The translations under genes were made by a program, and so were the position numbers. Positions 1-63,114 of a stretch of 63,114 bases of DNA are shown here, in pieces. Within the stretch, counting starts at the first letter, position 1. Every line of letters starts with the position of its first letter. Origin of the DNA: an uncultured Gammaproteobacteria bacterium (lineage in GTDB: Bacteria > Patescibacteriota > Microgenomatia > UBA10105 > UBA927); assembly GCA_964596355.1 (NCBI GenBank), contig CAZQTD010000005.1:1-63114 (forward strand), in the 5' to 3' direction. The notes under the pieces were generated by a model. The model was not told the DNA's origin. It did not search any database and was given only the letters and a program-made list of their open reading frames with translations.

Positions 1-184
1 GTCTGATTCAAGTAATTATCTCAGACAACACTCGCACTATACGGGGTATGGGTCATACGATAACGCTGCCGACGAGGAGTATGGCAATAATTCCATACGG
101 AGCCGAAAGTAAACGCTTCATGCACTCCGTATTATATCGTATACTCATGGCATATGGCAGTATGTATACGATAAGAGGATATGT

Positions 185-1870
185 ATGAATAAATGGTGGG
201 TTATTTGCGCCCTCTGTGCATCACTTCTGACAAGTGTTGTTCTGTATGGAAACACGATCCGCGGCGAGTTTGTTTTTGACGATGAATACTTTACTGCATG
301 GGAGGAATTACGCACCCCGCAAAGCCTGACGAATATTTGGCTCAAACCCCTCACGAATAACCGTGATTTTTCCCTTGTTGAAACGTACCGTCCGTTTGTC
401 GTGTTTACCATGGCGCTCAATTTCATCCTTTTCGGTGAGGCAACGACGTCATTTCATGTCGTTAATATCATTCTCAACGGCCTTGTCGGTTTTCTTGTAT
501 TTTATTGTGTCTATCTTCTTTTTCGAAAATTGGTCGTTGCGGCATGTACCGCGCTACTTTTTATGTTTTTCCCCATACACACAGAGGCGGTTGCGTTTAT
601 TAAAGCGCGTGAGGAGGCCCTCGGATCCGGATTTATGCTCCTTTCGTGGATTGCCTTTTTGAATGCAACAGGGAAAACGCATATCCGGTGGAGGTATGTG
701 CTTCTCTCGGTCGTGTTTTTTTTCTTCGGGTGTCTGTCGAAGGAGTTTTTACTTATATTTCCAATAGTATATTTTGGGGTGTATTGGCTACATAAAAAAC
801 CGCGGATCATCGTAACTGTTCAATTAGCTGTCCCTTTCATCATTGTCGGGATCATCTATGTAGCTATGTGGTATACGAGTCTCGGCGGTAAGCTGCCGTT
901 TGAAAATCTTCATACGTATCCGGTGAATCCGATCGCACATGTCGAGCTTCCTGTCAGAGTCTGGACTGCATGTGCTATCGCGTTCACCTATATCTGGAAG
1001 ACATTCGTTCCCATCGGGCTTACGGCAACGTATCGATATAACCATTTTCCGTTGGTCGAACGTCTTTTTTCATACAAATCATTCGCAGGGCTCCTGTTTC
1101 TTATCTGTCTCGGTGTGCCGTTTGTTGTCAAAAAATTTCGTACGTCGGCTCTTGCCGTAGGTGCGCTCATATTTTTAGTTTCCTATTTTCCTTTTTCAAA
1201 ATTTGTGTTTACTGGAGGAGAATTCATGGCCGAACGGTGGATGTACTTCCCATCTATGGGACTTGCGCTTATAGCGGCAGTGGGAATAGCCGGAGCATTA
1301 CGACGATATAAAATTATTACTATGATACTTTTTGCAACCGTACTTGTTGTATATGCCATTACAACGGTTCAAAGAAACCGTGTGTGGTTGTCGCCCGAGT
1401 CGTTGTATTCAAGCATGACCCATGATGCGCCCAACAGCGTATTTGGATACGTATGGCTGTCACGGTATTATCTCGTTGCGCGTCGATTTGATGATGCTAA
1501 GCATAATATCCTGCGGGCGGTACGCATTTATCCGGGCCACCATCAGGTGCAGGCCGCCTATGCAGCGGTACTTGCCCATGATAAGCAATATGAACGGGCA
1601 GAACGTGCGATCATCAGAGCAATTAATCTGAAACCCGAAACAAGCTCATATTATTTCTGGGCGTATATCATGACGAAAATGGGCAAATATGACGAAAGCC
1701 AGCAGGTGATTGACGCATATCTTGGGCCCCGGCGCAGTTTATCAGAGGTAAAATTTTTAACCGCCGTCAACTATTTTCGTATGGGACAGGTAGAAAAAGC
1801 ACGGGAGTATTTTGACTGGAATTCCAAGTTGTCAGAGGAGGAGAAAATCCGTGCGATTAATGAATTCTAA
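185..1870 (+). CDS. TMTC-like GT-C membrane glycosyltransferase with C-terminal TPR repeats (putative protein O-mannosyltransferase)
   Basis: N-terminal FVFDD motif, YRP motif, FPIHTEAV, 'MAERWMYFPS' (TMTC/DUF1736-like), many TM segments, TPR-like C-terminus. Confidence 0.8.
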   Translation: MNKWWVICALCASLLTSVVLYGNTIRGEFVFDDEYFTAWEELRTPQSLTNIWLKPLTNNRDFSLVETYRPFVVFTMALNFILFGEATTSFHVVNIILNGLVGFLVFYCVYLLFRKLVVAACTALLFMFFPIHTEAVAFIKAREEALGSGFMLLSWIAFLNATGKTHIRWRYVLLSVVFFFFGCLSKEFLLIFPIVYFGVYWLHKKPRIIVTVQLAVPFIIVGIIYVAMWYTSLGGKLPFENLHTYPVNPIAHVELPVRVWTACAIAFTYIWKTFVPIGLTATYRYNHFPLVERLFSYKSFAGLLFLICLGVPFVVKKFRTSALAVGALIFLVSYFPFSKFVFTGGEFMAERWMYFPSMGLALIAAVGIAGALRRYKIITMILFATVLVVYAITTVQRNRVWLSPESLYSSMTHDAPNSVFGYVWLSRYYLVARRFDDAKHNILRAVRIYPGHHQVQAAYAAVLAHDKQYERAERAIIRAINLKPETSSYYFWAYIMTKMGKYDESQQVIDAYLGPRRSLSEVKFLTAVNYFRMGQVEKAREYFDWNSKLSEEEKIRAINEF

Positions 1871-3329
1871 GGTCGTTGCTGTTGTTTTTTTTGCCGCTTA
1901 CCTTGTTGTCGGGTTGAGTATCTTCCGCGATTACGGTCTCTCATGGGACGAGCCGATTTCACGTTTAAACGGCATCAAAGCGTACAGGTACGTGTTTGAA
2001 GGTGACAAATCGCTGTTCCGGTATCGGGATCGCTATTACGGTACGGCATTCGAGTTGCCGTTGTACGCACTGGAGAAATGGTCGGGGATTACTGATCCGG
2101 AGAGGATCTTTTTCTTTCGTCACGCCATCACGTTTCTGTTGTTTTATATCAGTGCAGTTATCTTTCATCGTCTTTGTGCAGAAACATTTCATAGCCATTG
2201 GCGGGGCTTACTTGGTGTACTTCTTTATATTCTGCACCCTCGGATTTTTGCCGATAGTTTTTACAATTCCAAAGATATCGCGTTTTCGTCTGCATTTGTC
2301 ATCGCCGTCTACACCGGGTTGCGGTTTGTCCGGAAGCCGACCGTGCTTCGGGCTGTGGTTTTTGCTGTAGCAGCAAGTTTTGCGACGGATATTCGCATTG
2401 CCGGAGGACTGGTGTATCTTCTTATACTTCCGCAGATACTCTGGTCTTATCGGAAAAAACTGAACAATCTGTTCAAGCCGCTGGCCGTTTGTATCGGAGC
2501 GTCAGTCGGTTTTACCTATGCATTCTGGCCTGTTTTGTGGAGCAATCCTTTGGATCGTTTTTTTGAGGCGCTGCGGTATATGAGTTCATTTTCTCAATAC
2601 GAGAACGGCATGTTGTATATGGGGAAACAGACGTGGTCGCATACGGCGCCCTGGCATTATTTATTTGTCTGGATAGGGATTACCACACCGGTCGCACTCC
2701 TTGCATTATCCGTTCTTGGTTTTGTCAGGATACTTATGAAACGGAATGCGTGGGGATTGATGATGGCGGCATGGGCCCTTGTTCCTCTCGTTGCTGTACT
2801 CATTACCCGCCCGGCTTTATATGACGGATGGCGGCAATTTTATTTCATCTATCCGGCTATCGTAGGGCTTGCACTTGAGGGACTTACCTATCTGTGGACG
2901 AAAGGGATACGGGTGCGCGGTGTCGCAGTCAGTGCGCTTGCGCTGACAGGAATACTGACCGTATCGTTCATGGTGCGCAATCATCCGTACCAGAACGTAT
3001 ATTTTAATGAGTTCGTAGGGGGCATCCGAGGCGCACAGCACCGTTTTGATCTTGACTATTGGGGACTTTCGTTTAAGCGGGGGTTGCAATATATCGCAAA
3101 AACAGATTCAGATTATCAGATTCCGGTATTTTTTGCGTTTGGTATCAAAGCACAGGCTGATTTCCTTCCGTTCGAAGATCGCCGTTTTATGCCGTTATCC
3201 GATGCGAACAAGGCCAGATATATTCTTTCAAATTTTCGGTGGCAGATGAATACACCCCCATATCCGGAAATCTATCATGTTGCGATTGATGGAGTGAAGA
3301 TTATGAGTGTATTCCAAGCTCCGGATTGA
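1860..3329 (+). CDS. GT-C (PMT_2/ArnT-like) membrane glycosyltransferase
   Basis: DYGLSWDEP motif after first TM, HPRIFADSFYNSKD, multiple TMs; ATG at 1860 overlaps upstream stop. Confidence 0.8.
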   Translation: MNSKVVAVVFFAAYLVVGLSIFRDYGLSWDEPISRLNGIKAYRYVFEGDKSLFRYRDRYYGTAFELPLYALEKWSGITDPERIFFFRHAITFLLFYISAVIFHRLCAETFHSHWRGLLGVLLYILHPRIFADSFYNSKDIAFSSAFVIAVYTGLRFVRKPTVLRAVVFAVAASFATDIRIAGGLVYLLILPQILWSYRKKLNNLFKPLAVCIGASVGFTYAFWPVLWSNPLDRFFEALRYMSSFSQYENGMLYMGKQTWSHTAPWHYLFVWIGITTPVALLALSVLGFVRILMKRNAWGLMMAAWALVPLVAVLITRPALYDGWRQFYFIYPAIVGLALEGLTYLWTKGIRVRGVAVSALALTGILTVSFMVRNHPYQNVYFNEFVGGIRGAQHRFDLDYWGLSFKRGLQYIAKTDSDYQIPVFFAFGIKAQADFLPFEDRRFMPLSDANKARYILSNFRWQMNTPPYPEIYHVAIDGVKIMSVFQAPD

Positions 3330-3383
3330 AATGCACGAGCGATTGGTTGATGCGTGCGTGGAGAACGTTTATACTGTAAAGTA

Positions 3384-5615
3384 ATGCCCACACGCTTATT
3401 TGTCATTGGGAGTTTTACTCTATTTGGTATGGGAATTATACGGATATTTTTTCCGTATTTTTCATCCCCAACATACGCAGCCGTATCTTCTTGTACCACG
3501 TCAGTGAGTCCGACAAGCATGACACAGTCTTCAACTGGCATATTGGCATTTCGTGTTGAAAATACATCTTCCGAAACAATTCTTTGGGTAAAAGTATCCC
3601 GTCCGGATGATAGTTTTACGGTTAACGGTGCTTCTGCAGGCGGGTGGAATGCATCCAATACGGAAGAAGCAGGAACATTTAGCGGAGGATCCTCTATAGC
3701 CCCGTCAGGATCGGCATATTTTTCACTGAACGTTACTGCGGGTGGCAGTGTAGGAGATCCGGGAAGTTGGACCGTAGAAGTATCGGATGACAGCGGTGGT
3801 AGCTCTCCAACGACATGCACGGGCGACACAAGTGTGTCTATCACGGAAGGCAGCGGCGGGGGAGACACAACGGCACCTACAATTTCTGACATCGTTGTTT
3901 CCGACATTTCCGATACGCAGGCGAAAATTACCTGGACCACGGATGAGTCCGGAACAACAGTCGTTGATTACGGCACAACTGATGACTACGGATCCACGGC
4001 AACCGGTGACTCGGGAACATCGCATAGCGTGACAATTTCAAGTCTCACGGCAAATACGACGTATCACTATAATGTGAAAAGCGCGGATAGCGCAGGAAAT
4101 ACCGGTGAATCCGGAGATAATACGTTTGTGACAGCCAAACAGGGGACGACGACGACCACGACGGTAACCGGAACGACGCGCACAATTACCGCTACCGGCA
4201 CGCCGACGCCGGTTCCTGATAGGACGCCGCCCAAGACCACGATTGTTACCACGCTCAATAAACCCTTCACCGAGGCGCCGACCATAGAAGGCAAGGCAAC
4301 CGATCCAAGCGGCGTGGCTAAACTGGAATACTCGATTGATGACGGCAGGAATTTTCTTCCGATTGACGAGGTCGAAGGATTAGGGAAGGCGTCAGCGACG
4401 TTTACGTTTACCCCTTTGGGACTTTTGGACGATAACTACATCGTAAAAATCCGCGCAACAGACAGCAAAGGCAACACAGGGACAAGCAAGGGTGTCACGA
4501 TGGTGGTTGACCGCCTGCCGCCGTTAGTGGGCGGCGTGGTCTTGACGCTCGGGCCGCAGGTTATCGAACCAACGAAAGACGGAGCGCTGATCTTGCTTCC
4601 ACATGTTTCATACAACCTGACACTTTCTGCTGTTGGAGGCCCTACAGACATTCGTCTCGTAGGTAACCTAGGTAACCTCGGTACCCTACGCAAAAACCTC
4701 GACAATGGCCTCTGGAGTACGACGATCCGGTTTGATACGTCCGGGATGTACACGCTCTGGACACACGCAATTGATGGAGCGGGAAATATAAAAGACCATG
4801 CGTTTCCGTCATTCACTGTTGTTGAGCCCGGACGGGTATTTGGGGGGTCTGTCGCGGTGACCAATGGAACGCTCGTTGTGTATGTGCTTCATGATGATAC
4901 CAAGCGGTTTATCCTGTGGGATGGAGAAGCCTATGGGCAAAACAATCCGCTCCCATTATCCCATGACGGGTCATATGCATTGTATTTGCCTGCCGGCACG
5001 TATTATCTTGAAGTACGCGCGCCGGGGTATACGCGTGCGATTTCCCAAATTTTTTGGTTAGATAAAGGCGCACCAATTGTTGAACCAATTTACCTGACGC
5101 GAAAGCGCGCACTTCGTTTGGGACCGTTTCTTATTCCTCTGCCTGATTTCCGGCAGACAACCATACGATTGACGCTCACGACTCCGTCTATGGACGCGCC
5201 AGCAAGCAGCGTCCGCGATGTGACTGGCGAAGAACTGCCGTATTTTCGGCTTCCTTCTGATGATACGATGATCGCAAGTACGTCGTTGCGCGGCAAACCA
5301 ACAATTATTACCTTCCTTAATTCTTGGTTGCCCCATACGCCGGAACAGCTGGCTGTCTTGCAGGAGCTTGCCCAAAAAAAGGAAATTCATGTGGTAAGCA
5401 TTTTTCCACAAGAAACCGCGGCGGCAGTTTCCATTTTTCGAAAACGGGGGGATTACGCAATCCCGATCATCGCGGATCCCGACGGCACGCTCATAGAAGC
5501 ACTTGGCCTGACATCCTTTCCTGCTCACGTGTTTGTCAGCCGTAAAGGGATTATCGAGAGAGTGGCGACGGGCTTGCTAACAAAGGAGGAGTTGTTGGAT
5601 AACGTGTTAAAATAG
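3384..5615 (+). CDS. Secreted/surface protein: Ig-like and FN3 (purple acid phosphatase N-terminal-like) domains, Thr-rich linker, carboxypeptidase-regulatory-like segment, C-terminal redoxin-fold domain lacking CxxC
   Basis: Signal/TM N-terminus; 'AKITWTTDE...VDYGTT...HSVTISSLTANTTYHYNVKSAD' FN3 motif; 'D.TPP' Ig repeats; C-terminal 'LRGKPTIITFLNSW...DPDG...SFPAHVFV' AhpC/TSA-like. Confidence 0.7.
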   Translation: MPTRLFVIGSFTLFGMGIIRIFFPYFSSPTYAAVSSCTTSVSPTSMTQSSTGILAFRVENTSSETILWVKVSRPDDSFTVNGASAGGWNASNTEEAGTFSGGSSIAPSGSAYFSLNVTAGGSVGDPGSWTVEVSDDSGGSSPTTCTGDTSVSITEGSGGGDTTAPTISDIVVSDISDTQAKITWTTDESGTTVVDYGTTDDYGSTATGDSGTSHSVTISSLTANTTYHYNVKSADSAGNTGESGDNTFVTAKQGTTTTTTVTGTTRTITATGTPTPVPDRTPPKTTIVTTLNKPFTEAPTIEGKATDPSGVAKLEYSIDDGRNFLPIDEVEGLGKASATFTFTPLGLLDDNYIVKIRATDSKGNTGTSKGVTMVVDRLPPLVGGVVLTLGPQVIEPTKDGALILLPHVSYNLTLSAVGGPTDIRLVGNLGNLGTLRKNLDNGLWSTTIRFDTSGMYTLWTHAIDGAGNIKDHAFPSFTVVEPGRVFGGSVAVTNGTLVVYVLHDDTKRFILWDGEAYGQNNPLPLSHDGSYALYLPAGTYYLEVRAPGYTRAISQIFWLDKGAPIVEPIYLTRKRALRLGPFLIPLPDFRQTTIRLTLTTPSMDAPASSVRDVTGEELPYFRLPSDDTMIASTSLRGKPTIITFLNSWLPHTPEQLAVLQELAQKKEIHVVSIFPQETAAAVSIFRKRGDYAIPIIADPDGTLIEALGLTSFPAHVFVSRKGIIERVATGLLTKEELLDNVLK

Positions 5616-5695
5616 CGTATAGAGAATAGGAATAGCGCATAGAGAATAGCGTATAGTTAGTATTACCTAAACGCTATTGACGAAACGCTATTCAA
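5616..5695. repeat. Heptamer-type degenerate repeats arranged as inverted blocks (AATAGCGT / ACGCTATT)
   Basis: AATAGCGT at ~5646 pairs with ACGCTATT at ~5671 and ~5685. Confidence 0.7.
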
Positions 5696-5702
5696 CCTGC
5701 CT

Positions 5703-7283
5703 ATGTGGCTACACTTTATACTTGAAAACATCCATTTTGCCATAAACTTGTTTGCGGCCCTCACGTTCTTTGCCGTGTTTTGGCTCTACATTGATGCGTG
5801 GGAGGAGCGCAAAAGCGCGCACATACTTGGGAAAATCGTCGGGTATCTCCTTCTTTCTCTTTCATTTCTCCTTTCCGGACTAGAAGTTGAGTCTACTATT
5901 GTGGCAGTGCCGATTTTTGGGGAAGCCATCCGTACGATGCTACTTTCGGGCGTGCGGATTCTGGCGTATCTTTTCCTTATTGCTGGCGTAGCAAGCGAAC
6001 CGCTCGAACCGCTTCCCACACGTCCCGCCAATACCGTCGCCGTCTTTCTTGGGATTACCGGATGATCCTTTATCCTTCACCCGATTGCCGCGTCGATCAT
6101 CGCGTTTTTATACCTTCGGCGGGCAACAGTCGGGCTTGAACATCATATCAAGCCGGTGGCGTTTGGATTTTTCCTTATTGCCCTGTCGGAGCTTGTTTCC
6201 ACTGCCGCGCTGTTTCGCGATACGGCGTGGGTATCGCTTTACCGATTGGTCAGTCCCTTTGGGATGTTTTGGATGGTGGAGCATGCGCTGTTGTGCGTGG
6301 GGATTATCATCATCAGCCGCTGGGTATTTGCGTATCTGTTTAAACAATTCCACACGCAGCTATTTATGATCATCACAACCATGATACTTGTCATTTTCCT
6401 TGTTACCACCGTATCATTTAGCGGACTTCTGGTAAAAAACGTTCAGGATGAAAGTTTGCGTCAGCTTGAAACCGATGTTTTGGTGCTTCGCTATTCGCTC
6501 GAAAGTAAAAAATCCCAGCTTGTTTCTGACGCGCAGATGATTTCACAAAATCAGGCAATCATCCAAGGCGTCACGCAACAGAATCGCATGGAATTGGCGA
6601 AGCTGGCAAGCGAGTATTTGTTGACAAAAAAACAAAGCACGCTCCTTGTGGTAAATGAATCCGGCCAACTTATCGCCCGCGGAGAAGACCGCGATCGTAT
6701 CGGAGAATCGCTCTCCGGCGATACGCTGGTTAAGCGTGCGCTTTTGGGAGAATCGGTTGCGTCTGTGGTGACGACGGAGGGGGTGGTGGCGCCGATGGTG
6801 AGCATCCGCGCGGCTGTTCCCATCCGGGGAGAAAACAATGCCGTCATCGGCGCCGTCATTGTTGGCGAGGCAGTGGACAGCGCGTATGTGGACGGGCTCA
6901 AGAAAGCCACCGGGCTTGACGCATCGATCTACGCGGATATGACCGTGAGCGCAACGACGTTCCTTGCGCCGGACGGCGCGTCCCGCATGGTCGGGATGAA
7001 GGAAAACTCTTCCCGCGTCAAAGACAGGGTACTGAAGGATACCATGCAGTACACCGGGTCTGTGCCGGTTTTGGGTACGCCGTACTTTGCGTCATTTTTG
7101 CCGCTTGCCGATGCGGACAACGTGCCAGTGGGGATGCTCTTTGTCGGCAGGCCGCAAGTACATGTCCTGGCTGCCGCCGGAAGATCCATTGAGCTGACGT
7201 TTCTGGTGACGTCACTACTCCTTGTTCTTTCGATAGTTCCGGCATTTATGATATCGACGTTTATCAGCAGCCAGTTGGAATAG
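5703..7283 (+). pseudogene. Multi-TM membrane protein with extracellular Cache-like domain, interrupted by in-frame TGA at 6063-6065
   Basis: ORFs 5703-6065 and 6156-7283 share a frame; reading through gives ...FLGITG*SFILHPIAASIIAFLYLRRATVGLEHHIKPVAFGFF... with no further stop. Confidence 0.75.
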
Positions 7284-7286
7284 CGC

Positions 7287-9616
7287 ATGAGTCTTCGGAC
7301 AAAAATTATTCTGTTCATCATCCTCTCTACTGTGGTTACCACGGTGGTGACATCCTTCATGCTTATTGTCATTATCCTTCGAGAATTTCAGGCGATTGAG
7401 CGCGAACAGGTGGTGCAGAATATCCAGCGCGTGCAGGAAGTAATCGCTGTGGATATAGAGCACCTAGATACCAAGTTAAGCGATTGGACGATGTGGGACG
7501 ATACGTATGAATTTATTCACAATCACAACTCGCGATACATCGAATCAAACCTTCAGGATCTGACGCTGGAGAATTTGAAAATTAATCTCATGGTGTTTCT
7601 GGACTCTGCCGGGCAGGTCGTATGGGAGCGCGCGTATGATGTGACGGCCAAACGGGCCGCCAGTATGCCGGAGGGGTTTCACGACAGTATCAAAACACCC
7701 ATGCGTTTTCCGGCCTATCTTCAGCCGACGATCATATACGCGGTATACTGGTATTTTCAAACACGGCATACCTTATCGCGGCTCGCCCCATCCTTCCTAC
7801 CGACGGCATCGGCGCGCCGCGCGGAACCATGATTATAGCGATGGAGTTTTCCGATGAGCTGTTGAAGCGGTATTCGGAAGTAACCAAGCTTGCCGTTTCT
7901 GCGTATCGCGCGGACGCACCCCGAGATGCCAACGAGCGGGACGCGCTTCATGCGCTTCAATCGGGCGAGCCGGTAGCGATGTGGTTTGCGTCACACGCCG
8001 CGGTTCGCGGGTACGCGCTTGTCCGCGATATTTTTGGGGAACCGGTACTGGTGGTTGGAGTAGATATGCCGCGCAGCGTCTACCAGCAGGGCATGCGTAC
8101 GATCCGATATCTGGGTATTGTGGGGGTTGCAAGCGGAGGAATGTTTATTATCCTCTTTATCATTATCCTTGAACGGTTGATGATTGCCCGGCTGATAGCC
8201 ATGCAGTCTGAAGTGAAAGCAATTGCTTCAAGCGGCGATATCTCCGCGCGATTGCCGAGTGATAGAGGGAATGATGAGCTTAGTCAGTTGACTGGCTCCA
8301 TAAATACCATGCTTGGGTCACTGGAAGAAGCACAGCACGCACTTACCAAAGAAAAAGCAACGCTGGATGTGTACTTAGACGTGGTCAATACGATGATTGT
8401 CGTTTTATCTCCTGATCAAACCATATTGCAGATTAATACAGTGGGACTGCATAAGCTTGGATATGAGGCAAACGATATTGTGGGTAAGTCCTGGAGAGAG
8501 GTTTGTGTGCCGGAAGGCGTGCGGGATCAGGTAAAGAGGGTATTTGATGCTCTCGTCAGCGGACGCCACCAGCTTGCAGAATACTATGAATATCCTATTT
8601 CAACGCGTGACGGACGCGAGCTTCTGGTGGCGTGGCACAATAGCGTGATTCGGGATGAACAGGGAAAGGTCGTTGCCACGGTTTCTTCCGGTGAAGATAT
8701 CACCGAGCGGAGAAAAGAAGATATTGCGCTTCGGGAAAGCGAAGAGCGATTCCGCATGATCGCCCAACAAACAGGGCAGGTCATGTATGATTACCATCTG
8801 GCAAGCGGCGCAATTGTCTGGGCAGGGGCAATTTCCGAAGTCATAGGGTATACGCCGGATGAATTTGCCTTCTTTGACATAAAAAAATGGGAAGAAAATA
8901 TCCATCCGCAGGACAGAGAAGAAGCATTGCGGCTCCTTGAAGAGGCTAGGAAACAAGTCACGAAATACCGCGCAATCTACCGTTTCCGCAGGAAAGACGG
9001 TACGTATTTTATCGCAGAAGATAACGGTGTATTTCTGCGCAATGACAAAGGTGAACCATACCGCATGTTAGGCGCGGTTGCCGACATTTCCAAACGGGTT
9101 GCGGCAGAATCCAAACTTCAGGAGAGTGAGCGCATCTACCGGTTTTTTATCGATAACTCGCACGAGCTCATTTTTATTTTGGATCCCCAAGGCATGATTC
9201 GATTTGTAAATCGCCACGTCATAGAAAGTTTGGGGTATAAAGAAGAAGAGCTTATTGGAAAGCCTTTTAGTGATTTCCTCATGCCGGAATCTGCCGCAAA
9301 AGTAGCAACATCGCTCGCGCTTAGATTTCAGAGCAAACCCCAGCCGGTCATGGAAGTTGGAATGAAGAGCAAAGCAGGTGATGTGTTGATTATTGAAATT
9401 GCAGAAGGGTCGGTGCTGGTGCATGAAAAGGGTGAACTTATCGGTGTTATGGTGAGCGGATATAACATCACGCAAAGAAAGAGGATGGAAGATGCCCTTC
9501 AGCGGAGAAATAAAGAGCTAAAGCACATAAACCAGCTTATGGTTGGAAGAGAACTAAAGATGATTCAGATAAAGCAGGAGCTTGAAGACCTCAAAAAGCG
9601 TCTTGCTTCACAGTGA
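7287..9616 (+). pseudogene. CHASE4-HAMP-3xPAS sensor with coiled-coil tail and no catalytic domain; frameshifted between ~7640 and ~7720
   Basis: CHASE4 'DWTMWDDTYEF' in frame 1; continuation 'DDHIRGILVFSNTAYLIAARPILPTDGIGAPRGTMII' is in the frame of ORF 7829-9616; HAMP 'DELSQLTGSINTML'; PAS/PAC 'DITERR','DISKR','NITQRK'. Confidence 0.75.
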
Positions 9617-9627
9617 TCCTGCGTGGG

Positions 9628-10416
9628 CTACGAATGTTCTGCTACGAAGGTATTGAATAGCTGGATCTGGAAAAAAAGGAAAAAACACCCCGCTGTCAGC
9701 CAAAACAGATCAGGAACACCTCCGTTTGCGTACGTTTCGTTTGTCGTTTGTATGGAAAAAAGCGAATCAGCAGTTATTTGAGACAAAAGCGCGATAATCA
9801 ATAAGAGCGATAATCCCTTGAGCTTTCCTCCGATATACCGCCAGAGCATGAATGTCAAGACGAGGAGAATGGCGTCTCCTAGAGGATGTAAGATATTAAA
9901 CAGTTTTGCTAAATCCGGCAGGCCGCTTGAAACGTCAGGTCTATAGATAACCCCAAACAAGAGGACGCACGATAGAGCAAGAATTCCCACCGATTCGGCG
10001 AGGTTTTGCCACCGGAGTCGCGATTGAACGATTGAAAGAAGCTGCCATACTCCGGCAATCATGCAGGGGATCAAAAGAAGGAAAAATACATCGGCAACAG
10101 ACGGATATGGCACTTCGACGTGCAAGATCATGTTGTAATAAATAACCCAGATTATCGAACCAACGCCCCATGAGCCAATACCGAGTCCAAACAACAGAAG
10201 AGCCTTCCCCACGGCGCTCGATGTTCCTGTTGAGGGTAGGGCATAGAGGCCGACGTAAAGCGATGCGAGGAATACTAGTTGATAAAACAGTTCAAATACG
10301 TTGACGTATATCGTTTCATGAAAGACGAATTGCAGTCCAAGCCACCACAGAAAGGCCGCGATGCTTACAGCAATCGCTGGTAACAACGGTATGCGGCGGA
10401 TGGCGCGCTGGTTCAT
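9628..10416 (-). CDS. 7-8 TM membrane protein (sensor-type membrane domain, no output domain)
   Basis: Hydrophobic helices; 'PYPSVADVFFLL', 'YPxGD'-like 'HPLGDAILL', 'DLFW' resemble membrane sensor modules of GGDEF/HK proteins. Confidence 0.6.
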   Translation of the reverse strand: MNQRAIRRIPLLPAIAVSIAAFLWWLGLQFVFHETIYVNVFELFYQLVFLASLYVGLYALPSTGTSSAVGKALLLFGLGIGSWGVGSIIWVIYYNMILHVEVPYPSVADVFFLLLIPCMIAGVWQLLSIVQSRLRWQNLAESVGILALSCVLLFGVIYRPDVSSGLPDLAKLFNILHPLGDAILLVLTFMLWRYIGGKLKGLSLLLIIALLSQITADSLFSIQTTNETYANGGVPDLFWLTAGCFFLFFQIQLFNTFVAEHS

Positions 10417-10495
10417 ATACGGACGCGTTCTTAGAATTGTGTTCTTTCTATTGTATACTCATACGTAGAGAGAGAATCAAGTAGGAACCGTTTGT

Positions 10496-12529
10496 ATGAC
10501 TGCCCGATCGTTACTGCCAGCTGTATTTGGTCGATTGTTTCGGCATGAAAAAATAGCAGAAGACGGCATCATCGCGTTTCTCCAAGAGCAGATTGTGAGA
10601 AAAGACGCAGTGCGCGAAGCATTGCGGCAGATTGCAAAAGCACAGCGATTGGAGCCAACCGAGCGAATTTTTGCATACATTCCGCTGTACGCTTCGCTGG
10701 AGCAGTTTATTTGCGCCAATAAACTGCCGGTGGTGAACCGCGAGTTTACGAAGGACGAGCTTCGCCGTGCTGTCTGTGCGGCTGTGCCGGTAACTACCAT
10801 GAGCGTCTATTTTCAGGTCCTGTTTCGGGACTCTGTGCAAAAAGCGCTCATCCTCTTTTGGATTATTTCACACGCGTTGCGAGAAACCTACAGCAAGCTT
10901 TTGGGGAGTGATCGCCTCGCAGACATGTTTCGACGGACAACCGATGGAACGCCGCTTGATGGCGTATTTGCCGGCATGACGCTTCACAGCGATGCGGTAT
11001 CCGCGCAGCAAGACGTCGAGGCAATTTTGCCTGTCCTTCAGAAGCTCATCACAATGATGTATGAGGAGATTCGCGGCGGGTTCGGCAATCAGCTCGCTGA
11101 TTCACTGATTGCTTCTTCTGTTGCCCGGATTCGGAATCTGTATGACTATGACACGCAACTTCTTTGTTTTGACATTGTTCCCGAAGCGTATCTTCAGAAA
11201 GAGCGCATATCCATGCTGTCGCGCAAAGACCTTGAGGAGAAAATTGCCTTGGCGACGCAGAAAGAGCGTGATCATGCCGAAAAGCAGGCTCGTCTGGCGA
11301 AAGAACTTCACGATCAGCTCGTTTTGATGGATTAGAAGAATAAACAACTCGTCGAAACACAGCAGGCTATGGTGAATCTTTTGGAAGACGCGCGCGCTCT
11401 GGAAGAAGCGCTGAAGAAAGAAAAAGAAAGTGTCGAGCGTAAAGTTATCGAACGGACGCGCCAGCTCCATGATCAGCAAGCGAGGCTTCTGGCTTCCATA
11501 AACGCGCTCGCGTGGGGGTATGTGATGACCGATACGACCGGAAGAGTGCTTTTGACCAACAACCGCGTTGATCGCATGTTTGGTCCGATTGAAGGCGCGT
11601 GGACGCTTGACGTGTTGCAAGAAAAGGTAGGGAAAAGCATAAGTGTTACCGATACCTTCCACCGGTGTTTAGAAAAGAAGGAGAGCATTGACAATTCCGA
11701 TGTTCCGATAGGGAATCGGTTTTTTCGGGTGATGTTCGTTCCGGTTTTCACTGAAGGGGGAAAGCGGGAAATTATTGGAGAGCTTGTATTGTTTGAAGAC
11801 ATAACCGAGTGGAAAATCCTGGAACGATCGCGGGAAGAATTTTTTTCTATTGCAAGCCATGAACTGCGCACCCCTCTTACGGCAATACGAGGAAATACAT
11901 CGATGATTTTGGAATTTTTTCAAGATGAGCTGAAAAACCAAGAACTTAAAGAGATGGTTGATGATATTCATGATTCGAGCATCCGGCTTATCAAAATAGT
12001 GAACGACTTTTTGGACATGAGCCGGCTTGAGCAGGGGAAAATTGAGTTTAAAAAGGAACCCCTTGATATTACTGCACTAATCCGCGATGTTCTCAAGGAA
12101 TATCAAGCAACAGGATCGCAACGCAAGCTCGCGTTGACCTTTGAAGAACCCAACGAGCCCATCCTTCCGGTGATTGCGGACAAAGATCGCCTCAAGCAGG
12201 TACTTATCAATCTCATCGGAAATGCCTTGAAGTTCACCGAGCAGGGCGGCGTGAGGGTTCGCACGTATATGCATAACGGGTTTGTGCGGATTATCGTTGA
12301 AGATACGGGTAAAGGAATTCCGTATGAAAATCAGGTGCTTCTGTTTCGCAAATTCCAGCAAGCAGGTGACAGCATCTACGCACGTGACACCACGCAAGGC
12401 ACCGGACTGGGCCTCTATATTTCTCGGCTTCTTGTGGAAGGCATGGGGGGGACGATTGGTTTAGAGTATTCACGACCAGGCAAAGGATCTGCGTTTGCCT
12501 TTTCGCTACCTCTTGCAAACAGACAGTAA
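10496..12529 (+). pseudogene. PAS-HisKA-HATPase histidine kinase with uncharacterised N-terminal domain, interrupted by in-frame TAG at 11333-11335
   Basis: ORFs 10496-11335 and 11369-12529 share a frame: ...QLVLMD*KNKQLVETQQAMVNLLED...; H-box SHELRTPL, N-box NLIGNALKFT, G1 DTGKGI, G2 GTGLGL. Confidence 0.85.
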
Positions 12530-12559
12530 TGATTCTATTATGAAGGAGAGGAGCTTGGT

Positions 12560-12958
12560 ATGGCTAAATTGATTTTGGTCATCGAAGACGATCCGTTGAT
12601 GGCGCGGATGTACCAGAAGATCTTTAAATTTGAAAAATACGATGTGGCGCTTGCCGGTAACGGCGAAGAGGGCTTGGAAAAGGCACGGAAATGTAATCCT
12701 AGTCTCATTCTCCTGGACATCATGATGCCTAAAATGAACGGGTTGCAGGTATTGGAGAAGCTCAAAGACGATCTTGATACAAAGAAAATTCCCGTCGTCA
12801 TGCTGACGAACCTCGCCGGCGAAAAAGATGCGGAAAAAGCGCTCATCAAAGGCGCGGTCAAATATATCGTCAAAAGCCAACACGAGCCCAAAGAAGTCGT
12901 CAAAATCGTCAAAGAAATCATCGCCGCTCACTCAAGAGATGATGTGCCGGAGAGCTAG
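12560..12958 (+). CDS. Single-domain response regulator (CheY-like receiver)
   Basis: IEDD, LILLDIMMPKMNG, MLTN, KYIVK receiver motifs. Confidence 0.92.
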   Translation: MAKLILVIEDDPLMARMYQKIFKFEKYDVALAGNGEEGLEKARKCNPSLILLDIMMPKMNGLQVLEKLKDDLDTKKIPVVMLTNLAGEKDAEKALIKGAVKYIVKSQHEPKEVVKIVKEIIAAHSRDDVPES

Positions 12959-12964
12959 GAGAAT

Positions 12965-13036
12965 TTCTAATTTCTAATTGACCTAAATAAGCACCAATGA
13001 CTAAATTGGGACATTGGGATTTTTTAGAAATTAGAA
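12965..13036. repeat. Heptamer repeat footprint with perfect 13-bp inverted repeat TTCTAATTTCTAA / TTAGAAATTAGAA
   Basis: 12965-12977 is the reverse complement of 13024-13036; inner CCAATG/CATTGG also pair. Confidence 0.8.
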
Positions 13037-13060
13037 CGTAGGTCAGTGAGGGTAATTGTT

Positions 13061-13738
13061 GTGAAGCCTGCCGCAAAGAAAAAATCAAAAGTCGCCAAGA
13101 AACCGGTAGAACAACCGGCGCCGGCTGTTGAAACGCCCCAGACAGAAACACATACACACGCGGAAGCCTCTGTTCATGTAGAACCTCCTCAATCTGAAGC
13201 TCCCCAAGAAAACGCGCCCAATTCCAAAGAAGAAGAGAATCTGGAGGCAGCGCTGGAGGAGGCGCCGGCGGAAGAAGCGCCAATTGCCAAAACGAACAAA
13301 CTGCTTTTCACTGTCGGTACGATCGTTGCCACGGCGCTGGTCACGTCGTCAATCGGAATATTTCTTGTCTATTTATCACATCCCACGCAGGTGACGCGTC
13401 AAGAGACAGCGCCGGTGGAAGAAGTCTCTCCGTCAGCAACCCCTGTTCCGGCGCTTGCGAAATCTGACATAACGCTTGAGGTTCTCAACGGCTCCGGCGT
13501 GAAAGGGAGCGCAGGCAAAGCGGCAAGCAAACTTTTGGATTTGGGATACACCGTGGTTGGGACGGGAAACGCAGACGCGCGCTACGATCGAAGCGAGGTA
13601 TTTGTCGCAGCTGCGTTGGGAGAACAGGGGAGAACCATGCTTCTGGGCGATCTCGCAAAAGAATTTTCCGTTAGCTCCGTCTCCGGCGTCCTCGAAGATT
13701 CAACGGTTTCGGCGCGTCTCATCATCGGGAAAGAGTAA
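13061..13738 (+). CDS. Single-pass membrane protein with acidic/Pro-rich N-terminus and LytR C-terminal domain
   Basis: 'LEVLNGSGVKGSAGKAASKL...GNAD...VSARLIIGKE' LytR_C motif; GTG start inferred. Confidence 0.8.
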   Translation: MKPAAKKKSKVAKKPVEQPAPAVETPQTETHTHAEASVHVEPPQSEAPQENAPNSKEEENLEAALEEAPAEEAPIAKTNKLLFTVGTIVATALVTSSIGIFLVYLSHPTQVTRQETAPVEEVSPSATPVPALAKSDITLEVLNGSGVKGSAGKAASKLLDLGYTVVGTGNADARYDRSEVFVAAALGEQGRTMLLGDLAKEFSVSSVSGVLEDSTVSARLIIGKE

Positions 13739-13812
13739 TTTGGCAGGACAGCGGCAGACGGCGAGAAAGTCCCCATAGCGGACAGCTTGTAACTTCAAAA
13801 AAACTCGGTATA

Positions 13813-14562
13813 ATGGGTGATATGCTGGAAAACCCTCGGACAGAGAAACTTTCCCTTTTTTTCAGAAGATATAGCATTCCATTGGGAATCCTCGCGGTTT
13901 TGGTTGCCGCAGTTCCGTCGGTGTACTTTTTTACCAAATATCAGGCCGCCCAAAAGAGATTGACAAACCCCACGCAGTATGCGCAGGAGGAGGTCAAAGC
14001 GATGGTTGCGGAAGTTGGCAAACTCATGCAGCTTCCCGGGGATGAAGTCCCCACGCTTGCGACGGTCAACGATAAAGAGAAACTTCAAAATCAGCCATTT
14101 TTTACGTTCGCGGAAAACGGCGACAAAGTCCTTATCTACACGACGGCGAAAAAGGCGATTTTGTACCGGCCAAGCACGCATAAAATCATCGACGTTGCGC
14201 CGATAACCATCGGCGGCAGCGCAACGGAGTCGGCAAGCGTCGCCGGAGCGGCTACGTCTGTGAGCCCCACGCCTGCATCTTACACGTTCGTCCTCCTCAA
14301 CGGGAGCGGCGTCGTGGGTATTACCAAACGCTATGAAGCGGTGCTGAAGGAAAAAGTACCCAATGCCGAAGTCATTGATCGCGATAACGCCAAAAAGACA
14401 AATTACGACAAAACGATAGTGATTGACAGCACGGGCAAGCGAGCAAGTGAAGCAAAAGCGATTGCGGAAGCGCTCGGCATTACCGTCTCCAGCCTTCCTG
14501 CCGGCGAAGCCACAGCAAGCGGCGACTTCGTCATCATCATCGGAGATGATAAAGCCAAATAG
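13813..14562 (+). CDS. Single-pass membrane protein with LytR C-terminal domain
   Basis: 'LLNGSGVVGITKRY...DFVIIIGDD' LytR_C; 'LPGDEVPTLATV' segment. Confidence 0.8.
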   Translation: MGDMLENPRTEKLSLFFRRYSIPLGILAVLVAAVPSVYFFTKYQAAQKRLTNPTQYAQEEVKAMVAEVGKLMQLPGDEVPTLATVNDKEKLQNQPFFTFAENGDKVLIYTTAKKAILYRPSTHKIIDVAPITIGGSATESASVAGAATSVSPTPASYTFVLLNGSGVVGITKRYEAVLKEKVPNAEVIDRDNAKKTNYDKTIVIDSTGKRASEAKAIAEALGITVSSLPAGEATASGDFVIIIGDDKAK

Positions 14563-14699
14563 CCGTCATCAGCACATTGGTTTTTCCAGTGAGAACAGGT
14601 ATAATACGACCATACGGATGTGTTTTTACGAGTTTCGCCTTATGAACGTCACGACATCCGAGGATCCTTGAGACACGATTGTTCTTTGAGCCCAAAGCG

Positions 14700-14719
14700 T
14701 AGCTTTGTCGACAAAGCTA
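14700..14719. repeat. Perfect 20-bp palindrome TAGCTTTGTCGACAAAGCTA
   Basis: Self-complementary by direct reading. Confidence 0.85.
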
Positions 14720-14748
14720 AGCTTTTATACACATTCGTTGGTATTAGT

Positions 14749-15069
14749 ATGTCTTTCCACGACGATAAACTTTGGCAGCAGGCGTATGTGGCGGTTTTGG
14801 ACATTTTGGAAGCTACAGACGCGCTTGATCAGGCGGATATTGTTTCGGAGGTACGCAGGTACGCGATGATGGTGCTGACTGTTACGTCTGACGCCGTTTC
14901 CCGCCGAGACAGGAGAGAGCGCGACGCTAAACTCCGAGACGCATACTTTAGGACGGTTGCGCTCCGAAGTCTTCTTTCGGTCCTGTGGGCCAAAGAGATC
15001 TTAAGCGATGATGCGTTCGGCAAACTCGACAGCGCCCTCGAAGGACTTTCCGCCGCATTGCCCGCGTAA
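14749..15069 (+). CDS. Divergent four-helix-bundle protein
   Basis: 'FHDDKLWQQAY' resembles the F.DL.VWQKA N-terminus; ~106 aa, all helical. Confidence 0.55.
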   Translation: MSFHDDKLWQQAYVAVLDILEATDALDQADIVSEVRRYAMMVLTVTSDAVSRRDRRERDAKLRDAYFRTVALRSLLSVLWAKEILSDDAFGKLDSALEGLSAALPA

Positions 15070-15233
15070 ACAGTGTTCAAATTCTCCATCTCCTCCGTTC
15101 TTCTGCCTTAAAGGGCTTTCCGCCACCTGAACAGGGTTGTTTTTTATCGTTTTGCCGCATTTATTCCTCGATTGTTCTTGACAGCGTTGCGCATGCGAAG
15201 AAAACATTCTCCCACATTCCTCCCCCCGCCTCC

Positions 15234-15279
15234 TAATTAATATATTTGACTACCACGTGGTAGTCAAATATATTAATTA
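15234..15279. repeat. Perfect 46-bp palindrome (23-bp arms, no loop)
   Basis: TAATTAATATATTTGACTACCAC|GTGGTAGTCAAATATATTAATTA. Confidence 0.92.
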
Positions 15280-15303
15280 ATCCAGCGGTTTTTTGGTTCC
15301 CTC

Positions 15304-15332
15304 TTGAATGTCGTATATTGACTTGTTAGAGT
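15304..15332 (+). promoter_or_regulatory. Putative sigma70 promoter of rpiB operon (TTGAAT-17-TAGAGT)
   Basis: Hexamers at 15304-15309 and 15327-15332 with 17-nt spacer. Confidence 0.45.
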
Positions 15333-15340
15333 GAGAATAT

Positions 15341-15445
15341 GACTCACGGGGAAACTCCTGCGTGCTTCCGAGATCGGAGCGGGTCCCGCGTCGAGGGATC
15401 CTCGCGTCGCAAGGGCGCGTCTACGGCGCAGGCAGTAGAGAGGTA
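15341..15445 (+). ncRNA. Candidate structured 5' leader RNA upstream of rpiB (unassigned family)
   Basis: GC-rich island with several hairpins and a long-range CCTGCG/CGCAGG helix; I do not recognise a known family. Confidence 0.4.
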
Positions 15446-15450
15446 ATGGT

Positions 15451-15894
15451 ATGACTGTATATATAGGCGCTGATCACCGGGGGTTTCATCTAAAGGAGAA
15501 GCTTAAAGCATGGTTGCTAGAGCAGAAGCATGAAGTATTAGACTGCGGCAATTCATACCACGATCCGGATGATGATTTTCCTGATTTTTCTTTTGCCGTT
15601 TCCGATCGTGTGATCAAGGACCCCGGGAGCCGCGGCATCGTCATTTGCGGCAGCGGCGGCGGTGTGACGATAGCGGCAAATAAAGTGAAAGGCATCCGGT
15701 GCGCTGCTGCGGTACACGTAGCAGACGTCAAGCACAACAGGCAGAGCAACGATATCAACGTTCTTGCGCTTTCTGCCGATCACACCGATGCCGACGAAGC
15801 CAAAGAACTTGTGCGGGCTTTTCTAACCACCGAGTTTGTTGGGGAAGATCGCCACGTGCGCCGGCTCAACAAAATTGCGATGCGGGAGGGATAG
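15451..15894 (+). CDS. rpiB: Ribose-5-phosphate isomerase B
   Basis: IGADHRG, ICGSGGG, ANKVKGIR, RHVRR. Confidence 0.95.
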   Translation: MTVYIGADHRGFHLKEKLKAWLLEQKHEVLDCGNSYHDPDDDFPDFSFAVSDRVIKDPGSRGIVICGSGGGVTIAANKVKGIRCAAAVHVADVKHNRQSNDINVLALSADHTDADEAKELVRAFLTTEFVGEDRHVRRLNKIAMREG

Positions 15895-15971
15895 ATTCCA
15901 TTATTCCATTGCTCCGTTGTCATATTATAGTGCAGTATGCCAAGGAAGCTATGGAGCAATAAGTTGGATAC

Positions 15972-16625
15972 ATGATTGAAGTAATCCCCGGTATATTAGA
16001 AAACGATTGGAATGAAATAGAGCGCAAAATTACGCTGGTTGCTCCATTTGTCGAGTGCGTGCAGATAGACGTGGCAGACAATACGTTGGTTCCCAACACC
16101 ACATTTCTGGATGTTGCCAAATTCGAAGCCTTGATAAATTCCTGCTTAAGCATAAAAAAATCAAAACTCTTGCTCGAGGCGCATTTGATGGTTGCCAATC
16201 CTGAAACGTACATCAAGCCGCTTGCTGACGCCGGCTTTAAGCGGCTGATTGCCCATGTTGAAGCGCATGACCCGCGGCTGTTTTTGGATCAAGCACAGTA
16301 CGAACACGTAGAAGTGGGAATTGCCATCGACGGACCCACGGAATTTGAACACGTGGAGCCGTTTTTAGGAGAAGTAGACTGCGTGCTGGTCATGACGATT
16401 GAGGCAGGCTTTAGCGGCCAGCCGTTTCTGATCGAGACGCTTGAAAAAATCAAAACCATCCGAACCAACATCCCCGATCTTCCCATAGAAGTCGATGGCG
16501 GTATCAATGATCAAACCGCGCGTCTCGTCATTGAGGCAGGAGCCACCAGGCTTGTATCGACAAGCTACCTCTTTAAGGATCCAGAAAGAATCGCTGCAGC
16601 TATCGCCAGGCTTAAGGGAGAATAA
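15972..16625 (+). CDS. rpe: Ribulose-phosphate 3-epimerase
   Basis: QIDVAD, EAHLMV, VMTIEAGFSGQ, EVDGGIN. Confidence 0.93.
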   Translation: MIEVIPGILENDWNEIERKITLVAPFVECVQIDVADNTLVPNTTFLDVAKFEALINSCLSIKKSKLLLEAHLMVANPETYIKPLADAGFKRLIAHVEAHDPRLFLDQAQYEHVEVGIAIDGPTEFEHVEPFLGEVDCVLVMTIEAGFSGQPFLIETLEKIKTIRTNIPDLPIEVDGGINDQTARLVIEAGATRLVSTSYLFKDPERIAAAIARLKGE

Positions 16626-16742
16626 AGACAGTAGTACGCCGATTGGCTATGATGTGATTGTCGGCATTGATATTTTTGATATCCATCGATGTATAAACGG
16701 TGGGGCTGGACGCACGGCATCCAATCGTTTATCATTCATAAT

Positions 16743-18650
16743 ATGAGCGATAGTAAAACGCTTGCGCTTCTTGCCCGCCGCATACGTTACGACATCCTCA
16801 CCATGACCACGCGCGCAGGAAGCGGGCACCCGACCTCCTCGTTATCCGCTGTTGAGCTTATGACCGTTCTGTTTTTTAACTATCTTCGCTACGATGTAAC
16901 CAATCCCACAAATCCCGGCAACGACCGCGTAATTTTTAGCAAAGGCCACGCGTCGCCGCTTTACTACGCGCTCTACGCGGCAGCAGGTGCGCTCACGCAA
17001 AAAGATTTAGAAGGCTACCGCACGTTTGACAGCACGCTCGAAGGCCATCCTACGGCGCGGTTCACATACACAGAAGCTGCTACCGGCTCACTCGGGCAGG
17101 GTCTTTCGATCGGATTGGGGGAAGCATTAGCGCTTCGTCTGCAGAGTGGTAACGCTCCTCCCCGCGTGTTTGTCCTTGCCGGAGACGGCGAGCTTGCAGA
17201 AGGCGCGGTGTGGGAGGCGGTTGCTGCCGCGAGCTTTCGAAAGGTCAACAATCTCTTTCTTCTGTGTGATATTAACCGTCTGGGTCAGTCGGATCCGACA
17301 ATGTACGAGTACGACCTTGGAATGTACAAGAAACGCTTCGAAGCGTTTGGGTGGCGCGCGGTGATTGTTGAGGATGGCAATGATATTGAAGCAATAGATC
17401 GAGCATACATCGATACCTTTAAAGGTCCGACCCTTCAAGGGGGGTTGACAGTAATTCTGGCGAAAACGAAAAAAGGTGCTGGGGTTTCGTTTTTGGAAAA
17501 TGCCGACAGTTGGCATGGGAAGCCGTTGTCAAAAGAAGAACTTACGAAGGCCGTGGCGGAGTTGGGGGACATTGACCTAACGCGTGTTGGAACCGTTCAA
17601 AAACCAGAGAATATTCGCGGGTTATCATTCGCGGGTGATCATACCGACAAAACCTTTTCGCATACGCCGCCAAAAGCGAACTATGACCCAGCGAAACCTG
17701 TCGCAACCCGCAAGGCATTCGGAAATGCGCTCAAGCGTTTGGGGGCGAGTAATCCGCGTCTGATTGTTATCGATGGTGATGTCAAAAATTCTACCTACAC
17801 GGAATATTTTGGCAAGGAATTTCCGGAGCGATTTTTTGAGCTGTTTATCGCGGAGCAAAACATGGCGGGTGTTGCTACCGGACTTTCCGCCCGCGGATTT
17901 CGCCCGGTGGTTTCTTCGTTTGCGTGTTTTTTGACGCGCGCTGCGGACCAATTTCGCATGGCGTCATTTTCCGCAGTCAACATGATTGTCAACGGATCTC
18001 ACGCGGGCGTATCTATCGGCGCAGACGGACCGTCGCAGATGGGACTTGAGGATCTTGCGATATTTCGTGCGATTCATGGGTCGACCGTGCTGTATCCTTC
18101 GGATGCCTATTGCACGGAAGCGCTCGTTGAAGAGGCGCTTAAAGCTGGCGGCATCGTTTACATCAGAACGACGCGCCCCGAAACACCGATCCTCTACGAC
18201 GCAAAAGAGTCGTTTCCCATCGGCGGCAGTAAAGTATTTGAGCAGTATAACAAGACGGCAATGAAACAATGCGTGGCAACCGTCGTCGCAGCGGGAATAA
18301 CACTTCATGAATCTCTTAAAGCGCAAAAGGAACTGGCATCCCAAGGTATGTATGTCCGCGTCATCGATTGTTATTCCATCAAGCCTATAGATCAAAAAAC
18401 ATTGCACGCCGCTGCCAACGATTCCAAGGCTATCATTGTCGTTGAAGACCATTACCCCGAAGGAGGATTGGGAGAAGCTGTCCAATCTGCACTCTTTGCC
18501 AGCAACAGGGCTCGACCCTGTCGAGTGGTGCATCTGGCTGTCACCAAAACGCCCCGAAGCGGCAAGTCGGGCGAGCTTTTAGCATATGAAGGAATTGATG
18601 CGCAAGCGATCATCAAAACAGTCCGTTCACTGATTTCTATCCATGAGTAA
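16743..18650 (+). CDS. tkt: Transketolase
   Basis: GSGHPTSSLS, SKGHA, GSLGQG, GDGELAEG, IAEQNM, EDH. Confidence 0.95.
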   Translation: MSDSKTLALLARRIRYDILTMTTRAGSGHPTSSLSAVELMTVLFFNYLRYDVTNPTNPGNDRVIFSKGHASPLYYALYAAAGALTQKDLEGYRTFDSTLEGHPTARFTYTEAATGSLGQGLSIGLGEALALRLQSGNAPPRVFVLAGDGELAEGAVWEAVAAASFRKVNNLFLLCDINRLGQSDPTMYEYDLGMYKKRFEAFGWRAVIVEDGNDIEAIDRAYIDTFKGPTLQGGLTVILAKTKKGAGVSFLENADSWHGKPLSKEELTKAVAELGDIDLTRVGTVQKPENIRGLSFAGDHTDKTFSHTPPKANYDPAKPVATRKAFGNALKRLGASNPRLIVIDGDVKNSTYTEYFGKEFPERFFELFIAEQNMAGVATGLSARGFRPVVSSFACFLTRAADQFRMASFSAVNMIVNGSHAGVSIGADGPSQMGLEDLAIFRAIHGSTVLYPSDAYCTEALVEEALKAGGIVYIRTTRPETPILYDAKESFPIGGSKVFEQYNKTAMKQCVATVVAAGITLHESLKAQKELASQGMYVRVIDCYSIKPIDQKTLHAAANDSKAIIVVEDHYPEGGLGEAVQSALFASNRARPCRVVHLAVTKTPRSGKSGELLAYEGIDAQAIIKTVRSLISIHE

Positions 18651-19161
18651 AGCGGGATACGAATATCTTATCACCTATCATTATGCAGAAGAGATATTCG
18701 ATCTCACTGCACAGTTTGCCGACCGATTTCTCGCTGGTCGAGAGCACGTGCGAACCCGTGAGCAAATGGTCCAGGCAGCAAGATCTGGTAAGCAAAACAT
18801 CGTTGAAGGGTACATGGAGAAAAGCACAAAAGGTTATATTAAGCTTTTGGATATAGCCCGCGCGTCGTTGGAAGAGCTTTTAGAAGACTATCGGGATTTT
18901 GCCAGAAGAAAGGGAATTGAGCTCAGGGATAAGTGGGATAAGAGAGAGAACGGGGAGAAGGGGAAATACCACATTCTCCTTCTTGACCCTCTTCACCCAC
19001 TTGACCCCTTTATCCCGGTGAATTATCTGGTAAACCTTATACGACGGACAACATATTTGCTTGATCGTCAAATTTCAGCGCTTGAGCATAAATTTGTGAC
19101 GGAAGGCGAATATACAGAAAAACTATTTCAAAAACGGTTATCATATAGGAGGGGTGCATGA
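18643..19161 (+). CDS. Four-helix-bundle protein with suffix domain
   Basis: 'GYEYL...RTREQMVQAARSGKQNIVEG...ARASLEELLEDYRDF...LLDRQI..LE.KF..EG' family pattern; overlaps tkt stop and tal start. Confidence 0.88.
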   Translation: MSKAGYEYLITYHYAEEIFDLTAQFADRFLAGREHVRTREQMVQAARSGKQNIVEGYMEKSTKGYIKLLDIARASLEELLEDYRDFARRKGIELRDKWDKRENGEKGKYHILLLDPLHPLDPFIPVNYLVNLIRRTTYLLDRQISALEHKFVTEGEYTEKLFQKRLSYRRGA

Positions 19162-20033
19162 ATTTTCCATCTCATATCTACATCGATGGCGGGGATCCGG
19201 AGGAAACCAGACAAGCCGACAGCATGCTTAAAAAAGCCGGCTACCACGGCCTGGATGGCCAGACGACCAACCCGACGCTCATCGCAAAGCGATTCGCAAA
19301 CTCAAAATCCAACATTCAAAACTCAAAGCAAGACAAAATTTCAGAAAAAGAAGCATTCTCTTTTTACAAACAAACCGTTCAGGAGATCAGCAGGATCATC
19401 CCCAAAGGCAACATTTCCATTCAGGTCATCGGCGATCCCGCTACGTTGACCGCCAACGAGATGATTTCGCAGGCGCGCGACCGCATCACCTGGATTCCCA
19501 ATGGGATCATCAAGCTTCCGTGCACAAAGGCTGGCCTTGAGGCTGCGGAAGTATTTTGTCAAGAAGGCCCAATAAACATTACGCTCAACTTTACGCAGGA
19601 GCAGGCGGCGGCAGTGTATGCGGCTACCAAGACGCATAGCTACGACGTGTATATTTCTCCCTTCGTCGGCAGGCTTGATGACCGCGGAGAAAACGGCATG
19701 GACGTGGTAGCAAACATTCTTGAGATGTACCAACTGGGCGACGGACACGTGCGTACGATCACTGCAAGCGTGCGGAACATGGGCCACCTGCTGTACGCTC
19801 TGTTTCTCAAAAGCCCGGTTATTACAATCCCTTTTAACGTATTTAAACAGTGGGCCGATGCGGGATTTCCGGTTCCTGATAAAGAGCATATCTACGACCC
19901 GCCGGGTTTAACCGACATCCCGTACCGCGAGCTGACGCTCGATAAAAACTGGACGGAGTATGACCTGCGCCATGACCTCACCGACGCCGGAGTCAAGAGA
20001 TTTTGGGAGGATTGGAAGGGAATTGTAGCGTGA
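19158..20033 (+). CDS. tal: Transaldolase family protein
   Basis: GQTTNPTLI, IIKLP, NITLNF, ISPFVGRLDD, ASVR. Confidence 0.93.
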   Translation: MNFPSHIYIDGGDPEETRQADSMLKKAGYHGLDGQTTNPTLIAKRFANSKSNIQNSKQDKISEKEAFSFYKQTVQEISRIIPKGNISIQVIGDPATLTANEMISQARDRITWIPNGIIKLPCTKAGLEAAEVFCQEGPINITLNFTQEQAAAVYAATKTHSYDVYISPFVGRLDDRGENGMDVVANILEMYQLGDGHVRTITASVRNMGHLLYALFLKSPVITIPFNVFKQWADAGFPVPDKEHIYDPPGLTDIPYRELTLDKNWTEYDLRHDLTDAGVKRFWEDWKGIVA

Positions 20034-20035
20034 GT

Positions 20036-21418
20036 ATGCCGGAGCCCGCTACAAATCACGAGCAGCGTAAACCATATTCGGTCTATGCGCCTCTAGGGAT
20101 AAAAGAAGGAGCAATCGTTGATCCACGAAGAGTAGAGAGTGTTAAACCATTACTTCAGGCAACTGGCGTGCTTGATCTTGATCTATGGATTTCGGGCTTA
20201 TCCAACCGCTTGCCTCTCACTGATGAAATGACGCTTCAACAAGAGCTTTCTACGCTTCAGGCGGAAAATCAGCTGGCGATGCAACTTCTTGATGCGATGC
20301 GAGGCGTGTATATGATTGAGCATGTGCTTGAGACTCCAGCCTCTGAGGTATCAGCTCCTGGACTGTCGTTTTTGGCAGAAGAAGCAAATCGTCTTATTCC
20401 TAAACCAGAACAGTCAGGAATTGATAGCGAAGGGTCCGCGTGGTTTGCCGAGGTTGCCGACGGAACCATCGTGTTTCGTTTCGGGGCGGACCTCCCTAAG
20501 GAGCGTGCGGGCATCACCTTGGAGCAACTGTACCAAGCAGAACGAGAGAATTTAGACAAATGTATACGGCTCCTTGCGCAGGAAATCACCATAGATCCAA
20601 ATATGTATTTTGGAGATACCGGCGGTTTACAAGTTAGCGGTAGACCTGACGTGGCTATTTTATTGAAGCGCTTTAGCACCGTTTAGCACGATCTACGAGC
20701 GAAGTTGAGTTTATACATATCAGGATTTGACCTACTGGATGATGATTCTGATGAAAAGGATGCCGTATTGGACATCTTACGAAAAGTTATGGAGGAATCA
20801 AGTACTACGGTGAAAAACGTACGAACTCTGCTTGAATCGCCGCGCGAGCCCGAACGCGTATCCGTTGGCACGCTTATTGATACGCTCCGCGACATATTTT
20901 CAGTACTTACCGATGAAGAGTATATCGTTTCTATTGATGAAACCGCGCGCATCATAGGAGAAAACGGCGTCTTCATCGGGGAACCGGTGCCGATTCGAGA
21001 TTTGTTTGTCTTGTTTTCCGATAGTCTTCTGCCATCCTTGGGTGATAACGTACGAAGTAATACCCGAAAGACATATGCGGCCCGCGATGTGATGGATCCG
21101 AACAGGAAAAGCCGTTTCAGAGAGCTTCGTGTGTCATGGCGGCTCGATAAGAAAGCTCAAACAATTCAAATGGTAATCGAAGATGACGGGGTGGGATTTT
21201 CTCCTGATATTATCGCTGCCGGTAGATTTGTTGAAGCTTTGACTTCATGGAATACTGAAAAAACACGAGTAACAGGTACAGGTTTTGGCATGGCAGCATT
21301 GGCCGATCAGGCAGGAGACTATAAAGCGCGCATCATTCCAACAAACCGTACGCACAGGGAGGGAGATGTAGAAATTATTGACGGGGCAACACTTATCGTT
21401 GAATTCAAATATACATAA
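20036..21418 (+). pseudogene. Histidine kinase (HisKA-like + HATPase_c) interrupted by in-frame TAG at 20684-20686
   Basis: ORFs 20003-20686 and 20705-21418 share a frame: ...KRFSTV*HDLRAKLSLYISGFDLL (H-box-like); EDDGVGF and GTGFGM ATPase boxes. Confidence 0.78.
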
Positions 21419-21421
21419 CGT

Positions 21422-22393
21422 ATGTACCACCACGTTGTCGCCGGCGGGACGTTTGACGCGCTTCACCGCGGCCACCGAGAGTTTTTGAGCCGCGCGTTTG
21501 CGTCAGGGGAGCGTGTGACGATCGGGCTCACCAGTGATGCGTATGTACGGCGATTCAAGCAACAAACAACGATTCGATCGTTTGGAGAGCGCAAAAAAAC
21601 GCTTGTTGATTGGTGTAAAACGCAGGGAGTAGAAAACCGTGTAAACATCGTGGCGATTGATAACATCTACGGCCCTGCGATATTGGGAGACTTTGACGCG
21701 ATTGTGGCAACGAGTGAAACACGCGCCAATGCGATTGACATTAACACGGTTCGCAAGGAGCGGGGACTTCCGGAACTTGCTATTATTGACGTCCCCATGG
21801 TTCCAGCAGAAGATGACAAACCCATTTCCAGTACCAGAGTGCGAAACGGCGAAATTGATCGGGAAGGACACTTAATTCTCCCTGATGCGCTGCGGCCCGA
21901 GCTCCAAAAGCCGCTCGGCAAACTTTTAATTGGAGATGCCATAGGTCGATCGATTGACATGCACAAACGAGGCATTACCGTTTCCGTAGGCGATGTAGCG
22001 ACAGAAGCGCTTCTTAATGCGCAGGTGACGCCAACGCTTGCAGTTATTGATTTTCAAGTGCAGCGAAAACCGTATGTTGCGCTTAAAGATCGGTTAATCA
22101 ACAATCAGCCGTTTGAACGCATTTCCTCCGGCCCCGGGCACATTTCCAAGCAAGCGCTTGACTTTTTTGAGACGTGGGGCAAAGAAATCGGACAAAACCC
22201 AAAGAAACAAACGATCCTAGTTGTCGATGGCGAAGAAGACCTGCTGACGCTTTTGGCTATTGGGCATGCGCCGATGGGAGCGGTTGTGTATTATGGACAA
22301 CCGCCGATTACGTGCCCCGCGGGACTAGTGGAGGTAGACGTCACGCCTGAAAAGAAGCGAGAAATTGCATCCCTGTTGTTAAAATTTCTTTAG
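21422..22393 (+). CDS. coaD: Archaeal/eukaryotic-type phosphopantetheine adenylyltransferase fused to DUF359 (GTP-dependent dephospho-CoA kinase-like)
   Basis: GGTFDALHRGH, GLTSD, ISSTRVR; then 'LRPELQKPLG', VGDV, VDGEEDLL, VYYGQP. Confidence 0.88.
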   Translation: MYHHVVAGGTFDALHRGHREFLSRAFASGERVTIGLTSDAYVRRFKQQTTIRSFGERKKTLVDWCKTQGVENRVNIVAIDNIYGPAILGDFDAIVATSETRANAIDINTVRKERGLPELAIIDVPMVPAEDDKPISSTRVRNGEIDREGHLILPDALRPELQKPLGKLLIGDAIGRSIDMHKRGITVSVGDVATEALLNAQVTPTLAVIDFQVQRKPYVALKDRLINNQPFERISSGPGHISKQALDFFETWGKEIGQNPKKQTILVVDGEEDLLTLLAIGHAPMGAVVYYGQPPITCPAGLVEVDVTPEKKREIASLLLKFL

Positions 22394-22396
22394 CCC

Positions 22397-22435
22397 GTCC
22401 ATGTTACTTACGTTTTAAAACATAGTAACATGGAC
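22397..22435. repeat. Near-perfect 39-bp palindrome between coaD and galT
   Basis: GTCCATGTTACT (22397-22408) / AGTAACATGGAC (22424-22435) with inner GTTTTAAAAC. Confidence 0.85.
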
Positions 22436-22487
22436 AAGCAGGGTGGAAAGTTGGTAGGCTGTATATAGGGTACAGAGGAGGTGTGCG

Positions 22488-23360
22488 GTGGCAAAATACG
22501 TACCGGACGTCAAAACCCAGCGGTGGGTCGTGATTGCGCCCGTGAGAACAACACGACCCGAAGATTTCAGTCGGGACTCAAGCATCCCTGCATTGAGAAG
22601 CGAAGCGCCGAAGTGTCCATTCTGCCCCGGCAACGAAGCACTGACTCCGCCGGAAGTCTACCGCATCGGCCCGGGAGAAAAAGACAAACCCGGGTGGCGT
22701 GTGCGCGTGGTTCCCAATAAATATCCCATTACCGATATCCATGAAGTGTTTATCCATAGCGCCAGTCATGATGATAATGTAGAGAGACTGCCTCTTGAAC
22801 ACGTTGCAACGATTCTTTCTTGCTACCGCGATCGGTATCGCGCGCACGCCACTGACGGACAGGTTCTTATTTTTTGCAATCACGGCTTTCATGCAGGGGC
22901 GTCACTGGCGCACCCGCACTCGCAGCTTGTGGTAGTGCCAAAGCAGATCAATCTGGATTCTCTGTCGCGCGAACCGATCAATAACGTGGTAGAAGAACAA
23001 GCGCATTTTGTAACGTATTGCCCTGATTTTTCCCAATGGCCGTATGAGGTATGGATTGCGCCCAAAGAAGAAGGGCACAAATTTGATGACATACAGGATG
23101 GGGAAGTAAAAGATTTAGCAGTAGTTTTTCAAAAGGCGCTGAAGAAAATCGAACGGGTGTACAAAAAATCTCCCATCAAGCCAAAAGACCGTACGGATGA
23201 TGCTTTTGTCTATAACTATTACATCTCGCACAGCAATAACTGGTTTATCCGCATTGTTCCTCGGTTTATTCACCGTGCCGGATTTGAACTGGGGACCGGA
23301 CTTAATGTGAATATCGTCGATCCTGCAGAAGCGGCGAGAGAACTGCGAGATATTTCGTGA
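22488..23360 (+). CDS. galT: Galactose-1-phosphate uridylyltransferase (HIT superfamily)
   Basis: CPFCPGNE, VRVVPNKYP, GASLAHPHSQ. Confidence 0.9.
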   Translation: MAKYVPDVKTQRWVVIAPVRTTRPEDFSRDSSIPALRSEAPKCPFCPGNEALTPPEVYRIGPGEKDKPGWRVRVVPNKYPITDIHEVFIHSASHDDNVERLPLEHVATILSCYRDRYRAHATDGQVLIFCNHGFHAGASLAHPHSQLVVVPKQINLDSLSREPINNVVEEQAHFVTYCPDFSQWPYEVWIAPKEEGHKFDDIQDGEVKDLAVVFQKALKKIERVYKKSPIKPKDRTDDAFVYNYYISHSNNWFIRIVPRFIHRAGFELGTGLNVNIVDPAEAARELRDIS

Positions 23361-23385
23361 GGCAATTAGCGAACAAAAGATGAAT

Positions 23386-23586
23386 CTACATTTGCCCTTT
23401 CTGTTGCAATCCCAACAGCCACAAAACAGCTTCTTTTTTGTAGCGCCTGTCGCCGCGTGAGTTGATGCGGATGGCAGGCAGTTTGCCGCGTTTGCCCCAG
23501 CGTTTGATTGTCAAGGGGCTGACGCGCAGTATTTTGGCAACCTCTCGAACGGTAAGTAAATCTGGCCAGTCATCTCCGAGTGACAT
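23386..23586 (-). CDS. Small excisionase-like helix-turn-helix DNA-binding protein
   Basis: 'LLTVREVAKILRVSPLTIKRWGKRGKLPAIRINSRGDRRY'; TTGACA-17-TACTGT upstream. Confidence 0.88.
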   Translation of the reverse strand: MSLGDDWPDLLTVREVAKILRVSPLTIKRWGKRGKLPAIRINSRGDRRYKKEAVLWLLGLQQKGQM

Positions 23587-23944
23587 ACGGGACTCCTTTA
23601 CAGCGAGCAGGCGAACGAAGTACGAAACAATACGATCGTTTGTGTTCATAACAGTACAACGCCGGTCAAACATTGTCAAGAGGTATCAAATGTGTTCAGG
23701 AGATGTGGATATGGTGTTGATGCGGGAATACGTTGTGCGACATGTCATTTCGGGAAATATAGTATGGTGGTACGCATACTATTATCCTGTTTTTTGTCCC
23801 ATAGCATATCTTTTTGGCGCTTACTATTCGTGAGTGCGCAACGAAAAATAATTCCATAGCATTCATCGTATGTGAGTGCAAATGCGAAACAGAATTTGAC
23901 AATCTCAAAAAGTCTGGATCCATTTTTTGTGGTATCATAATGCC

Positions 23945-24148
23945 ATGTGCATTGCGCAGTACAAAAAAGTCAAAATGGCCCAAGGAAACACCGCGTTGTT
24001 GACTGACGGCAGAACAGTTCGTCTGGCTCCTTCCATGTCTGTGCAATCTGGAGATTGGGTGGAAGTGTATGCAGATATTGCCCTTGCCAAAGTTAATTCC
24101 GATGAGGTACAAAAGAAGAAGGATCTACAAGGAGGAAATGCATCATGA
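23945..24148 (+). CDS. HypC/HupF-like hydrogenase chaperone
   Basis: N-terminal MC, 'GDWVEVYADIAL' resembling GDYVLVHAGFA; next to hydrogenase genes. Confidence 0.6.
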   Translation: MCIAQYKKVKMAQGNTALLTDGRTVRLAPSMSVQSGDWVEVYADIALAKVNSDEVQKKKDLQGGNAS

Positions 24149-25035
24149 AAAAAGGAATACAATTAAGTTTTGTAACTGCCATCATTTCCGGTTTTTCCGT
24201 ATGGACCAACAGCATCTTCGTGTCAAAGGCAGATCCGCTGGTGTTTGCGCTTGCGCGAAACGCTCTTGTTGCACTGCTTTTAACTGTGGTGCTTGTATTG
24301 ATCAATCAGCATAAAAACCTCAAGCGGCTCTCGACAAGACAGTGGCTGCAGCTCATTGGCATCGGAGCAATCGGTGGCGGGCTGCCGTTTGCGCTGTTTT
24401 TCACTGGGCTTAAAGAAATCGGAGCAGTACACGGCAACCTTATTCATAAAACGCTGTTTCTGTGGGTGGCGTTGTTGGCTGTGCCGATACTCAAAGAAAA
24501 ACTTACCAAACTTCAGATTATCGGATACGGTATTGTGCTCGTCGGCACAATTGGCATTGGAGGCGTCTCTGCCCACGTTTTGGCGGCAAAAGGGTCGTTG
24601 TTGGTTTTGGCCGCAACACTTCTGTGGGCCGCGGAAAATGTCCTTGCGAAAGTAACGCTCAAAGACGTATCTTCACCAGTTGTTGCGTGGGGACGGATGA
24701 TATTTGGACTGCCATGGTTGCTCGTGGCAGTAATTGTGCTGGGGAAGGCGGGCGTCCTTTTTCAGTCAACGACGTACGCAGTTGCGCCGATGGCCGTAAG
24801 CAGTCTCTTTCTTGTCGGGTACGTAACGACGTGGTACGCGGCGCTGTCCAAAGCGCCCGCGACACTTGTCTCGTCTGTGCTCGTTATTGCACCGGCAATT
24901 ACGGTTATGTTGGGAAGTGCGGTTTTTGCACGCGGCATGACGCAGGAACAGATTGTACGCTACGGCATAACTGCCGTTGGTATTCTTTTCATTATCCGCA
25001 AAAGCGTCCCGCGCGGTGCCGTGGTGGCACGGTAA
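24145..25035 (+). CDS. EamA/DMT family transporter
   Basis: Ten TM segments in two repeats; 'LFFTGL', 'ILKEKL'. Confidence 0.88.
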   Translation: MKKGIQLSFVTAIISGFSVWTNSIFVSKADPLVFALARNALVALLLTVVLVLINQHKNLKRLSTRQWLQLIGIGAIGGGLPFALFFTGLKEIGAVHGNLIHKTLFLWVALLAVPILKEKLTKLQIIGYGIVLVGTIGIGGVSAHVLAAKGSLLVLAATLLWAAENVLAKVTLKDVSSPVVAWGRMIFGLPWLLVAVIVLGKAGVLFQSTTYAVAPMAVSSLFLVGYVTTWYAALSKAPATLVSSVLVIAPAITVMLGSAVFARGMTQEQIVRYGITAVGILFIIRKSVPRGAVVAR

Positions 25036-25039
25036 ATGT

Positions 25040-25834
25040 ATGCCCGGAATGAGCAATACTGATTCTGGACTTCTCCTGTGCGCCCGCTATGCGTTTGCTC
25101 CAAACCACTATCACTTTTGCGGGCCGGAAAAACAGCGTGATGTCTTTGAATACGTCAACAAAAACGTCAGCGACCGGGGACTAGCGGACATTCTTCATCG
25201 TTTTGAGACGCTGTATCCCTACCTTGTGTTGATTGCGTCGCAAAACGGTATGAAAGACCCCTTTGATCGACGGGTGGTAGAGGCGTATTGGTTGGGCAAC
25301 GACCTTTTGAAAACCATCAAAGCAAAAGCATTCGGCGATCATCTTTCGGATGCGCTGCAACTAAAAAAGAAGCTTCCGGCACGCCTTTTTTCTCCTATGA
25401 TCAATCACGTTGTCTCCGGCGTGCCTCACCATGTCTTTCATGTGATGAACATATTTCCTCGCACTGGACACGCCATGGCAAACCATACGCTCCATACGAT
25501 GGATGAATGCCGGATTAGCTGGGGGCGCGTTGACAATACGGTGAATGCGGTCAATCGGACACCTGTGACTAGTGACAAAATAATCGGGAACCAGTACGTG
25601 ATACAAACGAGGCCTTTAGAATACAAACACGGAAACCTCGTGCTTGGAGATCCGATACGCAAAGTCGTCACCAGCATAGCCGTGGTCCCAAAAATCGGCG
25701 ACTGGGTGAGCGTGCACTGGGGATTTATCTGCGATGTATTGTCGAAACAGCGCATTCGTCAGTTAGAACGGTACACGCGGTACGCCATAGCGCATGCAAA
25801 TAAAGCTATGCGAAACGAAAGAGTTGCGCCGTAG
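25040..25834 (+). CDS. DUF6390-like protein (hydrogenase-associated), C-terminal HypC-like 'GDWVSVHWG'
   Basis: 'ARYAFAPNHYHFCGP', 'YPYL..IA', 'VVEAYWLGN', 'PHH.FHV', 'MDECRISWG'. Confidence 0.75.
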   Translation: MPGMSNTDSGLLLCARYAFAPNHYHFCGPEKQRDVFEYVNKNVSDRGLADILHRFETLYPYLVLIASQNGMKDPFDRRVVEAYWLGNDLLKTIKAKAFGDHLSDALQLKKKLPARLFSPMINHVVSGVPHHVFHVMNIFPRTGHAMANHTLHTMDECRISWGRVDNTVNAVNRTPVTSDKIIGNQYVIQTRPLEYKHGNLVLGDPIRKVVTSIAVVPKIGDWVSVHWGFICDVLSKQRIRQLERYTRYAIAHANKAMRNERVAP

Positions 25835-25859
25835 AAACACAAAGCACGGTATTCAGCAC

Positions 25860-26237
25860 ATGAACGTATACGTCGTCGGAAATTCAATCGTGAAAAATGA
25901 CAGGTTGCCAATCGCGCTTATTCCTCGGCTTCGCAGGGCCTTTCCTTGCATGAATGTTACAGCGGTTGATCCGAATGAACAATTTATTCCCGAGGAGGAC
26001 TCCGTCATTATTGACACGGTGCACGGAATTACCGATGTTCAGGTGTTTGATTCTCTCGATGCGTTTGAACAGGTGAGGAGCGTAACTCCCCATGATTATG
26101 ATTTGGGGTTTCACCTGCGGTTACTGCAGAAACTCCGGAAAATCTCCCGCGTCACTATCGTCGGTGTGCCGCCCAAACGCACACCGCTTCTTCTCACTAA
26201 GCTCATCTCCGTCCTTACTACTATTACATCGATGTAA
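25860..26237 (+). CDS. Hydrogenase maturation protease-like protein (HycI/HyaD fold)
   Basis: 'VVGNSIVKND', 'VIIDTVHG', 'HDYDLG' resemble GN..DDG / IIVDA / STH motifs. Confidence 0.6.
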   Translation: MNVYVVGNSIVKNDRLPIALIPRLRRAFPCMNVTAVDPNEQFIPEEDSVIIDTVHGITDVQVFDSLDAFEQVRSVTPHDYDLGFHLRLLQKLRKISRVTIVGVPPKRTPLLLTKLISVLTTITSM

Positions 26238-26246
26238 TAGCAGTAG

Positions 26247-26432
26247 TCAGGTGTTGTGTTTGGATGAGGATTTTGTGCGGTTTGTGTTGTTTGTGCCGTT
26301 CGTGCCGATGGTAATTTTAAGGTTGAGCTCTTTTTTCATGAGCTTAAGGACAATGAAACTTAAAAGCCCAACGAGTGCGGCCACCAGCGCCGCGATGATG
26401 CCCATGAACATGAGGATGATTGCTTGAACCAT
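26247..26432 (-). CDS. Small single-TM hypothetical protein
   Basis: Hydrophobic N-terminal half; TATAAT 6 nt upstream of ATG. Confidence 0.5.
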   Translation of the reverse strand: MVQAIILMFMGIIAALVAALVGLLSFIVLKLMKKELNLKITIGTNGTNNTNRTKSSSKHNT

Positions 26433-26444
26433 AGGCGCATTATA

Positions 26445-27734
26445 CTATTTCCACGCAATCTTCAAAAAGTGGGTGGCACAGCTCATGCATGGGTCGTAGG
26501 CGCGGATAATTTTTTGTATTTCTGTCGTGAGCACATCTTTGGATTGATCGAGGTGTGTGGATACGTAGTCGCGGATAGATCGCTCAATACCGATTTGATT
26601 TTGGCCCGTGGGGACGATAACCCTTGATTTGACCACGGCGCCCTCGGAGCTCATGTCCACTTTATGAAACAGGGTCCCGCGCGGCGCCTCTATGATGCCA
26701 ATGCCCGCGGCTTGTCTGGGGGCGAATGATACAGGTTTTTCTTCCTGTCCCTGATACTGATTGATTAAATCGATACTTGCGTCTACTGCGTGGAGCATTT
26801 CTATGGCTTGCGCGAGGTTATTATGAAAAATGTTGTTCGATGGAAACTGCGCAAGCGCCTTGGCGGCATCCGCTTTTGTTTTAGGATGGAGAGCGTCGCT
26901 ATTGAGGTTCAGGCGGGCAAGCGCGCCCACCATGTGAATGTGATCGTCAAACAGGTAGCCGGTCGCTTGAGAGTAGGGAATTTCCCGGCGTTTGAGGCGC
27001 GACTCAAACTCTTCTGGAGCGATCGTGGCATTGTCGCTGGTTTTTATCGTTCCTTCGAGGAATGAAAACTCCGCGTCAACCAGCGCGAGAAACTTGAGGT
27101 CTTGCATAAGGTTAAACGGACACTTCAAAAAAACGTCGATCAGCTGAAGGATTCGCGGCCGAACCTCGGTTAACACCGGAATCAACGCGCGCAGATCTTC
27201 TTTTTTCGGCAGTATGGTGAATCCGCCGACAGTCACGTGCGGCGCGTGCACGCTCCTGCCGCCGGATGCAATGCTTACTTTATTCCCTGCTTCTTTAACG
27301 GCAAAACAGTCGTGGACTAACGCGTGTTCTTCGGGACTGTTATCATCAAACGCGAGAATCGACTCACGATTATAAAGGTCGGGCAGGGCAAATACGTACA
27401 GATGGAGTCCGTGATCTCGGATGATGAGTCCGTAGTTGAGGAGCTTGCGAAGCACTGTTGTTTGCTTAGAAACCTCAAGTCCCAGTCCGCTTTCTACCGC
27501 CTTGAGGCTTGCCAGAAGATGCGCGTTACTGCACGTGCCGCAGATGCGGGAAAGCAAATGGGGAAGACTTGTTATCCTTTTGCCGCGCACCGCCTGTTCA
27601 AAGAATCTGCGCATTTCTGCAATGCCGAACTTGCACTCGGCAAGAACGCCCTCGCGGATTTTTATGTCCAAGCGCGCCGCACCTTCGATTTTGGTGATTT
27701 CTTCAAGCGACAGATCGAGATTGGCGGTATGCAT
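26445..27734 (-). CDS. NiFe hydrogenase large subunit, group 3b-like
   Basis: KIEG, L1 RICGTC, EAPRG, L2 DPCMSCATH plus short C-terminal tail FLKIAWK. Confidence 0.92.
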   Translation of the reverse strand: MHTANLDLSLEEITKIEGAARLDIKIREGVLAECKFGIAEMRRFFEQAVRGKRITSLPHLLSRICGTCSNAHLLASLKAVESGLGLEVSKQTTVLRKLLNYGLIIRDHGLHLYVFALPDLYNRESILAFDDNSPEEHALVHDCFAVKEAGNKVSIASGGRSVHAPHVTVGGFTILPKKEDLRALIPVLTEVRPRILQLIDVFLKCPFNLMQDLKFLALVDAEFSFLEGTIKTSDNATIAPEEFESRLKRREIPYSQATGYLFDDHIHMVGALARLNLNSDALHPKTKADAAKALAQFPSNNIFHNNLAQAIEMLHAVDASIDLINQYQGQEEKPVSFAPRQAAGIGIIEAPRGTLFHKVDMSSEGAVVKSRVIVPTGQNQIGIERSIRDYVSTHLDQSKDVLTTEIQKIIRAYDPCMSCATHFLKIAWK

Positions 27735-27739
27735 GTATT

Positions 27740-27810
27740 ACTTCATTGACTCATTGCTTCATTGGTTTCATTGCTTTAAGACAATGAAACAGTGGAACAG
27801 TGAAACCATC
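27740..27810. repeat. Octamer repeats in inverted blocks (TCATTGCT.. / CAATGAAA..)
   Basis: GTTTCATTG 27765-27773 pairs with CAATGAAAC 27782-27790, flanked by further octamer copies. Confidence 0.75.
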
Positions 27811-27820
27811 GGATGAGACT

Positions 27821-28306
27821 CTAGTCCCTGACGATCTTGAATTCTTTAAGATACCTGTCTAGCAATTCTAAAAACGGTTTCTCATTCATCGGACAGCCGT
27901 TGACTTCCGCATCCACTGTCACAATCTCACGGAGACATTTCACGGTGTCTGCCTGTTTGAAGCGAGCAAGAAGCGCCCTGATTTCCTCTTTGGTTGGTGC
28001 GTCAAAACGGTTCCGTTGCGCGCTTGGCAAACCCGTGCACGCGCACGCGCCGATAGCAACGAGCTTGGTGGAAAGCGAGCGGATTGTTTTGAGTTTTTCC
28101 GCGTGTTCATCTGAACAAATCGCTCCTTCGACAAAGGCCACATCCATGGGCTCCCATTTGTTGGTGTTCTGCAAAACCCGCGCGTGGACAAACTCAATAT
28201 TTTCTTTCCACTCCTTCCAGCGGGTATTCATAAGCTCCATGAAGATAATCGTGGAATCTTCACAACAGGTAAAGGTAAACCATCCGACGCGAAGCTTCTT
28301 TGCCAT
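27821..28306 (-). CDS. NiFe hydrogenase small subunit (NADH-ubiquinone oxidoreductase 20 kDa-like fold), short form
   Basis: TCCEDS, FVEGAI, VAIGACACTG, NGCPM. Confidence 0.9.
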   Translation of the reverse strand: MAKKLRVGWFTFTCCEDSTIIFMELMNTRWKEWKENIEFVHARVLQNTNKWEPMDVAFVEGAICSDEHAEKLKTIRSLSTKLVAIGACACTGLPSAQRNRFDAPTKEEIRALLARFKQADTVKCLREIVTVDAEVNGCPMNEKPFLELLDRYLKEFKIVRD

Positions 28307-28350
28307 ACACGTATTGTAACAAAAGTACCGGAGTTTATTAATCACGTATT

Positions 28351-28378
28351 ACGGCATCCTCTTGCAAGGGGATGCCGT
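28351..28378. terminator. GC-rich hairpin between rplL and hydrogenase genes (possible terminator or REP-like element)
   Basis: ACGGCATCC-T-CTTGCAAG-G-GGATGCCGT; no clear U-tract. Confidence 0.45.
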
Positions 28379-28403
28379 GCGACACTTTCTGTTGCCATTA
28401 TTG

Positions 28404-28796
28404 TTATTTGAGTTCAACCTTTGCTCCTGCCGCCTCTAATTTCTTTTTCGCCTCTTCGGCAGTTTCTTTATTGACTGCGGTTAAAACTTCCTTTGGCGCA
28501 CTCTCCACGAGTGTTTTTGCCTCTTGAAGTCCCAACGTCGGGACCAGTTCACGAACTGCTTTAATCGCTCCTATTTTGTTTTCACCTATTCCTGCAAGGA
28601 CGACGTTGAATACTGTTTGTTCCTCTTTTGACTCGCCAGAGTTGGCATCGCCAGCGGCTGCGGCTTGGGCGGCCACTGCCACCGGAGCGGCGCTGACGCC
28701 AAACTTTTCTTCGAGCGCTTTGACAAGATCGGCAAGCTCAAGAACCGTCATCTCTTCAACTGCTTGTAAAATGTCATCTTTTGATAGTTTTGCCAT
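28404..28796 (-). CDS. rplL: 50S ribosomal protein L7/L12
   Basis: [37 protein letters not shown]. Confidence 0.97.
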
Positions 28797-28817
28797 ATAC
28801 ACCTCCCTTCAGTCGGT

Positions 28818-28921
28818 AAATCCTAAATTCCAAATTCTACATCCAAAATAAATTCAAATGCTCAAAATTCTAATTAGAAATTGAAACCTTGATAGTATTT
28901 TGGATTTTGAGTTTAGGATTT
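28818..28921. repeat. Heptamer repeat footprint with nested inverted repeats, overlapping rplJ 3' end
   Basis: AAATCCTAAA 28818-28827 / TTTAGGATTT 28912-28921; ATCCAAAATA 28841-28850 / TATTTTGGAT 28896-28905. Confidence 0.8.
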
Positions 28922-29446
28922 TGAATTTTTTATGCCATTAAGCGCCCATACGAGTCTATTGATATTCCAGCTTAATGCGTCGTGCAGTCTCTGGATTGGC
29001 GCGTTGAGGTTTGCAACAAATTTGGTCCGTAGGATATCGGCGGAGGGCAGTTGCGCCAGTCTGGCGACCTCTTGGTGATCTAGTGCGTTGCCGGAAAGGA
29101 AGCCGCCTTTAATGCTTCCCGCGCCTGCGCTGGCAAAAAACTTCATAAGCTCTTTAATCGGCGACACTTCATCCGCGTACGCAAACAGTGCAGCGCTTGA
29201 ATCGGAGAGAAATGTTTTGACAGCATCCGTATTGCTTTCTTCGCCGCGGGGCAGGCCGTCAAGCGATCGAAGCATGAGTCTGTTTTTAACAACGACGAAT
29301 TCTCCCTCAACCTTTTTAAGGAGCTTTCGGAGTTCTTCCAGCTGTTTGTGCTTCAGGCCTTTATAGTTAGCAAACACGATAGACTTTGCTTTTGCCACCT
29401 TATTTGCGAGTTTGGCAACAGTATCGATTTTTTTCTGTGTTGGCAT
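28913..29446 (-). CDS. rplJ: 50S ribosomal protein L10
   Basis: KK..V..L..K, YKGL, VVKNRL, KGGFL, LAQLPS. Confidence 0.95.
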   Translation of the reverse strand: MPTQKKIDTVAKLANKVAKAKSIVFANYKGLKHKQLEELRKLLKKVEGEFVVVKNRLMLRSLDGLPRGEESNTDAVKTFLSDSSAALFAYADEVSPIKELMKFFASAGAGSIKGGFLSGNALDHQEVARLAQLPSADILRTKFVANLNAPIQRLHDALSWNINRLVWALNGIKNSKS

Positions 29447-29590
29447 AGTCGGTAGCGATAATATGATTTTTGCTTTTTACGTTTGTTGAAAGCTCACCAT
29501 TATTTCATCAACTCAATGTTTCGTTATGATCAGAGATCTTGTTTGACACGGGCAACGTGAAAAACATGTCGAAACTCTACTGCCCGGCGT

Positions 29591-29790
29591 AAAAAATCCC
29601 GCCTAAAGCGGGGGCGTCGGTAAGTAGCAACGCACGGCATGGTGTTGCGTTGAAAGACTTGTGTCTTTACGACGCACCAACGCAACGCGGTGACCAGCTA
29701 CTTAATGTTCCCTCGGTAGGATTTATTTCGCTTCGCTCAATCCTTCTGTTGGTGGGACTTTGCGTCGCTCAACCTACGGTCTTTAGGATA
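29591..29790 (-). promoter_or_regulatory. L10 leader with downstream attenuator-like hairpin
   Basis: Minus strand AAAGACCGTAGG...AAATCCTACCGAGG core, then CCCGC-TTTA-GGCGGG + ATTTTTT; located upstream of rplJ. Confidence 0.75.
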
Positions 29791-29795
29791 AAGAG

Positions 29796-29825
29796 ATTAT
29801 ATCAAACGTTCGTAGGCCGATGCAA
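29796..29825 (-). promoter_or_regulatory. Putative rplJL promoter (TTGCAT-18-TATAAT)
   Basis: Hexamers directly upstream of the L10 leader. Confidence 0.55.
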
Positions 29826-29970
29826 GCGGCGTGGTGTAACAGCATTAGGTGAACATGTTTAGAAAACGATGAACAGATTCAGAATTCGATATTGTTGGCC
29901 TACAATGTCACTCATGTACAGCTGTATCCAATCCCGCTGGGACGGCAGGAAAAATGAATATAGGGCAGGG

Positions 29971-30002
29971 ACCATAGGGAAACAGAACCATAGGGAAACA
30001 GA
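29971..30002. repeat. 16-bp tandem duplication ACCATAGGGAAACAGA x2
   Basis: Direct reading. Confidence 0.85.
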
Positions 30003-30058
30003 ACTATTCAAGAGGAGAACATAATAGGATCTGTTCAATAGATATATTCATTAAATCA

Positions 30059-30089
30059 AAAAATATGGTAATTTCAACCACGGTCGTGG
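30059..30089 (+). repeat. Left copy of perfect 31-bp inverted repeat flanking PaaX-like gene
   Basis: AAAAATATGGTAATTTCAACCACGGTCGTGG equals reverse complement of 30947-30977. Confidence 0.92.
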
Positions 30090-30095
30090 GATGAA

Positions 30096-30122
30096 TTGAC
30101 ATATATTTTTTAGGAGTATAAT
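30096..30122 (+). promoter_or_regulatory. Consensus TTGACA/TATAAT promoter with short 15-nt spacer, next to the repeat
   Basis: TTGACA 30096-30101, TATAAT 30117-30122. Confidence 0.55.
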
Positions 30123-30156
30123 ATGAAGTTGGATGCGGCGTTTGTGATGCATAGAT

Positions 30157-30945
30157 ATGAAGCGAACAGCGGCTGACCTCCTGTTAGATCTTTCAGATGG
30201 TGCAATTAGCACGGTCGTTGATTTTACACTATGGTTTGTGGCGTTTAGCGCAGCGCTTTCGGTACCGCAATCGACGGTCGGTCAGCTTTACCGCGCACGC
30301 CGAACTGCGGATCGGTTTCTTTGGAAGATCAATTACGACGTTATCAAACGCGGATTAGCCGAAGCAAGGCGCAGGCACTGGTTTAAGCGAGGGAAAAAAG
30401 GAAAACGGGCGTGGCCTGAAATAACAAAAGCAGGAAAAAAGCGTTTTGCGGCGCTGTTTCCTGTATACGACGAAAAACGGATTTGGGACGGCGACATGTA
30501 TTTAATTACGTATGATATCCCTGAAAAGCGGCGCAATGACAGAGACCTTATCAGGGACTATGCCAAGCGGATACGAGGAGCAAAGCTCCAAGAGTCGGTC
30601 TATCTGACGCCGTATGATCCCAGAAAGCTGATTGCTGAATTTATCGAAACCCACAGGATACAGGGGACGATCATCATATCTGACATCGGAAAAGATGGAT
30701 CCATAGGAGATGAATCGCTAACGGAGCTAGTATACAGAGTGTATGGCCTTGACGCGCTCAACGAGCGATACAAAGAGTGGCTAACTGAAGTAAAAGGCGA
30801 AACCATCGATCATTGGGCTGCGCTGCGGTATTTGTCGATTCTACGCGATGACCCGCAGCTGCCTTTTCCGCTGTTGCCTCCATGGTGGAAAGGAAAAGAA
30901 GCGTACGAGCGCGTAAAGCCGTTCCTAAAAAATATGGTAAAATGA
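30157..30945 (+). CDS. PaaX-like regulator: wHTH-like region, Cas2-like central domain, PaaX_C-like tail
   Basis: 'EITKAGKKR', 'WDGDMYLITYDIPEKRR..RD', 'KLQESVYL', 'DDPQLPFPLLPPWWKG..A'. Confidence 0.85.
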   Translation: MKRTAADLLLDLSDGAISTVVDFTLWFVAFSAALSVPQSTVGQLYRARRTADRFLWKINYDVIKRGLAEARRRHWFKRGKKGKRAWPEITKAGKKRFAALFPVYDEKRIWDGDMYLITYDIPEKRRNDRDLIRDYAKRIRGAKLQESVYLTPYDPRKLIAEFIETHRIQGTIIISDIGKDGSIGDESLTELVYRVYGLDALNERYKEWLTEVKGETIDHWAALRYLSILRDDPQLPFPLLPPWWKGKEAYERVKPFLKNMVK

Positions 30946-30946
30946 G

Positions 30947-30977
30947 CCACGACCGTGGTTGAAATTACCATATTTTT
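30947..30977 (-). repeat. Right copy of perfect 31-bp inverted repeat; part of a larger imperfect palindrome 30928-30977
   Basis: CCACGACCGTGGTTGAAATTACCATATTTTT; AAAAATATGGTAA 30928-30940 pairs with its last 13 nt. Confidence 0.92.
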
Positions 30978-31008
30978 CTTGGAAAGTATTGGAAAACATT
31001 AATTTGAT

Positions 31009-31074
31009 ATGGCTATGGTTATGACTATGACTATGACTATGACTATGACTATGACTATGGTCATAGTCATGGCT
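31009..31074. repeat. Hexamer microsatellite (ATGACT)6 with degenerate flanking units
   Basis: ATGGCT ATGGTT (ATGACT)x6 at 31021-31056, then ATGGTC ATAGTC ATGGCT. Confidence 0.92.
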
Positions 31075-31404
31075 ATTGGTAGGACTATTGTTATGGTTAT
31101 TGCTAGAAGGCGTTGTATGGAGGGTTTTTCTTATGCTAGTTGCGCCATCAGGTATTTCAGATTGGCTCCAGTTAAGCTTATCCTCTAAACGTTTGTAAAA
31201 AGCGCTTCACAGCATGCAATTGCAGTTAATGCGGGGGGAAGAGTAATTGATGGCATCGACCACGCGTATTGCCCGCGAAACTGGCTTCGTGCGAACTAAA
31301 GAAACACAGCGTTTTGCGGGTTTTGCGCATCGAGTTGACCTTGATGAGATACAATACCAACCGCGCAAGCGTTTTGTGCGAGCGCATCATCCGGGGACGG
31401 GTAG

Positions 31405-32307
31405 TTAGACAAGAGCGAGTTTAATTCCCGGCCCCATGGTGGCAGTCAGCGTCGCTTTGGTGATTTTGCCCGGGCCGATGGCTTTAATGACCGCAGAAAC
31501 GTTCTCTATGAGCTTTTTGTCATCGAATGACACTTTGCCCACGCTCATATGGATGATGGGCTGATCGGGTTCAGTTTTAACGTGCACACTCCCGCTGCGC
31601 AGCTCTTCGGCGCGCTTTTCGGGATTGTCTGTTACTGTTCCATTCTTTGGGTTGGGCATCAGGCCCTTTGGTCCTAATATGCGTGCAACCTTTGCAAGCT
31701 TGGGCATCATGCTTGGGTGGGCAACAAGAATGTCGAAAGCAATCCTGCCGGCTTCAACGTCTGCCACAAGGGCGTCATCGGCTATAGCCACCGTCACTTC
31801 CTTGCCGGTTCCATGAGGGAGGTTCACGGTAGCGCGCATATCTTTCTTGTTTTCAAGGGTGAGAGGATTGAGGTTTAGATGAAGTTCCACCGTGCCGTCG
31901 AACTTCGTGAGGCTGGTTTGTTTCACCAGACTGACGGCGTCGCGCAGCGAGTACTGTTTGGTTTTATCAACCAGCGACGCTTTTTCCGTGTACCTTTTGC
32001 TTCTTGTACGCGCCTTTTTTTGTTTCTTTTTGCCGCCGCCCTTGTCCGCCGAAGCATCGCCGGTTGTCGGCGGTTCGCCGCTGTGGACCTCCTCGATAAG
32101 CTTTTTAAATTCCGGTTTAATCTCCGTGCCTTCAACGACCGCGACGCGTTCTCCGCCATGAAGCCCAACGCCTTCCACTCGTTGCTTGCCCCGAGTTTTT
32201 TCGAGGGTTTTTTTGGACTTTTTGGTGTCGCGCCTTGCTTCTGCACGACGGCGCTGCTCTTTTTCAAGAGATTCATCGCCCAATGTGGCAACTCTAATTT
32301 TACCCAT
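31405..32307 (-). CDS. rplA: 50S ribosomal protein L1 with ~100-aa charged N-terminal extension
   Basis: TKFDGTVE, LPHGTGK, ILGPKGLMPNPKNGTV, TMGPG. Confidence 0.95.
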   Translation of the reverse strand: MGKIRVATLGDESLEKEQRRRAEARRDTKKSKKTLEKTRGKQRVEGVGLHGGERVAVVEGTEIKPEFKKLIEEVHSGEPPTTGDASADKGGGKKKQKKARTRSKRYTEKASLVDKTKQYSLRDAVSLVKQTSLTKFDGTVELHLNLNPLTLENKKDMRATVNLPHGTGKEVTVAIADDALVADVEAGRIAFDILVAHPSMMPKLAKVARILGPKGLMPNPKNGTVTDNPEKRAEELRSGSVHVKTEPDQPIIHMSVGKVSFDDKKLIENVSAVIKAIGPGKITKATLTATMGPGIKLALV

Positions 32308-32378
32308 AATTCGTTAGTTGGTTATTTCGTTAATTCGTATGTTGCTTTACGAAGTAACGAACGAACTGGTATCGCTAA
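32308..32378. repeat. Octamer repeat footprint (TTCGTTAG/TTGGTTAT .. TTACGAA/CTAACTAA) between rplK and rplA
   Basis: TTCGTAA/TTACGAA inverted pair; same repeat vocabulary as 42203-42447. Confidence 0.7.
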
Positions 32379-32807
32379 CTAACGTTCTACTTCGATGCCC
32401 ATTGATCTTGCCGTTCCTTGAACTATCTTCATTGCCGCTTCGAGATTGTCGGTATTGAGGTCGGCGAGCTTATCCTTGGCAATGTGTTCTACTTGTGTTT
32501 TGGTGAGTTTGCCCGCTGATTCGCGGCCAGCTTTGCCTCCGCCCTTATCAATATTGAGCATCCGTTTGATCATGGCCGCAACCGGCGGCAGTTTGGTAAT
32601 AAATGAGAATGTGCGGTCCGCGTACACCGTGATCACTGCAGGGATTGTCTGTCCCTTGAGTTTGGCCGTTTTTTCGTTGTACGCCTTGATGAATTCCATG
32701 ATCGGCAGTCCGTGCTGACCCAACGCAGGCCCCACCGGCGGCGCGGCAGTGGCTTCTCCCGCAGGGAGGTTGAGCTTGATGACGGTTTTAATTTTTTTCG
32801 CAGCCAT
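32379..32807 (-). CDS. rplK: 50S ribosomal protein L11
   Basis: APPVGPALGQHG, VITVYADRTFSF, GTARSMG. Confidence 0.97.
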   Translation of the reverse strand: MAAKKIKTVIKLNLPAGEATAAPPVGPALGQHGLPIMEFIKAYNEKTAKLKGQTIPAVITVYADRTFSFITKLPPVAAMIKRMLNIDKGGGKAGRESAGKLTKTQVEHIAKDKLADLNTDNLEAAMKIVQGTARSMGIEVER

Positions 32808-32996
32808 GTGAATTACTTCAAAGTGAAGAACGGTTTGAGAAAGAGGAATAGATTCGAGAAAAGATAAAAAGTAGAAAAAAATTTCAGTACTTCATGATCC
32901 AGACTCGAAACTGTTCCAGTTTCTCCCTCACACATGCGAGGTGGGAATATACTACCATAACGCAGAGCAGTTTGACAAGGCTGATTTTAGTTTTCC

Positions 32997-33599
32997 TTAC
33001 AGCTTCGTTACTTGCAGGAAGTCCAGCTCAACGGGCGTTTCGCGTCCAAAGATCGATACGAGAACTTTCACTTTGCCCTTTTCCTCATCAATTGCATCTA
33101 TGGTGCCCAAAAAGTCTGCAAACGGTCCATCGACGATTTTGACCGCTTCGCCCATGCTAAAGGAGGTTTTGTACGTTGGCGCTTCCATCTGCATGAACTT
33201 GAGGATGGTTGTGACTTCTTTGTCAGAAATTGGCGTGGGTTTGTTGCCGGCTCCGACAAACGCTGTCACTCCCTGCGTTGTTCGGACGGCAAGCCATGAG
33301 GCATCGTCCAAAACCATTCGTACCAAGATGTAGCCGGGGAAGATTTTTTCCTTCTGCTCTTCCTTTTTGCCGTGCCTGACCGTGACGACATTTCTGGTGG
33401 GCACGACGATGTCAAAGATTTTGTCCGCGAGCTTCATTGTCTCTATTCGTTGCTTCAAATTGGCGGCCACTTTGTTTTCATGGCCCGAGTAGGTGTGGAC
33501 GACGTACCATTTGGCGTTTGCCGGCACATCCGTTCTCGGTTGCTCCTGCAGCGTGGGAGGCTGTTGTTGGTTAGGATCATTGGCGATGTGGTCATTCAT
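32997..33599 (-). CDS. nusG: Transcription termination/antitermination factor NusG
   Basis: WYVVHTYSGHENKV, FPGYILV, GPFADF, IFGRETPVEL. Confidence 0.97.
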   Translation of the reverse strand: MNDHIANDPNQQQPPTLQEQPRTDVPANAKWYVVHTYSGHENKVAANLKQRIETMKLADKIFDIVVPTRNVVTVRHGKKEEQKEKIFPGYILVRMVLDDASWLAVRTTQGVTAFVGAGNKPTPISDKEVTTILKFMQMEAPTYKTSFSMGEAVKIVDGPFADFLGTIDAIDEEKGKVKVLVSIFGRETPVELDFLQVTKL

Positions 33600-33712
33600 A
33601 TGACAATTAAATTGGCTATTGAGAACGTAGAAATTTGGGTACGGAAATTGGAATGTGCTCACTTCGCCTCTACCATGTTTATTGCACACGTCCCTTTCCG
33701 GACAGCTCCTTT

Positions 33713-33928
33713 CTATCTTCTAAATAGTAGTGACGTTATTTTGAGAAACGCAAAATCCAATCCTCCGATAAACGCCGCGACAAGGAGGGAAATGGCAATT
33801 ACGACCGCTGTCAGCTTAATCGTTTCTTCACGCGTGGGCCAGCTGACTTTCTTTAGTTCGCTTGCGACTTCTTTTAAGAATTGTACTGTCGGTACGTTGG
33901 GCAGCGTCGGCACGTTGGGCTTGTCCAT
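33713..33928 (-). CDS. secE: Preprotein translocase SecE
   Basis: 'FLKEVASELKKVSWPTREET', single TM; directly upstream of nusG. Confidence 0.93.
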   Translation of the reverse strand: MDKPNVPTLPNVPTVQFLKEVASELKKVSWPTREETIKLTAVVIAISLLVAAFIGGLDFAFLKITSLLFRR

Positions 33929-33993
33929 ACGATAAACCCCCTCCGAGGGGTCACTGCTATATAGTAACAAAGAGCGTGTGAAAAGTAAAGCAT

Positions 33994-36900
33994 TCATATG
34001 CCAGGGTTGGCGGTGCCGCACTGGTACGATGGTACGCAGTGCTGGTAGATATATTCCCCGTACGAGCAGCCGTTGAGTCGGGGAATTGAGGCTGCGCTTC
34101 CAAAGTAGCGGTTGCCCGCAAGCATGATTGCCCGCGCCTGCGACTGCGGGGGGCTATTGGACAGACCTTGCGATTTTTGTTGCAATATCGACACGGCCTG
34201 CCGTGCCGAAGCATTTATATCGCACGGGCTGATGTCAGACGGCGTCATGGGCCAGTTGTTGTTCCACGCGTCCGGACACGTGCGCGAACCGTCTGCCCAG
34301 CTTGACCCGCACTGCCGGCATTGATTGCTCAACTGTGTGCCTGCGGAACCAGGCGGCATCTGGTACACGCCATCCGGCATGGGGTACGGCGCATAGCCGG
34401 TGGTTATCTGGAATGGCCCGGCGGCAGAACAGCGGTTGATTCTGCACTGCGTGGACGGCTCCCACCCCGGGCCGGTTTCGATGTATTTGACTGCTTCAAG
34501 GATACATCGTGGAATTTTACCTTGAGTGGCTTCTGTAATTGCTTTTCCCACATCGGAAGTATCAAGCGGAATAGAGAAGTCTTGGTCAAGAGGCGTCGTA
34601 TCACCTTCAAGCGCCCACGTGCTGGTATTTGCTACCGATGAGTCCGACCGAAAGTCTTCGCAGTTAAAACCGTGTTCTTTTTGCTTGCTCATCGGCAGGA
34701 TGGCGCAGTTCATCGCGTAGATATTGGTCTTGATGCCGGCGATGTGGTTAAGGATGAGCTTGCCGAGCACCGGTTCGCCGCCGGTGCCGATAGCTGGCCC
34801 CTGGGCTATCATCTGGTCTGTTTCCGAGTGGTCAATCGGCATAATTCTGTTGAGAACAGTCATAGGCAGAAACGCGTTGGTAAAGCCTTTGGTTTCACCT
34901 TTGACAAACTGGTTCATTTCATCTGAATACGGGATGAACGACCCGAGCTTCATAAACTTCTGCAAATTTTTGGTGATATTGCAGACCGAAAGAGGGCAAA
35001 GGTTGCCGCTTGCGATTCCCTGCAAGACACGCTGAATCAGGCTTTGGGACAGATGAATTGCCGCCGAATAGAACTCGCTACCTTCATAGTACTTATGTTT
35101 GTTAAAATTATCCAGTTGGACTGTTTCGATAGCTGTGCCGTGATCCCGCTCGTCACAGCGGGGTCCGTCTTTGTCTTTGATGATGCGGTTGGGGTATCGC
35201 GGCGGAAAATTAAAGGCAGCGGGGTCCATCTTGTGTCTTCCAATGGTTGCGGCGGTAATTTCCGAAAATTGAAGCAATACCGAATTATCCAAATACGGGG
35301 TTTCCCAAATTCCGGTTGGAAGGAACCATGTTTGTGTTTCTGATTCCGGCGCGCACACTGACCCGCTGAATGATATTGCAAGCGGCTTGTCTCCTGGCTT
35401 ATCCACTTCCGGTATATTCGTCGTTACCTCTTGTATCGTCAGCGGCGTTAGGTATGGCGAGGCGGTCTTTAGTTGCCTTGCTTCCCGAGAAACAGGAGGA
35501 ACATTTGTCTTTTGTTGGTGGGGAAAGGCTTCGCCGAATAAGTGGTGGACCGCGTCTGAAATACAGAAAACAAATTTTCCATCATCTACACAGCCAAACG
35601 TTTTGTTAGATGGTATGGGCGCTTCGCCCACGCGCTGGTAGGTGGCGTCAAACAAACAGGTTTCATAGTTGACGGTTACCGGATCGCTCGACGGCGCTAT
35701 AGATTGCGCCCGCATGACACTAGCGCCCGGCCCCAGCCCAAAGAGCGCGCGCAGGACGTTCTGGTTACTGTAAAGCCACTTGTTATCGACTCCCTGCCGG
35801 TCGGGGTCGTAGTTGAACATGCAGGTGGCGATAGCGTTTTGCCAGTTGCCGCGCGAGCGGGTGAGGTAGTCCACGGTTTGATTGGCGGCGCCGCTATAGA
35901 CAACCAGCGGGTCATTGCCAAGGAGCGCCACACCGGTTTCAGCTATCACAATGGGCTTGCCCGGCGCATAACGCGCGGCAAGATCGGCAATGAGACCTTG
36001 TTTATATGCATGGGCAGTACCGTCTAACTGTGATCCGCTGTACTGGCCGTACGGCGCGATGGCAAACGCGGCAAATTGGCTAAAAAACTGCTTGCCGCCG
36101 AGAGCGTCCAGATAGCCTGTCCCTTGATCTGCCACTTGGTACGGATCGATCATCGGTGACGTCAGAAGATATCTCGTATTGAGAACGCCGGCGTTATTGA
36201 GGCGCGCGGCAAGAGCGGAAATAAACACGCGGACGGTAAGGGGATCCACCTGTCGGTCGCTGATTTGCACGTTGGGCTCGTTGACAGGCATGAGCCACAC
36301 GCGAGTCGTCAGTCTGCTGGCATTTCTGGCAAGCGCATCGCCCCACGCAGTTGCCCATCCTTCGTCAAGCGGCGTGCCGGGGTAGTGGAGGCGGATCATG
36401 TAGTTATACTGCGGATGCTGTGAAATGGTTGCGGCAATGCTGTCAAACCATTCAGGCCTCGCCATGATGTAGACCCACCCGCGGACACTCAAGCGTTCCA
36501 TGGCAGAGAGCGCTCCCTCTATGGATCCGCCTCGGCCGCCTGCCCAGTCGCCGATATTGATACACCCTTTGGAATTTCTCACCGGACCGGTGATCGGAGC
36601 TGTTGACTGGACGACGGTGATGGGCGCAGACGTAAATGTAAAGAGTTGGCACTGGTCCGGCGTTCCCGGCTCGTGGCCGATATTGGGAAATAGAATATTA
36701 TGACACACACCTTCGGCGTCTCCGCAGCCCAAGACGTTGGCGTTACATATCACCAGTCCTCTGCCGTTTGACTCATACGGGATGCCGTTAAATGTGAACG
36801 ATTCGGGTACATTGATTACGCGCCATGTATTATTGATATCTTCGTCCGTGCCGGCTATCTGCGCGCGATTACTCATCGCAGTGATTTCAGAACTCGTGCC

Positions 36901-37272
36901 GCCGAGAGCAAATGAGAGGCCGCTGCATTTTATATCGCCGCCGCATTCCCAGCAGGTGGAGTTTGTTTGCCCCAGCTCTTCAGACGAGCCGCACAGCGGC
37001 GCGCGCACCGAGTCAACAGAGTTTGCTTCGGTTTGAAAGTCACAGCAGACGGAATACGTGCCGTTGGGAAGCTGATTGCCTCCGGTACATTGAGCGCTTC
37101 CTGAAATATCCAGCCGATAATTCATCCGCGGGTATTTGCCCTGCTGCCGGCAAATTTGGGCTTGGGAAGGAGAATTATCGATTAGTTTGCACGCCGCCCA
37201 GACACGTGAGGGAAGCGAAAGAAAAAAGAAAATAAACAACAAAATTCCCAGCAACAGCACGGGTTTCTTCAT
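33994..37272 (-). CDS. 1092-aa secreted protein: Cys-rich N-terminus, GH-A clan-like domain, C-terminal lysozyme/lytic-transglycosylase-like domain
   Basis: Signal peptide; 'PVNEPN' and 'IAETG' catalytic-like motifs; 'ILEAVKYIETG...AGPFQIT...AIMLAGNRYFG'. Confidence 0.6.
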   Translation of the reverse strand: MKKPVLLLGILLFIFFFLSLPSRVWAACKLIDNSPSQAQICRQQGKYPRMNYRLDISGSAQCTGGNQLPNGTYSVCCDFQTEANSVDSVRAPLCGSSEELGQTNSTCWECGGDIKCSGLSFALGGTSSEITAMSNRAQIAGTDEDINNTWRVINVPESFTFNGIPYESNGRGLVICNANVLGCGDAEGVCHNILFPNIGHEPGTPDQCQLFTFTSAPITVVQSTAPITGPVRNSKGCINIGDWAGGRGGSIEGALSAMERLSVRGWVYIMARPEWFDSIAATISQHPQYNYMIRLHYPGTPLDEGWATAWGDALARNASRLTTRVWLMPVNEPNVQISDRQVDPLTVRVFISALAARLNNAGVLNTRYLLTSPMIDPYQVADQGTGYLDALGGKQFFSQFAAFAIAPYGQYSGSQLDGTAHAYKQGLIADLAARYAPGKPIVIAETGVALLGNDPLVVYSGAANQTVDYLTRSRGNWQNAIATCMFNYDPDRQGVDNKWLYSNQNVLRALFGLGPGASVMRAQSIAPSSDPVTVNYETCLFDATYQRVGEAPIPSNKTFGCVDDGKFVFCISDAVHHLFGEAFPHQQKTNVPPVSREARQLKTASPYLTPLTIQEVTTNIPEVDKPGDKPLAISFSGSVCAPESETQTWFLPTGIWETPYLDNSVLLQFSEITAATIGRHKMDPAAFNFPPRYPNRIIKDKDGPRCDERDHGTAIETVQLDNFNKHKYYEGSEFYSAAIHLSQSLIQRVLQGIASGNLCPLSVCNITKNLQKFMKLGSFIPYSDEMNQFVKGETKGFTNAFLPMTVLNRIMPIDHSETDQMIAQGPAIGTGGEPVLGKLILNHIAGIKTNIYAMNCAILPMSKQKEHGFNCEDFRSDSSVANTSTWALEGDTTPLDQDFSIPLDTSDVGKAITEATQGKIPRCILEAVKYIETGPGWEPSTQCRINRCSAAGPFQITTGYAPYPMPDGVYQMPPGSAGTQLSNQCRQCGSSWADGSRTCPDAWNNNWPMTPSDISPCDINASARQAVSILQQKSQGLSNSPPQSQARAIMLAGNRYFGSAASIPRLNGCSYGEYIYQHCVPSYQCGTANPGI

Positions 37273-37327
37273 GCCCTTTTATCTTATCAAATTGACAAGG
37301 GGAATGCAGGGGGGATAGAATCACCCT

Positions 37328-38197
37328 ATGAGAAAGATTCGTAAAGCTGTCATTCCGGCAGCGGGCTTCGGGACGCGGTTTTTACCCCAGACCAAGGCGA
37401 TGCCCAAGGAGATGCTGCCGATTGTCGACAAGCCCGTCATCCAGTACGTGGTAGAAGAGCTGGTTGCGTCGGGAATTACTGATATTATCATCGTTACCGG
37501 CTGGCACAAGCGGTCGATTGAGGACCACTTTGACTATCCGTTTGAACTTATCACCCTGTTGGAACAGCAAAAGAAGCACGAGCTTCTTGAGGAAGTCAAG
37601 CGCACGGCATCTCTTGCTAACTTTATCTACATCCGCCAAAAGGGGCCGTACGGCAACGGGACGCCGGTTTTGTGCGCCAAGCCCATTATCGGCGACGAGC
37701 CGTTCGTGGCCATCTGGGGAGATGAGTTTATCTACGCCACGCCGCCGCGCGCACGCCAGTGCATCGAGGTGTTTGCCAAATACGGCGATCCGGTGATTTC
37801 TGCGGTGCGCGTGCCGGAGGGAGACGTATCGCGGTACGGTATCGTGGAGGCAATCAAAGTGGAAAAGAACATTTGGCAGATTAAGCGTCTCGTGGAAAAA
37901 CCGACTAAAGAAGAAGCGCCGTCAAATCTCGCTGCCCACGGGTGCTACGTTCTTACCTCCGATATTTTTGACATGCTGGAGCGTACCAAGCCCGGTCGCG
38001 GCGATGAGATATGGTTGACCGATGCAATTCGCGACCTAATGAAAACCAGGCCGGTCTATGCGTGCGAAGTACGCGACGCCGTGTATTACGATACGGGCAA
38101 TAAGCTAGAGTACCTCAAAACCGTCATCGAATTTGCGCTTCAACACAAAGAGTTAAATGGAGAATTTCGCAAGTACCTCAAGGGATTACCGTTATGA
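37328..38197 (+). CDS. galU: UTP--glucose-1-phosphate uridylyltransferase
   Basis: KAVIPAAGFGTRFLPQTKAMPKEMLPIVDKP, LVEKP, YDTGNK. Confidence 0.95.
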   Translation: MRKIRKAVIPAAGFGTRFLPQTKAMPKEMLPIVDKPVIQYVVEELVASGITDIIIVTGWHKRSIEDHFDYPFELITLLEQQKKHELLEEVKRTASLANFIYIRQKGPYGNGTPVLCAKPIIGDEPFVAIWGDEFIYATPPRARQCIEVFAKYGDPVISAVRVPEGDVSRYGIVEAIKVEKNIWQIKRLVEKPTKEEAPSNLAAHGCYVLTSDIFDMLERTKPGRGDEIWLTDAIRDLMKTRPVYACEVRDAVYYDTGNKLEYLKTVIEFALQHKELNGEFRKYLKGLPL

Positions 38198-38268
38198 TAT
38201 CCGCCAGCGAATGACCAATTGAACACCAGGTTGCTTGAACAAGCAAATTCTTTTATCATGAATACCAT

Positions 38269-38805
38269 ATGAGAAAAGGCGTCGCAAAGATAAAAGGATT
38301 GGGCTTTGTGACGTGGCACGCTAAACACGAGGTATTTCATGTTGTGCTTGGAGTGAGTTTAGCGTGGGCGCTTCAGGAGATCTGGGGGGAGTTTCATGTC
38401 AAGTGGGTTATCGTTGCCGTGGTCGGATCGTTATTGCCCGATGCCGACCATATTCTCTATTTTTTAACATACGGGAGAAAAGATCTATATACCAAAGAAA
38501 TTGTTTCGATGTTCAAAAAACACAGTTGGCGATCGCTTGCGGTGTTTCTTGAACAAGGACATAAACAAAATACGAATTTAAGCTACCATAATTATTACTT
38601 CGTTGTATTCCTCGTTATCCTCGCTGTTGCATCATATTTCTACGACTGGCGCACATCGGTTGTGTTTCTGGGTTCGATGCTGACGCATTATGTTTTTGAT
38701 ATCATTGATGACATTTTGATGCTCGGATACGTAAACCCTAACTGGAAACGATGGGGAAACCGAAGGAAAAAGTCTATTCTTCCCAAAACGCAACAATTCA
38801 TTTGA
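38269..38805 (+). CDS. Membrane-bound metal-dependent hydrolase (YdjM-like)
   Basis: 'HEVFH', 'GSLLPDADH', 'THYVFD'. Confidence 0.75.
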   Translation: MRKGVAKIKGLGFVTWHAKHEVFHVVLGVSLAWALQEIWGEFHVKWVIVAVVGSLLPDADHILYFLTYGRKDLYTKEIVSMFKKHSWRSLAVFLEQGHKQNTNLSYHNYYFVVFLVILAVASYFYDWRTSVVFLGSMLTHYVFDIIDDILMLGYVNPNWKRWGNRRKKSILPKTQQFI

Positions 38806-39194
38806 AACTCACGTGCTATCAGATTTTAGGAAAAGGCAGGGGGAAGCTCTTGGGGTTTCCGACGATCAATTTGGCCGTACAAGGAAGTGCCTTGCATAAC
38901 ACTGCGCTTGACGATGGAATCTATGCCGCGTGGGTGACGATTCGGGGTAAGCGGTTCATGGGCGCGCTCCACTGTGGCCCCGTGCCGACATTTCATGAGA
39001 AAGAAAAGAGCGTGGAAGTGTTTCTGCTTGATGCTTCGGACGAAACGCTTGGAGAAACCCAAAATGCGCCGATTACTGTTGAACCGGTGAAGCGCGTGCG
39101 AGACGTTCGTGCGTTTGCCAATTCGCAAGAACTTATTCGCCAGATGCGGCAGGATGTTGAGCAGGTGCGTCAAATCCTTGCGAACGCTGGGTAA
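38802..39194 (+). CDS. Stand-alone riboflavin kinase domain
   Basis: GKGRGKLLGFPTIN, DGIYA, GPVPTF, VEVFLLD, VRAF; start uncertain (TTG 38802). Confidence 0.85.
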   Translation: MKLTCYQILGKGRGKLLGFPTINLAVQGSALHNTALDDGIYAAWVTIRGKRFMGALHCGPVPTFHEKEKSVEVFLLDASDETLGETQNAPITVEPVKRVRDVRAFANSQELIRQMRQDVEQVRQILANAG

Positions 39195-40373
39195 TTACGC
39201 AGATGTAATCGGCGGGGGAGCGTTGGATCGCGGCGGCTTGCGCTTGAGAATGAGAATGATGAGCCCCAGCGCCGCAGCGGCAATGGCAACGATGACCCAC
39301 GGATTTTTCTTGGGCGTTTCTTGTTCGTCTTCGGTTAGGCGTTGTTGCGGGATGTTAAGTTGCGGCCGCTTATAGCGAATTGTGGGGCTCGGCGTGTCTG
39401 CGATGATGCTGACGACCTGAAGAGTCGGGGTAGGTGTTGCGGTAGCGCCTGCTTTTTTGCTTGGTGTGGGTGTTGCCGCCTGGCCCGAAGAGGCTTGACT
39501 TTTTCCTGCGGCGATTTTTATGATTTTTTTGCAGTCCGAGGAGATGCCTGAATACGCATTGTTGCTGTCAAACATCCGGCAGCTGGCGCCGAGCGACCCA
39601 ATTTGCGTATAGGTGTGCGTGATGCTTATTGATCCCGAGTCGCCGATTGCCTTTGGGACGGTTTGGCTTGTGCGATCGCCGAATATAAATTCCGCTCCGG
39701 TTATGTTGCCGTCTTCGTCCGTGCCGGAACACGTGAATGTGACGGCAAGCGGTACACCGGTGCCGGCAGTGGGACTGGCAGAAAGTCCTGTGCAAACCGG
39801 CGGGATATTTGCTTGCGCTTGGTTCGTTGTGGTTGTGGTCGTGGGGGTATTGGTTGGCGTGGCGCCGCTTCCCGAGTATGTTAAAGAAACCATATTGAGG
39901 TTCGCGCACGATAAGATGTTGGTTCCGCTGGTATTGAGAATCTGTGTGTCGACGCCTGACCCCGTGCAAACATAGGAAATTGTACTACTCCCTGAATCGT
40001 TTTTGGCCCTGAATGTGATGGTGGCAAATGTCCCGTTGCCTGCTCTGCTTTCATAAAGCGACGAAAAGTATCCGTGAAGTTCAAGTTTACCTGTGGGGGT
40101 ATTTGCTTTGTTAAACTGGGGGAAAAATCCGCCGTTTGTAACATTGACGACCTCAAGGTCCGCGCCGGCGTAGGTGACTACAGCGTCTGCGCCAAAGGTC
40201 TGCTGGCTTTCGACGTTGATTGCGATGGAAATATCAAACAGTGAGTCTTTGACGACTGTTTGACTTGCCGGCGCAAACTGAAGACTCGGCGCCGCCTGCG
40301 CGTGACGAGCAAACGCCAAGCTTGTAATGACGATGAAAAACGATATGAGAATGGTGTGCAGTTTACTGTTCAT
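39195..40373 (-). CDS. Cohesin-domain + PKD-like surface protein with C-terminal TM anchor
   Basis: 'LQFAPASQTV...GADAVVTY...GNGTFATITFRAK' cohesin-like; 'FIFGD...HTYTQIG' PKD-like; hydrophobic C-terminus plus basic tail. Confidence 0.75.
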   Translation of the reverse strand: MNSKLHTILISFFIVITSLAFARHAQAAPSLQFAPASQTVVKDSLFDISIAINVESQQTFGADAVVTYAGADLEVVNVTNGGFFPQFNKANTPTGKLELHGYFSSLYESRAGNGTFATITFRAKNDSGSSTISYVCTGSGVDTQILNTSGTNILSCANLNMVSLTYSGSGATPTNTPTTTTTTNQAQANIPPVCTGLSASPTAGTGVPLAVTFTCSGTDEDGNITGAEFIFGDRTSQTVPKAIGDSGSISITHTYTQIGSLGASCRMFDSNNAYSGISSDCKKIIKIAAGKSQASSGQAATPTPSKKAGATATPTPTLQVVSIIADTPSPTIRYKRPQLNIPQQRLTEDEQETPKKNPWVIVAIAAAALGLIILILKRKPPRSNAPPPITSA

Positions 40374-41310
40374 CGTACCTTGTTTGTAGCGTTTGCCGCA
40401 TGAGGAACGCATCGCGCACATTGATGCACCCATTGTAATCCAAATCGGCAATCAATTTGTCCTCGGCCGTCAGGCTGTCGCAGGATTTGTTCAGGAGCGT
40501 CATGATGCGTTCAAAGTCATCGCCGTCTGCTTTGCCGTCCTGCGGCCACACGTCTCCGGGCGGAAGCGGCACGCCGGTTAGGTCAAAGTTGTAAGTGAGC
40601 GGTATAGGATTTGGGACTGTGATAAATTCATCATCTTCGCACGGGCCGGTTTGGCCTGCCTGACGGCAAAATTTAACCGCGATATGCTTTTCACCTTTAA
40701 TAATCAGCGTAAACGCAGTGCCCGCGGGCATGGGATTGTTAAGCACAACTGATGCTTCATATACATTGTTGTCAGCAGACGTAAGCGTGAGCGGTACAGG
40801 AAGCTGGAGAGTTGGGGCGTTGCGGCGCTGGAATTTGACGGATATCGTTGCGCCTTCTGCGGCGGCACCGCTTGCGCCGCCGAGTGTAACGCGAAGCCGC
40901 ATTGTTTGGGGAGCGACCGTCGGCGTCAGCAAGAGCGTAGGTGACGGTGTTGCCTCGGGTGTGGCTTGCGGCGACTCGGTGGGTGTTGGCATACCGCAGT
41001 TATCCAGGAATGGACGGCCGTTATTCACCCATTCCGTGTACCCTGCAAGCTCTTCGTCATTAAGCGGAGTAATCACCTGCGGGCAAACGACGTCGCTGTT
41101 CGGTTCCACGTGGGCGCCTCGGCACCCGTCAGGCCAGGCAAACGATTCTTCGTGCGCAATGACGCGGTTATAACATGGGGTAGACGATTCCTCCGCGCGT
41201 TTTCGCAGTTCTGTTCTGTGCGTTATAACAGCTAATACAAAGAACGGCAGCGCGATGAGAAGGGGAATGAGAATGATAAACCGCGGCACGCTTGAGGACG
41301 CATGTTTCAT
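40363..41310 (-). CDS. N-terminally anchored protein with C-terminal dockerin-like duplicated Ca-binding loops
   Basis: 'GDVWPQDGKADGDDF' and 'ADLDYNGCINVRDAFL'. Confidence 0.65.
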   Translation of the reverse strand: MKHASSSVPRFIILIPLLIALPFFVLAVITHRTELRKRAEESSTPCYNRVIAHEESFAWPDGCRGAHVEPNSDVVCPQVITPLNDEELAGYTEWVNNGRPFLDNCGMPTPTESPQATPEATPSPTLLLTPTVAPQTMRLRVTLGGASGAAAEGATISVKFQRRNAPTLQLPVPLTLTSADNNVYEASVVLNNPMPAGTAFTLIIKGEKHIAVKFCRQAGQTGPCEDDEFITVPNPIPLTYNFDLTGVPLPPGDVWPQDGKADGDDFERIMTLLNKSCDSLTAEDKLIADLDYNGCINVRDAFLMRQTLQTRYDEQ

Positions 41311-41565
41311 TACTTTAATCCTACGCGGGGAAGCAGAAGAAAGTCAAGGAGCCATATGTGATTTCCTGTGGTGCTGCGGTTGGAAGAATTCAAGGGAGGC
41401 AAGGCCGTCAATTATGCCTTGCGCGAGGGACGCATTATAGCATTGTGCTGTTTCATAACACAGCATAAACTGGTACAATACGTAAAGCTGGATGATCGTT
41501 GTTCAATTGGGAGAGCGGTCGTTCCCGAATCGCGCGCGGCAAAATCAGTAGCAGGTTTTTTGCGT

Positions 41566-41636
41566 AGGTCCGTGGTGAAACGGTATCACAGAGGTCTCCA
41601 AAACCTCTATTCCCCGTTCGAATCGGGGCGGACCTG
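41566..41636 (+). tRNA. tRNA-Trp(CCA)
   Basis: Acceptor AGGTCCG/CGGACCT, anticodon loop CTCCAAA, T-loop GTTCGAATC; no encoded CCA end. Confidence 0.93.
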
Positions 41637-41676
41637 CAAGAACGCCCACCGTTTCACACTGCATCGCAAGATATTC

Positions 41677-42201
41677 CTACCGAATAAGGCGAATGGTTTG
41701 GACAGCGTTATTGTACGTTTGCCCGTAGCCGGCGATAAAAACGTCCATCCCGTTGGTCGGATGAGTGAAGAGAAGCGCGTCAATGGGTGTACCGTCTTTG
41801 GCTGACGTTTCGTGGTAGAGCGAGGCTTTTACTCCAGGGGTGCCTGCGGCGCTTGCAATATCAACTGACTCGATTTGTCCAAGCGGCAGAGAAGAACGAG
41901 GGATATCTTGTTTGCACATAATGACGATTGCGTTATTTGGATCTTCAGGATTACTCAAAATCGCGCTGCCACTGGCGTTTTCCAATTTTTGAAACCCGTT
42001 AGGGATCGTAAGCGAAAAGCCGCAGTAGGAGTTGGTATAGAGCGACCCGGTTTGGTCAACGGCAGTCATTGGTTGTGCGGCTTGAGGCGTCGGTGCTGGT
42101 TCACTCATCGTTTTTCCAAACTTTCGTCCCACGTTGACGCCCAAAACCAATGCGGCAAAGACAGCTAGAAGCGTGATGACAAGGTACGTGTTGCGGTGCA
42201 T
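41677..42201 (-). CDS. Hypothetical secreted/single-TM protein
   Basis: N-terminal TM, 'YTNSYCGFSLTIP' PsbP-like start. Confidence 0.6.
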   Translation of the reverse strand: MHRNTYLVITLLAVFAALVLGVNVGRKFGKTMSEPAPTPQAAQPMTAVDQTGSLYTNSYCGFSLTIPNGFQKLENASGSAILSNPEDPNNAIVIMCKQDIPRSSLPLGQIESVDIASAAGTPGVKASLYHETSAKDGTPIDALLFTHPTNGMDVFIAGYGQTYNNAVQTIRLIR

Positions 42202-42214
42202 TGTTCGTTTATTG

Positions 42215-42428
42215 GTTAGTTCGTTAATTCGTTAGTTCGATTATATCTCAAATTTTTGAGTGAGAGGTACACATTCATACCATGATCCTTGAGCAATAGT
42301 AAGAAATCGATATTCATTTGGCCATCGGCTTGTAACGTGATATATCAGAAGAGAAAATTGGAAGGCCTCTTGATAGACCCGGAGTTCTTCAAATGTAAAC
42401 TTCATGTGCTTCGAATTAACGAACTAAC
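42215..42428. mobile_element. Four-helix-bundle remnant flanked by a perfect 17-bp inverted repeat made of octamer repeats
   Basis: GTTAGTTCGTTAATTCG 42215-42231 / CGAATTAACGAACTAAC 42412-42428; mobility is inferred. Confidence 0.55.
42241..42405 (-). pseudogene. Internally deleted four-helix-bundle gene (54 aa) not in the supplied ORF track
   Basis: MKFTFEELRVYQEAFQFSLLIYHVTSRWPNEYRFL-TIAQGSWYECVPLTQKFEI*; central SQ.RRA..S...NIAEG segment missing. Confidence 0.75.
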
Positions 42429-42444
42429 GCGTGTTGCCAACTAA

Positions 42445-42618
42445 CTAATCCAGTTTACTTGACTCTTTGTGCTCCGTATGTTTTCTGCAGCGGCGGCAAT
42501 ACTTTTTGAGCTTGAGTTTCTCGGGTGTATTGAGTTTATTGCGTGTTGTGACGTAGTTTTGCGATTTACACACCGTACACACCAGAGCAAAGAGTTCTCG
42601 CTGTTCCTTTTTTGCCAT
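42445..42618 (-). CDS. rpmG: 50S ribosomal protein L33 (zinc-ribbon form)
   Basis: CTVCKSQNYVTTRN, LKKYCRRCRKHTEHKE. Confidence 0.95.
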   Translation of the reverse strand: MAKKEQRELFALVCTVCKSQNYVTTRNKLNTPEKLKLKKYCRRCRKHTEHKESSKLD

Positions 42619-42666
42619 ACGATGACTTATTATACCGCATGCACCGTCGTACTCCAAGAGGGTTAC

Positions 42667-43554
42667 TCAAAGAAGCTTGTTTCTTATTATCGCTTCGACG
42701 ACTTTTTGCGCAAACAGCGCCTTGCCCGCATCACTTGGGTGGATGTGGTCGCCTTGGTTGATATACGGTTGTTTGCCTTCACCAAAAGCATCCAGACTCG
42801 GGTGGTAGGCATCTGCAAGCGGCAGATGCTGGCTTTTGGCAAATTGTACTGTTGAATCCAGATGGCGCTTGATGACGTCGGTCCGTTGCTGTTTGTCTAA
42901 AGGAGAAAAAGTAAGCCCCGGCGCGCCGTCACCAAACGTTGCGCTATTGGGAGCGATGGTGGCCGCCATGACGATAGCTCCTTGTGGGTTTACTGCTTTG
43001 AGTTTGTCAACCATAGCTGCAAGCCCCAGCCAGTGACGATCCAAACCGCCCTCGGCTTGGGGGAATGGGTTATAGCCAAACGATTCAATAACGACAATAT
43101 CCGGCTGAAGATTTGCCAGCGCCCTCATTTCTTGATTCTGATAGGTATAGTTTCCTGTAATACGAGCAAGGCCCTGTTCGATGGTGCTTGCCCCCACGCC
43201 GTAGTTATGAATTGTGAAGTGAGTCGTTGGAAACGCGGCCTTGAGTGCGTTTGCAAGGTGCGGGATGCCCGGACCGAGCGTATCGACCATGGAATCGCCC
43301 AGGACGGCGATGGTGTAGGATTGTTTCTTTGTTTGTTTGGCTTCCGGCGTCTGCGTGGGTGACGGCGTTGGGGTCAGCGTGCCTGTCGCTGCCGGTGGCG
43401 CCGGCGTCTGCGAGGTAACGATGAGTTGAGCAAATGATACTGCGGGTTTATGTGAAGCTTGCAGAGGATGCACAGTGGTTGCCTCATCGGCAAGCGGAGA
43501 AAGGATGCTCTCTGCGGCAAAGACCGCGGTGGCAACAAGCGAAAAAAGACTCAT
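42667..43554 (-). CDS. SGNH/GDSL hydrolase family secreted protein
   Basis: LGDSM, NYGVG, FGYN, DHIHP; the ORF-track start (43641) lies inside a tRNA, so start moved. Confidence 0.85.
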   Translation of the reverse strand: MSLFSLVATAVFAAESILSPLADEATTVHPLQASHKPAVSFAQLIVTSQTPAPPAATGTLTPTPSPTQTPEAKQTKKQSYTIAVLGDSMVDTLGPGIPHLANALKAAFPTTHFTIHNYGVGASTIEQGLARITGNYTYQNQEMRALANLQPDIVVIESFGYNPFPQAEGGLDRHWLGLAAMVDKLKAVNPQGAIVMAATIAPNSATFGDGAPGLTFSPLDKQQRTDVIKRHLDSTVQFAKSQHLPLADAYHPSLDAFGEGKQPYINQGDHIHPSDAGKALFAQKVVEAIIRNKLL

Positions 43555-43599
43555 ATACCCATAGTACAGGATTAGGGGCGTTTGAGGAAGGGCTCCTTG

Positions 43600-43671
43600 A
43601 GCCGCCGATGGGAATCGAACCCATGACCTAGTTCTTACCAAGAACTCGCTCTACCACTGAGCCACGACGGC
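43600..43671 (-). tRNA. tRNA-Thr(GGT)
   Basis: GCCGTCG acceptor, anticodon loop TTGGTAA, GTTCGATTC. Confidence 0.93.
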
Positions 43672-43714
43672 GATTGTTCCCTTATTCTATCAAAGATTAT
43701 GGTAGACTTCATGT

Positions 43715-44707
43715 ATGCGATGGATATTAATTGTTGCTTTTATCTTGGGTATAGCGGCGGGAGGATTTCTATACGTGCAACGTCGTTCGGACGGGCAGAC
43801 TCTTTCTCCCTTGGGAAAACGTATCGAAAAGCCCCTAGAGAACTATACGATTGAACAATTAAGCCGGCGCGAATTTGTTGGCAGCCGGATTGTTTTTGAT
43901 GATGCTGTGGCCACGACGAGTTGGTATACGGTTTATCTTTTTCATTTCGTAAGCGACGGCAAAAAAGTCACTGGCCTTGCGCACGTGCCGCGCGACGCGT
44001 CGGAAACGAATAAAAAGCCAGTTATTGTGCAGCTGCGCGGTTATGTGGACAAAGAGACGTATACGCCGGGAGAAGGGACGAGGCGAAGCGCAGAAGTATT
44101 TGCGCGGAACGGATTTATTTCCTTGGCTTCGGATTCATTGGGATATGGCGGAAGCGACATGCCGTCAAGCGATGTATTTGAGGAGCGGTTTCAGACATAC
44201 ACCACGACGCTTAACCTGCTTGCGTCAATTCCCACGTTGCCCATGGCAGACGCTGATCGGGTCGGTCTATGGGGACACAGTAACGGCGGGCAGATTGCGC
44301 TAACTGTCCTTGAAATACTCGGGGAGCGAGGCAGGCGATATCCTACGACGCTGTGGGCGCCGGTCACCAAGCCGTTTCCATATGCAATTTTGTATTACAC
44401 GGATGAGGCGGAGGATCACGGCAAAGCGCTTAGAAAGCGTTTGGCAGAGTTTGAGCGAGAGTATGACGTTGAGCGTTATTCACTGCCAAACTATGTTGAT
44501 CGCATCCGCGCGCCGCTCCAGCTTCACCAAGGAGGGCTAGACGAATCTGTGCCGAAGGCGTGGAGCGATGAGTTTGTGGCGCGGTTGAAAGAGAAACTAA
44601 AGGATATCACGTATTTTACCTATCCAAACGCAGATCACAACATGCTTCCCTCGTGGAGTACAGTGGTGAGCCGTGATATTGAGTTTTTTCGACGCGCCCT
44701 CTATTGA
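43715..44707 (+). CDS. Secreted alpha/beta hydrolase (S9 peptidase-like)
   Basis: GHSNGG nucleophile elbow, DESV, ADHN. Confidence 0.85.
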   Translation: MRWILIVAFILGIAAGGFLYVQRRSDGQTLSPLGKRIEKPLENYTIEQLSRREFVGSRIVFDDAVATTSWYTVYLFHFVSDGKKVTGLAHVPRDASETNKKPVIVQLRGYVDKETYTPGEGTRRSAEVFARNGFISLASDSLGYGGSDMPSSDVFEERFQTYTTTLNLLASIPTLPMADADRVGLWGHSNGGQIALTVLEILGERGRRYPTTLWAPVTKPFPYAILYYTDEAEDHGKALRKRLAEFEREYDVERYSLPNYVDRIRAPLQLHQGGLDESVPKAWSDEFVARLKEKLKDITYFTYPNADHNMLPSWSTVVSRDIEFFRRALY

Positions 44708-44719
44708 CGGGTGATGTGC

Positions 44720-45223
44720 TTACGGCCTTGGCATGAGGAAGACTGCCGAGCAACTCGCTTTGGCGTCTTTGTCATCAACAAGCGCTACATCAACGGTTGT
44801 CGGGACATTGGGCTTAAGATCAATCCCTTGCGTGGTGCACTTAAATACATTGCCGTTTCGTTCGGCTTTGGCTGTTAAATCCGTTGATGTGACCGTCTCT
44901 GTTGCAACAACCTTGTTTTCCTGTGATACGGTGAACGTACAGTCAACCTTTGTTGCTCCGGGCACGTCGCTTCCTTCGACGGAAAGATAGTATTTCGTAA
45001 ATCCGATGACGGGATTGTAGTATTGATAATCGCACCCAAGTTTCGTGATTGGCCCCAGCGTTGGCGTCGGACCAGTAGAAACCGCTGCGCCCATCTGTTC
45101 TTTCGCCGGTTGTGCCGGTTTGGGACGCAAAAGATAGCCTGCGCCGATGACTGCAACTAATACGACCGCGCCAATAATATAGTAGAGCGTGTTATTTTGG
45201 TTTTCCATTGGTTCTTCTTCCAT
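44720..45223 (-). CDS. Hypothetical single-TM protein with Cys-containing beta domain
   Basis: N-terminal TM, four Cys. Confidence 0.6.
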   Translation of the reverse strand: MEEEPMENQNNTLYYIIGAVVLVAVIGAGYLLRPKPAQPAKEQMGAAVSTGPTPTLGPITKLGCDYQYYNPVIGFTKYYLSVEGSDVPGATKVDCTFTVSQENKVVATETVTSTDLTAKAERNGNVFKCTTQGIDLKPNVPTTVDVALVDDKDAKASCSAVFLMPRP

Positions 45224-45286
45224 ATGGAATTCAGTATATACAGGTTGTTATCCGTTGCGCAATAGGGAAAATAGTTCTATAGGTTG

Positions 45287-45371
45287 TGCTGAGGCCAGGA
45301 TTCGAACCTGGGTAGCCCGTAAGGGCGTCAGATTTACAGTCTGATACGATTGACCGCTCCGCCACCTCAGC
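45287..45371 (-). tRNA. tRNA-Tyr(GTA)
   Basis: GCTGAGG/CCTCAGC acceptor, anticodon loop CTGTAAA, long variable arm. Confidence 0.93.
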
Positions 45372-45460
45372 GTTTCGATACCGAATATATTATACTGAAT
45401 TTTTTCATGAGATGCATGGATGGCATTTATCACGCCAATCATGTATGCTTACGCGTAGTT

Positions 45461-45784
45461 ATGCTTACCCGTGGGCGATTGAAAGAAAACGTTGCGCCGT
45501 TTGTCAGGCGCGTTCGCGGTATCGCGCAGACATATCGCATGGCAATATTGTACCTTCTTTCGTACGATCCTCTGGAGGTGCGGGACCTTACCGATTATCT
45601 TAAGATAAAGGAAAACCTTGTTTCTCACCATCTCAAGCAGCTTCTGCGTACCGGTTGGATCGTTCGCGTCAAGCAGGGGCGAATAGTGACGTACCGGCTG
45701 CGCGAAAAAAACTTCTTTGAATTTTTCCGGCTGTTTGAAGATACGCCGTTTGGCCGTGAGGTGCTGTCCAAACAAAAACCGTGA
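45461..45784 (+). CDS. ArsR/SmtB family transcriptional regulator
   Basis: 'YRMAILYLL..DPLEVRDL...ENLVSHHLKQL...G.IVRVKQGRIVTYRL'. Confidence 0.85.
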   Translation: MLTRGRLKENVAPFVRRVRGIAQTYRMAILYLLSYDPLEVRDLTDYLKIKENLVSHHLKQLLRTGWIVRVKQGRIVTYRLREKNFFEFFRLFEDTPFGREVLSKQKP

Positions 45785-45855
45785 GCCGACGAGAGGATTT
45801 GAACCTCCGACCAGCCGCTTACAAAGCGGATGCTCTACCGCTGAGCTACGTCGGC
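45784..45855 (-). tRNA. tRNA-Thr(TGT)
   Basis: GCCGACG/CGTCGGC acceptor, anticodon loop TTTGTAA, GTTCAAATC; one mismatch at top of anticodon stem. Confidence 0.9.
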
Positions 45856-46148
45856 ACTGCCAAGATTTTTATTTTATCAGAGTAAAAGCTGAACGGCAAC
45901 GCGTCGGGGTTGTCAAGAGGGAAGAAGGAAATCATTTCGCCCGGTGGCCTTGAAGTATTTTCCCCGATCTATTCAATCGGATGGACTAAGCCGATATCCA
46001 CGGACATCGAGCTACATTATCCTGTTGCCTCTTACATCGTAAGAGACTACCTCATTTGTTTTGAACTTGTAGAGGAAAATTATCTTCAAGCTCTCCACAC
46101 GGGCATATGTATGCTACCGTACTTGGGATTTTGTTGTCAAGGTGTGAT

Positions 46149-46316
46149 TTATCGACCAAGAGCGATTAGCTCGATGATGGTAATAATCGCGAGAGTATTG
46201 CTGATAAAAAATATCCATGCGGCTTTCTCATTAAGCGGAAGCGGTTCCCAGGCGCGCTGAAATGTTTTGGTCCATAGCTGGACATTGATGACGATGATGC
46301 GCGAGATTGTCTTCAT
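46149..46316 (-). CDS. Possible 55-aa membrane peptide
   Basis: MKTISRIIVINVQLWTKTFQRAWEPLPLNEKAAWIFFISNTLAIITIIELIALGR; hydrophobic C-terminal half; no homology check. Confidence 0.35.
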   Translation of the reverse strand: MKTISRIIVINVQLWTKTFQRAWEPLPLNEKAAWIFFISNTLAIITIIELIALGR

Positions 46317-46329
46317 TATTCACAAACAA

Positions 46330-46373
46330 GATACCCCTCGTATCCTTGTGACGTATGTGATACGAGGGATATC
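46330..46373. repeat. Inverted repeat CCCTCGTATC-N14-GATACGAGGG downstream of NDT-RHH gene
   Basis: 46335-46344 / 46359-46368, extendable with one mismatch. Confidence 0.75.
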
Positions 46374-46449
46374 AGAAAGAACTCAAGCGGTAGTATAAAC
46401 GGATTCAGCAGTTTTTGCGATGCATCACGGTGATGTATATCTGATTATT

Positions 46450-47013
46450 TCAAATATCTCGGCGTTCTTTGATGTGTTGCTCGATGAGTTTGCGCAGGTA
46501 AACGGATTTGGGAATTTTTTCTTTTTTGGATACCTTTTCCAGAAACGACGCGATTTGCGACGTTACGTAAAACGTAAATCTGCTGTCCGCCGCACCGCTT
46601 GCGTAGGAGAGAAACCCTTCGAGGATTTCCGGAAGGCTTTGGAGCGTATATTTTTCACAAAGGACGTTTTCTTCCGAATGGTGGATGAAAAGCGACGGCG
46701 GGGCGCCATTGGAATATAGCAGCAAAATCGGCTTTCGGTTTTGAATGGCAAGCGATATTTCATAACCGACGCTGATACTGGGAAACGATACCTCTGCGAC
46801 CATTGCATCGCATTCCTGTATCCACTCTTTAAGCTGTTTGTGAAACGTCAGTCGCTGTTCGCGCGTTTCTAAATGAATTTGCGATTCGGTAGTGTGCAAA
46901 ATGTGGTCGGCGGTCACTATATATCCTTTGGCGCGGATGAGCGACACAATCGCTTCATACTGCTTGACGTACTGCCGTTTGCCAACAATCGATGCGGTAA
47001 AGTAGACGTTCAT
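46450..47013 (-). CDS. Nucleoside 2-deoxyribosyltransferase-like domain fused to C-terminal ribbon-helix-helix-like domain
   Basis: 'VYFTASI', 'ECDAMVAEVSFPSISVGYEISLA...KPILLLY'; tail 'RFTFYV......FL...SKKEKIPKSVYLRKLI'. Confidence 0.7.
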   Translation of the reverse strand: MNVYFTASIVGKRQYVKQYEAIVSLIRAKGYIVTADHILHTTESQIHLETREQRLTFHKQLKEWIQECDAMVAEVSFPSISVGYEISLAIQNRKPILLLYSNGAPPSLFIHHSEENVLCEKYTLQSLPEILEGFLSYASGAADSRFTFYVTSQIASFLEKVSKKEKIPKSVYLRKLIEQHIKERRDI

Positions 47014-47084
47014 GAACGTAGTATACGATGAATTCAGCCGTTTGCAAGGCTGTAATTCAATGAGTTCAATGGTATACTGCACCC

Positions 47085-47273
47085 ATGAGTCACGCTGAAG
47101 GAGAACCGATTCACACTGTTGAAAAGATGAAACAGGTTGCCTCTGTCGTGACTATTCTTTTTCTTGGAATCCTTTGTCCTGTGATGGCATTGCCTGTCAT
47201 CGGCGGCATGATTACAGAAAACGCCATACAGGATATGCACGAATCAATGGCCGAAGGCGGCGGCGGCCACTAG
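47085..47273 (+). CDS. Small hypothetical membrane protein
   Basis: 62 aa with one hydrophobic segment. Confidence 0.4.
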   Translation: MSHAEGEPIHTVEKMKQVASVVTILFLGILCPVMALPVIGGMITENAIQDMHESMAEGGGGH

Positions 47274-47944
47274 ATTACCGGCGCCGCAGGAAGAAGGAGA
47301 GCAAGAATGAACGTGACAATCGGAGAAATCAGGCGACTGACAGGAGACACGCTGCCAAAGAGTGGAAAAATGAGGAAGAGGAGAAATATCATGCCATACG
47401 GCTCAAGCTCTTTCCATTGCCGCGCGTATTCGTCCGGCAGGATGCCTTCAACGATTTTAAATCCGTCCAGCGGGTGAACGGGAAGGAGGTTAAAGACTCC
47501 CAAGATAACGTTGAGAAGAATGATGGGCTGGAGAAGTCCAATTGCAAGATAGACAAGCGCGTTGACAGATGTCAATGAAAGCGCCGTCAGGCGGAAACGA
47601 AAGAGAATCTGAAAAAGCACGGCGCAGACGATGGCGAGAAGAAAATTTGACACAGGACCGGCCAGTGAAATGATGGCGCTGTCGCGCCTCGGGTGTCGCA
47701 AGTTAAATGGATCGAACTGGACGGGCTTGCCCCAGCCGAATCGGGCGATAAGAAGCATGATCGTTCCCAAGGGGTCCAGATGGGCAAGCGGATTAAGTGT
47801 CAATCTGCCCATGAGCCTCGGCGTTGGGTCTCCCAGATGCTCTGCGGCATACGCGTGCGCGTACTCATGAACTGTGATCGCGATGACAAGCCCGATGAGA
47901 TAAAACAGAAACGAAAGGGGATTATTGAACAATTCGCCGATCAT
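47270..47944 (-). CDS. Site-2 protease (peptidase M50)
   Basis: HEYAH, LAGPVSN, NLLPVHPLDG. Confidence 0.92.
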   Translation of the reverse strand: MIGELFNNPLSFLFYLIGLVIAITVHEYAHAYAAEHLGDPTPRLMGRLTLNPLAHLDPLGTIMLLIARFGWGKPVQFDPFNLRHPRRDSAIISLAGPVSNFLLAIVCAVLFQILFRFRLTALSLTSVNALVYLAIGLLQPIILLNVILGVFNLLPVHPLDGFKIVEGILPDEYARQWKELEPYGMIFLLFLIFPLFGSVSPVSRLISPIVTFILALLLPAAPVI

Positions 47945-48009
47945 ATGGTATCATTATACGTTATTCAACTGAAAGCTGAAACCCGACACTTGCCGCTTCA
48001 GACTCAACT

Positions 48010-48252
48010 ATGGCGTATCAATGCGACATCTGTTCCAAAAAATCTCGTGCCGGCAGGCAGCATACGCATCATGCGGGCGTTGCCGGCGGGCAATGGAAAA
48101 AGCGGGCGCAAACCACTACGCGCAGCTTTCGACCGAATCTCCATTGGGTGACGCTTCCAGTAGATGGAGTCATGAAGCGCGTGCGAGCGTGCGCAAAATG
48201 CATCAAGCGCGTCAAATTTAATCTCGCAAAGAACTCCATTGCCACTGGTTAA
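48010..48252 (+). CDS. rpmB: 50S ribosomal protein L28
   Basis: CDICSK, RSFRPNL, RVRACAKCIK. Confidence 0.9.
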   Translation: MAYQCDICSKKSRAGRQHTHHAGVAGGQWKKRAQTTTRSFRPNLHWVTLPVDGVMKRVRACAKCIKRVKFNLAKNSIATG

Positions 48253-48524
48253 TTATCAGAATATGCTTCGCAGACAAACGTTGGGCACCCGCGAGCCACA
48301 TCCCGCTGATATTTCCATGTGCCCGGACAATCCTCCGGTCTTGGAAGCATTACACGGGGACACGCCAAGCCAGCCTTGCTTCGTACGTCGTGACTTGTTT
48401 GCGTCATGGCGGAAAGCACGATGACAAGGAGCATGAACGCCAGAAGCAAAAAGAGGATGAAATTCCACGCTGTTATATCGCGCAACACAATGCGTCTCGT
48501 TGAAGTTGTTTTTCTTCTTGCCAT
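48249..48524 (-). CDS. Small single-TM protein with Cys-rich C-terminal motif
   Basis: TM then 'ACPRVMLPRPEDCPG...GCPTFVC'. Confidence 0.55.
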   Translation of the reverse strand: MARRKTTSTRRIVLRDITAWNFILFLLLAFMLLVIVLSAMTQTSHDVRSKAGLACPRVMLPRPEDCPGTWKYQRDVARGCPTFVCEAYSDN

Positions 48525-48569
48525 ATGCATCACCTCTCTTTCTACCGTACCGTGTCAGCGGTAAATCTG

Positions 48570-49667
48570 TCAAGAGGAGAGAGAGCGCAGATGAGCTGAG
48601 GCAAACTGCCTGAAGCTGACAGGCTTTTTGCCTTCGAGCTGGACAGTGTAAAGAACGAGCTTTGAGCGTCGAGCATCGAGCGTCGTGTCAAGATGAACAG
48701 AAAGAATTTTCAGTCGCTTTTCTTCCGACTTTGGATCTTCAATTCTCGATCCTCGAACAAGAGTCCACACCCCCGGCCACGGAGCAAGGGCGCGGTGAAA
48801 CCGATCAATGAGCGCGGCAAGCGATTGTTCCTGCTTCCAATTCGTTTGATATCTCATATAGTCTTTGATAATGGCGACGTGGCTGTACAATTCTATGGTT
48901 GATACAGGTTCGGCGTTCATTGCCGCCTGAATAAGTTCCCAAGGGAGAAAGCCATCGTCCCGTGTGAACCTCCGTGCATACGGCTGTCGTGCATACGGCT
49001 GTGGTCGAGTTGCCGCCCGGGGGTGTGCAGAGATGTTCACCCCAGGGGTGTGTTGGCTAGACACCCCTTGGGTATTGCCAAGGTAGCGTGGGAGGGTGTC
49101 GACCAGAAGCTGTGCGCCGATCGTAAATAGTTTTGTGCGGAGCGAATTCGCAAGCTCGTTCTGCGCAATAGGAATTTTTTCCTGCGCGATTATTGTGCCA
49201 GAGTCATAGCGCTGCGAAAGCGTGATAATCGTGACGCCTGTCTGCCGGTCGCCGGCGATCATGGCCCACGGCACCGGATCTGCGCCGCGCCAGCGGGGAA
49301 GGATGGATGGATGGACGTTGAGTCCGCCATACCGCGCCGCTGTAATGGTTGCGGCGGGGATTTTTTGACCGTACGACGCGGCAATCAGGATATCTGCGTT
49401 GAACTGTTGAAGCGTGTCGATAACGCTTCGTTCATCTTGGTACCGGCTTGGTCGATCAGGATCGCTCGGAAAGGCAACCACTGGTATTGCGCGGCGCTTG
49501 GCCCATGCTTCGACCGGCGTTGGCGTCAATATTCTTGCTCTCCCCACGGGTTTCGGCGGCTGGGTGACGACTGCTGCGACATGAAGCGTAAGTTTTCGAC
49601 TTTGAGCGTAGAGGCTTGAGAAGATGATGACGGAGTCAGAAGTGGAGCCAAAAAACACAACATTCAT
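48570..49667 (-). CDS. fmt: Methionyl-tRNA formyltransferase with several repeat-derived insertions
   Basis: VVTQPPKPVGR, AASYGQ, LNVHPSILPRWRGADP, DSG. Confidence 0.93.
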   Translation of the reverse strand: MNVVFFGSTSDSVIIFSSLYAQSRKLTLHVAAVVTQPPKPVGRARILTPTPVEAWAKRRAIPVVAFPSDPDRPSRYQDERSVIDTLQQFNADILIAASYGQKIPAATITAARYGGLNVHPSILPRWRGADPVPWAMIAGDRQTGVTIITLSQRYDSGTIIAQEKIPIAQNELANSLRTKLFTIGAQLLVDTLPRYLGNTQGVSSQHTPGVNISAHPRAATRPQPYARQPYARRFTRDDGFLPWELIQAAMNAEPVSTIELYSHVAIIKDYMRYQTNWKQEQSLAALIDRFHRALAPWPGVWTLVRGSRIEDPKSEEKRLKILSVHLDTTLDARRSKLVLYTVQLEGKKPVSFRQFASAHLRSLSS

Positions 49668-49670
49668 AAC

Positions 49671-50216
49671 TTATGTCAACTCTATTTCCTTAAGCACCTC
49701 TTTTCCCTCGGCGTCTTTGGCGGTTTGATACAATGTGCCTTTCTGCTCAAGCACGCGTTGAGTAAAGAGGATGCCGTTTACGTGATCGGTTTCATGCTGG
49801 ATAATTGTTGCCGGAAATCCGTGAAATTCTTCTGTGCGCCTTTGACCCGTTTCATCTTGGAAGGCAAGTTTCAGCGATGCCGCTCTTTTCACCTTTCCCC
49901 AGATTCGCGGGATCGAAAGACAGCCTTCGAGTTTATGTTCACGTCCGGGGACGCCGTCGGTGCGCTCCTTCAACAGTTCCAGAATTTCAGGGTTTATGAA
50001 TATGCGAATGGGGTCGCGTATTGTCGGCCGCATGGCAAACACACGAAAGGGTTCTCCGATTTGGGGAGCGGCAAGCCCCACGCCCTTTGGATTTTTTGTT
50101 GAAATGAGCGTTTCTTTGATTTCACGAATAAGCCGCGCAAGCCGCTTATCAAAAAAGGTAACAGGACGTGCCGGGGTGGAAAGAATGGTGTTGGGGATTG
50201 TGACGATGTGCTTCAT
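49671..50216 (-). CDS. def: Peptide deformylase
   Basis: GVGLAAPQIG, EGCLS, QHETDH. Confidence 0.96.
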   Translation of the reverse strand: MKHIVTIPNTILSTPARPVTFFDKRLARLIREIKETLISTKNPKGVGLAAPQIGEPFRVFAMRPTIRDPIRIFINPEILELLKERTDGVPGREHKLEGCLSIPRIWGKVKRAASLKLAFQDETGQRRTEEFHGFPATIIQHETDHVNGILFTQRVLEQKGTLYQTAKDAEGKEVLKEIELT

Positions 50217-52432
50217 GGCGTACTGCCTAACAGTTCCGTAAACTGAACATCGGTGGGATCGACCGTGTCAACGTATTCTTTAATAACCAACCGGGCGCGG
50301 TCTTTCTGACCGGCTTCCATATAAAACACATAGAGCGCGTAATACGGGTCGCGGTAGTTTGGCTTGAGTTCCTTGGCGCGGGTGAGAAACTCGATAGCTT
50401 TGTCGGCTTTGTTTTCCCTGCCGTAGAGAATCGCGAGGTTATAGTAAATTTTCGGATCGTTGGGTGATAGTTCTTTTGCTTTCTCAAGCGCGCCGATTGC
50501 CGCGCTGTTAAACGACGGATCAACAGAAGCCAATGTATAGTAGATTTTTGTCCGCGTTTTCCAGAAGTTGACGTTTTTTGGCGATATCGTGAGGGCCCGG
50601 TCGCTTTCCTGCAGGCTCCGCGTGGCCAGTTCTCCTGCAGTTGTTGCATTTTTTTCATTGGCAAGCGATGCAGCCAGTGCCGCGAGGGTGCCCGCGGCCT
50701 CGTCGTGATACAGCGGTTCACCGGGATTAAATCGGATTGCCTGCTCAATAAGCGGCAGCGCGCGGGCAAAAAGGTCGCTGCGAGCCAGCCGGTAGCTTGA
50801 CGCAAAAAGCGTATCTGCCCGCCAGCGCAGGGTTACTACTGTCAAAAGAACGAACGCCGATGCGGCGGTTGCACCAATGAGGACAGCCGGATGCCGCAAC
50901 CGGATTGAGCGCGTGATGCATGGAGCGGTTTCACTCGTTTTCTGCCGTAAAACAAATGCCATGGCGGGAAAAAGAAAAAAGAATAGCTGGATAATAACGA
51001 CCGAAAAGCCGAAGAAATTCGTCACCAGAATAGACAGCCAGCCGGCAAAAAGAGCCAGGACAATGACTCTGCTTTGTAATTGATCTAACGGACCTCGTTG
51101 GGATGGAGCGTTTTGCGCTTGATTAGGCATGGGATGACCAGAAACGAGAACTTTTCTTATAAACCACAGGATGAACGCCAGAATGAAAATCGCATAGCTT
51201 CCCAGCCCGACGGCCCCCGTCGTCGCCAGATAATTAAGATACTCGTTGTGCGCTTTGTTATACAAGAAATCCCATTCGCTTGTCAGGTTGTGCCCAACCG
51301 GTCGAAAGCGGTAAAAAGCAAATGCGAACGTTTCCGTGCCGGTGCCGATGAGAAACGTTTTGGTTGTGCTTCGCCATGCTGTCACAGCTGCCTGCCAGAC
51401 GTACTTTCTGATCGTTCCTGACTCGGTGCCGCCGACCTCCAGAAGCGGCCCCACGGGCTTGGTTTGAGCTGGCGGTGCGTGTTTTGCCCTGTTCGTTATG
51501 AGGGATTGGAGTCCGGACAGTGTCGCGTAGCGATCAATCTGACTGACACTGGTGCCGTTTATGCATACGATTGCGGCAAACACCAGATGCAGAATTCCTG
51601 CGGTGTAAAGGAACCGTCTGTTTTTAACGCCGGTTGTTATGAAAAACAGCGCCCAAAATATGATATCGGCAACAAAGATGCCCGCAAGCCCCGATCGCGA
51701 ACGAGTAAAAAGAAGGACGAGGAAAAAGAGGACAGAAGATAGAAGGCAGAGAGTTGAAGATAGGAATGTCGTATGTATCCTCCATCTCCCATCCCCACTC
51801 TTGGCGATACCCATTGCCATGGCTATCGGCACAAGCGCCGCCAGATAGGCCGCCAGCCAGTTGGGTTGACCCAAGCTTGAAAAGACGCGGTTTTGCACAT
51901 CCTGGACCCAGAGGTGTTTATCAACTCCCAGCCGTTCGGCTACGCCGTAGAGGGAAACGACTGCGGCTGTGGCGACAGCGACGTTCAGAAAAGGGATGAT
52001 CGAGGACAGAGGAGAAAGCGATGGTTTTTTTTCCTCTTTCGGCATGCGAGAACCGTTTGCGGTTGCGTGCGACACAAGGGCGTAATATAAAATGACGTAT
52101 GAAATAATGGACCACATCCCGCCGTTAAACCGCGAGTAGTAGCCGTTCCACGACACGTGCGGATCGATGGAAAAAAGCGTGCTAACAAGTTGCGACGCTA
52201 CAAATAGCGCGATGGGGATATCAAGCGGCGTTTTGGCAATGCGAATGTGGCGGTTTTGGATCATTTGCACCGCCCACGCGGCCGCAACAATCACCGTCAG
52301 CGCATAAACGAGCATCATTTTGTTATACTCAAACAGTTCGTAGTTCCACGGGGTGAGAATCAACGGAACAAAGATAAAGAGCAAATAAAACGCCCACCGG
52401 ATGACGCGCTCGGGCCACAGACTACCGTTCAT
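50213..52432 (-). CDS. O-antigen ligase (Wzy_C)-like membrane protein with C-terminal TPRs
   Basis: SSLGQPNWLAAYL, TRSRSG, GTGTETF, KAHNEYL; TPR tail. Confidence 0.85.
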   Translation of the reverse strand: MNGSLWPERVIRWAFYLLFIFVPLILTPWNYELFEYNKMMLVYALTVIVAAAWAVQMIQNRHIRIAKTPLDIPIALFVASQLVSTLFSIDPHVSWNGYYSRFNGGMWSIISYVILYYALVSHATANGSRMPKEEKKPSLSPLSSIIPFLNVAVATAAVVSLYGVAERLGVDKHLWVQDVQNRVFSSLGQPNWLAAYLAALVPIAMAMGIAKSGDGRWRIHTTFLSSTLCLLSSVLFFLVLLFTRSRSGLAGIFVADIIFWALFFITTGVKNRRFLYTAGILHLVFAAIVCINGTSVSQIDRYATLSGLQSLITNRAKHAPPAQTKPVGPLLEVGGTESGTIRKYVWQAAVTAWRSTTKTFLIGTGTETFAFAFYRFRPVGHNLTSEWDFLYNKAHNEYLNYLATTGAVGLGSYAIFILAFILWFIRKVLVSGHPMPNQAQNAPSQRGPLDQLQSRVIVLALFAGWLSILVTNFFGFSVVIIQLFFFLFPAMAFVLRQKTSETAPCITRSIRLRHPAVLIGATAASAFVLLTVVTLRWRADTLFASSYRLARSDLFARALPLIEQAIRFNPGEPLYHDEAAGTLAALAASLANEKNATTAGELATRSLQESDRALTISPKNVNFWKTRTKIYYTLASVDPSFNSAAIGALEKAKELSPNDPKIYYNLAILYGRENKADKAIEFLTRAKELKPNYRDPYYALYVFYMEAGQKDRARLVIKEYVDTVDPTDVQFTELLGSTP

Positions 52433-52451
52433 GAAGGTAAGTATAGCATAC

Positions 52452-52706
52452 TTATTTGCGGCGATTCTCGGAGAGCGTAGGCTTATATGCTTTGCCAATG
52501 AGCTCCATATTCATTTCTCTATCTTCAGGGTCCATTCCAGGGAATAGGCTGAGTGCATGTGAAATTGCTTCATTCGTTAACCGTCGCTCTCCTATGGGAT
52601 CGCGCAGTATTCGTTCAAGGTCGCTTTGCGGCGGCACGCCGTTGGGAAACGCAGGCGTAAAGACAGACCATGGTTGGGAGGTTTCTTCCCGTGATGGCGC
52701 TTTCAT
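52452..52706 (-). CDS. Hypothetical 84-aa protein
   Basis: ATG with TACAAT 7 nt upstream; no recognised motif. Confidence 0.4.
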   Translation of the reverse strand: MKAPSREETSQPWSVFTPAFPNGVPPQSDLERILRDPIGERRLTNEAISHALSLFPGMDPEDREMNMELIGKAYKPTLSENRRK

Positions 52707-52764
52707 GAGAATCATTGTACGGCATTGGGACGAAAAATCAACCGTGTGATAGAATGAGGCAACG

Positions 52765-53820
52765 ATGTTAAACGCCTTCTTTGGTCTTTTGTCGCATGAT
52801 TTGGGCATTGATTTGGGAACGGCAAACACGCTCGTTTTTGTGCGCGGCAAAGGCATTATCATCCGCGAGCCGTCGGCGTTTGCACGGCATAAGAAAACCA
52901 AGCAAACGGTTGCCATAGGCCGCGAAGCCAAGCAGATGATCGGTAAAACGCCCGCGACGATCGAAGCGTTTCGCCCGCTCAAAGACGGCGTGATTGCGGA
53001 TTTTGACGCGGCATCGGCGATGCTGAAGCATTACATCCAATTTATTCACCGCCAGCCGAAAAATTCGATGCTCCCCAGTATTCCGCGGCCCAAAGTCGTC
53101 GTCGGGATCCCCTCCGGGGTGACGGAAGTGGAGCGCCGCGCGGTGCAGGAGGCGGCAATTATCGCCGGCGCGCGCGAGGCATACCTTATTGAAGAACCCA
53201 TGGCCGCGGCAATCGGCGCGAACCTTCCGATCCACGAAAGCACCGGCAGTTTTATCTGCGACATCGGCGGCGGCACGAGTGAAATAGCGGTTCTTTCTCT
53301 GGGCGGCATCGTCGTAAATAAAAGCATCCGGATTGCCGGCGATGAAATGGATGAAGCCATTGTGAGCTTTATGCGGCTCAAATACTCGCTTCTTATCGGC
53401 GATCAGACGGCGGAGGAAATGAAAATGGCTATAGGGAGTGCGTATCCGCTTGGTTCATCCGATCGGCAGACGGTCGTGCGCGGCCGCGATATAGAGACGG
53501 GTCTGCCCAAGTCAATTCGCGTCAATGAAGCAGAAGTGCGTGAAGCGCTTGCGCCCATTATCCACTCGATCGTCGAAAGTATTTCAGAGACGATCGAAGA
53601 AACGCCGCCGGAACTTTTAGGCTCCATCATGGAGCACGGCATTGTTCTGGCAGGCGGCGGCGCGATGATCCGCGGGATCGACAAGCTGATAGCTACCGAG
53701 ATTAAGATGCCCGTGTGGATAACCGACGACCCGCAGACAGCCGTCGTGCGCGGCTGCGGCAAGCTCCTTGACGACAGGGAGCTTCTCCATAAGGTCCAAG
53801 TCGCAGCAAGAAAAACATGA
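52765..53820 (+). CDS. mreB: Rod shape-determining protein MreB
   Basis: GIDLGTANT, DGVIADF, EEPMAAAIGA, DIGGGTSE, LAGGGA. Confidence 0.97.
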   Translation: MLNAFFGLLSHDLGIDLGTANTLVFVRGKGIIIREPSAFARHKKTKQTVAIGREAKQMIGKTPATIEAFRPLKDGVIADFDAASAMLKHYIQFIHRQPKNSMLPSIPRPKVVVGIPSGVTEVERRAVQEAAIIAGAREAYLIEEPMAAAIGANLPIHESTGSFICDIGGGTSEIAVLSLGGIVVNKSIRIAGDEMDEAIVSFMRLKYSLLIGDQTAEEMKMAIGSAYPLGSSDRQTVVRGRDIETGLPKSIRVNEAEVREALAPIIHSIVESISETIEETPPELLGSIMEHGIVLAGGGAMIRGIDKLIATEIKMPVWITDDPQTAVVRGCGKLLDDRELLHKVQVAARKT

Positions 53821-53893
53821 GGTGTTCACGGTGAGCGGTTGACGGTTCACCGAGAAACGGATGTGGAGTATTATGAACGATGAACTATGAACG
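53821..53893. repeat. Heptamer repeat footprint (GTTCACG/GTTGACG .. TGAACGA/TGAACTA)
   Basis: GTTCA-containing units followed by complementary TGAAC units. Confidence 0.65.
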
Positions 53894-54441
53894 GCCAACT
53901 GCGCGCAGCCGCTATCATCTCTCGCGTTTTTGAACCTGCGTTGACGCTGTCCATGGCGTTTATTGTCTATGCTGCGCACGCGGGCATTGCGGCGGGTCGT
54001 ATTGCGCTGTGGGCTGCGGTCATTATTTTCCCTCCCATGACGCTTCGCATCTGGGCGCATCAGGCGAAGGGGCTCGATTGGGATATCCATGAAAGGAAGA
54101 AGCGCGTGGTGCCGCTCCTTATTTTGCTTTTCCTTCTTGCGTTTGATCTGGTGCTTTTTTGGCTGTTTGAGCCGCGGCTTCTGGGGGCGTTGGCTCTCTT
54201 TTTTCTCTGGACAACGGGTTTTTTCATTATCACGAAATACTGGACCAAAATATCGGGCCACACGAGCGCCAACGCGCTTGCGTCAGGAATGGTTGTCCGC
54301 ATCTTTGGATGGCGCTTCTGGCCGGTTCTTCTCATCGTTCCCCTTGTTGCGTGGGCGCGCGTAATACGCAAGGATCATACGGTGGGCCACGTTGTCTTGG
54401 GGGCGGCGTATTCATGGGGATTGTTGGCGTGCGGCGTATGA
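53887..54441 (+). CDS. PAP2-like integral membrane protein
   Basis: 'KISGHT', 'WARVIRKDHTVGHVVLGA'. Confidence 0.65.
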   Translation: MNGQLRAAAIISRVFEPALTLSMAFIVYAAHAGIAAGRIALWAAVIIFPPMTLRIWAHQAKGLDWDIHERKKRVVPLLILLFLLAFDLVLFWLFEPRLLGALALFFLWTTGFFIITKYWTKISGHTSANALASGMVVRIFGWRFWPVLLIVPLVAWARVIRKDHTVGHVVLGAAYSWGLLACGV

Positions 54442-56342
54442 AGCTCGGAAAAGCCTTTGCCGATAGCGTGGTCATTGAGCAAAAGACCAAAAACCGCTTG
54501 GGGCGGGAGCGCGGCGACTCATGGTGGCTGGGGGCGGGCCGCGCGCTCATGTTTTTTACCATTCTTTTTATCTGTTTTTTTATCCTCTTGTGGCGGCTGT
54601 TTGACCTTACGATTGTTCAGGGGCACCATTTCCGCGCGCTTGCCGACGGCAACAGAACGCGCGAGCTTATCCGCCATGCGCCTCGGGGAATTCTTCGCGA
54701 TCGCACCGGCAAGCCGCTCGTAGAAAATGTGCCGTACTACCGGCTCCTCAAACCGTGCGAAAACAACGCACGCGTTGATTGCGTAACGCCGATTTCGCGC
54801 GAAGAGGGAGATGCGATGGTAGAGAAGGGATTGCCAGCCGGCACCTTCCTGGAGGCTGATTACCAGCGCAGGTATCTTTATCCGTCTATTGCGAGCCACC
54901 TCATCGGGTACACAGGAGAGATTACGGCAAAAGAGTTGCGTGACGACTATTTTCGTCTGCGCGACTACCGGTTTGGCGATCGCGTTGGTCGCGCCGGCAG
55001 CGAGGCGGTGTTTGAAGAGACGCTTCGCGGCAGAGACGGCAGGGAGCTGGTGGAAGTGAATGCTCGGGGAGAAATTCTGCGAACACTGGGACGCGATAAA
55101 GAACGAGCCGGCAGTGACGTCACACTTGCTTTGGACATCGCGCTTCAGAAAGTCGCGGCAGAGAGTTTTCCGGCGGAAGCCAAGGGCGCAGTGGTTGTCA
55201 GTAAGCCCACTACCGGAGAGATTCTCGCGATGTATTCCAGTCCAAGTTATGACCTTTCGGCGTTTGCCGGCAATATACGCGCTGAAGACTATGAAGCGTT
55301 GCTTGCCAATCAGGATCAGCCGCTGTTTAACCGTGCCATTGGCGGCACGTATCCGCCCGGAAGCACGTTTAAGCTTGTCACCGCGCTTGCCGCGCTTGAA
55401 GAGGGAGTAGCGACGGTGGATACTGCGGTTGAGGATGTGGGTGTTTTGAATGTTGGAGCTTTTCGCTTTGCCAACTGGTATTTTACCCAATATGGCAAAA
55501 CAGAAGGTCGTGTCAATATTGTAAAAGCGATTCAGCGCAGTAATGACATCTTTTTTTACAAAATAGGAGAGTGGCTGGGCATTACGAAAATCGTCTCTTG
55601 GGCGCGCAAGGTTGGTATTGGCAAACCGCTGGGAATAGAACTCGCTGGAGAATCAGGGGGGCTGATGCCTGACCCTCAATGGAAAAAGGAACGATTTTCT
55701 GCACTTTTTGATAAAAACGCAAGACATGATGAGTGGTACTTGGGAGACACGTACAATGTAGGTATCGGTCAGGGATATTTGCTTGCAACGCCGCTACAGG
55801 TCAATGCATGGACGAATGTGATTGCTAATGGCGGAAAACTCTGTCGTCCCACAATTCGCAGAGTGCAGACGGGCAAGCCCCGTGATCCACAGTGCAAAGA
55901 CCTTGGCGTGAAACAGACCTCAACTGATCTTGTTGCCGAGGGCATGCGTTTGGCGTGCGAGCCCGGAGGCACGGGATGGCCGCTTTTTGATTTTTCAATC
56001 GCCAAATTAGACCAATTGGGCAACGGAGACGAATTAGAAGGCACCTCATCCGCGAAGCGGCGCGTTCGCATTCCTGTCGCCTGTAAAACCGGCACCGCTG
56101 AATTTGGGGATCCCCAAAACCGTACGCACGCGTGGTTTACCGCCTTTGCGCCGTTGAAAGCCGAATCCGCCAGCGGGTCAAAGAAGGCGGGATTGCCTAA
56201 GGACGATGCATTACAAGGCGACGCCTTTATTACCGGCGACCCAGAAATCTCCGTCACCGTTCTTGTGGAAGGCGCGGGAGAAGGAAGCTCGGTTGCCGCC
56301 CCGATAGCCAAAAAGATTTTAGAGGAGTGGTTTGGGAGATAA
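54438..56342 (+). CDS. mrdA: Penicillin-binding protein 2
   Basis: APRGILRDR, PGSTFK, SND, KTGTAE. Confidence 0.92.
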   Translation: MKLGKAFADSVVIEQKTKNRLGRERGDSWWLGAGRALMFFTILFICFFILLWRLFDLTIVQGHHFRALADGNRTRELIRHAPRGILRDRTGKPLVENVPYYRLLKPCENNARVDCVTPISREEGDAMVEKGLPAGTFLEADYQRRYLYPSIASHLIGYTGEITAKELRDDYFRLRDYRFGDRVGRAGSEAVFEETLRGRDGRELVEVNARGEILRTLGRDKERAGSDVTLALDIALQKVAAESFPAEAKGAVVVSKPTTGEILAMYSSPSYDLSAFAGNIRAEDYEALLANQDQPLFNRAIGGTYPPGSTFKLVTALAALEEGVATVDTAVEDVGVLNVGAFRFANWYFTQYGKTEGRVNIVKAIQRSNDIFFYKIGEWLGITKIVSWARKVGIGKPLGIELAGESGGLMPDPQWKKERFSALFDKNARHDEWYLGDTYNVGIGQGYLLATPLQVNAWTNVIANGGKLCRPTIRRVQTGKPRDPQCKDLGVKQTSTDLVAEGMRLACEPGGTGWPLFDFSIAKLDQLGNGDELEGTSSAKRRVRIPVACKTGTAEFGDPQNRTHAWFTAFAPLKAESASGSKKAGLPKDDALQGDAFITGDPEISVTVLVEGAGEGSSVAAPIAKKILEEWFGR

Positions 56343-56456
56343 TGTCAGCACATTTCTGATTTGACCCATCGTTTCATTATATATACCGCGGCTCGCTGTC
56401 GCAGTTGGGAAATAGGGAATGACATCCGTTTGATATTTTGTGTTAGTCTAGTGGTA

Positions 56457-57566
56457 ATGGATGACGAAGGGGCCTACTGGGTGGCGTTTAGCGTATTTCC
56501 GGGCATCGGGCCGGTGCGGTTTCGATTGCTATTAGACTATTTTGGCAGCGCGAAAAAGGCGTGGAACGCTTCGGCGGATGCGTTGCGCGCGATAAAACTT
56601 CCGGAGCGGCTGATCAACGAATTTATTGACTTTCGAAAGACGCATGACCGTGAAGAGTACCTCGCGCGGCTGGAAAAGGAGCGAGTGTCTGTTTTGACGC
56701 TCAACGATTCTAAGTATCCAAAGCTCCTTAAGCAGATTCCCGACGCGCCGTTTCTTTTGTATGTCAAAGGGCGCAACAACAAGACAGCAATCAATCTTGA
56801 ACGTACGATTGCGGTGGTTGGTACGCGTAAAATGACTCTGTATGGTGAACGTGTAACGCACCGTTTGGTTTCCGGCCTGGTTTCGTACGGGTTTACGATC
56901 GTATCCGGTCTTGCCTACGGAGTGGACGCGGCGGCGCACACGGCGGCGATTGAATCCGGAGGCAAAACCATCGCTGTCCTTGGCTGCGGTATAGACATCA
57001 TCGCGCCGCCAAGCAACACCGCGCTGTATCACCAGATAGCGGAAGGGGGGCATGGCGCGATCGTTTCTGAAATGCCGCTTGGGTTGCGCCCCAACAAAGG
57101 CTTGTTTCCCGCAAGAAACCGGATAATAAGCGGGCTTTCGCTGGGAGTCGTCGTGACTGAAGGCGCGGATGACAGCGGCGCGCTTATTACCGCACGCAAT
57201 GCCGCTGAACAGGGCAGGGAGGTATTTGCCGTCCCCGGGCCCATCACGAGTCCTTTGAGCGGCGGGCCAGCGAAACTTCTCAAAAACGGCGCGAAGCTGG
57301 TTGAGTCCGTAGATGATATCATCGAAGAACTTGGCATAACGGCTGATCCTTGCAAGACCCTGTTTCATAAGGGGACGCCGTTGAAAGCTGACACAAAAGA
57401 AGAGCAGGCAATTCTTGACTGTCTGACTCGTGGCTCCATGCACATTGACGAGATTGTTCGCGCTTCAGGCTTGACAATGGCGCAGGCGGCAGCTACCCTA
57501 ACAGTTCTTGAAATGAAAGGATCTATACGAGATTATGGAGAAAAGGAATATGGATTATGCGGCTGA
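56457..57566 (+). CDS. dprA: DNA-protecting protein DprA
   Basis: VVGTRK, IVSGLAYGVDAAAH, FPARNRIISGLS, SGALITA. Confidence 0.95.
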   Translation: MDDEGAYWVAFSVFPGIGPVRFRLLLDYFGSAKKAWNASADALRAIKLPERLINEFIDFRKTHDREEYLARLEKERVSVLTLNDSKYPKLLKQIPDAPFLLYVKGRNNKTAINLERTIAVVGTRKMTLYGERVTHRLVSGLVSYGFTIVSGLAYGVDAAAHTAAIESGGKTIAVLGCGIDIIAPPSNTALYHQIAEGGHGAIVSEMPLGLRPNKGLFPARNRIISGLSLGVVVTEGADDSGALITARNAAEQGREVFAVPGPITSPLSGGPAKLLKNGAKLVESVDDIIEELGITADPCKTLFHKGTPLKADTKEEQAILDCLTRGSMHIDEIVRASGLTMAQAAATLTVLEMKGSIRDYGEKEYGLCG

Positions 57567-59641
57567 TTATCGTTGAATCACCGACCAAGGCCCGAACGCT
57601 TATGCGGTTTCTTAAAGGAAGCTATGCGGTGGAGGCCACTATGGGTCACGTGCGAGATCTTCCAAAGGCAGAACTCGGCGTTGATGTGGAGAAACATTTT
57701 TCTCCCAAATACGTTATTCCGCGCGCAAAAGCTGCGTATGTTAAAAAGCTCAAAGAGAAAGCCGGCAAGGCTGATTCCATTATTCTTGCGACCGATCCGG
57801 ACCGCGAGGGAGAAGCGATTGCCTGGCATGTGGCGGAGATTTTGAGATTAGACGGCAGAAGCGCGACGTTAAATTCAAATCAACGGTCTAACATCAAGCT
57901 TCAGAATCAAACGTCAAACGTCCAAAGCCTACCATCTATGCAACGGATTGTCTTTCACGAAATTACGGAATCTGCGATTAACGATGCCCTTGATCATCCG
58001 CGTCCTATTGACCGCAAGCTTGTCGATGCCCAGCAGGCCAGACGGATCCTTGACCGGCTGGTGGGGTATAATCTTTCGCCGCTTCTTTGGAAAAAGCTTT
58101 CCAAACGGTGGCTTTCTGCCGGACGGGTGCAGTCGGTTGTTGTCCGGCTTATTGTCGAGCGCGAGCGGGAGATTGCGAGCTTTACGAGCGTCCAATACTG
58201 GACCATCAAAGCAACATTTCAAGGAAAATCCGCACAAGGCAAGCATCCGCCTCCTCAAATCAATGCGTCACTTGTCGCCAAAGGCGAAGTGCCGTATGAA
58301 GAAACCTTGTCATTTGATCTCTTCGACGGAACATACACGACTAAAAAAACGTCAATTGATACACCCGAAGTTGCGGCATCCATCATTCATGACCTGAAAG
58401 CGCCGTTTACCGTATCCGCTGTTGAGAAAAAAGAGGTGAAGCGCTATCCTCCCGCTCCATACACAACCAGTACGCTTCAGCAGGATGCTGGCAGACGCTT
58501 ATACTTTTCTGCCAAACGGACGATGCAGATTGCGCAGAAACTCTATGAGGAAGGGCTCATTACGTATCACCGCACGGACAGCGTGAATCTGGCAGAGAAA
58601 TTTGTGAGCGAAGCGCGAAGCTATATCGTGGAACAATTTGGAAAGGACTATGTGCCCGTGAAAGCCCGCAGGTATCAAACGAAATCCAAAGTCGCACAGG
58701 AAGCCCATGAGGCAATCCGGCCTACCGACGTACGCGTGACAAGCGACCGGCTGAATGGATCAGGGGAGCTTAACCGCGACCACCACCGGCTCTATGAGCT
58801 TATCTGGAAGCGCGCGCTTGCGTCTCAAGCGCGCGAAGCGACGTTTGACGCCACCACGGTTGTCATCACAAGCGCCAATGACTATCGCTTTGAGGCGCAG
58901 GGGTCAGTTGTCACGTTTGATGGATTTCTGAACATTATGGGCAAAGACAGTGATGAAGTGGTTATTCCCCATGTCGCAGTGGGTCAGACACTGGAACTTG
59001 TTGATGTCAAATCCGAACAGCACGCTACGAATCCGCCGCCACGGTACACCGAGGCGAGTCTCGTCAAAACACTGGAGGAAAAGGATATCGGTCGTCCAAG
59101 CACCTACGCGCCGATTATTTCTACCATCCAAGAGCGCCAGTACGTTACCAAAGAGGACAAAAAGCTCATTCCCACGGATTTAGGGAACGCCGTTACCGAC
59201 TTTCTGGTCCAGTATTTTCCGGAGATTATGGATTTACCCTTTACTGCCAAGCTTGAGGAAGAACTTGATGAGATAGCAAACGGAGAAAAAGACTGGGTGC
59301 CGGTCATCAACGAATTCTATCAGCCGTTTGCCAACGATGTATCTACTACCTACGAGAATGCAGAAAAAGTAAAATCACCGGTAGAAGAAACAGGGGAGAA
59401 GTGCCCTGACTGCGGCAATTCGCTGGTCATCCGGCTTGGGCGCTACGGCAAGTTTGTCGCGTGCAGTACATTTCCGGTATGCAAATATACGCGTCCGTAT
59501 GCGGAAAAAATAGATATGGCGTGTCCAAAGTGCGGAAGCGATATCGTCATCAAAAAGAGCCGCCGAGGCAAGACATTTTACGGCTGCAGCAATTACCCCA
59601 ACTGCACCTTCGCCGCGTGGAAGAAGGAAGATATCAAATAG
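57557..59641 (+). CDS. topA: DNA topoisomerase I with two C-terminal zinc ribbons
   Basis: IVESPTKA, LATDPDREGE, SAGRVQS, ITYHRTDS, AHEAIRPT, GRPSTY. Confidence 0.97.
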   Translation: MRLIIVESPTKARTLMRFLKGSYAVEATMGHVRDLPKAELGVDVEKHFSPKYVIPRAKAAYVKKLKEKAGKADSIILATDPDREGEAIAWHVAEILRLDGRSATLNSNQRSNIKLQNQTSNVQSLPSMQRIVFHEITESAINDALDHPRPIDRKLVDAQQARRILDRLVGYNLSPLLWKKLSKRWLSAGRVQSVVVRLIVEREREIASFTSVQYWTIKATFQGKSAQGKHPPPQINASLVAKGEVPYEETLSFDLFDGTYTTKKTSIDTPEVAASIIHDLKAPFTVSAVEKKEVKRYPPAPYTTSTLQQDAGRRLYFSAKRTMQIAQKLYEEGLITYHRTDSVNLAEKFVSEARSYIVEQFGKDYVPVKARRYQTKSKVAQEAHEAIRPTDVRVTSDRLNGSGELNRDHHRLYELIWKRALASQAREATFDATTVVITSANDYRFEAQGSVVTFDGFLNIMGKDSDEVVIPHVAVGQTLELVDVKSEQHATNPPPRYTEASLVKTLEEKDIGRPSTYAPIISTIQERQYVTKEDKKLIPTDLGNAVTDFLVQYFPEIMDLPFTAKLEEELDEIANGEKDWVPVINEFYQPFANDVSTTYENAEKVKSPVEETGEKCPDCGNSLVIRLGRYGKFVACSTFPVCKYTRPYAEKIDMACPKCGSDIVIKKSRRGKTFYGCSNYPNCTFAAWKKEDIK

Positions 59642-59730
59642 CAGCACGAATGTTTTTGGTTGCGAAGAACAGTTGTTTTTTCTGCGCACTCGGCCTTGCC
59701 GGTCTTGCTACGTAGCGATATACTTAGAAT

Positions 59731-60054
59731 ATGGATGATCGCAGACGGACCCTTGCCGCCATTACGTTCATCGTCGGTATTATGGTGCTCGTTGCTATCG
59801 TCGTGGGGGTTCTTGTTTCCGGCAAAAAAATTCTTTCTCCCATACCGGAGGACAATGCGATAAAAATTATTTTTATTTCTCCGACTCCTATTCCTGCCAT
59901 TTCCTTGACGCCTGCGCCTTCAGACACAACTGAACCAACCGCAAAACCGACACGCGCATCTTCGCCAACTCCAACAGCCGTTTCCAAAGCGACAGCGACC
60001 CCCACGCCGACACCCGCGGGAACAAGTACGTCCACACCGACAGAAAAGCCGTAA
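59731..60054 (+). CDS. Single-TM protein with Pro/Thr-rich tail
   Basis: TM followed by SPTP repeats. Confidence 0.6.
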   Translation: MDDRRRTLAAITFIVGIMVLVAIVVGVLVSGKKILSPIPEDNAIKIIFISPTPIPAISLTPAPSDTTEPTAKPTRASSPTPTAVSKATATPTPTPAGTSTSTPTEKP

Positions 60055-60057
60055 TCG

Positions 60058-60615
60058 ATGGAAACGCTTTGGTATCTAGATCATCAGGTGTTTTTGTATA
60101 TCAATCATCTGCCGCATTCGGCACTTGCGGACCGCATTGCGCTGTTTCTTTCATTTGTCGGAGGCAACGCACTTATCTGGATTATCCTTATTGCCATTGT
60201 CGTATTTCGCGAGGAACGAAAGGATCATTGGTTTATTCTGCCATGCTTTGTCGCAGGCGGGGCAAGCTGGCTTTTCTCCTCCGTACTTCTTAAGTCATGG
60301 TTTGGGAGAGCTCGGCCGCTGGTGCTTGATGGGACTGTGCTTGTGTGCCCCTCTCCGTCGAGCTACTCATTCCCGTCATCTCACGCGGCGATTGCGTGGG
60401 CGTTCGCCGCGCTCCTCATGCGCGAAGAGCCGCGGTTTCGGTGGTTGTTTGGCGCGCTGGCAACACTGATTTCATTATCCCGCATTTATCTGGGCGTCCA
60501 TTACCCGTCAGACGTGGTTGCGGGCTCTCTTATCGGCCTTGCCGTCGGTTACGCGGCAATGGCGCTTGAGGCTTATGTCGCGCGTCAATGGAAGCACGCT
60601 AGGCGCCATTCTTGA
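60058..60615 (+). CDS. PAP2 family phosphatase
   Basis: K..FGRARP, SFPSSHA, SRIYLGVHYPSDV. Confidence 0.9.
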   Translation: METLWYLDHQVFLYINHLPHSALADRIALFLSFVGGNALIWIILIAIVVFREERKDHWFILPCFVAGGASWLFSSVLLKSWFGRARPLVLDGTVLVCPSPSSYSFPSSHAAIAWAFAALLMREEPRFRWLFGALATLISLSRIYLGVHYPSDVVAGSLIGLAVGYAAMALEAYVARQWKHARRHS

Positions 60616-60627
60616 TATAATGGCTTC

Positions 60628-61164
60628 ATGCTCAAGTTGAACGCGAGGGAGCTTCGTACCACGCCGGTTGATCCGGCGGCGGCCAAAGCCGTCAAAAAAC
60701 ATCCGATTACGATTATCCTTGACAACGTACTTGATACTTATAACGTGGGATCAATTTTTCGCTTGGCAGATGCCGTGGCCGCGGAAAAGGTCATCCTGTG
60801 CGGCGGCACCCTTACGCCCCCCAACAGCAGGATCAAAAAAGCCTCGATTAACACGTGGCAGTGGGTTGATTGGGAATATGCCGCGACAGCAAAAGCCGCG
60901 GTCGAGAAATGCAGAATGTCAAATGATAAGTGCCAAATTGTTGCGGTCGAACAAGATAAAAGAAGCAAGCCCTTTTATGAAGCGCGATACGAGTTTCCCA
61001 TGGCGATCGTCGTGGGTAACGAAACGAACGGCGTTTCAAAAGAAGTGCTTGATATGGCGGATGCCATCGTCGAGCTTCCGATGTGGGGGATCAATAAATC
61101 ATTAAATGTGATGGTGTCCTGCGGGATCATTCTCTATACAATTATGAACAAGTGTTTACGATGA
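60628..61164 (+). CDS. TrmH/SpoU family RNA methyltransferase
   Basis: DTYNVGSIFR, VVGNETNGV, PMWGINKSLNV. Confidence 0.9.
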   Translation: MLKLNARELRTTPVDPAAAKAVKKHPITIILDNVLDTYNVGSIFRLADAVAAEKVILCGGTLTPPNSRIKKASINTWQWVDWEYAATAKAAVEKCRMSNDKCQIVAVEQDKRSKPFYEARYEFPMAIVVGNETNGVSKEVLDMADAIVELPMWGINKSLNVMVSCGIILYTIMNKCLR

Positions 61165-61218
61165 GCCTGCTTGCCCTGAATTTTTCGAATGGGCCGGAGG
61201 GCGGCATTATCTAAAAAG

Positions 61219-61935
61219 ATGAAGCAACGATCCACCCTGGTTATTCTTGCCGCATTGTTTCTTCTTTCTTTTTACGGATTCAGCCGATTCGTCAGAAGCG
61301 GGGCGATGGACGCGGTTGATTTCGCATTTACTGTCAAGCTGCAGGAGCGCATTGACACGTCCCCGCGGCTTCGTACCGCACGGCTCATCGGGGAGATCAT
61401 GGAAGGATCGACGGTGCTGGTAAGTCCGGCGGTTTCCATTTTTGCCGTGCTGTCGCTTGCAGGGGTGTTAGCTATGCAGGGGTTGCTTGCGTCCGGTGCG
61501 TTCAGCGGACGGCTCGCGCCCTTCCAACGACTCCGGTGTTTCGCGCGGCCGATTGCGCTCCTTATTGCGTTTGGACTATTGGCGCTTGGAGAGATCTATG
61601 GCAAAACCGTCGTTGACCAGCCCGCGCCGCCGTTTTTCATGATCAAAAATCCGACAACCGTCTTCCCGAAATATCATGTGGTGGAAACGTTTAGCTACCC
61701 TTCCGGCCACGCCGCGCGGGCAGTGTTTCTTGGTATCGTACTGTTTTTTTTAGCAATGAAACAATGGAGCAATGGAACAATGAGAAAAAGATTGTGGGTA
61801 ATTCTGGGGCTGGGACTCTACGGAGGACTTGTCTCAATCAGTAAGATCTACCTGGGCCACCACTGGCTTTCCGACGTCATCGGCGGGGGACTCCTCGGGG
61901 GCGGCATGGGATTTGTGTCATTAGCATTATTATAG
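61219..61935 (+). CDS. PAP2 family phosphatase
   Basis: SYPSGHAAR, SKIYLGHHWLSDV. Confidence 0.85.
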   Translation: MKQRSTLVILAALFLLSFYGFSRFVRSGAMDAVDFAFTVKLQERIDTSPRLRTARLIGEIMEGSTVLVSPAVSIFAVLSLAGVLAMQGLLASGAFSGRLAPFQRLRCFARPIALLIAFGLLALGEIYGKTVVDQPAPPFFMIKNPTTVFPKYHVVETFSYPSGHAARAVFLGIVLFFLAMKQWSNGTMRKRLWVILGLGLYGGLVSISKIYLGHHWLSDVIGGGLLGGGMGFVSLALL

Positions 61936-62982
61936 TTGCACCACGACTGCGGTTATATCGTCGGGCTTAGAACGCGTCATGCCCAAGGCGCCCGCCACAC
62001 TCTCCTTGTAGGCAGCGTCAATAAGCGCTTGGGCGAGCGATTGAGAAAAGGCCTCTTGTGATATATGAGAAGAAATAATCGCTTGGATTTCCGAGTTGCT
62101 AAGGTTGTCATGCACACCGTCTGTCGTGAGAATAACTGCAACATCGTCTTTCTCGAGCGCATAAAAGATAATCTGTGGATCCTCGTGAATGCCGTATGTT
62201 TCATGGCGACGGCCCCAAAACCACGTAAGCTTTATCTTATCAAATGAGTCAACCCCGCACTCATCGAGCGCGTTTTGGAGGCGTCGAAATTCATCAAGAG
62301 TATCCAAGGGTCCGGTGTCTCCGTTCGGGTCAGGACGCAGCTCCTCGTAGCGTCGTTGGAGTATCGGTGCGATATCTCTGGCATATTCTTCCTGACGCGC
62401 TTCAACATCGTGTCTCCCTTGAGCACTGTCTAGTACGGTATTTATAAACGTCAGCGCTTCCGGTTGCATGCGGAAAAATTGCAAGACGTTATTTTCGTCT
62501 GTCGTAAGCTGTACTATCGCTCCGTCTCTTTTCACCACGTACGCTCGGGAATCACCTGTGTGAACAATAGCTGCGTACCTTACCCCGTTTTCTTCGTAAA
62601 AGAGGACGGCGGTTGCTGTTGTGTCGCCGGTTTGCGCAATTTCCTCAATTGAGCGTTCTGCTACTTGCCACATCCATTGAGCAATATTGGTGATGGTATC
62701 GCGCGTGAGGTTCGGGGCATTACGACAGTGATAACCCATGTCTACTATGTGCTTGGCGGCAATCCACGCAGCCCGTTGGCCCTGCTCCAGCATTCCGTCG
62801 CATACACAGATTATCCCCAAATTTGAGTCAACTTTTGCGACATCCTCAATGTTTTGGGGATTTTCGTTTCGCGAGGAGCGTGTTGCTGTAGCCGCATCCT
62901 TCCAGAAGAGCTGGCCTGATGTATTCTCTCGGTTGCTTTGACCATCTTGAGTTGGTTCCGTATCTTCTGCCAGACAATCCAT
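61930..62982 (-). CDS. PP2C/SpoIIE-like protein phosphatase with large helical insertion
   Basis: NIED, CVCDGM, GDTTAT, HTGDSRAY, LTTD, TTDGVHD, DDITAVV; start uncertain. Confidence 0.85.
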   Translation of the reverse strand: MDCLAEDTEPTQDGQSNRENTSGQLFWKDAATATRSSRNENPQNIEDVAKVDSNLGIICVCDGMLEQGQRAAWIAAKHIVDMGYHCRNAPNLTRDTITNIAQWMWQVAERSIEEIAQTGDTTATAVLFYEENGVRYAAIVHTGDSRAYVVKRDGAIVQLTTDENNVLQFFRMQPEALTFINTVLDSAQGRHDVEARQEEYARDIAPILQRRYEELRPDPNGDTGPLDTLDEFRRLQNALDECGVDSFDKIKLTWFWGRRHETYGIHEDPQIIFYALEKDDVAVILTTDGVHDNLSNSEIQAIISSHISQEAFSQSLAQALIDAAYKESVAGALGMTRSKPDDITAVVVQL

Positions 62983-63114
62983 TATGAAAAAATTGATGAC
63001 AAAAGGCAAATGGTTGTTGACTGCTACAGACTACTGACGGCGAGTTGTTGACAATCACTTCTTAAAGTATCAGCAATTTAGTTTACATAACCGGTATCGC
63101 ACAAAGAAGCGACC

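Follow-up and report, generated by a model that had tools for sequence, protein, structure and literature searches.

Tandem-Unit Hairpins at Gene Junctions

The window, that is, the whole stretch of 63,114 nucleotides analyzed here, contains a series of short blocks in which tandem units of 7-9 nt are followed by their complements, together with the remnant of a four-helix-bundle (4HB) gene and a second gene of the same family (Table 1). Each block has its own unit and no sequence is common to the blocks, the TTCGTTA-type units of the block at rplK-rplA being of the type also found at rpmG; the spacers that hold the blocks are low in G+C (0.29-0.39).

Table 1. Tandem-unit blocks and 4HB-family genes in the window (hairpin z, RNA folding of each block against 200 dinucleotide shuffles; detector, inverted pairing of 6-mers required in multiple registers).
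Position	Strand	Feature	Junction	Units	Evidence
5611-5693	+	ORF-less hairpin	Gene for 753-aa AhpC/fn3 protein (stop at 5615) and ORF 5703-6065	AATAGCG/TATAGAG; complement CGCTATT	z -3.2; TRF period 7/20; detector hit
12962-13036	+	ORF-less hairpin	Response-regulator gene (12560-12958) and LytR_C gene (13046-)	AATTTCT; complement AGAAATT	z -4.6; detector hit
15895-15960	+	Marginal ORF-less hairpin	rpiB and rpe	Two ATTCCATT units, then degenerate complement	z -1.9
18643-19161	+	Second 4HB-family gene, 172 aa	Transketolase and transaldolase genes, start/stop codons overlapping		PF05635 37.8 bits
27737-27806	-	ORF-less hairpin	Oxidored_q6 (small) and NiFe-hydrogenase-like (large) subunit genes	Sense strand GTTYCAYT; complement CAATGAAR	z -3.1; detector hit
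28818-28928	-	ORF-less hairpin	rplJ and rplL	AAATYCY	z -3.7; detector hit
31008-31102	.	Tandem units, then complements	3' of rplA	(TATGAC)n, then GTCATA	z -4.8; detector hit
32308-32378	-	ORF-less hairpin, exact fill	rplK and rplA	TTCGTTA type	z -3.9; detector hit
42203-42243	-	3' arm	Ends 1 nt before ATG of 174-aa gene	CGAACTAACGAATTAACGAACTAACCAATAAACGAACA	
42244-42405	-	Decayed 4HB (PF05635/TIGR02436) ORF, 54 codons			HMM and phmmer matches
42406-42447	-	5' arm (gene sense)	From rpmG stop codon	TAG TTAGTTGG...GTTAGTTCGTTAATTCG	
53822-53893	+	Decayed ORF-less derivative	After mreB	Left GTTCACG/GTTGACG; right ATGAACG/ATGAACT	z -0.8; member by homology to filled allele of L018

A preliminary description of this DNA had listed nine such blocks, of which seven proved on folding to be hairpins (that at 15895-15960 marginally so), with five at z -3.1 to -4.6 and with the arms of 42203-42447 paired in the MFE fold (z -2.3). 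The block after mreB could be retained through its homology to a filled allele at a related locus, while that at 63010-63060, which lies at the edge of the window and consists mainly of a direct GTTGTTGAC repeat, was unconvincing as a hairpin (z -1.35) and is not a member of the family. Regarding chance, a first seed-cluster detector was too permissive, giving 104 hits vs. 85 in shuffles, and the multi-register detector used instead found six sites in the window, where 100 dinucleotide shuffles gave 0.42 on average and never more than 4; all six are intergenic, five had already been listed and one (31008-31102) had not. The placement of the blocks at operon gene junctions was borne out, since each of the confirmed blocks takes up the spacer of a co-directional gene pair, starting or ending 0-15 nt from the stop and start codons, and the blocks occupy 8 of the 21 co-directional spacers that reach 50 nt or more. 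An Rfam scan of the window found four tRNAs only and no rRNA.

The 4HB Remnant at rpmG and the Second 4HB Gene

The block downstream of rpmG (42203-42447) has arms of about 40 nt, including a perfect 17-nt inverted pair (42215-42231 and 42412-42428) around 180 nt, and the 4HB remnant that it had been said to enclose is real: the ORF matches full-length TIGR02436-type proteins (phmmer E 3.5e-10) and the family HMM (E 1.5e-15), and taken alone is partial and under the TIGR02436 cut-off. What is left comprises helix 1 and the beginning of helix 3; about 32 residues, including the NIAEG motif, are missing, as is helix 4. The best matches are the proteins of two related loci (L004 and L032; L numbers denote the related genome loci compared) at the same junction. 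A word-based homologue search with the 54-aa remnant gave no match, there being too few common 5-residue words; its relatives were found by exhaustive HMMER search. A contig scan with the 1092-aa neighbor protein found no relative.

The product of the second 4HB-family gene joins a TIGR02436 N-terminal part to a TIGR04258 suffix domain. This gene has no flanking arms; inside it, in frame, is a block of tandem/inverted 8-9-mers (18892-19017, z -2.3). Consistent with the preliminary description, no transposase was detected among the 40 window ORFs scanned with Pfam, a scan that was not exhaustive, nor was a RAYT (IS200/IS605-like) gene found among them.

Filled and Empty Alleles at Orthologous Junctions

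Comparison of filled and empty alleles at orthologous junctions was positive at three sites of the window. The junction of rpmG with the 174-aa gene, where the window has the remnant, is occupied by an intact, arm-flanked 4HB gene in L002, L003, L004, L006, L026, and L032 and is unoccupied in L057 and L058, with 6 and 13 nt, respectively. At rplK-rplA an intact 4HB cassette is present in L007, a hairpin only in the window and a (GATAAGA)3 hairpin in L054, and in L056 the two genes overlap and the spacer is absent. At the mreB junction, L018 has the arrangement (GTTCATG)n-4HB-(CATGAAC)n and the window a hairpin only; both share GTTCAYG-type units, a leader-like stretch and a downstream start codon inside the right arm, in the window that of the ORF starting at 53887. 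At rplJ-rplL, a similar AATTTNC/GAAAATT hairpin was found in L054 and a 24-nt spacer only in L056, which also has no spacer at rpiB-rpe.

Decay or deletion of the ORF leaves hairpin-only blocks, and the arms keep their complementarity while the unit sequence changes. As read from the orthologous sequences, descent from a cassette is directly shown at three window sites only, namely rplK-rplA, rpmG and mreB; for the blocks beginning at 5611, 12962, 15895, 27737, 28818, and 31008 a similar descent may be presumed only from their resemblance to the class. The unoccupied junctions beside filled ones measure 0-13 nt and have no hairpin, which shows that ORF and arms were acquired jointly. In relatives, hairpin-only blocks are about 15-fold in excess, with 50 in 514 kb against approximately 3.4 expected, and share unit families with filled cassettes (e.g., L017 and L054:5829).

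Inverted Arrays Around 4HB Genes in Other Phyla

As an alignment of seven 4HB proteins was too diverse to serve as query, an alignment of three sequences was used for the search. In 51 related loci from CPR, Planctomycetota, and Bacteroidota, the upstream flank of the 4HB gene was compared with the reverse complement of the downstream flank; in 29 of these the match beat all shifted controls within the locus and the matched arms consisted of tandem 7-8-mers, while the other 22, mostly from the most distant Bacteroidales, had no significant arms. The arm period among 31 loci was 7 in 22, 8 in six, and 9 in one. In MFE folds of the whole element the flanks were paired over at least 15 bp in 29 of 46 elements vs. 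55 of 244 displaced controls. The genes flanking the cassettes are housekeeping genes; in 35 loci both run in the direction of the 4HB gene and in three both run against it. All window copies and every one of the 52 genome loci are placed between protein-coding genes, none within an rRNA gene. The association of 4HB genes with inverted repeat blocks thus stands against in-locus controls, and it extends to Cyanobacteria, where 4HB genes of plasmid loci lie between inverted 7-8-mer arrays in four to five of six cases. Left arms have stop codons in all three frames in 18 of 31 cases; this was considered as a signal and dropped, as the right arms match them in this respect.

A complete cassette consists of a left arm of three to seven tandem 7-8-nt units, a short leader, a 4HB ORF of about 115-125 codons and a complementary right arm, and lies exactly at the junction of a stop codon with the start codon that follows, in the orientation of both neighboring genes. 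The ORF belongs to the family PF05635 (23S_rRNA_IVP)/TIGR02436, a relative of DGR Avd; PF05635 was matched by 27 of 27 and TIGR02436 by 26 of 27 aligned intact orthologues, and the closest solved structure is that of XCC0516 from X. campestris ATCC 33913 (PDB 2GSC). The 4HB proteins group by junction and not by genome, and two from the same genome (L002 and L009) are less than 55% identical, so most copies are old residents and movement is rare. Even the closest pairs at different loci are at most 65% identical, and near-identical copies were not seen. The family of the arm unit tracks the clade of the 4HB protein, also across junctions (L009 with L032 and L004).

Reciprocal Insertions in Two Nostoc Plasmids

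In two Nostoc plasmids, adjacent stop-start junctions of one operon hold different cassettes. Plasmid pNPUN02, from Nostoc punctiforme, reads TAG-cassette-ATG where pNsp_c has TAG GTT ATG, and pNsp_c reads TAA-cassette-ATG where pNPUN02 has TAA TTT ATG, i.e., a 3-nt spacer in either case. Identity is 85-94% in the flanks and 43% between the two 4HB proteins, and the arms are unrelated; an element of the same family is also present at an unrelated locus of the same Nostoc strain. In both insertions the 3-nt spacer is replaced and there is no target duplication, and this reciprocal pair is the cleanest indication at sequence level of insertion without target duplication or transposase. In L007, a GAAC or ACGGAGT repeat (4-7 nt, uncertain) is possible at the insertion, the element ends being blurred by the tandem arms.

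Origin of the Blocks and Alternative Explanations

The blocks are, on balance, probably the paired ends of cassettes of the intervening sequence (IVS) type, of which mostly the ends only are left and whose arms would pair in the operon RNA. The filled and empty alleles, the arm association in 29 of 51 loci and the Nostoc pair all support the earlier proposal of a transposase-less element with a 4HB-gene cargo and hairpin-forming ends. By analogy with the homologous IVSs of 23S rRNA, the cassette is most likely co-transcribed, with its arms pairing so that the insert is either looped out of the operon RNA or excised from it. It would presumably have no promoter of its own and be transcribed by read-through from the host operon; the arms would then zip into a stem of 20-45 bp, bringing the upstream stop and the downstream start together with the insert looped out, and the stem would most likely be cut by RNase III, so that the operon is not crippled. 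Termination-reinitiation across the stem base may be an alternative or additional effect. The tandem units would allow several pairing registers and could be kept up by replication slippage. Neither an rnc gene nor an RNase III signature was found in the window or the related loci, 63 kb being uninformative on this point. Cleavage would inactivate the cassette's own mRNA, as the right arm of L063, like that of some cassettes, overlaps the 3' end of the 4HB ORF and as cleavage removes the ribosome-binding site of the Coxiella IVS; such self-inactivation is hard to reconcile with the conservation of the ORF over long distances.

It is conceivable but rather unlikely that the hairpins came first, as host structures of the STRR type built by slippage in place and serving mRNA stability, processing, or translational coupling, with 4HB genes landing separately in their loops as IVSs do at the tips of rRNA helices. 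Such an order would agree with hairpin-only blocks being far more numerous than filled ones, with the different unit in every window block, with the different units at rplK-rplA (TTCGTTA in the window and GATAAGA in L054), and with the description of the hupS-hupL STRR hairpins as possible stabilizers or coupling elements (PMC2670836). However, the unoccupied state beside a filled one is a junction of 0-13 nt and not a hairpin, the arms, leader-like stretch and start codon within the arm are common to the mreB site and L018, the rpmG site of the window retains a gene remnant, and arm units follow the 4HB clade to another junction, as in L009 with L032 and L004.

Descent from MITE-like non-autonomous DNA transposons, moved in trans by a transposase from another part of the genome and with the 4HB gene as a passenger, is improbable in spite of the inverted ends, the small size and intergenic position, the variable presence among relatives and the lack of a transposase among the 40 window ORFs scanned, which is expected of a non-autonomous element. 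Conserved terminal sequences are absent, each copy having its own units and no near-identical copies having been seen, the two cleanest insertions have no target-site duplication (an uncertain 4-7-nt repeat occurring only in L007), the ORF is intact over large distances, and both the exact stop-start placement and the 35:3 bias toward host orientation are atypical of cut-and-paste elements. A reading of the blocks as common intrinsic terminators or attenuators, or as low-complexity sequence arisen by chance in AT-rich spacers, is scarcely credible, even though they are hairpins in spacers of low G+C: the filled orthologues and the detector result (6 vs. 0.42 expected) contradict it, and the blocks lie inside conserved operons (rplK-rplA, rplJ-rplL, rpiB-rpe, hydrogenase small-large), are A+T-rich without a U-tract and can pair in several registers.

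Relation to Known Elements

The architecture of the cassette is not wholly new, as it is known for 23S rRNA IVSs. In Coxiella, the 23S IVS is excised by RNase III and comprises an S23p ORF, a terminal inverted stem of 28 bp, and tandem GACAGAT heptamers whose copy number varies between strains (PMC4990558), and 23S_rRNA_IVP ORFs are found in 16S and 23S insertions of CPR (PMC11270868). The rRNA IVSs (Leptospira, Coxiella burnetii, Xanthomonas, Brucella; CPR 16S/23S) and the cassettes share the ORF family PF05635/TIGR02436, an ORF placed in the loop that a long terminal-inverted-repeat stem closes, heptamers beside the ORF, ORF decay and the lack of a transposase. They differ in the host site, which is an rRNA helix tip for the IVSs and a stop-start junction in mRNA for the cassettes, and in that both cassette arms consist wholly of tandem units and hairpin-only derivatives are abundant. 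Excision by RNase III is proven for rRNA IVSs and would extend to the mRNA cassettes by analogy. Of the features of an IVS, the cassettes thus have the ORF family, the enclosing stem and the tandem heptamers, and do not have the insertion in an rRNA helix.

Cyanobacterial STRRs likewise comprise tandem 7-nt units followed by their complement and form hairpins between co-transcribed genes, including hupS and hupL; their function is regarded as unknown (PMC2670836), the window block at 27737-27806 also lies between hydrogenase-like small and large subunit genes, and STRR-type arrays flank 4HB genes in cyanobacterial plasmids. In contrast, the host of the window is a CPR bacterium (Microgenomates-like), to judge from its best L1 homologues (CPR/Patescibacteria), and its units are off the classical STRR consensus; a cyanobacterial origin of the window was rejected on these homologues and on HIP1, which is not enriched (four copies vs. 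2.5 expected). Xanthomonas has convergent pairs of GGGAATC heptamers, at 70-75 pairs per genome, and Nostoc has GGGGAYT repeats (Rehm et al., 2015, PMC4692102). Compared by their description, these arrays are also intergenic, often inverted pairs and variable in length between related strains, but the interest there was in G-quadruplex formation, and neither an ORF within the pairs nor a cassette was described (PMC4692102).

REP/BIME, REPIN, and MITE elements are also small, palindromic and intergenic, often in operons, and can affect mRNA stability; however, they have conserved sequences, many near-identical copies and need a RAYT or IS transposase, whereas the window blocks have their own units, the full cassette carries a 4HB ORF, and no RAYT/IS-type enzyme was seen among the 40 ORFs scanned. 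DGR Avd is a remote homologue of the 4HB ORF (matches to the bAvd Pfam model in 12 of 27 and to the NCBIfam Avd model in 16 of 27, all weak), but the scores are far under the Avd cut-off and the cassettes adjoin neither a reverse transcriptase nor a template/variable repeat pair.

Implications

In the openly searchable literature, subscription-only literature being outside the scope, no paper was found that links 4HB/IVS ORFs to STRR-like arms at operon junctions, and a link between STRRs and 4HB genes was not found in searchable literature either. Tentatively, and with some doubt, one widespread class of transposase-less PF05635/TIGR02436 cassettes may exist at stop-start junctions and in rRNA helices of CPR, Cyanobacteria, Planctomycetota, Bacteroidota, and Proteobacteria, of which STRRs, the Xanthomonas pairs and much of the bacterial heptamer excess would be ORF-less remains, and whose Avd-like protein might aid spread or stem processing, possibly via an RNA intermediate. 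If so, four observations separate for decades would be joined: ORF-bearing 23S rRNA IVSs, whose origin has been a question since 1990-93, cyanobacterial STRR hairpins, the inverted heptamer pairs of Xanthomonas, and the many 'four helix bundle protein' genes wedged in operons, e.g., between cas genes, as with cas6 and cas4 in Anabaena sp. 90. The results point to an insertion cassette that may cancel its polar effect on the host operon by leaving the transcript as a loop. Strains of Nostoc and Anabaena, being cultivable, are open to direct tests of what the 4HB protein does and how insertion occurs. In CPR genomes, such cassettes would account for a sizeable part of the longer spacers within operons, as in the window with its 8 of 21.

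Repeat hairpins at operon junctions

Blocks in which short 7-9-nt tandem units and their complements lie on either side of a small loop were located by direct reading and with TRF, and each was folded and compared with 200 dinucleotide shuffles to obtain a z-score (see table). The preliminary description had listed such blocks and placed most of them at operon gene junctions. Folding, a repeat detector and the fit to gene junctions largely confirm this list, the exception being 63010-63060, which is left out of the count. All confirmed blocks occupy spacers between co-directional genes, with stop and start codons 0-15 nt away, and such blocks fill 8 of the window's 21 co-directional spacers that are 50 nt or longer. 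The multi-register detector, in which inverted 6-mer matches in several registers are taken as the signature of tandem arms, found six sites, all intergenic, against a mean of 0.42 and a maximum of 4 in 100 dinucleotide shuffles.

Repeat blocks, four-helix-bundle (4HB) genes and other features of the window
Feature	Position	z	Context or remark
Hairpin block	5611-5693	-3.2	AhpC/fn3 protein gene / ORF 5703 junction
Hairpin block	12962-13036	-4.6	Response regulator / LytR_C junction
4HB-like ORF	14620-15069		149 aa
Palindrome	15234-15279	-9.5	Perfect, 25+25 nt, A+T-rich; in 381-nt spacer upstream of rpiB
Hairpin block	15895-15960	-1.9	rpiB/rpe junction
4HB-family gene	18643-19161		172 aa; between transketolase and transaldolase
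In-frame repeat block	18892-19017	-2.3	Tandem/inverted 8-9-mers folding as a hairpin, middle of the preceding gene
Hydrogenase-like genes	26445-28345		Directly downstream of rplL
Hairpin block	27737-27806	-3.1	Hydrogenase-like small / large subunit junction
Hairpin block	28818-28928	-3.7	rplJ/rplL junction
PaaX_M-like ORF	30157-30945		Antisense, between rplA and rplJ
Additional block	31008-31102		(TATGAC)n and complement; detector match missing from the earlier list
Ribosomal protein L1	31405-32307		300 aa
Hairpin block	32308-32378	-3.9	rplK/rplA junction
1092-aa ORF	33994-37272		Between secE and NTP-transferase gene
Arms around 4HB remnant	42203-42447		rpmG / 174-aa gene junction; perfect 17-nt inverted pair around 180 nt; arms pair in MFE structure
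4HB remnant ORF	42244-42405(-)		MKFTFEELRVYQEAFQFSLLIYHVTSRWPNEYRFLTIAQGSWYECVPLTQKFEI
Block	53822-53893	-0.8	mreB / ORF 53887 junction
PAP2/LpxE-like ORF	53887-54441		ATG AAC (start and second codon) inside right arm
Block, left out	63010-63060	-1.35	Chiefly direct repeat

The palindrome lacks tandem units. A repeat hairpin separates the gene for the NiFe-hydrogenase-like large subunit (429 aa) from that for the Oxidored_q6 small subunit (174 aa), as one does hupS and hupL in cyanobacteria. The PaaX_M-like ORF has a weak Cas2-like match, and its homologue in the nearest relative (L054 1236-2129, 48% identity) lies between nusG and rplK; given these different neighbours, the gene shifts position inside the ribosomal protein cluster, and repeat hairpins border both copies.

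Four-helix-bundle genes in the window

The enclosure of a 4HB remnant at 42215-42428, proposed from the sequence at the outset, is borne out by profile searches. Alone, the remnant ORF has a weak TIGR02436 score, while a family HMM matches it with E 1.5e-15 and exhaustive HMMER searching relates it (E 3.5e-10) to full-length proteins of 120 aa with NIAEG and GSxxE motifs. In the alignment it retains helix 1 and the beginning of helix 3 but lacks helix 4 and about 32 residues.

The family HMM also identified a second gene, with a TIGR02436 N-terminal part and a TIGR04258 suffix domain, which overlaps its neighbours at start and stop codons and is without arms. The 149-aa ORF, with a sub-threshold PF05635 match (E 0.003) spanning its whole C-terminal 100 residues and a homologue of 53% identity in locus L056, may be a divergent 4HB gene, likewise without arms. 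The 1092-aa ORF matches no Pfam or NCBIfam family, and no relative of it turned up among GTDB species representatives; its similarity to locus L055 is just 34% identity over 338 residues.

Different states of the same junctions

Comparison of window proteins with the fetched loci by tblastn revealed intact cassettes (arm, 4HB ORF, arm) at the same junctions as window blocks. Six loci, L002, L003, L004, L006, L026 and L032, have an intact 4HB gene and its arms at the rpmG/174-aa junction; the window remnant is closest to the intact copies of L004 and L032, and the L032 arm GTTAGTTCGTTAGTTGGTTACTTAG is similar to the window arm GTTAGTTCGTTAATTCG. The same junction is unoccupied in two metagenome relatives, where stop and ATG are 6 and 13 nt apart, and these have the closest 174-aa proteins of all (46-54% identity).

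Regarding rplK/rplA, the junction is filled in L007 (TGA..[CTGAGTTTGTAGATCATAGATCATAGT]ATG-4HB-TAG[ACTATGATCTACGAACTAATAACTCAG]..ATG), hairpin-only in the window and L054, with differing units, and a 150-nt hairpin in L055; in L056 the two genes overlap. Short direct repeats (GAAC and, further out, ACGGAGT) lie on both sides of the L007 cassette (4330-4800) and could be a target duplication or a mere duplicated ribosome-binding region; nothing comparable is seen at the Nostoc plasmid insertions described below.

At the mreB junction, L018 has (GTTCATG) at least six times, a 4HB gene and then ACTATGAACCATGAACTATAAAC, whereas the window has GTTCACG/ATGAACG units and a leader-like stretch without the gene. 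The orthologous downstream ORF starts within the right arm in both (MNYKLRVATIISRLF in L018, ORF 2527-3054; MNGQLRAAAIISRVF in the window), and since ATG AAC lies inside the arm of the empty and of the filled allele, the right arm provides the next gene's start. L009 has a cassette flanked by homologues of the genes at 22488-23360 and 23386-23679, which are 25 nt apart in the window, and in L056 rpiB/rpe and rplJ/rplL are unoccupied. The 4HB proteins cluster by junction, and a pair from one genome (L002/L009) is less than 55% identical; thus most copies are old, vertically inherited residents that occasionally lose their ORF.

Inverted arms around four-helix-bundle genes in other genomes

Three 4HB relatives were used to query GTDB genomes, one for each species, which gave 52 loci in MAGs of CPR, Planctomycetota, Bacteroidota and a few other groups. 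For each gene, 200 nt of upstream flank were aligned with the reverse-complemented downstream flank of equal length; of 51 loci, 29 scored higher than all of their roughly 25 shifted in-locus controls. Tandem units make up the matching arms, for example (GTTCATG)n, (GTTCTTA)n, (TAGAAGCT)n, (GTTATTA)n and (GGTCTTT)n, with a period (31 loci) of 7 in 22, 8 in six and 9 in one. In whole-element MFE folds, flanks are paired by at least 15 bp in 29 of 46 elements, compared with 55 of 244 displaced controls. An apparent exception is L012 (4900-5400, Amesbacteria), where the repeats beside the 4HB gene (GTTATTCGTTGTTCGTTAATCG / TCGTTGTTCGTTGTTCG) are seemingly direct, not inverted.

The aligned proteins match PF05635 (27/27) and TIGR02436 (26/27), their similarity to Avd is weak, and their nearest solved structure is XCC0516 (PDB 2GSC). 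Flanking genes on both sides run in the direction of the 4HB gene in 35 loci and against it in three, with gaps of tens of nucleotides. Hairpin-only blocks are also frequent in these loci (50 detector matches in 514 kb, about 3.4 expected) and share unit families with filled cassettes, including four of GTTCATG type in L017 and GCTTAGAA at L054:5829.

Cassettes on cyanobacterial plasmids

Searching PLSDB with a cassette protein (tblastn) matched 20 plasmids, mostly of Nostocales, with annotations as 'four helix bundle protein' or 'S23 ribosomal protein'. Inverted tandem arrays are present on both sides in four of six fetched plasmid loci, on one side in one and on neither in one. The four two-sided loci are those of Anabaena sp. 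90, where (GGTGACA)n/(TGTCACC)n lie between cas6 and cas4; of Nostoc ATCC 53789 and Geminocystis, both with GGGGAAAA-type arrays; and of N. punctiforme, with (GGAGTCA)4.

The clearest case of insertion is a reciprocal pair in an operon common to plasmid pNPUN02 of Nostoc punctiforme PCC 73102 and plasmid pNsp_c of Nostoc sp. ATCC 53789 (DNA 85-94% identical). On pNPUN02 the junction of genes B and C carries a cassette, NPUN_RS35280, and reads TAG-ATCAGGAGTCAGG...CTGGATTCTGATT-ATG where pNsp_c has TAG GTT ATG; on pNsp_c another cassette lies between C and D, where pNPUN02 has TAA TTT ATG. The two cassettes have 43% protein identity and unrelated arms, and there is no target duplication at either insertion. 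This pair shows that the arms come with the ORF, precisely between stop and start codon. Nostoc sp. ATCC 53789 has, at an unrelated locus of a further plasmid (pNsp_b, L066 1501-2238), a cassette about 80% identical to that of pNsp_c; its 4HB gene is annotated as two ORFs split by an insert of about 235 nt. The pNPUN02-type cassette is kept at B/C, with about 80% identity, in roughly nine further Nostocales plasmids.

Nature of the element

Orthologous junctions thus carry cargo genes, and repeat blocks are associated with 4HB genes, so the earlier interpretation of the blocks as footprints of an element with 4HB cargo is supported. The cassettes have a defined architecture, share the orientation of their host genes and abut stop and start codons; arms arrive with the ORF, decay leaves hairpin-only blocks, and complementarity is retained although units diverge between orthologues. 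Terminators or chance, as an explanation of the blocks, are contradicted by the filled orthologous junctions and by the detector count relative to shuffles. The reading in which hairpins came first and 4HB genes landed in them is weakened by the unoccupied alleles, which are without a hairpin. For a MITE mobilised in trans, conserved ends and near-identical copies are absent, as is a target duplication at the two Nostoc insertions.

The element and its ORF-less remains are best filed as a variant, situated at operon junctions, of the IVS/S23p cassette (23S rRNA intervening sequence with S23p ORF). In Coxiella burnetii, the 23S rRNA IVS has a decaying S23p ORF of the 4HB family, preceded by tandem GACAGAT heptamers of strain-dependent copy number; terminal inverted repeats of this IVS form a 28-bp stem, RNase III excises it, and a mobile-element origin has been proposed (PMC4990558). 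Insertions with 23S_rRNA_IVP ORFs occur in CPR 16S and 23S genes (PMC11270868). The cassettes described here lie between protein genes, and RNase III excision is proposed for them by analogy, so they fall outside the strict rRNA IVS class, which is defined by location in rRNA. 4HB-family genes between cas genes were previously noted without explanation (PMC3936711), the function of cyanobacterial STRR heptamer hairpins, between hupS and hupL and elsewhere, was described as unknown (PMC2670836), and convergent heptamer pairs of Xanthomonas are also unexplained (PMC4692102); in the freely accessible literature we found no paper linking these various observations.

Regarding mechanism, the cassette would be transcribed by operon read-through, and its arms would pair as a 20-45-bp RNA stem with the insert looped out. 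By analogy with rRNA IVSs the stem might be cut by RNase III; alternatively or additionally, it may bring the upstream stop close to the downstream start and keep translational coupling. Tandem units would allow register-tolerant pairing and renewal by slippage. Against the cutting step is that RNase III cleavage would also clip the cassette's own mRNA, since the right arm and the 3' end of the ORF overlap in some cassettes.

Host lineage

By its sequence, the window comes from a Microgenomates-like member of the CPR/Patescibacteria; the L1 proteins nearest to its own (72-74% identity) bear the names Gottesmanbacteria or Patescibacteria, and HIP1 enrichment is absent in the window. Over the 6.6 kb compared, the window matches a Logan assembly contig of run SRR10095374 without a difference. 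MAGs titled 'uncultured Gammaproteobacteria bacterium' (L003, L005-L008, L011, L013-L015, L017, L018, L022, L024, L026 and L054) have CPR-type gene order and proteins, and these labels look wrong. L054 and L022 share one assembly so titled, in which the L1 closest to that of the window was found. The Pfam match of the window L1 falls in two separate stretches; as all close relatives have 285-300 aa, an insertion of about 60 residues is typical of this CPR lineage.

Follow-up and report, generated by a model that had tools for sequence, protein, structure and literature searches.

What does it mean when most of the two-component sensing genes on a stretch of bacterial DNA are each interrupted once and their neighbours are not? 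The window considered here, that is, the whole stretch of 63,114 nucleotides that was analysed, is a single 63-kb contig with about 56 kb of coding sequence from an uncultured Patescibacteria/CPR bacterium. Contigs in Logan assembled from the Illumina run SRR10095374, a thermal-swamp sediment sample, match it; the bacterium is a hot-spring one and belongs to a wild population. Four of its five two-component sensing genes are broken. An earlier note, made from the letters of the window, had located a TGA at 6063 in the gene of a Cache membrane protein, a frameshift at about 7640-7720 in a CHASE4-PAS gene, and TAG codons at 11333 and 20684 in two histidine kinase genes, with one lesion per gene and the rest of each reading frame clean. 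All four breaks were recovered, each as the only one in its gene; three are nonsense substitutions and one is a single-base frame change. They are genuine at the level of the assembled consensus, and an independent second assembly repeats them: the Logan contigs L001, L003 and L005 show 100% identity across all four sites. All features described below lie on the forward strand.

The first gene, g1 (5703..7283, 526 codons), encodes by translation and Pfam a sensor with a multi-TM N-terminus, a double-Cache domain (dCache_3/sCache_3; dCache_3 1.2e-17, sCache_3_3 2e-20) and a C-terminal TM helix, and has no output domain. At least 150 representatives of clusters in its family, each 520-540 aa long, align from residue 1 to 525, and a syntenic ortholog at locus L006 (530 aa, 60% identical) is intact and colinear through the stop. 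The TGA at 6063-6065 is in frame, carries the same base in Logan contig L003, and interrupts a gene that runs uninterrupted in these homologs. It falls in a variable loop between TM helices, where homologs have Leu, Ile, Phe, Ser or Gly and the L006 ortholog has a Leu beside a 3-residue indel. A 120-aa N-terminal fragment is left, and the next in-frame ATG, GTG or TTG is a GTG at 6156.

The second gene, g2 (7287..9616), gives after repair a protein of 777 aa with the Pfam architecture TM-CHASE4-TM-HAMP-3xPAS-coiled-coil (CHASE4 4.7e-36, plus HAMP and PAS families). The break shows as two overlapping frames, an ORF at 7287..7832 and a frame open from 7640 to 9616. In the repaired protein residues 53-206 match positions 2-138 of the 140 in the CHASE4 profile, with no break at the junction, and the alignment with eight homologs is gapless; the closest homolog is only about 33% identical. 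Homology places the lesion inside CHASE4 at about 7700-7730, the top of the interval first proposed, as a net -1 frame change, either one base missing or two added. The only homopolymer run nearby is a TTTT at 7706, and Logan contig L003 has the identical sequence. The resulting premature TGA lies at 7830-7832 and overlaps, as ATGA, an ATG at 7829 from which the downstream ORF could restart. Three kinase-less CHASE4-PAS homologs (P0124, P0125 and P0143) share with g2 the C-terminal coil MVGRELKMxxLKxE; judged by these sequences, the absence of a kinase domain is native to the family and not a loss.

The third gene, g3 or HK1 (10496..12529, 677 codons), combines according to Pfam an N-terminal domain of unknown function (279 aa) with a coiled coil, a PAS-like region, HisKA (3.4e-20, 72.3 bits) and HATPase_c (4.1e-25, 88.8 bits), the last two both above their cut-offs. 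It has what defines a HisKA/HATPase_c sensor kinase, the H-box His together with N, G1, F and G2 boxes, and shares the invariant motifs SHELRTPL and DTGxG...GTGLGL with 15 homologs. Single-chain Patescibacteria homologs of 633-709 aa, which cover 91-99% of HK1, are uninterrupted. Translation and alignment put the in-frame TAG (11333-11335) in the coiled-coil linker, opposite Gln in P0003 and P0005 and Ser in P0004, and Logan contig L001 is identical here. Downstream of it runs an ORF of 386 aa (11369..12529) that spans positions 30-390 of 390 of the NCBIfam PnpS profile, a complete PnpS/PhoR-like cytoplasmic module. HK1 is a relative and not a member of PnpS, because it scores 223 bits against an equivalog cut-off of 400 bits. 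With the 469-aa kinase of a syntenic relative, in which the N-domain is absent altogether, this kinase core shares 70% identity. The fifth sensing gene follows at 12560..12958 and encodes an intact stand-alone receiver-domain response regulator (Pfam Response_reg, 9.1e-26) that is 83% identical to the relative's response regulator and is the probable partner of HK1.

The fourth gene, g4 (20036..21418, 460 codons), had been named histidine kinase 2. This label holds as far as 'kinase-like': the translation shows an N-domain of unknown function, an H-box-like helix and GHKL-type G1 and G2 boxes. A full kinase call does not stand, because the HATPase_c score of 20.8 bits lies below the Pfam cut-off of 26.4; HisKA gives no match. 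In an hhalign comparison with the HK1 family only the G1-G2 boxes align, with 72% probability, and searches for PDB sequence matches and NCBIfam matches found neither. In the AF2 model (pLDDT 43) nothing more can be made out than a helical hairpin and, after it, an alpha/beta domain. The protein is rare and fast-evolving; the only homolog found, P0001, has 480 aa, is 44% identical and is intact, and synteny with L002 is conserved. Among 12 neighbouring ortholog pairs HK2 is the least conserved, with 44% against 53-98%. By translation and alignment with this ortholog, the in-frame TAG (20684-20686) sits one codon ahead of the His in the H-box-like motif FSTV*HDLRAKL. The ortholog has Gln there (FSTIQHDIRAK), which makes CAG to TAG the likely change. 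Logan contig L005 has the identical sequence, and no fragment of g4 keeps the His together with the ATPase domain.

Are such breaks particular to sensing genes? The earlier note had found none elsewhere, and our survey of ORFs of at least 100 aa, by Pfam calls, ORF inspection and ortholog colinearity, bears this out: among about 55 other ORFs, no further case of adjacent fragments of one protein turned up. The neighbours at 60058-60615 and 60628-61164, which share a frame, are two distinct genes, PAP2 and SpoU, and at least 12 syntenic non-signalling orthologs are colinear. Sensing genes make up 13.7% of the coding bases, so that all four lesions fall within them with p of about 3.5e-4; the comparison of 4 in 5 with 0 in about 55 yields 1e-5 by Fisher's test. 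The skew, which the earlier note took as an argument against random error, is thus non-random, and it becomes less so if the Cache, CHASE4-PAS and HK1 genes form one module, in which case the four lesions are not independent. That each of the four genes carries exactly one lesion is mildly non-random, at about 0.09 by our own estimate for equal-sized targets. This one-per-gene pattern could be a sign that inactivation was selected for, or that the fragments keep a function.

We regard the four lesions, with a probability of roughly 0.7, as genuine recent loss-of-function mutations, the genes perhaps being early pseudogenes, in a decaying sensory module and not as a regulatory device. On this account g1, g2, HK1 and the receiver protein would constitute one conserved gene module; a relative does keep such a sensory module, with Cache and PAS proteins, a histidine kinase and response regulators, and in the syntenic relative JGI 3300081892 the orthologs of the Cache protein and HK2 are intact. 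Once the module was no longer needed, or once the cell gained from losing it, all its parts would have come under relaxed selection and each of its large genes would have taken one disabling mutation. The receiver gene, with its 399 nt, is small and may simply have escaped mutation so far. HK2, 8 kb off and the fastest-evolving gene of its neighbourhood, would have been lost likewise. The consequences predicted for the proteins differ: g1 would be cut after 120 aa, ahead of its Cache domain, g2 within CHASE4, and HK2 one codon ahead of its phospho-acceptor His, leaving it dead as a kinase. HK1 would lose no more than its link to the N-terminal domain and may go on acting as a stand-alone kinase core. 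From the sequences we infer that the products of g1, g2 and g4 are non-functional; for g3 this is doubtful, as its kinase-core ORF is complete.

How recent are the losses? Relative to the columns conserved in their families, g1 has changed at 4 of 55 (family range 1-8), the N-domain of g3 at 9 of 33 (1-12) and its kinase part at 11 of 148 (4-31), all values within the family ranges in a test that has little power at about 1% divergence. The lack of excess change indicates that the lesions are not old, and within the limits of this test the 'recent' part of the switch-off that had been postulated agrees with the data. Patescibacteria have been reported with only about five two-component genes (PMC7137472), and so small a complement fits continuing loss. 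The locus would then capture the reductive evolution of signalling at an early stage, in a lineage already poor in two-component systems. It looks like an event of an ordinary kind, gene decay, with no new recoding or switching mechanism. A novel but weaker variant holds that the knock-outs were adaptive and nearly simultaneous and struck almost the whole two-component repertoire of this wild CPR population; it is likelier than the recoding considered further below.

The alternative that survives best, although we think it unlikely, is that the interruptions are tolerated and the pieces work as separate polypeptides. HK1 offers the clearest case: here the TAG would detach a dispensable N-domain and the kinase core would re-initiate at ATG 11369. 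The fit of the 386-aa ORF to the PnpS model speaks for this, as do P0003-P0005, the nearest relatives (70% identical; locus L006, which is syntenic), which lack the N-domain and have kept the kinase and two response regulators, so that the N-domain has been uncoupled in two lineages by two different routes. The ATGA overlap in g2 is an arrangement typical of translational coupling, and some short members of the g1 family begin just past the variable loop that carries the TGA. With a complete kinase module in HK1 and such short forms of g1, 'broken' need not mean 'non-functional' for these two. However, HK2 is beyond rescue, its His being present neither in a usable N-terminal fragment nor in the fragment that would start at TTG 20705. 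A restart of g1 at GTG 6156 deletes the conserved motif LYLRRATxGLExHxKP, and the g2 restart product would be without TM1 and would have lost two thirds of its CHASE4 domain. No Shine-Dalgarno-like motif accompanies any restart codon, although the use of such motifs is inconsistent in this genome. In HK1, the TAG and ATG 11369 are still in frame with each other and the 11 codons that separate them can still be aligned, so that the split looks very recent and unlike an established two-gene arrangement.

Considerably less probable is an artefact: errors of assembly or consensus calling, chimeric strain paths or minority alleles would account for the stops and the frame change, and the genes of the dominant genome would be intact. 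The contig does come from a short-read co-assembly of nine libraries prepared with Nextera XT from 1 ng of DNA (PMC8027834), and the Logan contigs end near 10458/10487 and at about 21035, which could reflect strain variation. Yet two different assemblers, one of them run on a single library, agree at all four sites, and the data, Illumina NextSeq reads assembled with MEGAHIT (PMC8027834), make a consensus error unlikely. Substitutions account for three lesions, and the fourth, the frame change, lies outside any long homopolymer; homopolymers of 7-8 nt elsewhere in the contig sit within open ORFs. Errors are also not expected to cluster in one gene class. Among some 15 billion public proteins, Logan assemblies included, an intact allele of the four proteins is absent, and public collections yielded no sister genome with at least 90% identity for any of them. 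If the population is polymorphic, the lesions could nevertheless be its majority alleles without having gone to fixation.

The least credible explanation is that the sensors are switched on and off by stop suppression (TAG read as Gln, TGA readthrough), by phase variation or by ribosomal frameshifting. In the closest homologs Gln stands opposite both TAG codons (apart from the Ser of P0004 at the HK1 site), as a TAG-to-Gln suppressor predicts, but a TAG arises most often from CAG anyway. The stop contexts TAG-A and TAG-C at these lesions are weak termination contexts in E. coli, and UGA is recoded in some Patescibacteria lineages. The terminators of ORFs of at least 100 aa are TGA in 24, TAA in 21 and TAG in 18 cases; orthologs stop at the same TAG codons (e.g. 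5613-5615 and 7281-7283), and backup stops are not enriched after TAG terminators. Stop-codon reassignment (UGA in code 4 or 25, UAG as Gln in code 15) is not supported, given these terminator counts and the mere three in-frame stops in about 56 kb of coding sequence. The four tRNAs within the window (Trp, Thr, Tyr, Thr) include no suppressor, and a scan with Rfam at the gathering threshold returned only tRNAs and no SECIS. Selenocysteine at TGA 6063 is likewise not supported, given the missing SECIS and the Leu, Ile, Phe, Ser or Gly of homologs in a variable loop. None of the four lesions is accompanied by a tandem or simple repeat or an invertible structure, the longest homopolymer nearby being 4 nt, which speaks against a phase-variable contingency locus. 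A programmed -1 ribosomal frameshift in g2 finds no support either: the overlap 7640-7832 contains no in-frame X XXY YYZ slippery heptamer, and the homologs are single-frame. Three different kinds of lesion would, moreover, need three different rescue mechanisms. The conditional readthrough or phase variation suggested earlier therefore finds no footing in the window. All this holds for the 63-kb contig, its tRNAs included. That a suppressor tRNA or readthrough factor encoded elsewhere in the genome, or supplied by a phage or host, reactivates a silenced sensory network, the interruptions then being a conditional switch rather than dead ends, is just as improbable.

Comparison with known systems places the locus further. 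Alternative codes in CPR bacteria include code 25, with UGA as Gly, in Gracilibacteria and Absconditabacteria, and TAG is read as Gln (code 15) in some phages. The likeness consists in in-frame TGA and TAG codons within conserved genes, with TAG sites aligned to Gln; here, in contrast, there are three such codons in about 56 kb and all three stops are ordinary terminators. Contingency loci and programmed frameshifts, exemplified by prfB and dnaX, also interrupt a frame by an in principle reversible frameshift or stop, whereas here repeat, invertible segment and slippery site are missing and homologs have no interruption. With the PAS-HisKA-HATPase_c kinases of the PhoR/PnpS type, which have stand-alone receiver partners, HK1 shares all kinase motifs in its C-terminal 386 aa and an adjoining receiver gene, but it has an extra N-terminal domain that is also present in Patescibacteria homologs. 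Loss-of-function alleles of sensor kinases and regulators, such as agrC, lasR and rpoS, can sweep through natural and clinical populations or segregate within them. They resemble the present case in their point nonsense or frameshift mutations in sensors, in affecting several genes of one network and in the absence of other decay; the present alleles, however, come from one population and give no sign of parallelism across populations or of a fitness benefit. Early-stage pseudogenes of reductive evolution are found in recently host-restricted bacteria, for example Mycobacterium leprae, Shigella and Sodalis. The present case concerns one 63-kb contig, and the CPR population behind it is uncultured and either free-living or episymbiotic, but the features are alike: dispensable genes that are otherwise intact carry single nonsense or frameshift lesions, regulatory and sensory functions go first, and housekeeping neighbours are untouched.

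Four signalling genes on this contig are each interrupted by one lesion. The Cache membrane sensor gene g1 (5703..7283, +), in which Pfam places dCache_3/sCache_3 domains downstream of a multi-TM N-terminus, contains a single in-frame TGA at 6063-6065, and the histidine kinase gene HK1 (g3, 10496..12529, +), with HisKA and HATPase_c, contains a single in-frame TAG at 11333-11335. Translation confirmed both as the earlier note had described them. The single TAG at 20684-20686 in HK2 (g4, 20036..21418, +) is also present, but the label of histidine kinase held less well, as the sole Pfam match is HATPase_c at 20.8 bits, short of the 26.4-bit cut-off. In the sensor gene g2 (7287..9616, +), which encodes CHASE4, HAMP and three PAS domains, an ORF at 7287..7832 is overlapped by a second frame open from 7640 to 9616. 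Repairing it by one frame change yields a CHASE4 match that is continuous over the junction (residues 53-206 aligned to positions 2-138 of the 140-position profile) and a protein that aligns without gaps to eight homologs. The frame change reported there is thus real, with its position shifted from ~7640-7720 to ~7700-7730 and a net change of -1.

Each of the four is a single uninterrupted gene in relatives. With g1 as query, a full HMMER scan returned 150 or more cluster representatives, 520-540 aa in length, whose alignments span residues 1 to 525. The repaired HK1 sequence is covered to 91-99% by at least 16 proteins from Patescibacteria, each 633-709 aa long, and the names of its homologs point to the Microgenomates/WWE3 neighbourhood. 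HK2 has one homolog among 5.8 billion clusters, the intact 480-aa protein P0001 (44% identical), which reads FSTIQHDIRAK where the window reads FSTV*HDLRAK; given the Gln at that site, a CAG to TAG change is likely. Two contigs of one JGI metagenome (3300081892), L006 and L002, are syntenic with the window. L006 carries a redoxin-domain gene, an intact 530-aa g1 ortholog (60% identical and colinear across the TGA site), two PAS-coil proteins, a 469-aa kinase, two receivers and LytR_C genes, while L002 carries transaldolase, an intact HK2 ortholog, PPAT/DUF359, GalT, MerR, EamA, DUF6390 and NiFe hydrogenase. By this comparison, the lesions are derived in the window's lineage. The relative's proteins are 44-83% identical to those of the window and synonymous sites are saturated. 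Among about 15 billion public proteins none is at least 90% identical to any fragment or neighbour, and exact-sequence and 90%-cluster look-ups found every fragment and every neighbouring protein to be a singleton, present only in the NCBI MAG and in Logan, an independent assembly. When GTDB representatives were scanned with the alignment of HK2, the single match, from Prosthecobacter, was spurious and no closer relative emerged; a scan of JGI metagenomes yielded none either.

The lesions are concentrated in sensing genes. We surveyed about 55 further ORFs by Pfam and inspected every adjacent or overlapping ORF pair as possible fragments; none showed such a break, in agreement with the earlier claim, and for 12 or more genes outside signalling, the orthologs in L002 and L006 are colinear with the window's copies. 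Four candidate split genes were rejected: 60058/60628 are PAP2 and SpoU, 53887-54441 / 54309-56342 a membrane protein and PBP2, 13046 / 13813 two LytR_C paralogs that the relative also has, and 39195/40363 a cohesin-domain gene and a dockerin-like gene with a signal peptide each. The latter two adjoining secreted proteins (39195-41310, -), one carrying a cohesin domain and anchored by a C-terminal TM segment, the other with a C-terminal dockerin-like DYNGCINVRD motif, could form a cell-surface cohesin-dockerin pair. The five two-component genes make up 7,727 of 56,388 coding bases (13.7%), so that all four lesions fall within them with p = 3.5e-4 by coding length; a Fisher test of 4/5 against 0/about 55 gives p = 1e-5. 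By our arithmetic, counting PP2C and the MerR and PaaX-like regulators as signalling too gives p about 1.4e-4. Since g1, g2, HK1 and the receiver gene form one conserved module, in which neutral drift would follow the first lesion, there may have been only two independent events, this module and HK2, for which p would be about 0.02.

The earlier note had offered conditional readthrough or phase variation as one explanation, for which, as for frameshifting, we found no positive evidence. Both TAG sites align with Gln, as a suppressor would predict, but Gln codons are also the commonest mutational origin of TAG. In the window TGA, TAA and TAG terminate 24, 21 and 18 ORFs, g1 and the redoxin gene upstream of it terminate at TAG precisely at their orthologs' ends, and nearby backup stops are not in excess behind TAG-ended genes. 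Four tRNAs were found in the window (Trp-CCA, Thr-GGT, Tyr-GTA and Thr-TGT), none of them a suppressor, and Rfam added nothing further. At the TGA of g1, which lies in a variable loop, homologs carry Leu, Ile, Phe, Ser or Gly, not Cys. None of the four lesions has a tandem or simple repeat, and the frame-overlap region of g2 lacks any X XXY YYZ heptamer. Alternative code, selenocysteine, programmed frameshifting and phase variation were each tested on the window and found unsupported there; a suppressor encoded elsewhere in the genome is improbable.

The 87-bp gap before the g1 start contains five copies of AATAGCG (5611-5692; direct at 5611, 5631 and 5645, inverted at 5672 and 5686), and AATAGCGCA additionally straddles the junction of g1 stop and g2 start (7279-7287). 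The 9-mer has 5 occurrences against about 1 expected. As a phase-variation tract it was rejected, being made of direct and inverted copies instead of a simple repeat; it is not conserved upstream of the g1 ortholog in L006. It looks like a set of predicted operator sites for a regulator.

Consensus error is unlikely as the source of the lesions, because Logan contigs, assembled independently of the MAG from the single run SRR10095374, match the window at 100% over 88-10458, 10487-13315, 16057-21037 and 21034-30088 and so cover all four sites, the data are Illumina, three of the four lesions are substitutions, and the longest run beside the g2 frame change is TTTT (homopolymers of 7-8 nt elsewhere sit within open ORFs). 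The study to which that run belongs used NextSeq reads from thermal-swamp sediment and a MEGAHIT co-assembly (PMC8027834). The window itself is one entire contig (63,114 bp) of the MAG. The lesion alleles may be the majority instead of fixed.

The age of the lesions was approached by counting, per family, deviations of the window protein at columns at least 80% conserved. The counts were 4/55 in g1 (1-8 in its 30 nearest intact members), 9/33 in the HK1 N-domain (intact range 1-12) and 11/148 in the HK1 kinase part (4-31), no more than in intact family members. This rules out long decay, with a resolution too coarse for about 1% divergence. We estimate that stops arise from about 4% of random coding substitutions, and on that basis three neutral nonsense lesions in 7.3 kb would correspond to roughly 1% divergence. 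HK2 is the least conserved of 12 neighbouring ortholog pairs (44% against 53-98%) and was weakly constrained already before breaking.

The consequences probably differ between genes. The kinases nearest to HK1 (P0003-P0005, 70% identical and including the syntenic one) wholly lack its N-terminal domain, and the ORF downstream of the TAG matches the PnpS kinase model over positions 30 to 390 of 390; the remnant may therefore be a still-working kinase core. The N-domain itself (10496-11332, roughly 250 aa) has no Pfam or NCBIfam match, though it is conserved in many Patescibacteria kinases. Its loss in P0003-P0005, orthologs from the nearest relatives (L006 9929-10200), suggests that the same domain has been uncoupled from the kinase in two different ways, by TAG in the window and by domain loss in the relatives. 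HK2, in contrast, cannot be a working kinase, as its TAG lies one codon ahead of the presumed phospho-acceptor His. Its kinase character is suggested by an H-box-like motif and G1/G2 boxes (hhalign probability 72%); a PDB sequence search gave no match, and an AlphaFold2 model from a 2-sequence alignment had low confidence (pLDDT 43). Around the HK2 stop, an 8-nt direct repeat reads TTTAGCAC-CG-TTTAGCAC (20672-20689); the stop falls in its second copy, and the presumed C-to-T change (TTCAGCAC to TTTAGCAC) renders copy 2 identical to copy 1. The mutation could be templated by this quasi-repeat, or the identity could be a coincidence.

The suggestion that g2 had lost its kinase was not upheld, and truncation was rejected: its kinase-less homologs P0124, P0125 and P0143 end in the same coil, MVGRELKMxxLKxE, so that the absence is native to the family. 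The longer form of this ending, MVGRELKMxxLKxELxxLK (9480-9616), is common to kinase-less CHASE4-PAS and PAS-only proteins, two of them in L006. The coil may serve to dock a separate kinase, and its sharing suggests that these bacteria have a sensor-kinase module made up of several proteins. Of the 150 representatives of the g1 family, about a dozen have only 376-430 aa (among them P0330, P0377, P0359, P0350, P0355, P0382, P0390, P0324 and P0354), with a Met start just past the TGA-bearing variable loop or at the point matching the window's GTG-6156 fragment. They may represent natural short forms, or genes of other metagenomes that are broken in a similar way.

Other genes of the window also deserve mention. 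An orphan 262-aa ORF (9628-10416, -) lies between g2 and HK1 on the opposite strand, has no Pfam or NCBIfam match and is absent at the syntenic L006 locus. Two genes encode '23S rRNA intervening-sequence protein' / four-helix bundles (14620-15069 and 18643-19161); the second also has a 4helix_suffix domain and is wedged between transketolase and transaldolase with a few-base overlap with both. A PaaX_M/Cas2-like regulator gene (30157-30945) between rplA and rplJ breaks the usual rplKAJL cluster; in the relative, the homologous gene lies elsewhere, beside LytR_C genes (L006 13063-13857). The genes for the large (429 aa) and small subunits of a NiFe-hydrogenase (26445-28345, -) adjoin rplL, an arrangement kept in L002. 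Ribosomal protein L1 (31405-32307, -; 300 aa) aligns with the 198-position Pfam model as two separate segments, suggesting an insertion of about 70 aa, and methionyl-tRNA formyltransferase (48570-49667, -) has about 90 extra residues separating its N and C domains.

Taken together, the best-supported reading is an ordinary event, in which sensory genes of a wild Patescibacteria population carry recent loss-of-function alleles or are early pseudogenes. A conserved sensing module of Cache sensor, PAS/CHASE4 sensor, soluble kinase and receiver, together with a second kinase-like gene, would be lost point mutation by point mutation with neighbouring housekeeping genes remaining intact, and the loss would be either neutral once the pathway is useless or itself selected. 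No new mechanism is opened by this. The eight fragments are listed in public protein collections as separate 'proteins', and such entries would inflate sensor-gene counts and mislead surveys of domain architecture. Because a Patescibacteria genome reportedly keeps only about five two-component genes (PMC7137472), the contig may hold most of the organism's two-component repertoire, caught during loss. Should this account hold, the contig gives a snapshot of Patescibacteria undergoing reductive evolution and a concrete example that fits the scarcity of two-component systems reported for the superphylum.

Follow-up and report, generated by a model that had tools for sequence, protein, structure and literature searches.

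The 63,114-nucleotide stretch of DNA analysed here (the window) carries a signalling gene cluster from a bacterium with a tiny genome, and this locus is probably a member of a widespread, apparently unnamed kind of two-component operon organised in three layers. The first layer would comprise at least one sensor with input domains alone, here TM-CHASE4-TM-HAMP-3xPAS, each sensor closing in a conserved C-terminal helix (the tail). A histidine kinase bearing a second conserved helix (the head) would come next, and one to three lone receivers would stand at the end. The tail of a sensor dimer may pack on the head helix or the stalk of the kinase, and the conformational state of the detached sensor would set kinase activity in trans. 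One kinase could be served by several different sensors and, as in known HisKA/REC systems, it would phosphorylate the lone receiver E. We put the probability that a three-layer operon with tail-head docking explains the locus at roughly 0.6. Judged from sequence comparison, output-less tail sensors probably plug into a shared kinase, and coupling in trans is well supported.

Layout of the signalling locus

All five elements that an earlier note on this DNA had named were found where it had placed them, and all but one of the genes described below lie on the forward strand. The true start of gene A, which encodes the Cache protein, is at 5703, and the gene (5703..7283) specifies an N-terminal part with about seven TM segments, a dCache_3 domain and one further TM segment. 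It is present as two ORFs, 5703..6065 (120 aa) and 6156..7283 (375 aa), of which the second matches dCache_3 (6.2e-18) and sCache_3_3 (7.5e-21). The protein ends nine residues past its last hydrophobic segment and has no cytoplasmic output. The layout of a dCache kinase is thus missing, as no cytoplasmic transmitter (HAMP/PAS-HisKA-HATPase) follows dCache_3. The orthologues of A are unbroken (517-538 aa), and all nine of them as well as two A-like paralogues have the same ending. Upstream of A lies the conserved neighbour U753 (3354..5615), an exported protein of 753 aa with fn3, Big_13 and a C-terminal thioredoxin-like domain (AhpC/TSA, Redoxin; domains assigned by Pfam, with ResA/DsbE-like matches in NCBIfam), whose orthologues precede the A orthologue in eight loci of relatives.

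Gene B (7287..9616) encodes a TM-CHASE4-TM-HAMP-3 PAS-tail protein in two ORFs, 7287..7832 (181 aa) and 7829..9616 (595 aa), which overlap by ATGA. Its Pfam domains are CHASE4, HAMP and PAS alone, and the protein, which ends in ...MVGRELKMIQIKQELEDLKKRLASQ, has no kinase or cyclase domain in Pfam. CHASE4 profile positions 2-68 fall into the first ORF, while HAMP and PAS are found in the second; a profile search of the genome located CHASE4 positions 76-138 in the second frame as well. B consequently lacks an uninterrupted periplasmic CHASE4 domain between two TM segments, its halves being in different frames. Gene C (9628..10416, reverse strand, divergent from D) encodes a protein of 262 aa with about six to seven hydrophobic segments that belongs to no Pfam or NCBIfam family. 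A homologue of C is divergent from a gene for a fused X-kinase (see below) in the relative G006, and a paralogue lies upstream of a second soluble kinase and a lone receiver on contig C1.

Gene D begins with X (10496..11335), an all-alpha soluble domain of 279 aa that forms the N-terminal part of the kinase in relatives, where both are fused in ORFs of 838, 860 and 1075 aa (G006, G030 and G029, respectively). The AF2 model of X contains 14 helices (pLDDT 77, pTM 0.68) and yielded no convincing fold match. The head (11336..11449; KNKQLVETQQAMVNLLEDARALEEALKKEKESVERKVI) was delimited by alignment A5, a motif scan and the profile match G000:C5:11339-11449. D2 (11369..12529) is a soluble kinase of 386 aa with the head, a PAS-like domain, HisKA (3.8e-20) and HATPase_c (1.4e-25; both Pfam). 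Its ORF starts at a methionine within the head (11369), it has no hydrophobic segment, and its translation contains the H-box (SHELRTPL) as well as N and G boxes. The NCBIfam matches are PnpS/PhoR/WalK-like and below cut-off (PnpS/PhoR-like, 5.2e-66). Beginning 31 nt past the kinase stop, gene E (12560..12958) encodes a lone receiver of 132 aa (Pfam Response_reg, 9.1e-26) without an effector domain; its orthologues (73-77% identity) are last in the operon in five loci. With the H-box histidine, HATPase_c and an adjoining receiver, D2 and E classify by sequence as a predicted HisKA-type two-component system.

These results agree with the earlier descriptions of a Cache protein that stops right after its last TM segment, a CHASE4-HAMP-3xPAS protein that ends in a coiled coil without a kinase or cyclase, a divergent multi-TM protein and a regulator without an effector domain. 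The kinase had been described as having an unknown soluble N-terminal domain and no TM segment; the absence of hydrophobic segments stands, but domain and kinase are two ORFs split by a TAG at 11333-11335. In the window, gene C is interposed between B and D, unlike in seven relatives.

The tail, the head and their adjacency

The last 37 residues of B (9503..9613; RRNKELKHINQLMVGRELKMIQIKQELEDLKKRLASQ) constitute its tail, as defined by alignments A2 and A3, a profile search and a six-frame motif scan. The tail is a conserved C-terminal helix of about 35 residues with the consensus ELExxNxLMVGRELKMxELKKEIxxLK, and its motif was scored as N..M.GRE..M.ELK at most 30 residues from the C-terminus. 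The head is the second conserved helix (motif A..N[VLI]xED, consensus LExxKxAxxN[VLI]LED) and is mostly located one PAS domain ahead of HisKA. Neither helix is covered by a model in Pfam or NCBIfam. In a search against 1.84 billion proteins, B matched the tail profile A2 with its residues 559-595 (of 595; E 8.5e-11), and the profile detected 9355 protein cluster representatives (E<=1e-3), of which 63 reached E<=1e-10. The motif was present in 141 of the best 148 new matches, 136 of which end at most 40 residues past it, and the tail was C-terminal in 99 of 104 tail ORFs from other genomes. Moreover, nine tail positions are conserved at 90% or more in 107 sequences from many phyla. Judged by its conservation, its C-terminal position and its occurrence in 9355 clusters, the RELKM ending is a conserved and widespread C-terminal module; truncation is ruled out as its origin.

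It is very improbable that mis-assembly or truncation of kinases gave rise to the output-less proteins. Fused forms do exist, namely P0100 (CHASE4-PAS-HisKA-HATPase, 942 aa) and the CHASE4-HAMP-PAS-head-PAS-kinases of relatives (885-1011 aa), and the split between X and kinase in the window is a truly broken fusion. However, such an origin of A and B is refuted by the identity of independent contigs from a second sample, by the end point common to all orthologues of the Cache protein, and by the conserved, terminal and widespread tail.

The tail is combined with very different inputs. The domains in 97 tail ORFs included PAS_9 (50), HAMP (15), CHASE4 (7), dCache_1 (6), GAF (4), MEDS (3) and REC (2), and those in the 148 representatives PAS_9 (65), HAMP (27), dCache_1 (8) and CHASE4 (4). 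Among the 25 commonest families of both counts, outside of which lie 13 and 24 rarer families, respectively, tail proteins contained input domains exclusively. A kinase core was absent from all 104 tail ORFs (79 loci). S-helix linkers are coiled coils with a central ERT motif that lie between sensor and output. Segments of the ERT type are found ahead of some tails and within the kinase (VIERTRQL); the tail is in terminal position and has no ERT of its own. As the tail showed no homology to any segment of the kinase in a profile-profile comparison, the view of it as a detached half of one signalling helix is without sequence support.

The neighbourhood of the tail was surveyed in 79-80 loci from many phyla, using a kinase HMM built from 14 related kinases. 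The gene next downstream of a tail ORF was a same-strand histidine kinase in 37 of 99 cases, while the gene upstream was a kinase in 3 of 99; the remaining downstream neighbours include 30 that are unclassified on the same strand and 16 on the opposite strand. A kinase was found at most three genes downstream in 46 of the 79 loci, with gaps of mostly -4 to +60 nt. The head motif, whose regular expression was written post hoc, was present in 32 of the 37 kinases directly following a tail ORF. The corresponding figures are 8 of 29 for the remaining kinases of these loci, 5 of 1003 for ORFs that are not kinases and 0.18 of 37 for shuffles. Among 301 unselected genomes of the class, the tail profile matched 23 and the head profile 22, with both in 19 (18 without the unpublished genome G152), the tail only in 4, the head only in 3 and neither in 275. 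Of the 19 genomes with both, 18 have the head 0.1-2.3 kb downstream of a tail on the same strand. Because kinases adjoining tails were the source of the head profile A5, this co-occurrence could in part be due to common descent of an operon family and not to contact. Among the relatives in family f1, a head kinase directly follows the last tail ORF in all seven genomes with tail proteins (11 proteins, six architectures). In the genome under study, gene B is the sole tail and gene D the sole credible head (six-frame motif scan); they are 1.7 kb apart on the same strand, with the divergent gene C and the X ORF in between.

The tail might instead be a mere homodimerising zipper or stabilising end with other targets that adjoins head kinases by ancestral operon spread. 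The invariant residues N, M, E, M and K are spaced +3, +4, +3 and +4 in a heptad-like manner, some proteins carry two tails in a single chain, and the profile-profile comparison demonstrated no complementarity to the kinase either. However, a zipper would not need nine positions of such conservation, the input domains shuffle freely while tail and downstream head kinase persist, and the 37-to-3 asymmetry together with frequent 4-nt overlaps suggests that the partners are co-translated. We regard this explanation as unlikely.

Similarly improbable in our view is that tail proteins act on the kinase pathway, but not via the head, by docking on the DHp/CA core or the lone receiver as an anti-kinase or scaffold. 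In this role they would be comparable to Sda, KipI and FixT, small kinase inhibitors and single-domain regulators of other systems. The synteny would be the same as for tail-head docking, REC-tail proteins (L058, 229 aa; L069, 202 aa; P0121) would suit a phosphorelay feedback, and the head is missing from 5 of the 37 adjacent kinases. On the other hand, the head tracks the tail among the kinases of the surveyed loci, both are present in 19 of the 26 genomes with either, and the other systems of the genome have kinase cores and receivers and no tail.

The earlier note had suggested that output-less sensors couple in trans to the kinase via a coiled coil. The comparison supports this for tail sensor and head kinase, whereas A, with its partner U753, and C are linked to the kinase by conserved neighbourhood alone; as both lack the tail, any coupling of theirs would be via the membrane or indirect. 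The involvement of the coiled coil of the kinase gains a specific head motif, but this coiled coil begins here directly after the TAG that splits a normally fused gene. The genes do co-occur in relatives, as a same-strand kinase lies downstream in 9/9 loci of family f1 with an A orthologue, in addition to the seven tail genomes with a head kinase. That homologues might normally be fused and the pieces be truncations holds for X and kinase but fails for the RELKM tail.

If the tail-head contact is real, it would define a large unannotated class of signalling proteins, thousands of output-less proteins annotated as 'PAS domain S-box' or 'hypothetical' would gain a partner, the adjoining kinase, and it would explain how many inputs are integrated with about four kinases per genome. 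Synthetic biology would likewise acquire a compact portable tag by which new sensors could be wired to a kinase. For annotation, output-less sensors with the tail motif should not be labelled as truncated or partial.

Three breaks in the locus

Three breaks, all read through by the earlier note, interrupt the forward-strand genes A, B and D. An in-frame TGA (6063-6065) interrupts gene A, and the conserved loop YLRRATVGLExHxKP falls between this stop and the next start codon, as revealed by alignment to eight intact orthologues (526-538 aa). According to an alignment to seven orthologues, a -1 frameshift (about 7722-7728) lies inside CHASE4 of gene B, between ...PAYLQP in the frame of 7287 and DDHIRGILVF... 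in the frame of 7829. The in-frame TAG (11333-11335) separates X from the kinase in the same frame, and its read-through gives a single continuous coiled coil. In this genome, both TGA and TAG serve as normal stop codons, terminating 203 and 134, respectively, of 598 ORFs of at least 250 aa. A second sample from the same study (run X2; record 5 covering TGA and frameshift, record 10 covering TAG) showed no difference across the three sites, and the frameshift site was identical in a third run (X4, record 21). The orthologues of relatives are unbroken at these sites. The three breaks are real and recent.

Left intact by the breaks are an ORF for TM-HAMP-3xPAS-tail and one for head-PAS-kinase. 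Either this core in the cytoplasm remains functional without the outer sensor parts, or decay has just begun. As A, B and D are each broken, the system may not function in the source organism at all. It is a real possibility, although we place it well below even odds, that A, B and D are fresh pseudogenes and that the region 5703-12529 no longer signals, while the mechanism of the family may hold in relatives. Three independent disruptions within 7 kb, all reproduced in the second sample and with intact orthologues, point in this direction, and the TGA removes the most conserved cytoplasmic loop of A while the frameshift hits the CHASE4 fold. Furthermore, the window contains four more overlapping ORF pairs, all of them distinct genes rather than splits, so that the breaks cluster in the signalling locus. 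However, the flanks of each break are still conserved, the receiver and the catalytic boxes of the kinase are intact, and a start codon lies at or near each break (at 7829 within the ATGA overlap, for example, and as an ATG situated 11 codons past the TAG). Moreover, locus L119 has a natural 404-aa kinase that begins with the head and comes directly behind a 196-aa tail protein, so that the surviving 386-aa ORF matches an existing minimal form. For the source genome, the breaks mean that an entire sensory pathway has recently been struck by three mutations.

A tentative extension of tail-head docking, which in our estimate falls only slightly short of an even chance, is that tail and head represent a portable two-helix docking code and that the window shows an architecture tolerating, or arising by, gene fission. 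Each break would then leave a self-contained module, i.e. the tail sensor, the X domain and the head kinase. Such a code would be in use across Patescibacteria and several other phyla, with 9,000 or more protein clusters; Pfam and NCBIfam provide neither a name nor a model for it. Any input domain with a tail of about 35 residues could thereby become a plug-in sensor for a head kinase, and kinase-poor genomes could read many signals through one phosphorelay.

Comparison with known signalling systems

Accessory sensors of histidine kinases are exemplified by LuxP-LuxQ and by H-NOX-kinase pairs. RcsF/IgaA with RcsC and HbpS-SenS-SenR are auxiliary sensor systems covered in sections of a review (PMC12471899). 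As is proposed for the tail sensors, the signal is sensed in these systems by a polypeptide distinct from the histidine kinase whose activity it sets, with the kinase encoded nearby. The known cases are one-off pairings with their own contact surface each. In the tail family, by contrast, one C-terminal helix is combined with at least a dozen input domains and tracks a helix of the kinase, and several sensors can precede a single kinase.

In MCP-CheW-CheA arrays, sensors that lack an output and differ in specificity act on one separate kinase by means of a conserved coiled-coil element common to all of them. The coupling of varied sensors to one kinase via a shared coiled-coil element resembles that proposed for tail sensors. 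However, no MCPsignal match was found in A, B or C (Pfam, E<=0.01), the kinase is a dimeric HisKA-type enzyme and not CheA, the locus contains no CheW-like adaptor, and the tail of about 35 residues forms no long hairpin. The stressosome (RsbR paralogues, RsbS and RsbT) likewise joins variable N-terminal sensors to a single conserved module at the C-terminus, by which a separate kinase is held, but this module is STAS and the kinase a serine kinase. B has no STAS match in Pfam, and a feature match to a STAS cluster scored 0.86, which is under the meaningful level.

PhoR receives its signal from PhoU and PstSCAB via the PAS region just before DHp and is thus comparable as a kinase that, without a sensor domain of its own, takes the signal from other proteins. 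However, the locus is devoid of Pst and PhoU genes, and to our knowledge neither the tail nor the head motif is characteristic of PhoR. Finally, short PAS/LOV proteins consist of a PAS sensor followed by a C-terminal coiled-coil helix alone, without an effector domain. We know of no conserved tail motif and no fixed kinase neighbour in these proteins, whereas members of the tail family have a near-invariant motif and a kinase as their neighbour.

Gene content of the locus and three interrupted genes

The genome of the window (1.10 Mb in 27 contigs, 100% complete as judged by marker genes), of which the window is the whole of contig C5, contains only four HisKA and five receiver matches. The locus starts on the plus strand with U753 (3354-5615), an exported protein with fn3, Big_13 and thioredoxin-like domains, which is followed on the same strand by gene A (5703-7283) with a dCache_3/sCache_3 domain and gene B (7287-9616) with CHASE4, HAMP and three PAS domains (Pfam). 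Gene C (9628-10416), which lacks a Pfam match, lies on the minus strand between B and the plus-strand gene D (10496-12529). The first 279 residues of D, the X domain, are likewise without a Pfam match, while HisKA and HATPase_c occupy the remainder; gene E (12560-12958, plus strand) encodes a lone Response_reg domain. A simple hydropathy scan gave about seven hydrophobic segments ahead of the Cache domain of A and one behind it, one segment flanking CHASE4 of B on either side, six to seven segments in C and none in the kinase of D. Thus, ORFs, Pfam matches and hydropathy recovered every element named in the earlier note, which had described sensors lacking an output domain, a kinase lacking a membrane sensor and a bare receiver; three gene breaks had been overlooked, so that its observation is confirmed in part. 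Promoter and terminator scans of 5500-13200 remained at chance level (9 vs 8.7 and 12 vs 8.4, respectively). The stretch between U753 and A (5611-5693) contains a 19-nt unit (AATAGCGYATAGAGAATAG-like) three times in direct orientation, along with matching inverted copies; the 12-base core occurs just once more in the genome, and these repeats may be a candidate regulator-binding site. Downstream of the receiver gene, at 13046-14562, two consecutive membrane-anchored proteins of 230 and 249 aa carry C-terminal LytR_C domains.

The single reading frame of A is cut by a TGA codon at 6063-6065. The 30 codons from this TGA to the next possible start correspond to the most conserved loop of the family (YLRRATVGLExHxKP), and eight orthologues of 526-538 aa have no stop at this position. 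Midway through its CHASE4 domain, gene B shifts frame by -1 between ...PAYLQP and DDHIRGILVF... (about 7722-7728), a point at which seven orthologues are continuous; its second ORF opens with an ATG that shares bases with the stop codon of the first (ATGA at 7829-7832). In D, a single frame is cut by TAG at 11333-11335, and read-through would give an unbroken coiled coil. A variant genetic code can be ruled out because the two in-frame stops are different codons, each of which terminates many long ORFs in this genome (203 for TGA and 134 for TAG, of 598 ORFs of at least 250 aa), and because a frameshift accounts for the third break. An assembly error was ruled out by Logan contigs of a second sample from the same study, which are identical to the window: records 5 and 10 of sequencing run X2 span 6017..7782 and 10239..12104, and record 21 of a third run, X4, spans the frameshift in B. 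With a low Logan depth (6-8) and a single study behind all four runs, the breaks can be regarded as real for this population but not as fixed in the species. Elsewhere in the window, four more pairs of overlapping ORFs turned out to be separate genes from different families, and the 242 same-frame ORF pairs in the genome are chiefly chance antisense ORFs and thus no gauge of the pseudogene rate.

The X domain is present in three of 36 other genomes of the family and always fused, in ORFs of 838, 860 and 1075 aa that combine X with coil-PAS-PAS-HisKA-HATPase. Thus, the TAG codon has split a normally single gene in the window, and the view that the output-less and sensor-less proteins are not truncations fails for D. 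X is predicted to be all-alpha (pLDDT 77, pTM 0.68). A search for relatives of X among longer proteins yielded none, a Foldseek search against the PDB returned nothing at E<=1e-3, and the best match in a VIA wide search (Z 7.7 over 79 residues) lies in a range that is common for helical models. The kinase of D is PnpS/PhoR/WalK-like, scoring below the family cut-offs.

A conserved terminal helix of sensors encoded upstream of kinases

For A and B, the same view holds because their endings recur in relatives. The orthologues of A in nine loci of the same family share a common end point and lack a cytoplasmic domain, and in these loci a U753 orthologue precedes A and a same-strand kinase lies downstream. 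The C-terminal helix of B, about 35 residues long and hereafter termed the tail, also closes 11 proteins in seven genomes of the family, which show six architectures: CHASE4-HAMP-tail (393 and 421 aa), CHASE4-HAMP-PAS-tail (555 aa), several PAS domains and then the tail (421, 538, 539, 567 and 667 aa), HAMP-tail (434 aa) and two others (182 and 318 aa). Each time, a kinase directly follows the last tail gene. The residues N, M, R, E, M and K are invariant in 12 aligned tails of the family; in a wider set of 107 tails drawn from many phyla, R and E never vary, and conservation reaches at least 90% for N, M, G, M, E, L and K. As N, M, E, M and K are spaced by 3, 4, 3 and 4 residues, these five positions would line one face of the helix.

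The tail has no Pfam match even at E<=10, the NCBIfam models matching B are of PAS and sensor-kinase type, none of them tail-specific, and the ESM Atlas was uninformative for the tail (best score 0.86). A word-based search with the tail region found two non-self proteins. A profile of the 12 tails gave 9355 matches at E<=1e-3, including 63 at E<=1e-10, among 1.84 billion cluster representatives. The motif is present in 141 of the 148 best new matches, and in 136 of these 141 the protein ends within 40 residues past it; the exceptions are two tails split by PAS or CBS, or proteins with an additional conserved extension. This extension of about 75 residues (DGIKLEESVV...SxxHExxL-like; P0149, P0207 and P0269) has no assigned family. 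Pfam assigns 49 families to the 148 best matches, and the 25 most frequent of these are all input domains, among them PAS types, HAMP (27), dCache_1 (8), CHASE4 (4), CHASE, CBS, REC and GAF (2 each). The tail is thus a conserved terminal module of proteins that otherwise bear only input domains. The idea that it is a degenerate H-box/DHp helix or a homologue of the kinase helix described below is unsupported, with an hhalign probability of 0.3% between the tail profile (A3) and the head-PAS-DHp profile (A4). In three proteins (a 229-aa ORF of locus L058, a 202-aa ORF of locus L069 and P0121), a receiver with or without PAS ends in the same tail, which suggests that phosphorylation state can also reach a kinase by this route.

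A scan of one genome per species yielded at least 600 tail pattern matches, of which at least 504 were confirmed. By record title, the best 80 loci belong mostly to Patescibacteria of many classes, and further to Omnitrophota, Bacteroidota, Methylococcaceae, Aminicenantes, Verrucomicrobia, Delongbacteria and a deltaproteobacterium, although several such taxonomies, including 'uncultured Gammaproteobacteria' and 'Saccharibacteria', look unreliable: locus L088 (CAYGFH010000004.1) has the gene order of G001:C4, a contig from the family of the window, yet its title says Gammaproteobacteria.

ORFs were called in these 80 loci, and kinase cores, receivers, heads and tails were marked with HMMs built from the family loci. 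This revealed 104 tail ORFs in 79 loci; the tail is C-terminal in 99, and none of the 104 contains a kinase core. For 37 of the 99, the next gene downstream is a kinase on the same strand, a lower bound because the kinase HMM was built from 14 related HisKA kinases. The next gene is another tail ORF in eight cases and an unclassified same-strand gene in 30; of the remaining 24 cases, 18 have a gene on the opposite strand, four reach the contig end and two have a same-strand receiver. Immediately upstream, a same-strand kinase was found in just three of the 99. A kinase lies at most three genes downstream in 46 of the 79 loci, and one to three lone receivers usually come after the kinase. The tail-to-kinase gaps cluster between -4 and +60 nt, nine of them being exactly -4. 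Tail genes are thus placed upstream of kinases in a directional and often overlapping arrangement.

A second helix in the kinases and its co-occurrence with the tail

The kinases that follow tail ORFs bear a second conserved helix, the head, that is rare elsewhere. Its pattern, A..N[LIVM][LIVMFA][EDSGK]D (consensus LExxKxAxxNVLED), which was composed after the data had been seen, occurs in 32 of the 37 kinases directly after a tail ORF, as compared to a mean of 0.18 of 37 in shuffled kinases, and in eight of the 29 other kinases of the loci. Six of these eight were also marked by a narrower head HMM and lie within a few genes of a tail ORF. Among 1003 non-kinase ORFs there were five matches, of which two lie immediately ahead of a short kinase-core ORF, one extends beyond the end of its locus and one comes directly after a tail ORF. 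The narrow HMM, which was used first, marked 17 of the 37 adjacent kinases vs 6 of the 29 others and missed heads visible by eye; the regular expression and the head profile A5 took its place. The head mostly starts about 220 residues before the end of HisKA, that is, one PAS domain upstream. In the X-kinases of relatives (loci L037, L034 and L041), an extra PAS domain separates the head from the S-helix. It is absent from the corresponding part of the window kinase (11369-11520) and likewise from L038 and L100; in the window kinase, a PAS-sized deletion or a different kinase-core lineage is probably involved.

Because the head pattern had been written with the data in view, a separate test applied the tail profile A2 and the head profile A5 to one set of 301 genomes, sampled evenly across the class irrespective of the motifs. 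The tail was found in 23 and the head in 22 genomes: both in 19, the tail only in four, the head only in three and neither in 275. The 19 genomes span 13 families, kin among them not being independent, and include one unpublished genome (G152; 18 without it). Of the 19, 18 have the head on the same contig and strand as a tail and 0.1-2.3 kb downstream of it, and the matches in two tail-only genomes (G053, G357) and one head-only genome (G110) are at most about 700 nt from a contig end. Tail and head thus have a common phyletic pattern. In the genome of the window, a six-frame scan identified a single tail, that of B, and a single credible head, that of D; two other pattern matches are without coiled-coil context.

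The breaks leave recognisable modules, each with a start codon nearby: TM-HAMP-3xPAS-tail (595 aa) in B, X (279 aa) in the 5' part of D and, in its 3' part, a head-PAS-kinase of 386 aa, whose first residue is the conserved M of the head. Locus L119 naturally encodes a 404-aa kinase whose head lies at residue 25, after a 196-aa tail protein, and the B-D core pair could therefore still function despite the breaks. That all three hits fall into the only tail/head system of the genome fits the start of its loss just as well; we consider loss of function in this organism possible, though less likely than not. Such a loss does not conflict with a mechanism at the level of the family.

Proposed coupling in trans and companion membrane proteins

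In such a mechanism, the tail would contact the kinase, most simply at the head, and the contact would hand the state of the sensor to the PAS-DHp stalk. With up to six tail ORFs in one locus (L058), several sensors would converge on one kinase, which would then phosphorylate the adjacent lone receiver, as is generally known for HisKA/REC systems. The earlier note had proposed that output-less sensors are coupled to the kinase in trans. For the tail sensor B, comparative evidence argues strongly for such coupling, with tail-kinase binding itself being putative; for A and C, synteny is the evidence, so that the proposal is supported in part.

In MCP-CheW-CheA arrays and in the stressosome, diverse sensors have a single conserved module in common, through which a separate kinase is engaged. 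The window locus resembles both in this logic, but B belongs to neither family, since MCPsignal and STAS domains are absent. PhoR likewise takes its signal from separate proteins, and the window kinase is PhoR-like. The locus is also similar in logic to auxiliary-sensor ('three-component') systems such as RcsF/IgaA with RcsC and HbpS-SenS-SenR, which are described in PMC12471899. The literature searched, outside of which most subscription journals lie, contained no account of the tail, of the head or of operons of this kind.

The tail is absent from A and C. Outside the window, the minus strand of another contig of the same genome (C1:57121-60244) encodes a paralogue of C (288 aa, multi-TM), followed in the same orientation by a 96-aa ORF, a soluble HisKA-type kinase of 477 aa and a lone receiver of 133 aa. 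This locus, which has neither tail nor head, is probably a second system of the same logic. A homologue of C is also divergent from an X-kinase in genome G006. C showed no similarity to the N-terminal TM domain of the one X-kinase fused to such a domain (G029), and hence there is no fusion evidence tying C to a kinase. A, in turn, invariably occurs together with U753. Such recurrent gene neighbourhoods hint that soluble kinases may take input from A and C as well. In two loci (L029 and L031, of genomes G001 and G069), a second pair of U753-like and A-like genes lies between kinase and receiver; thus, U753 and the output-less Cache protein behave as a unit of two genes, able to undergo duplication within the operon.
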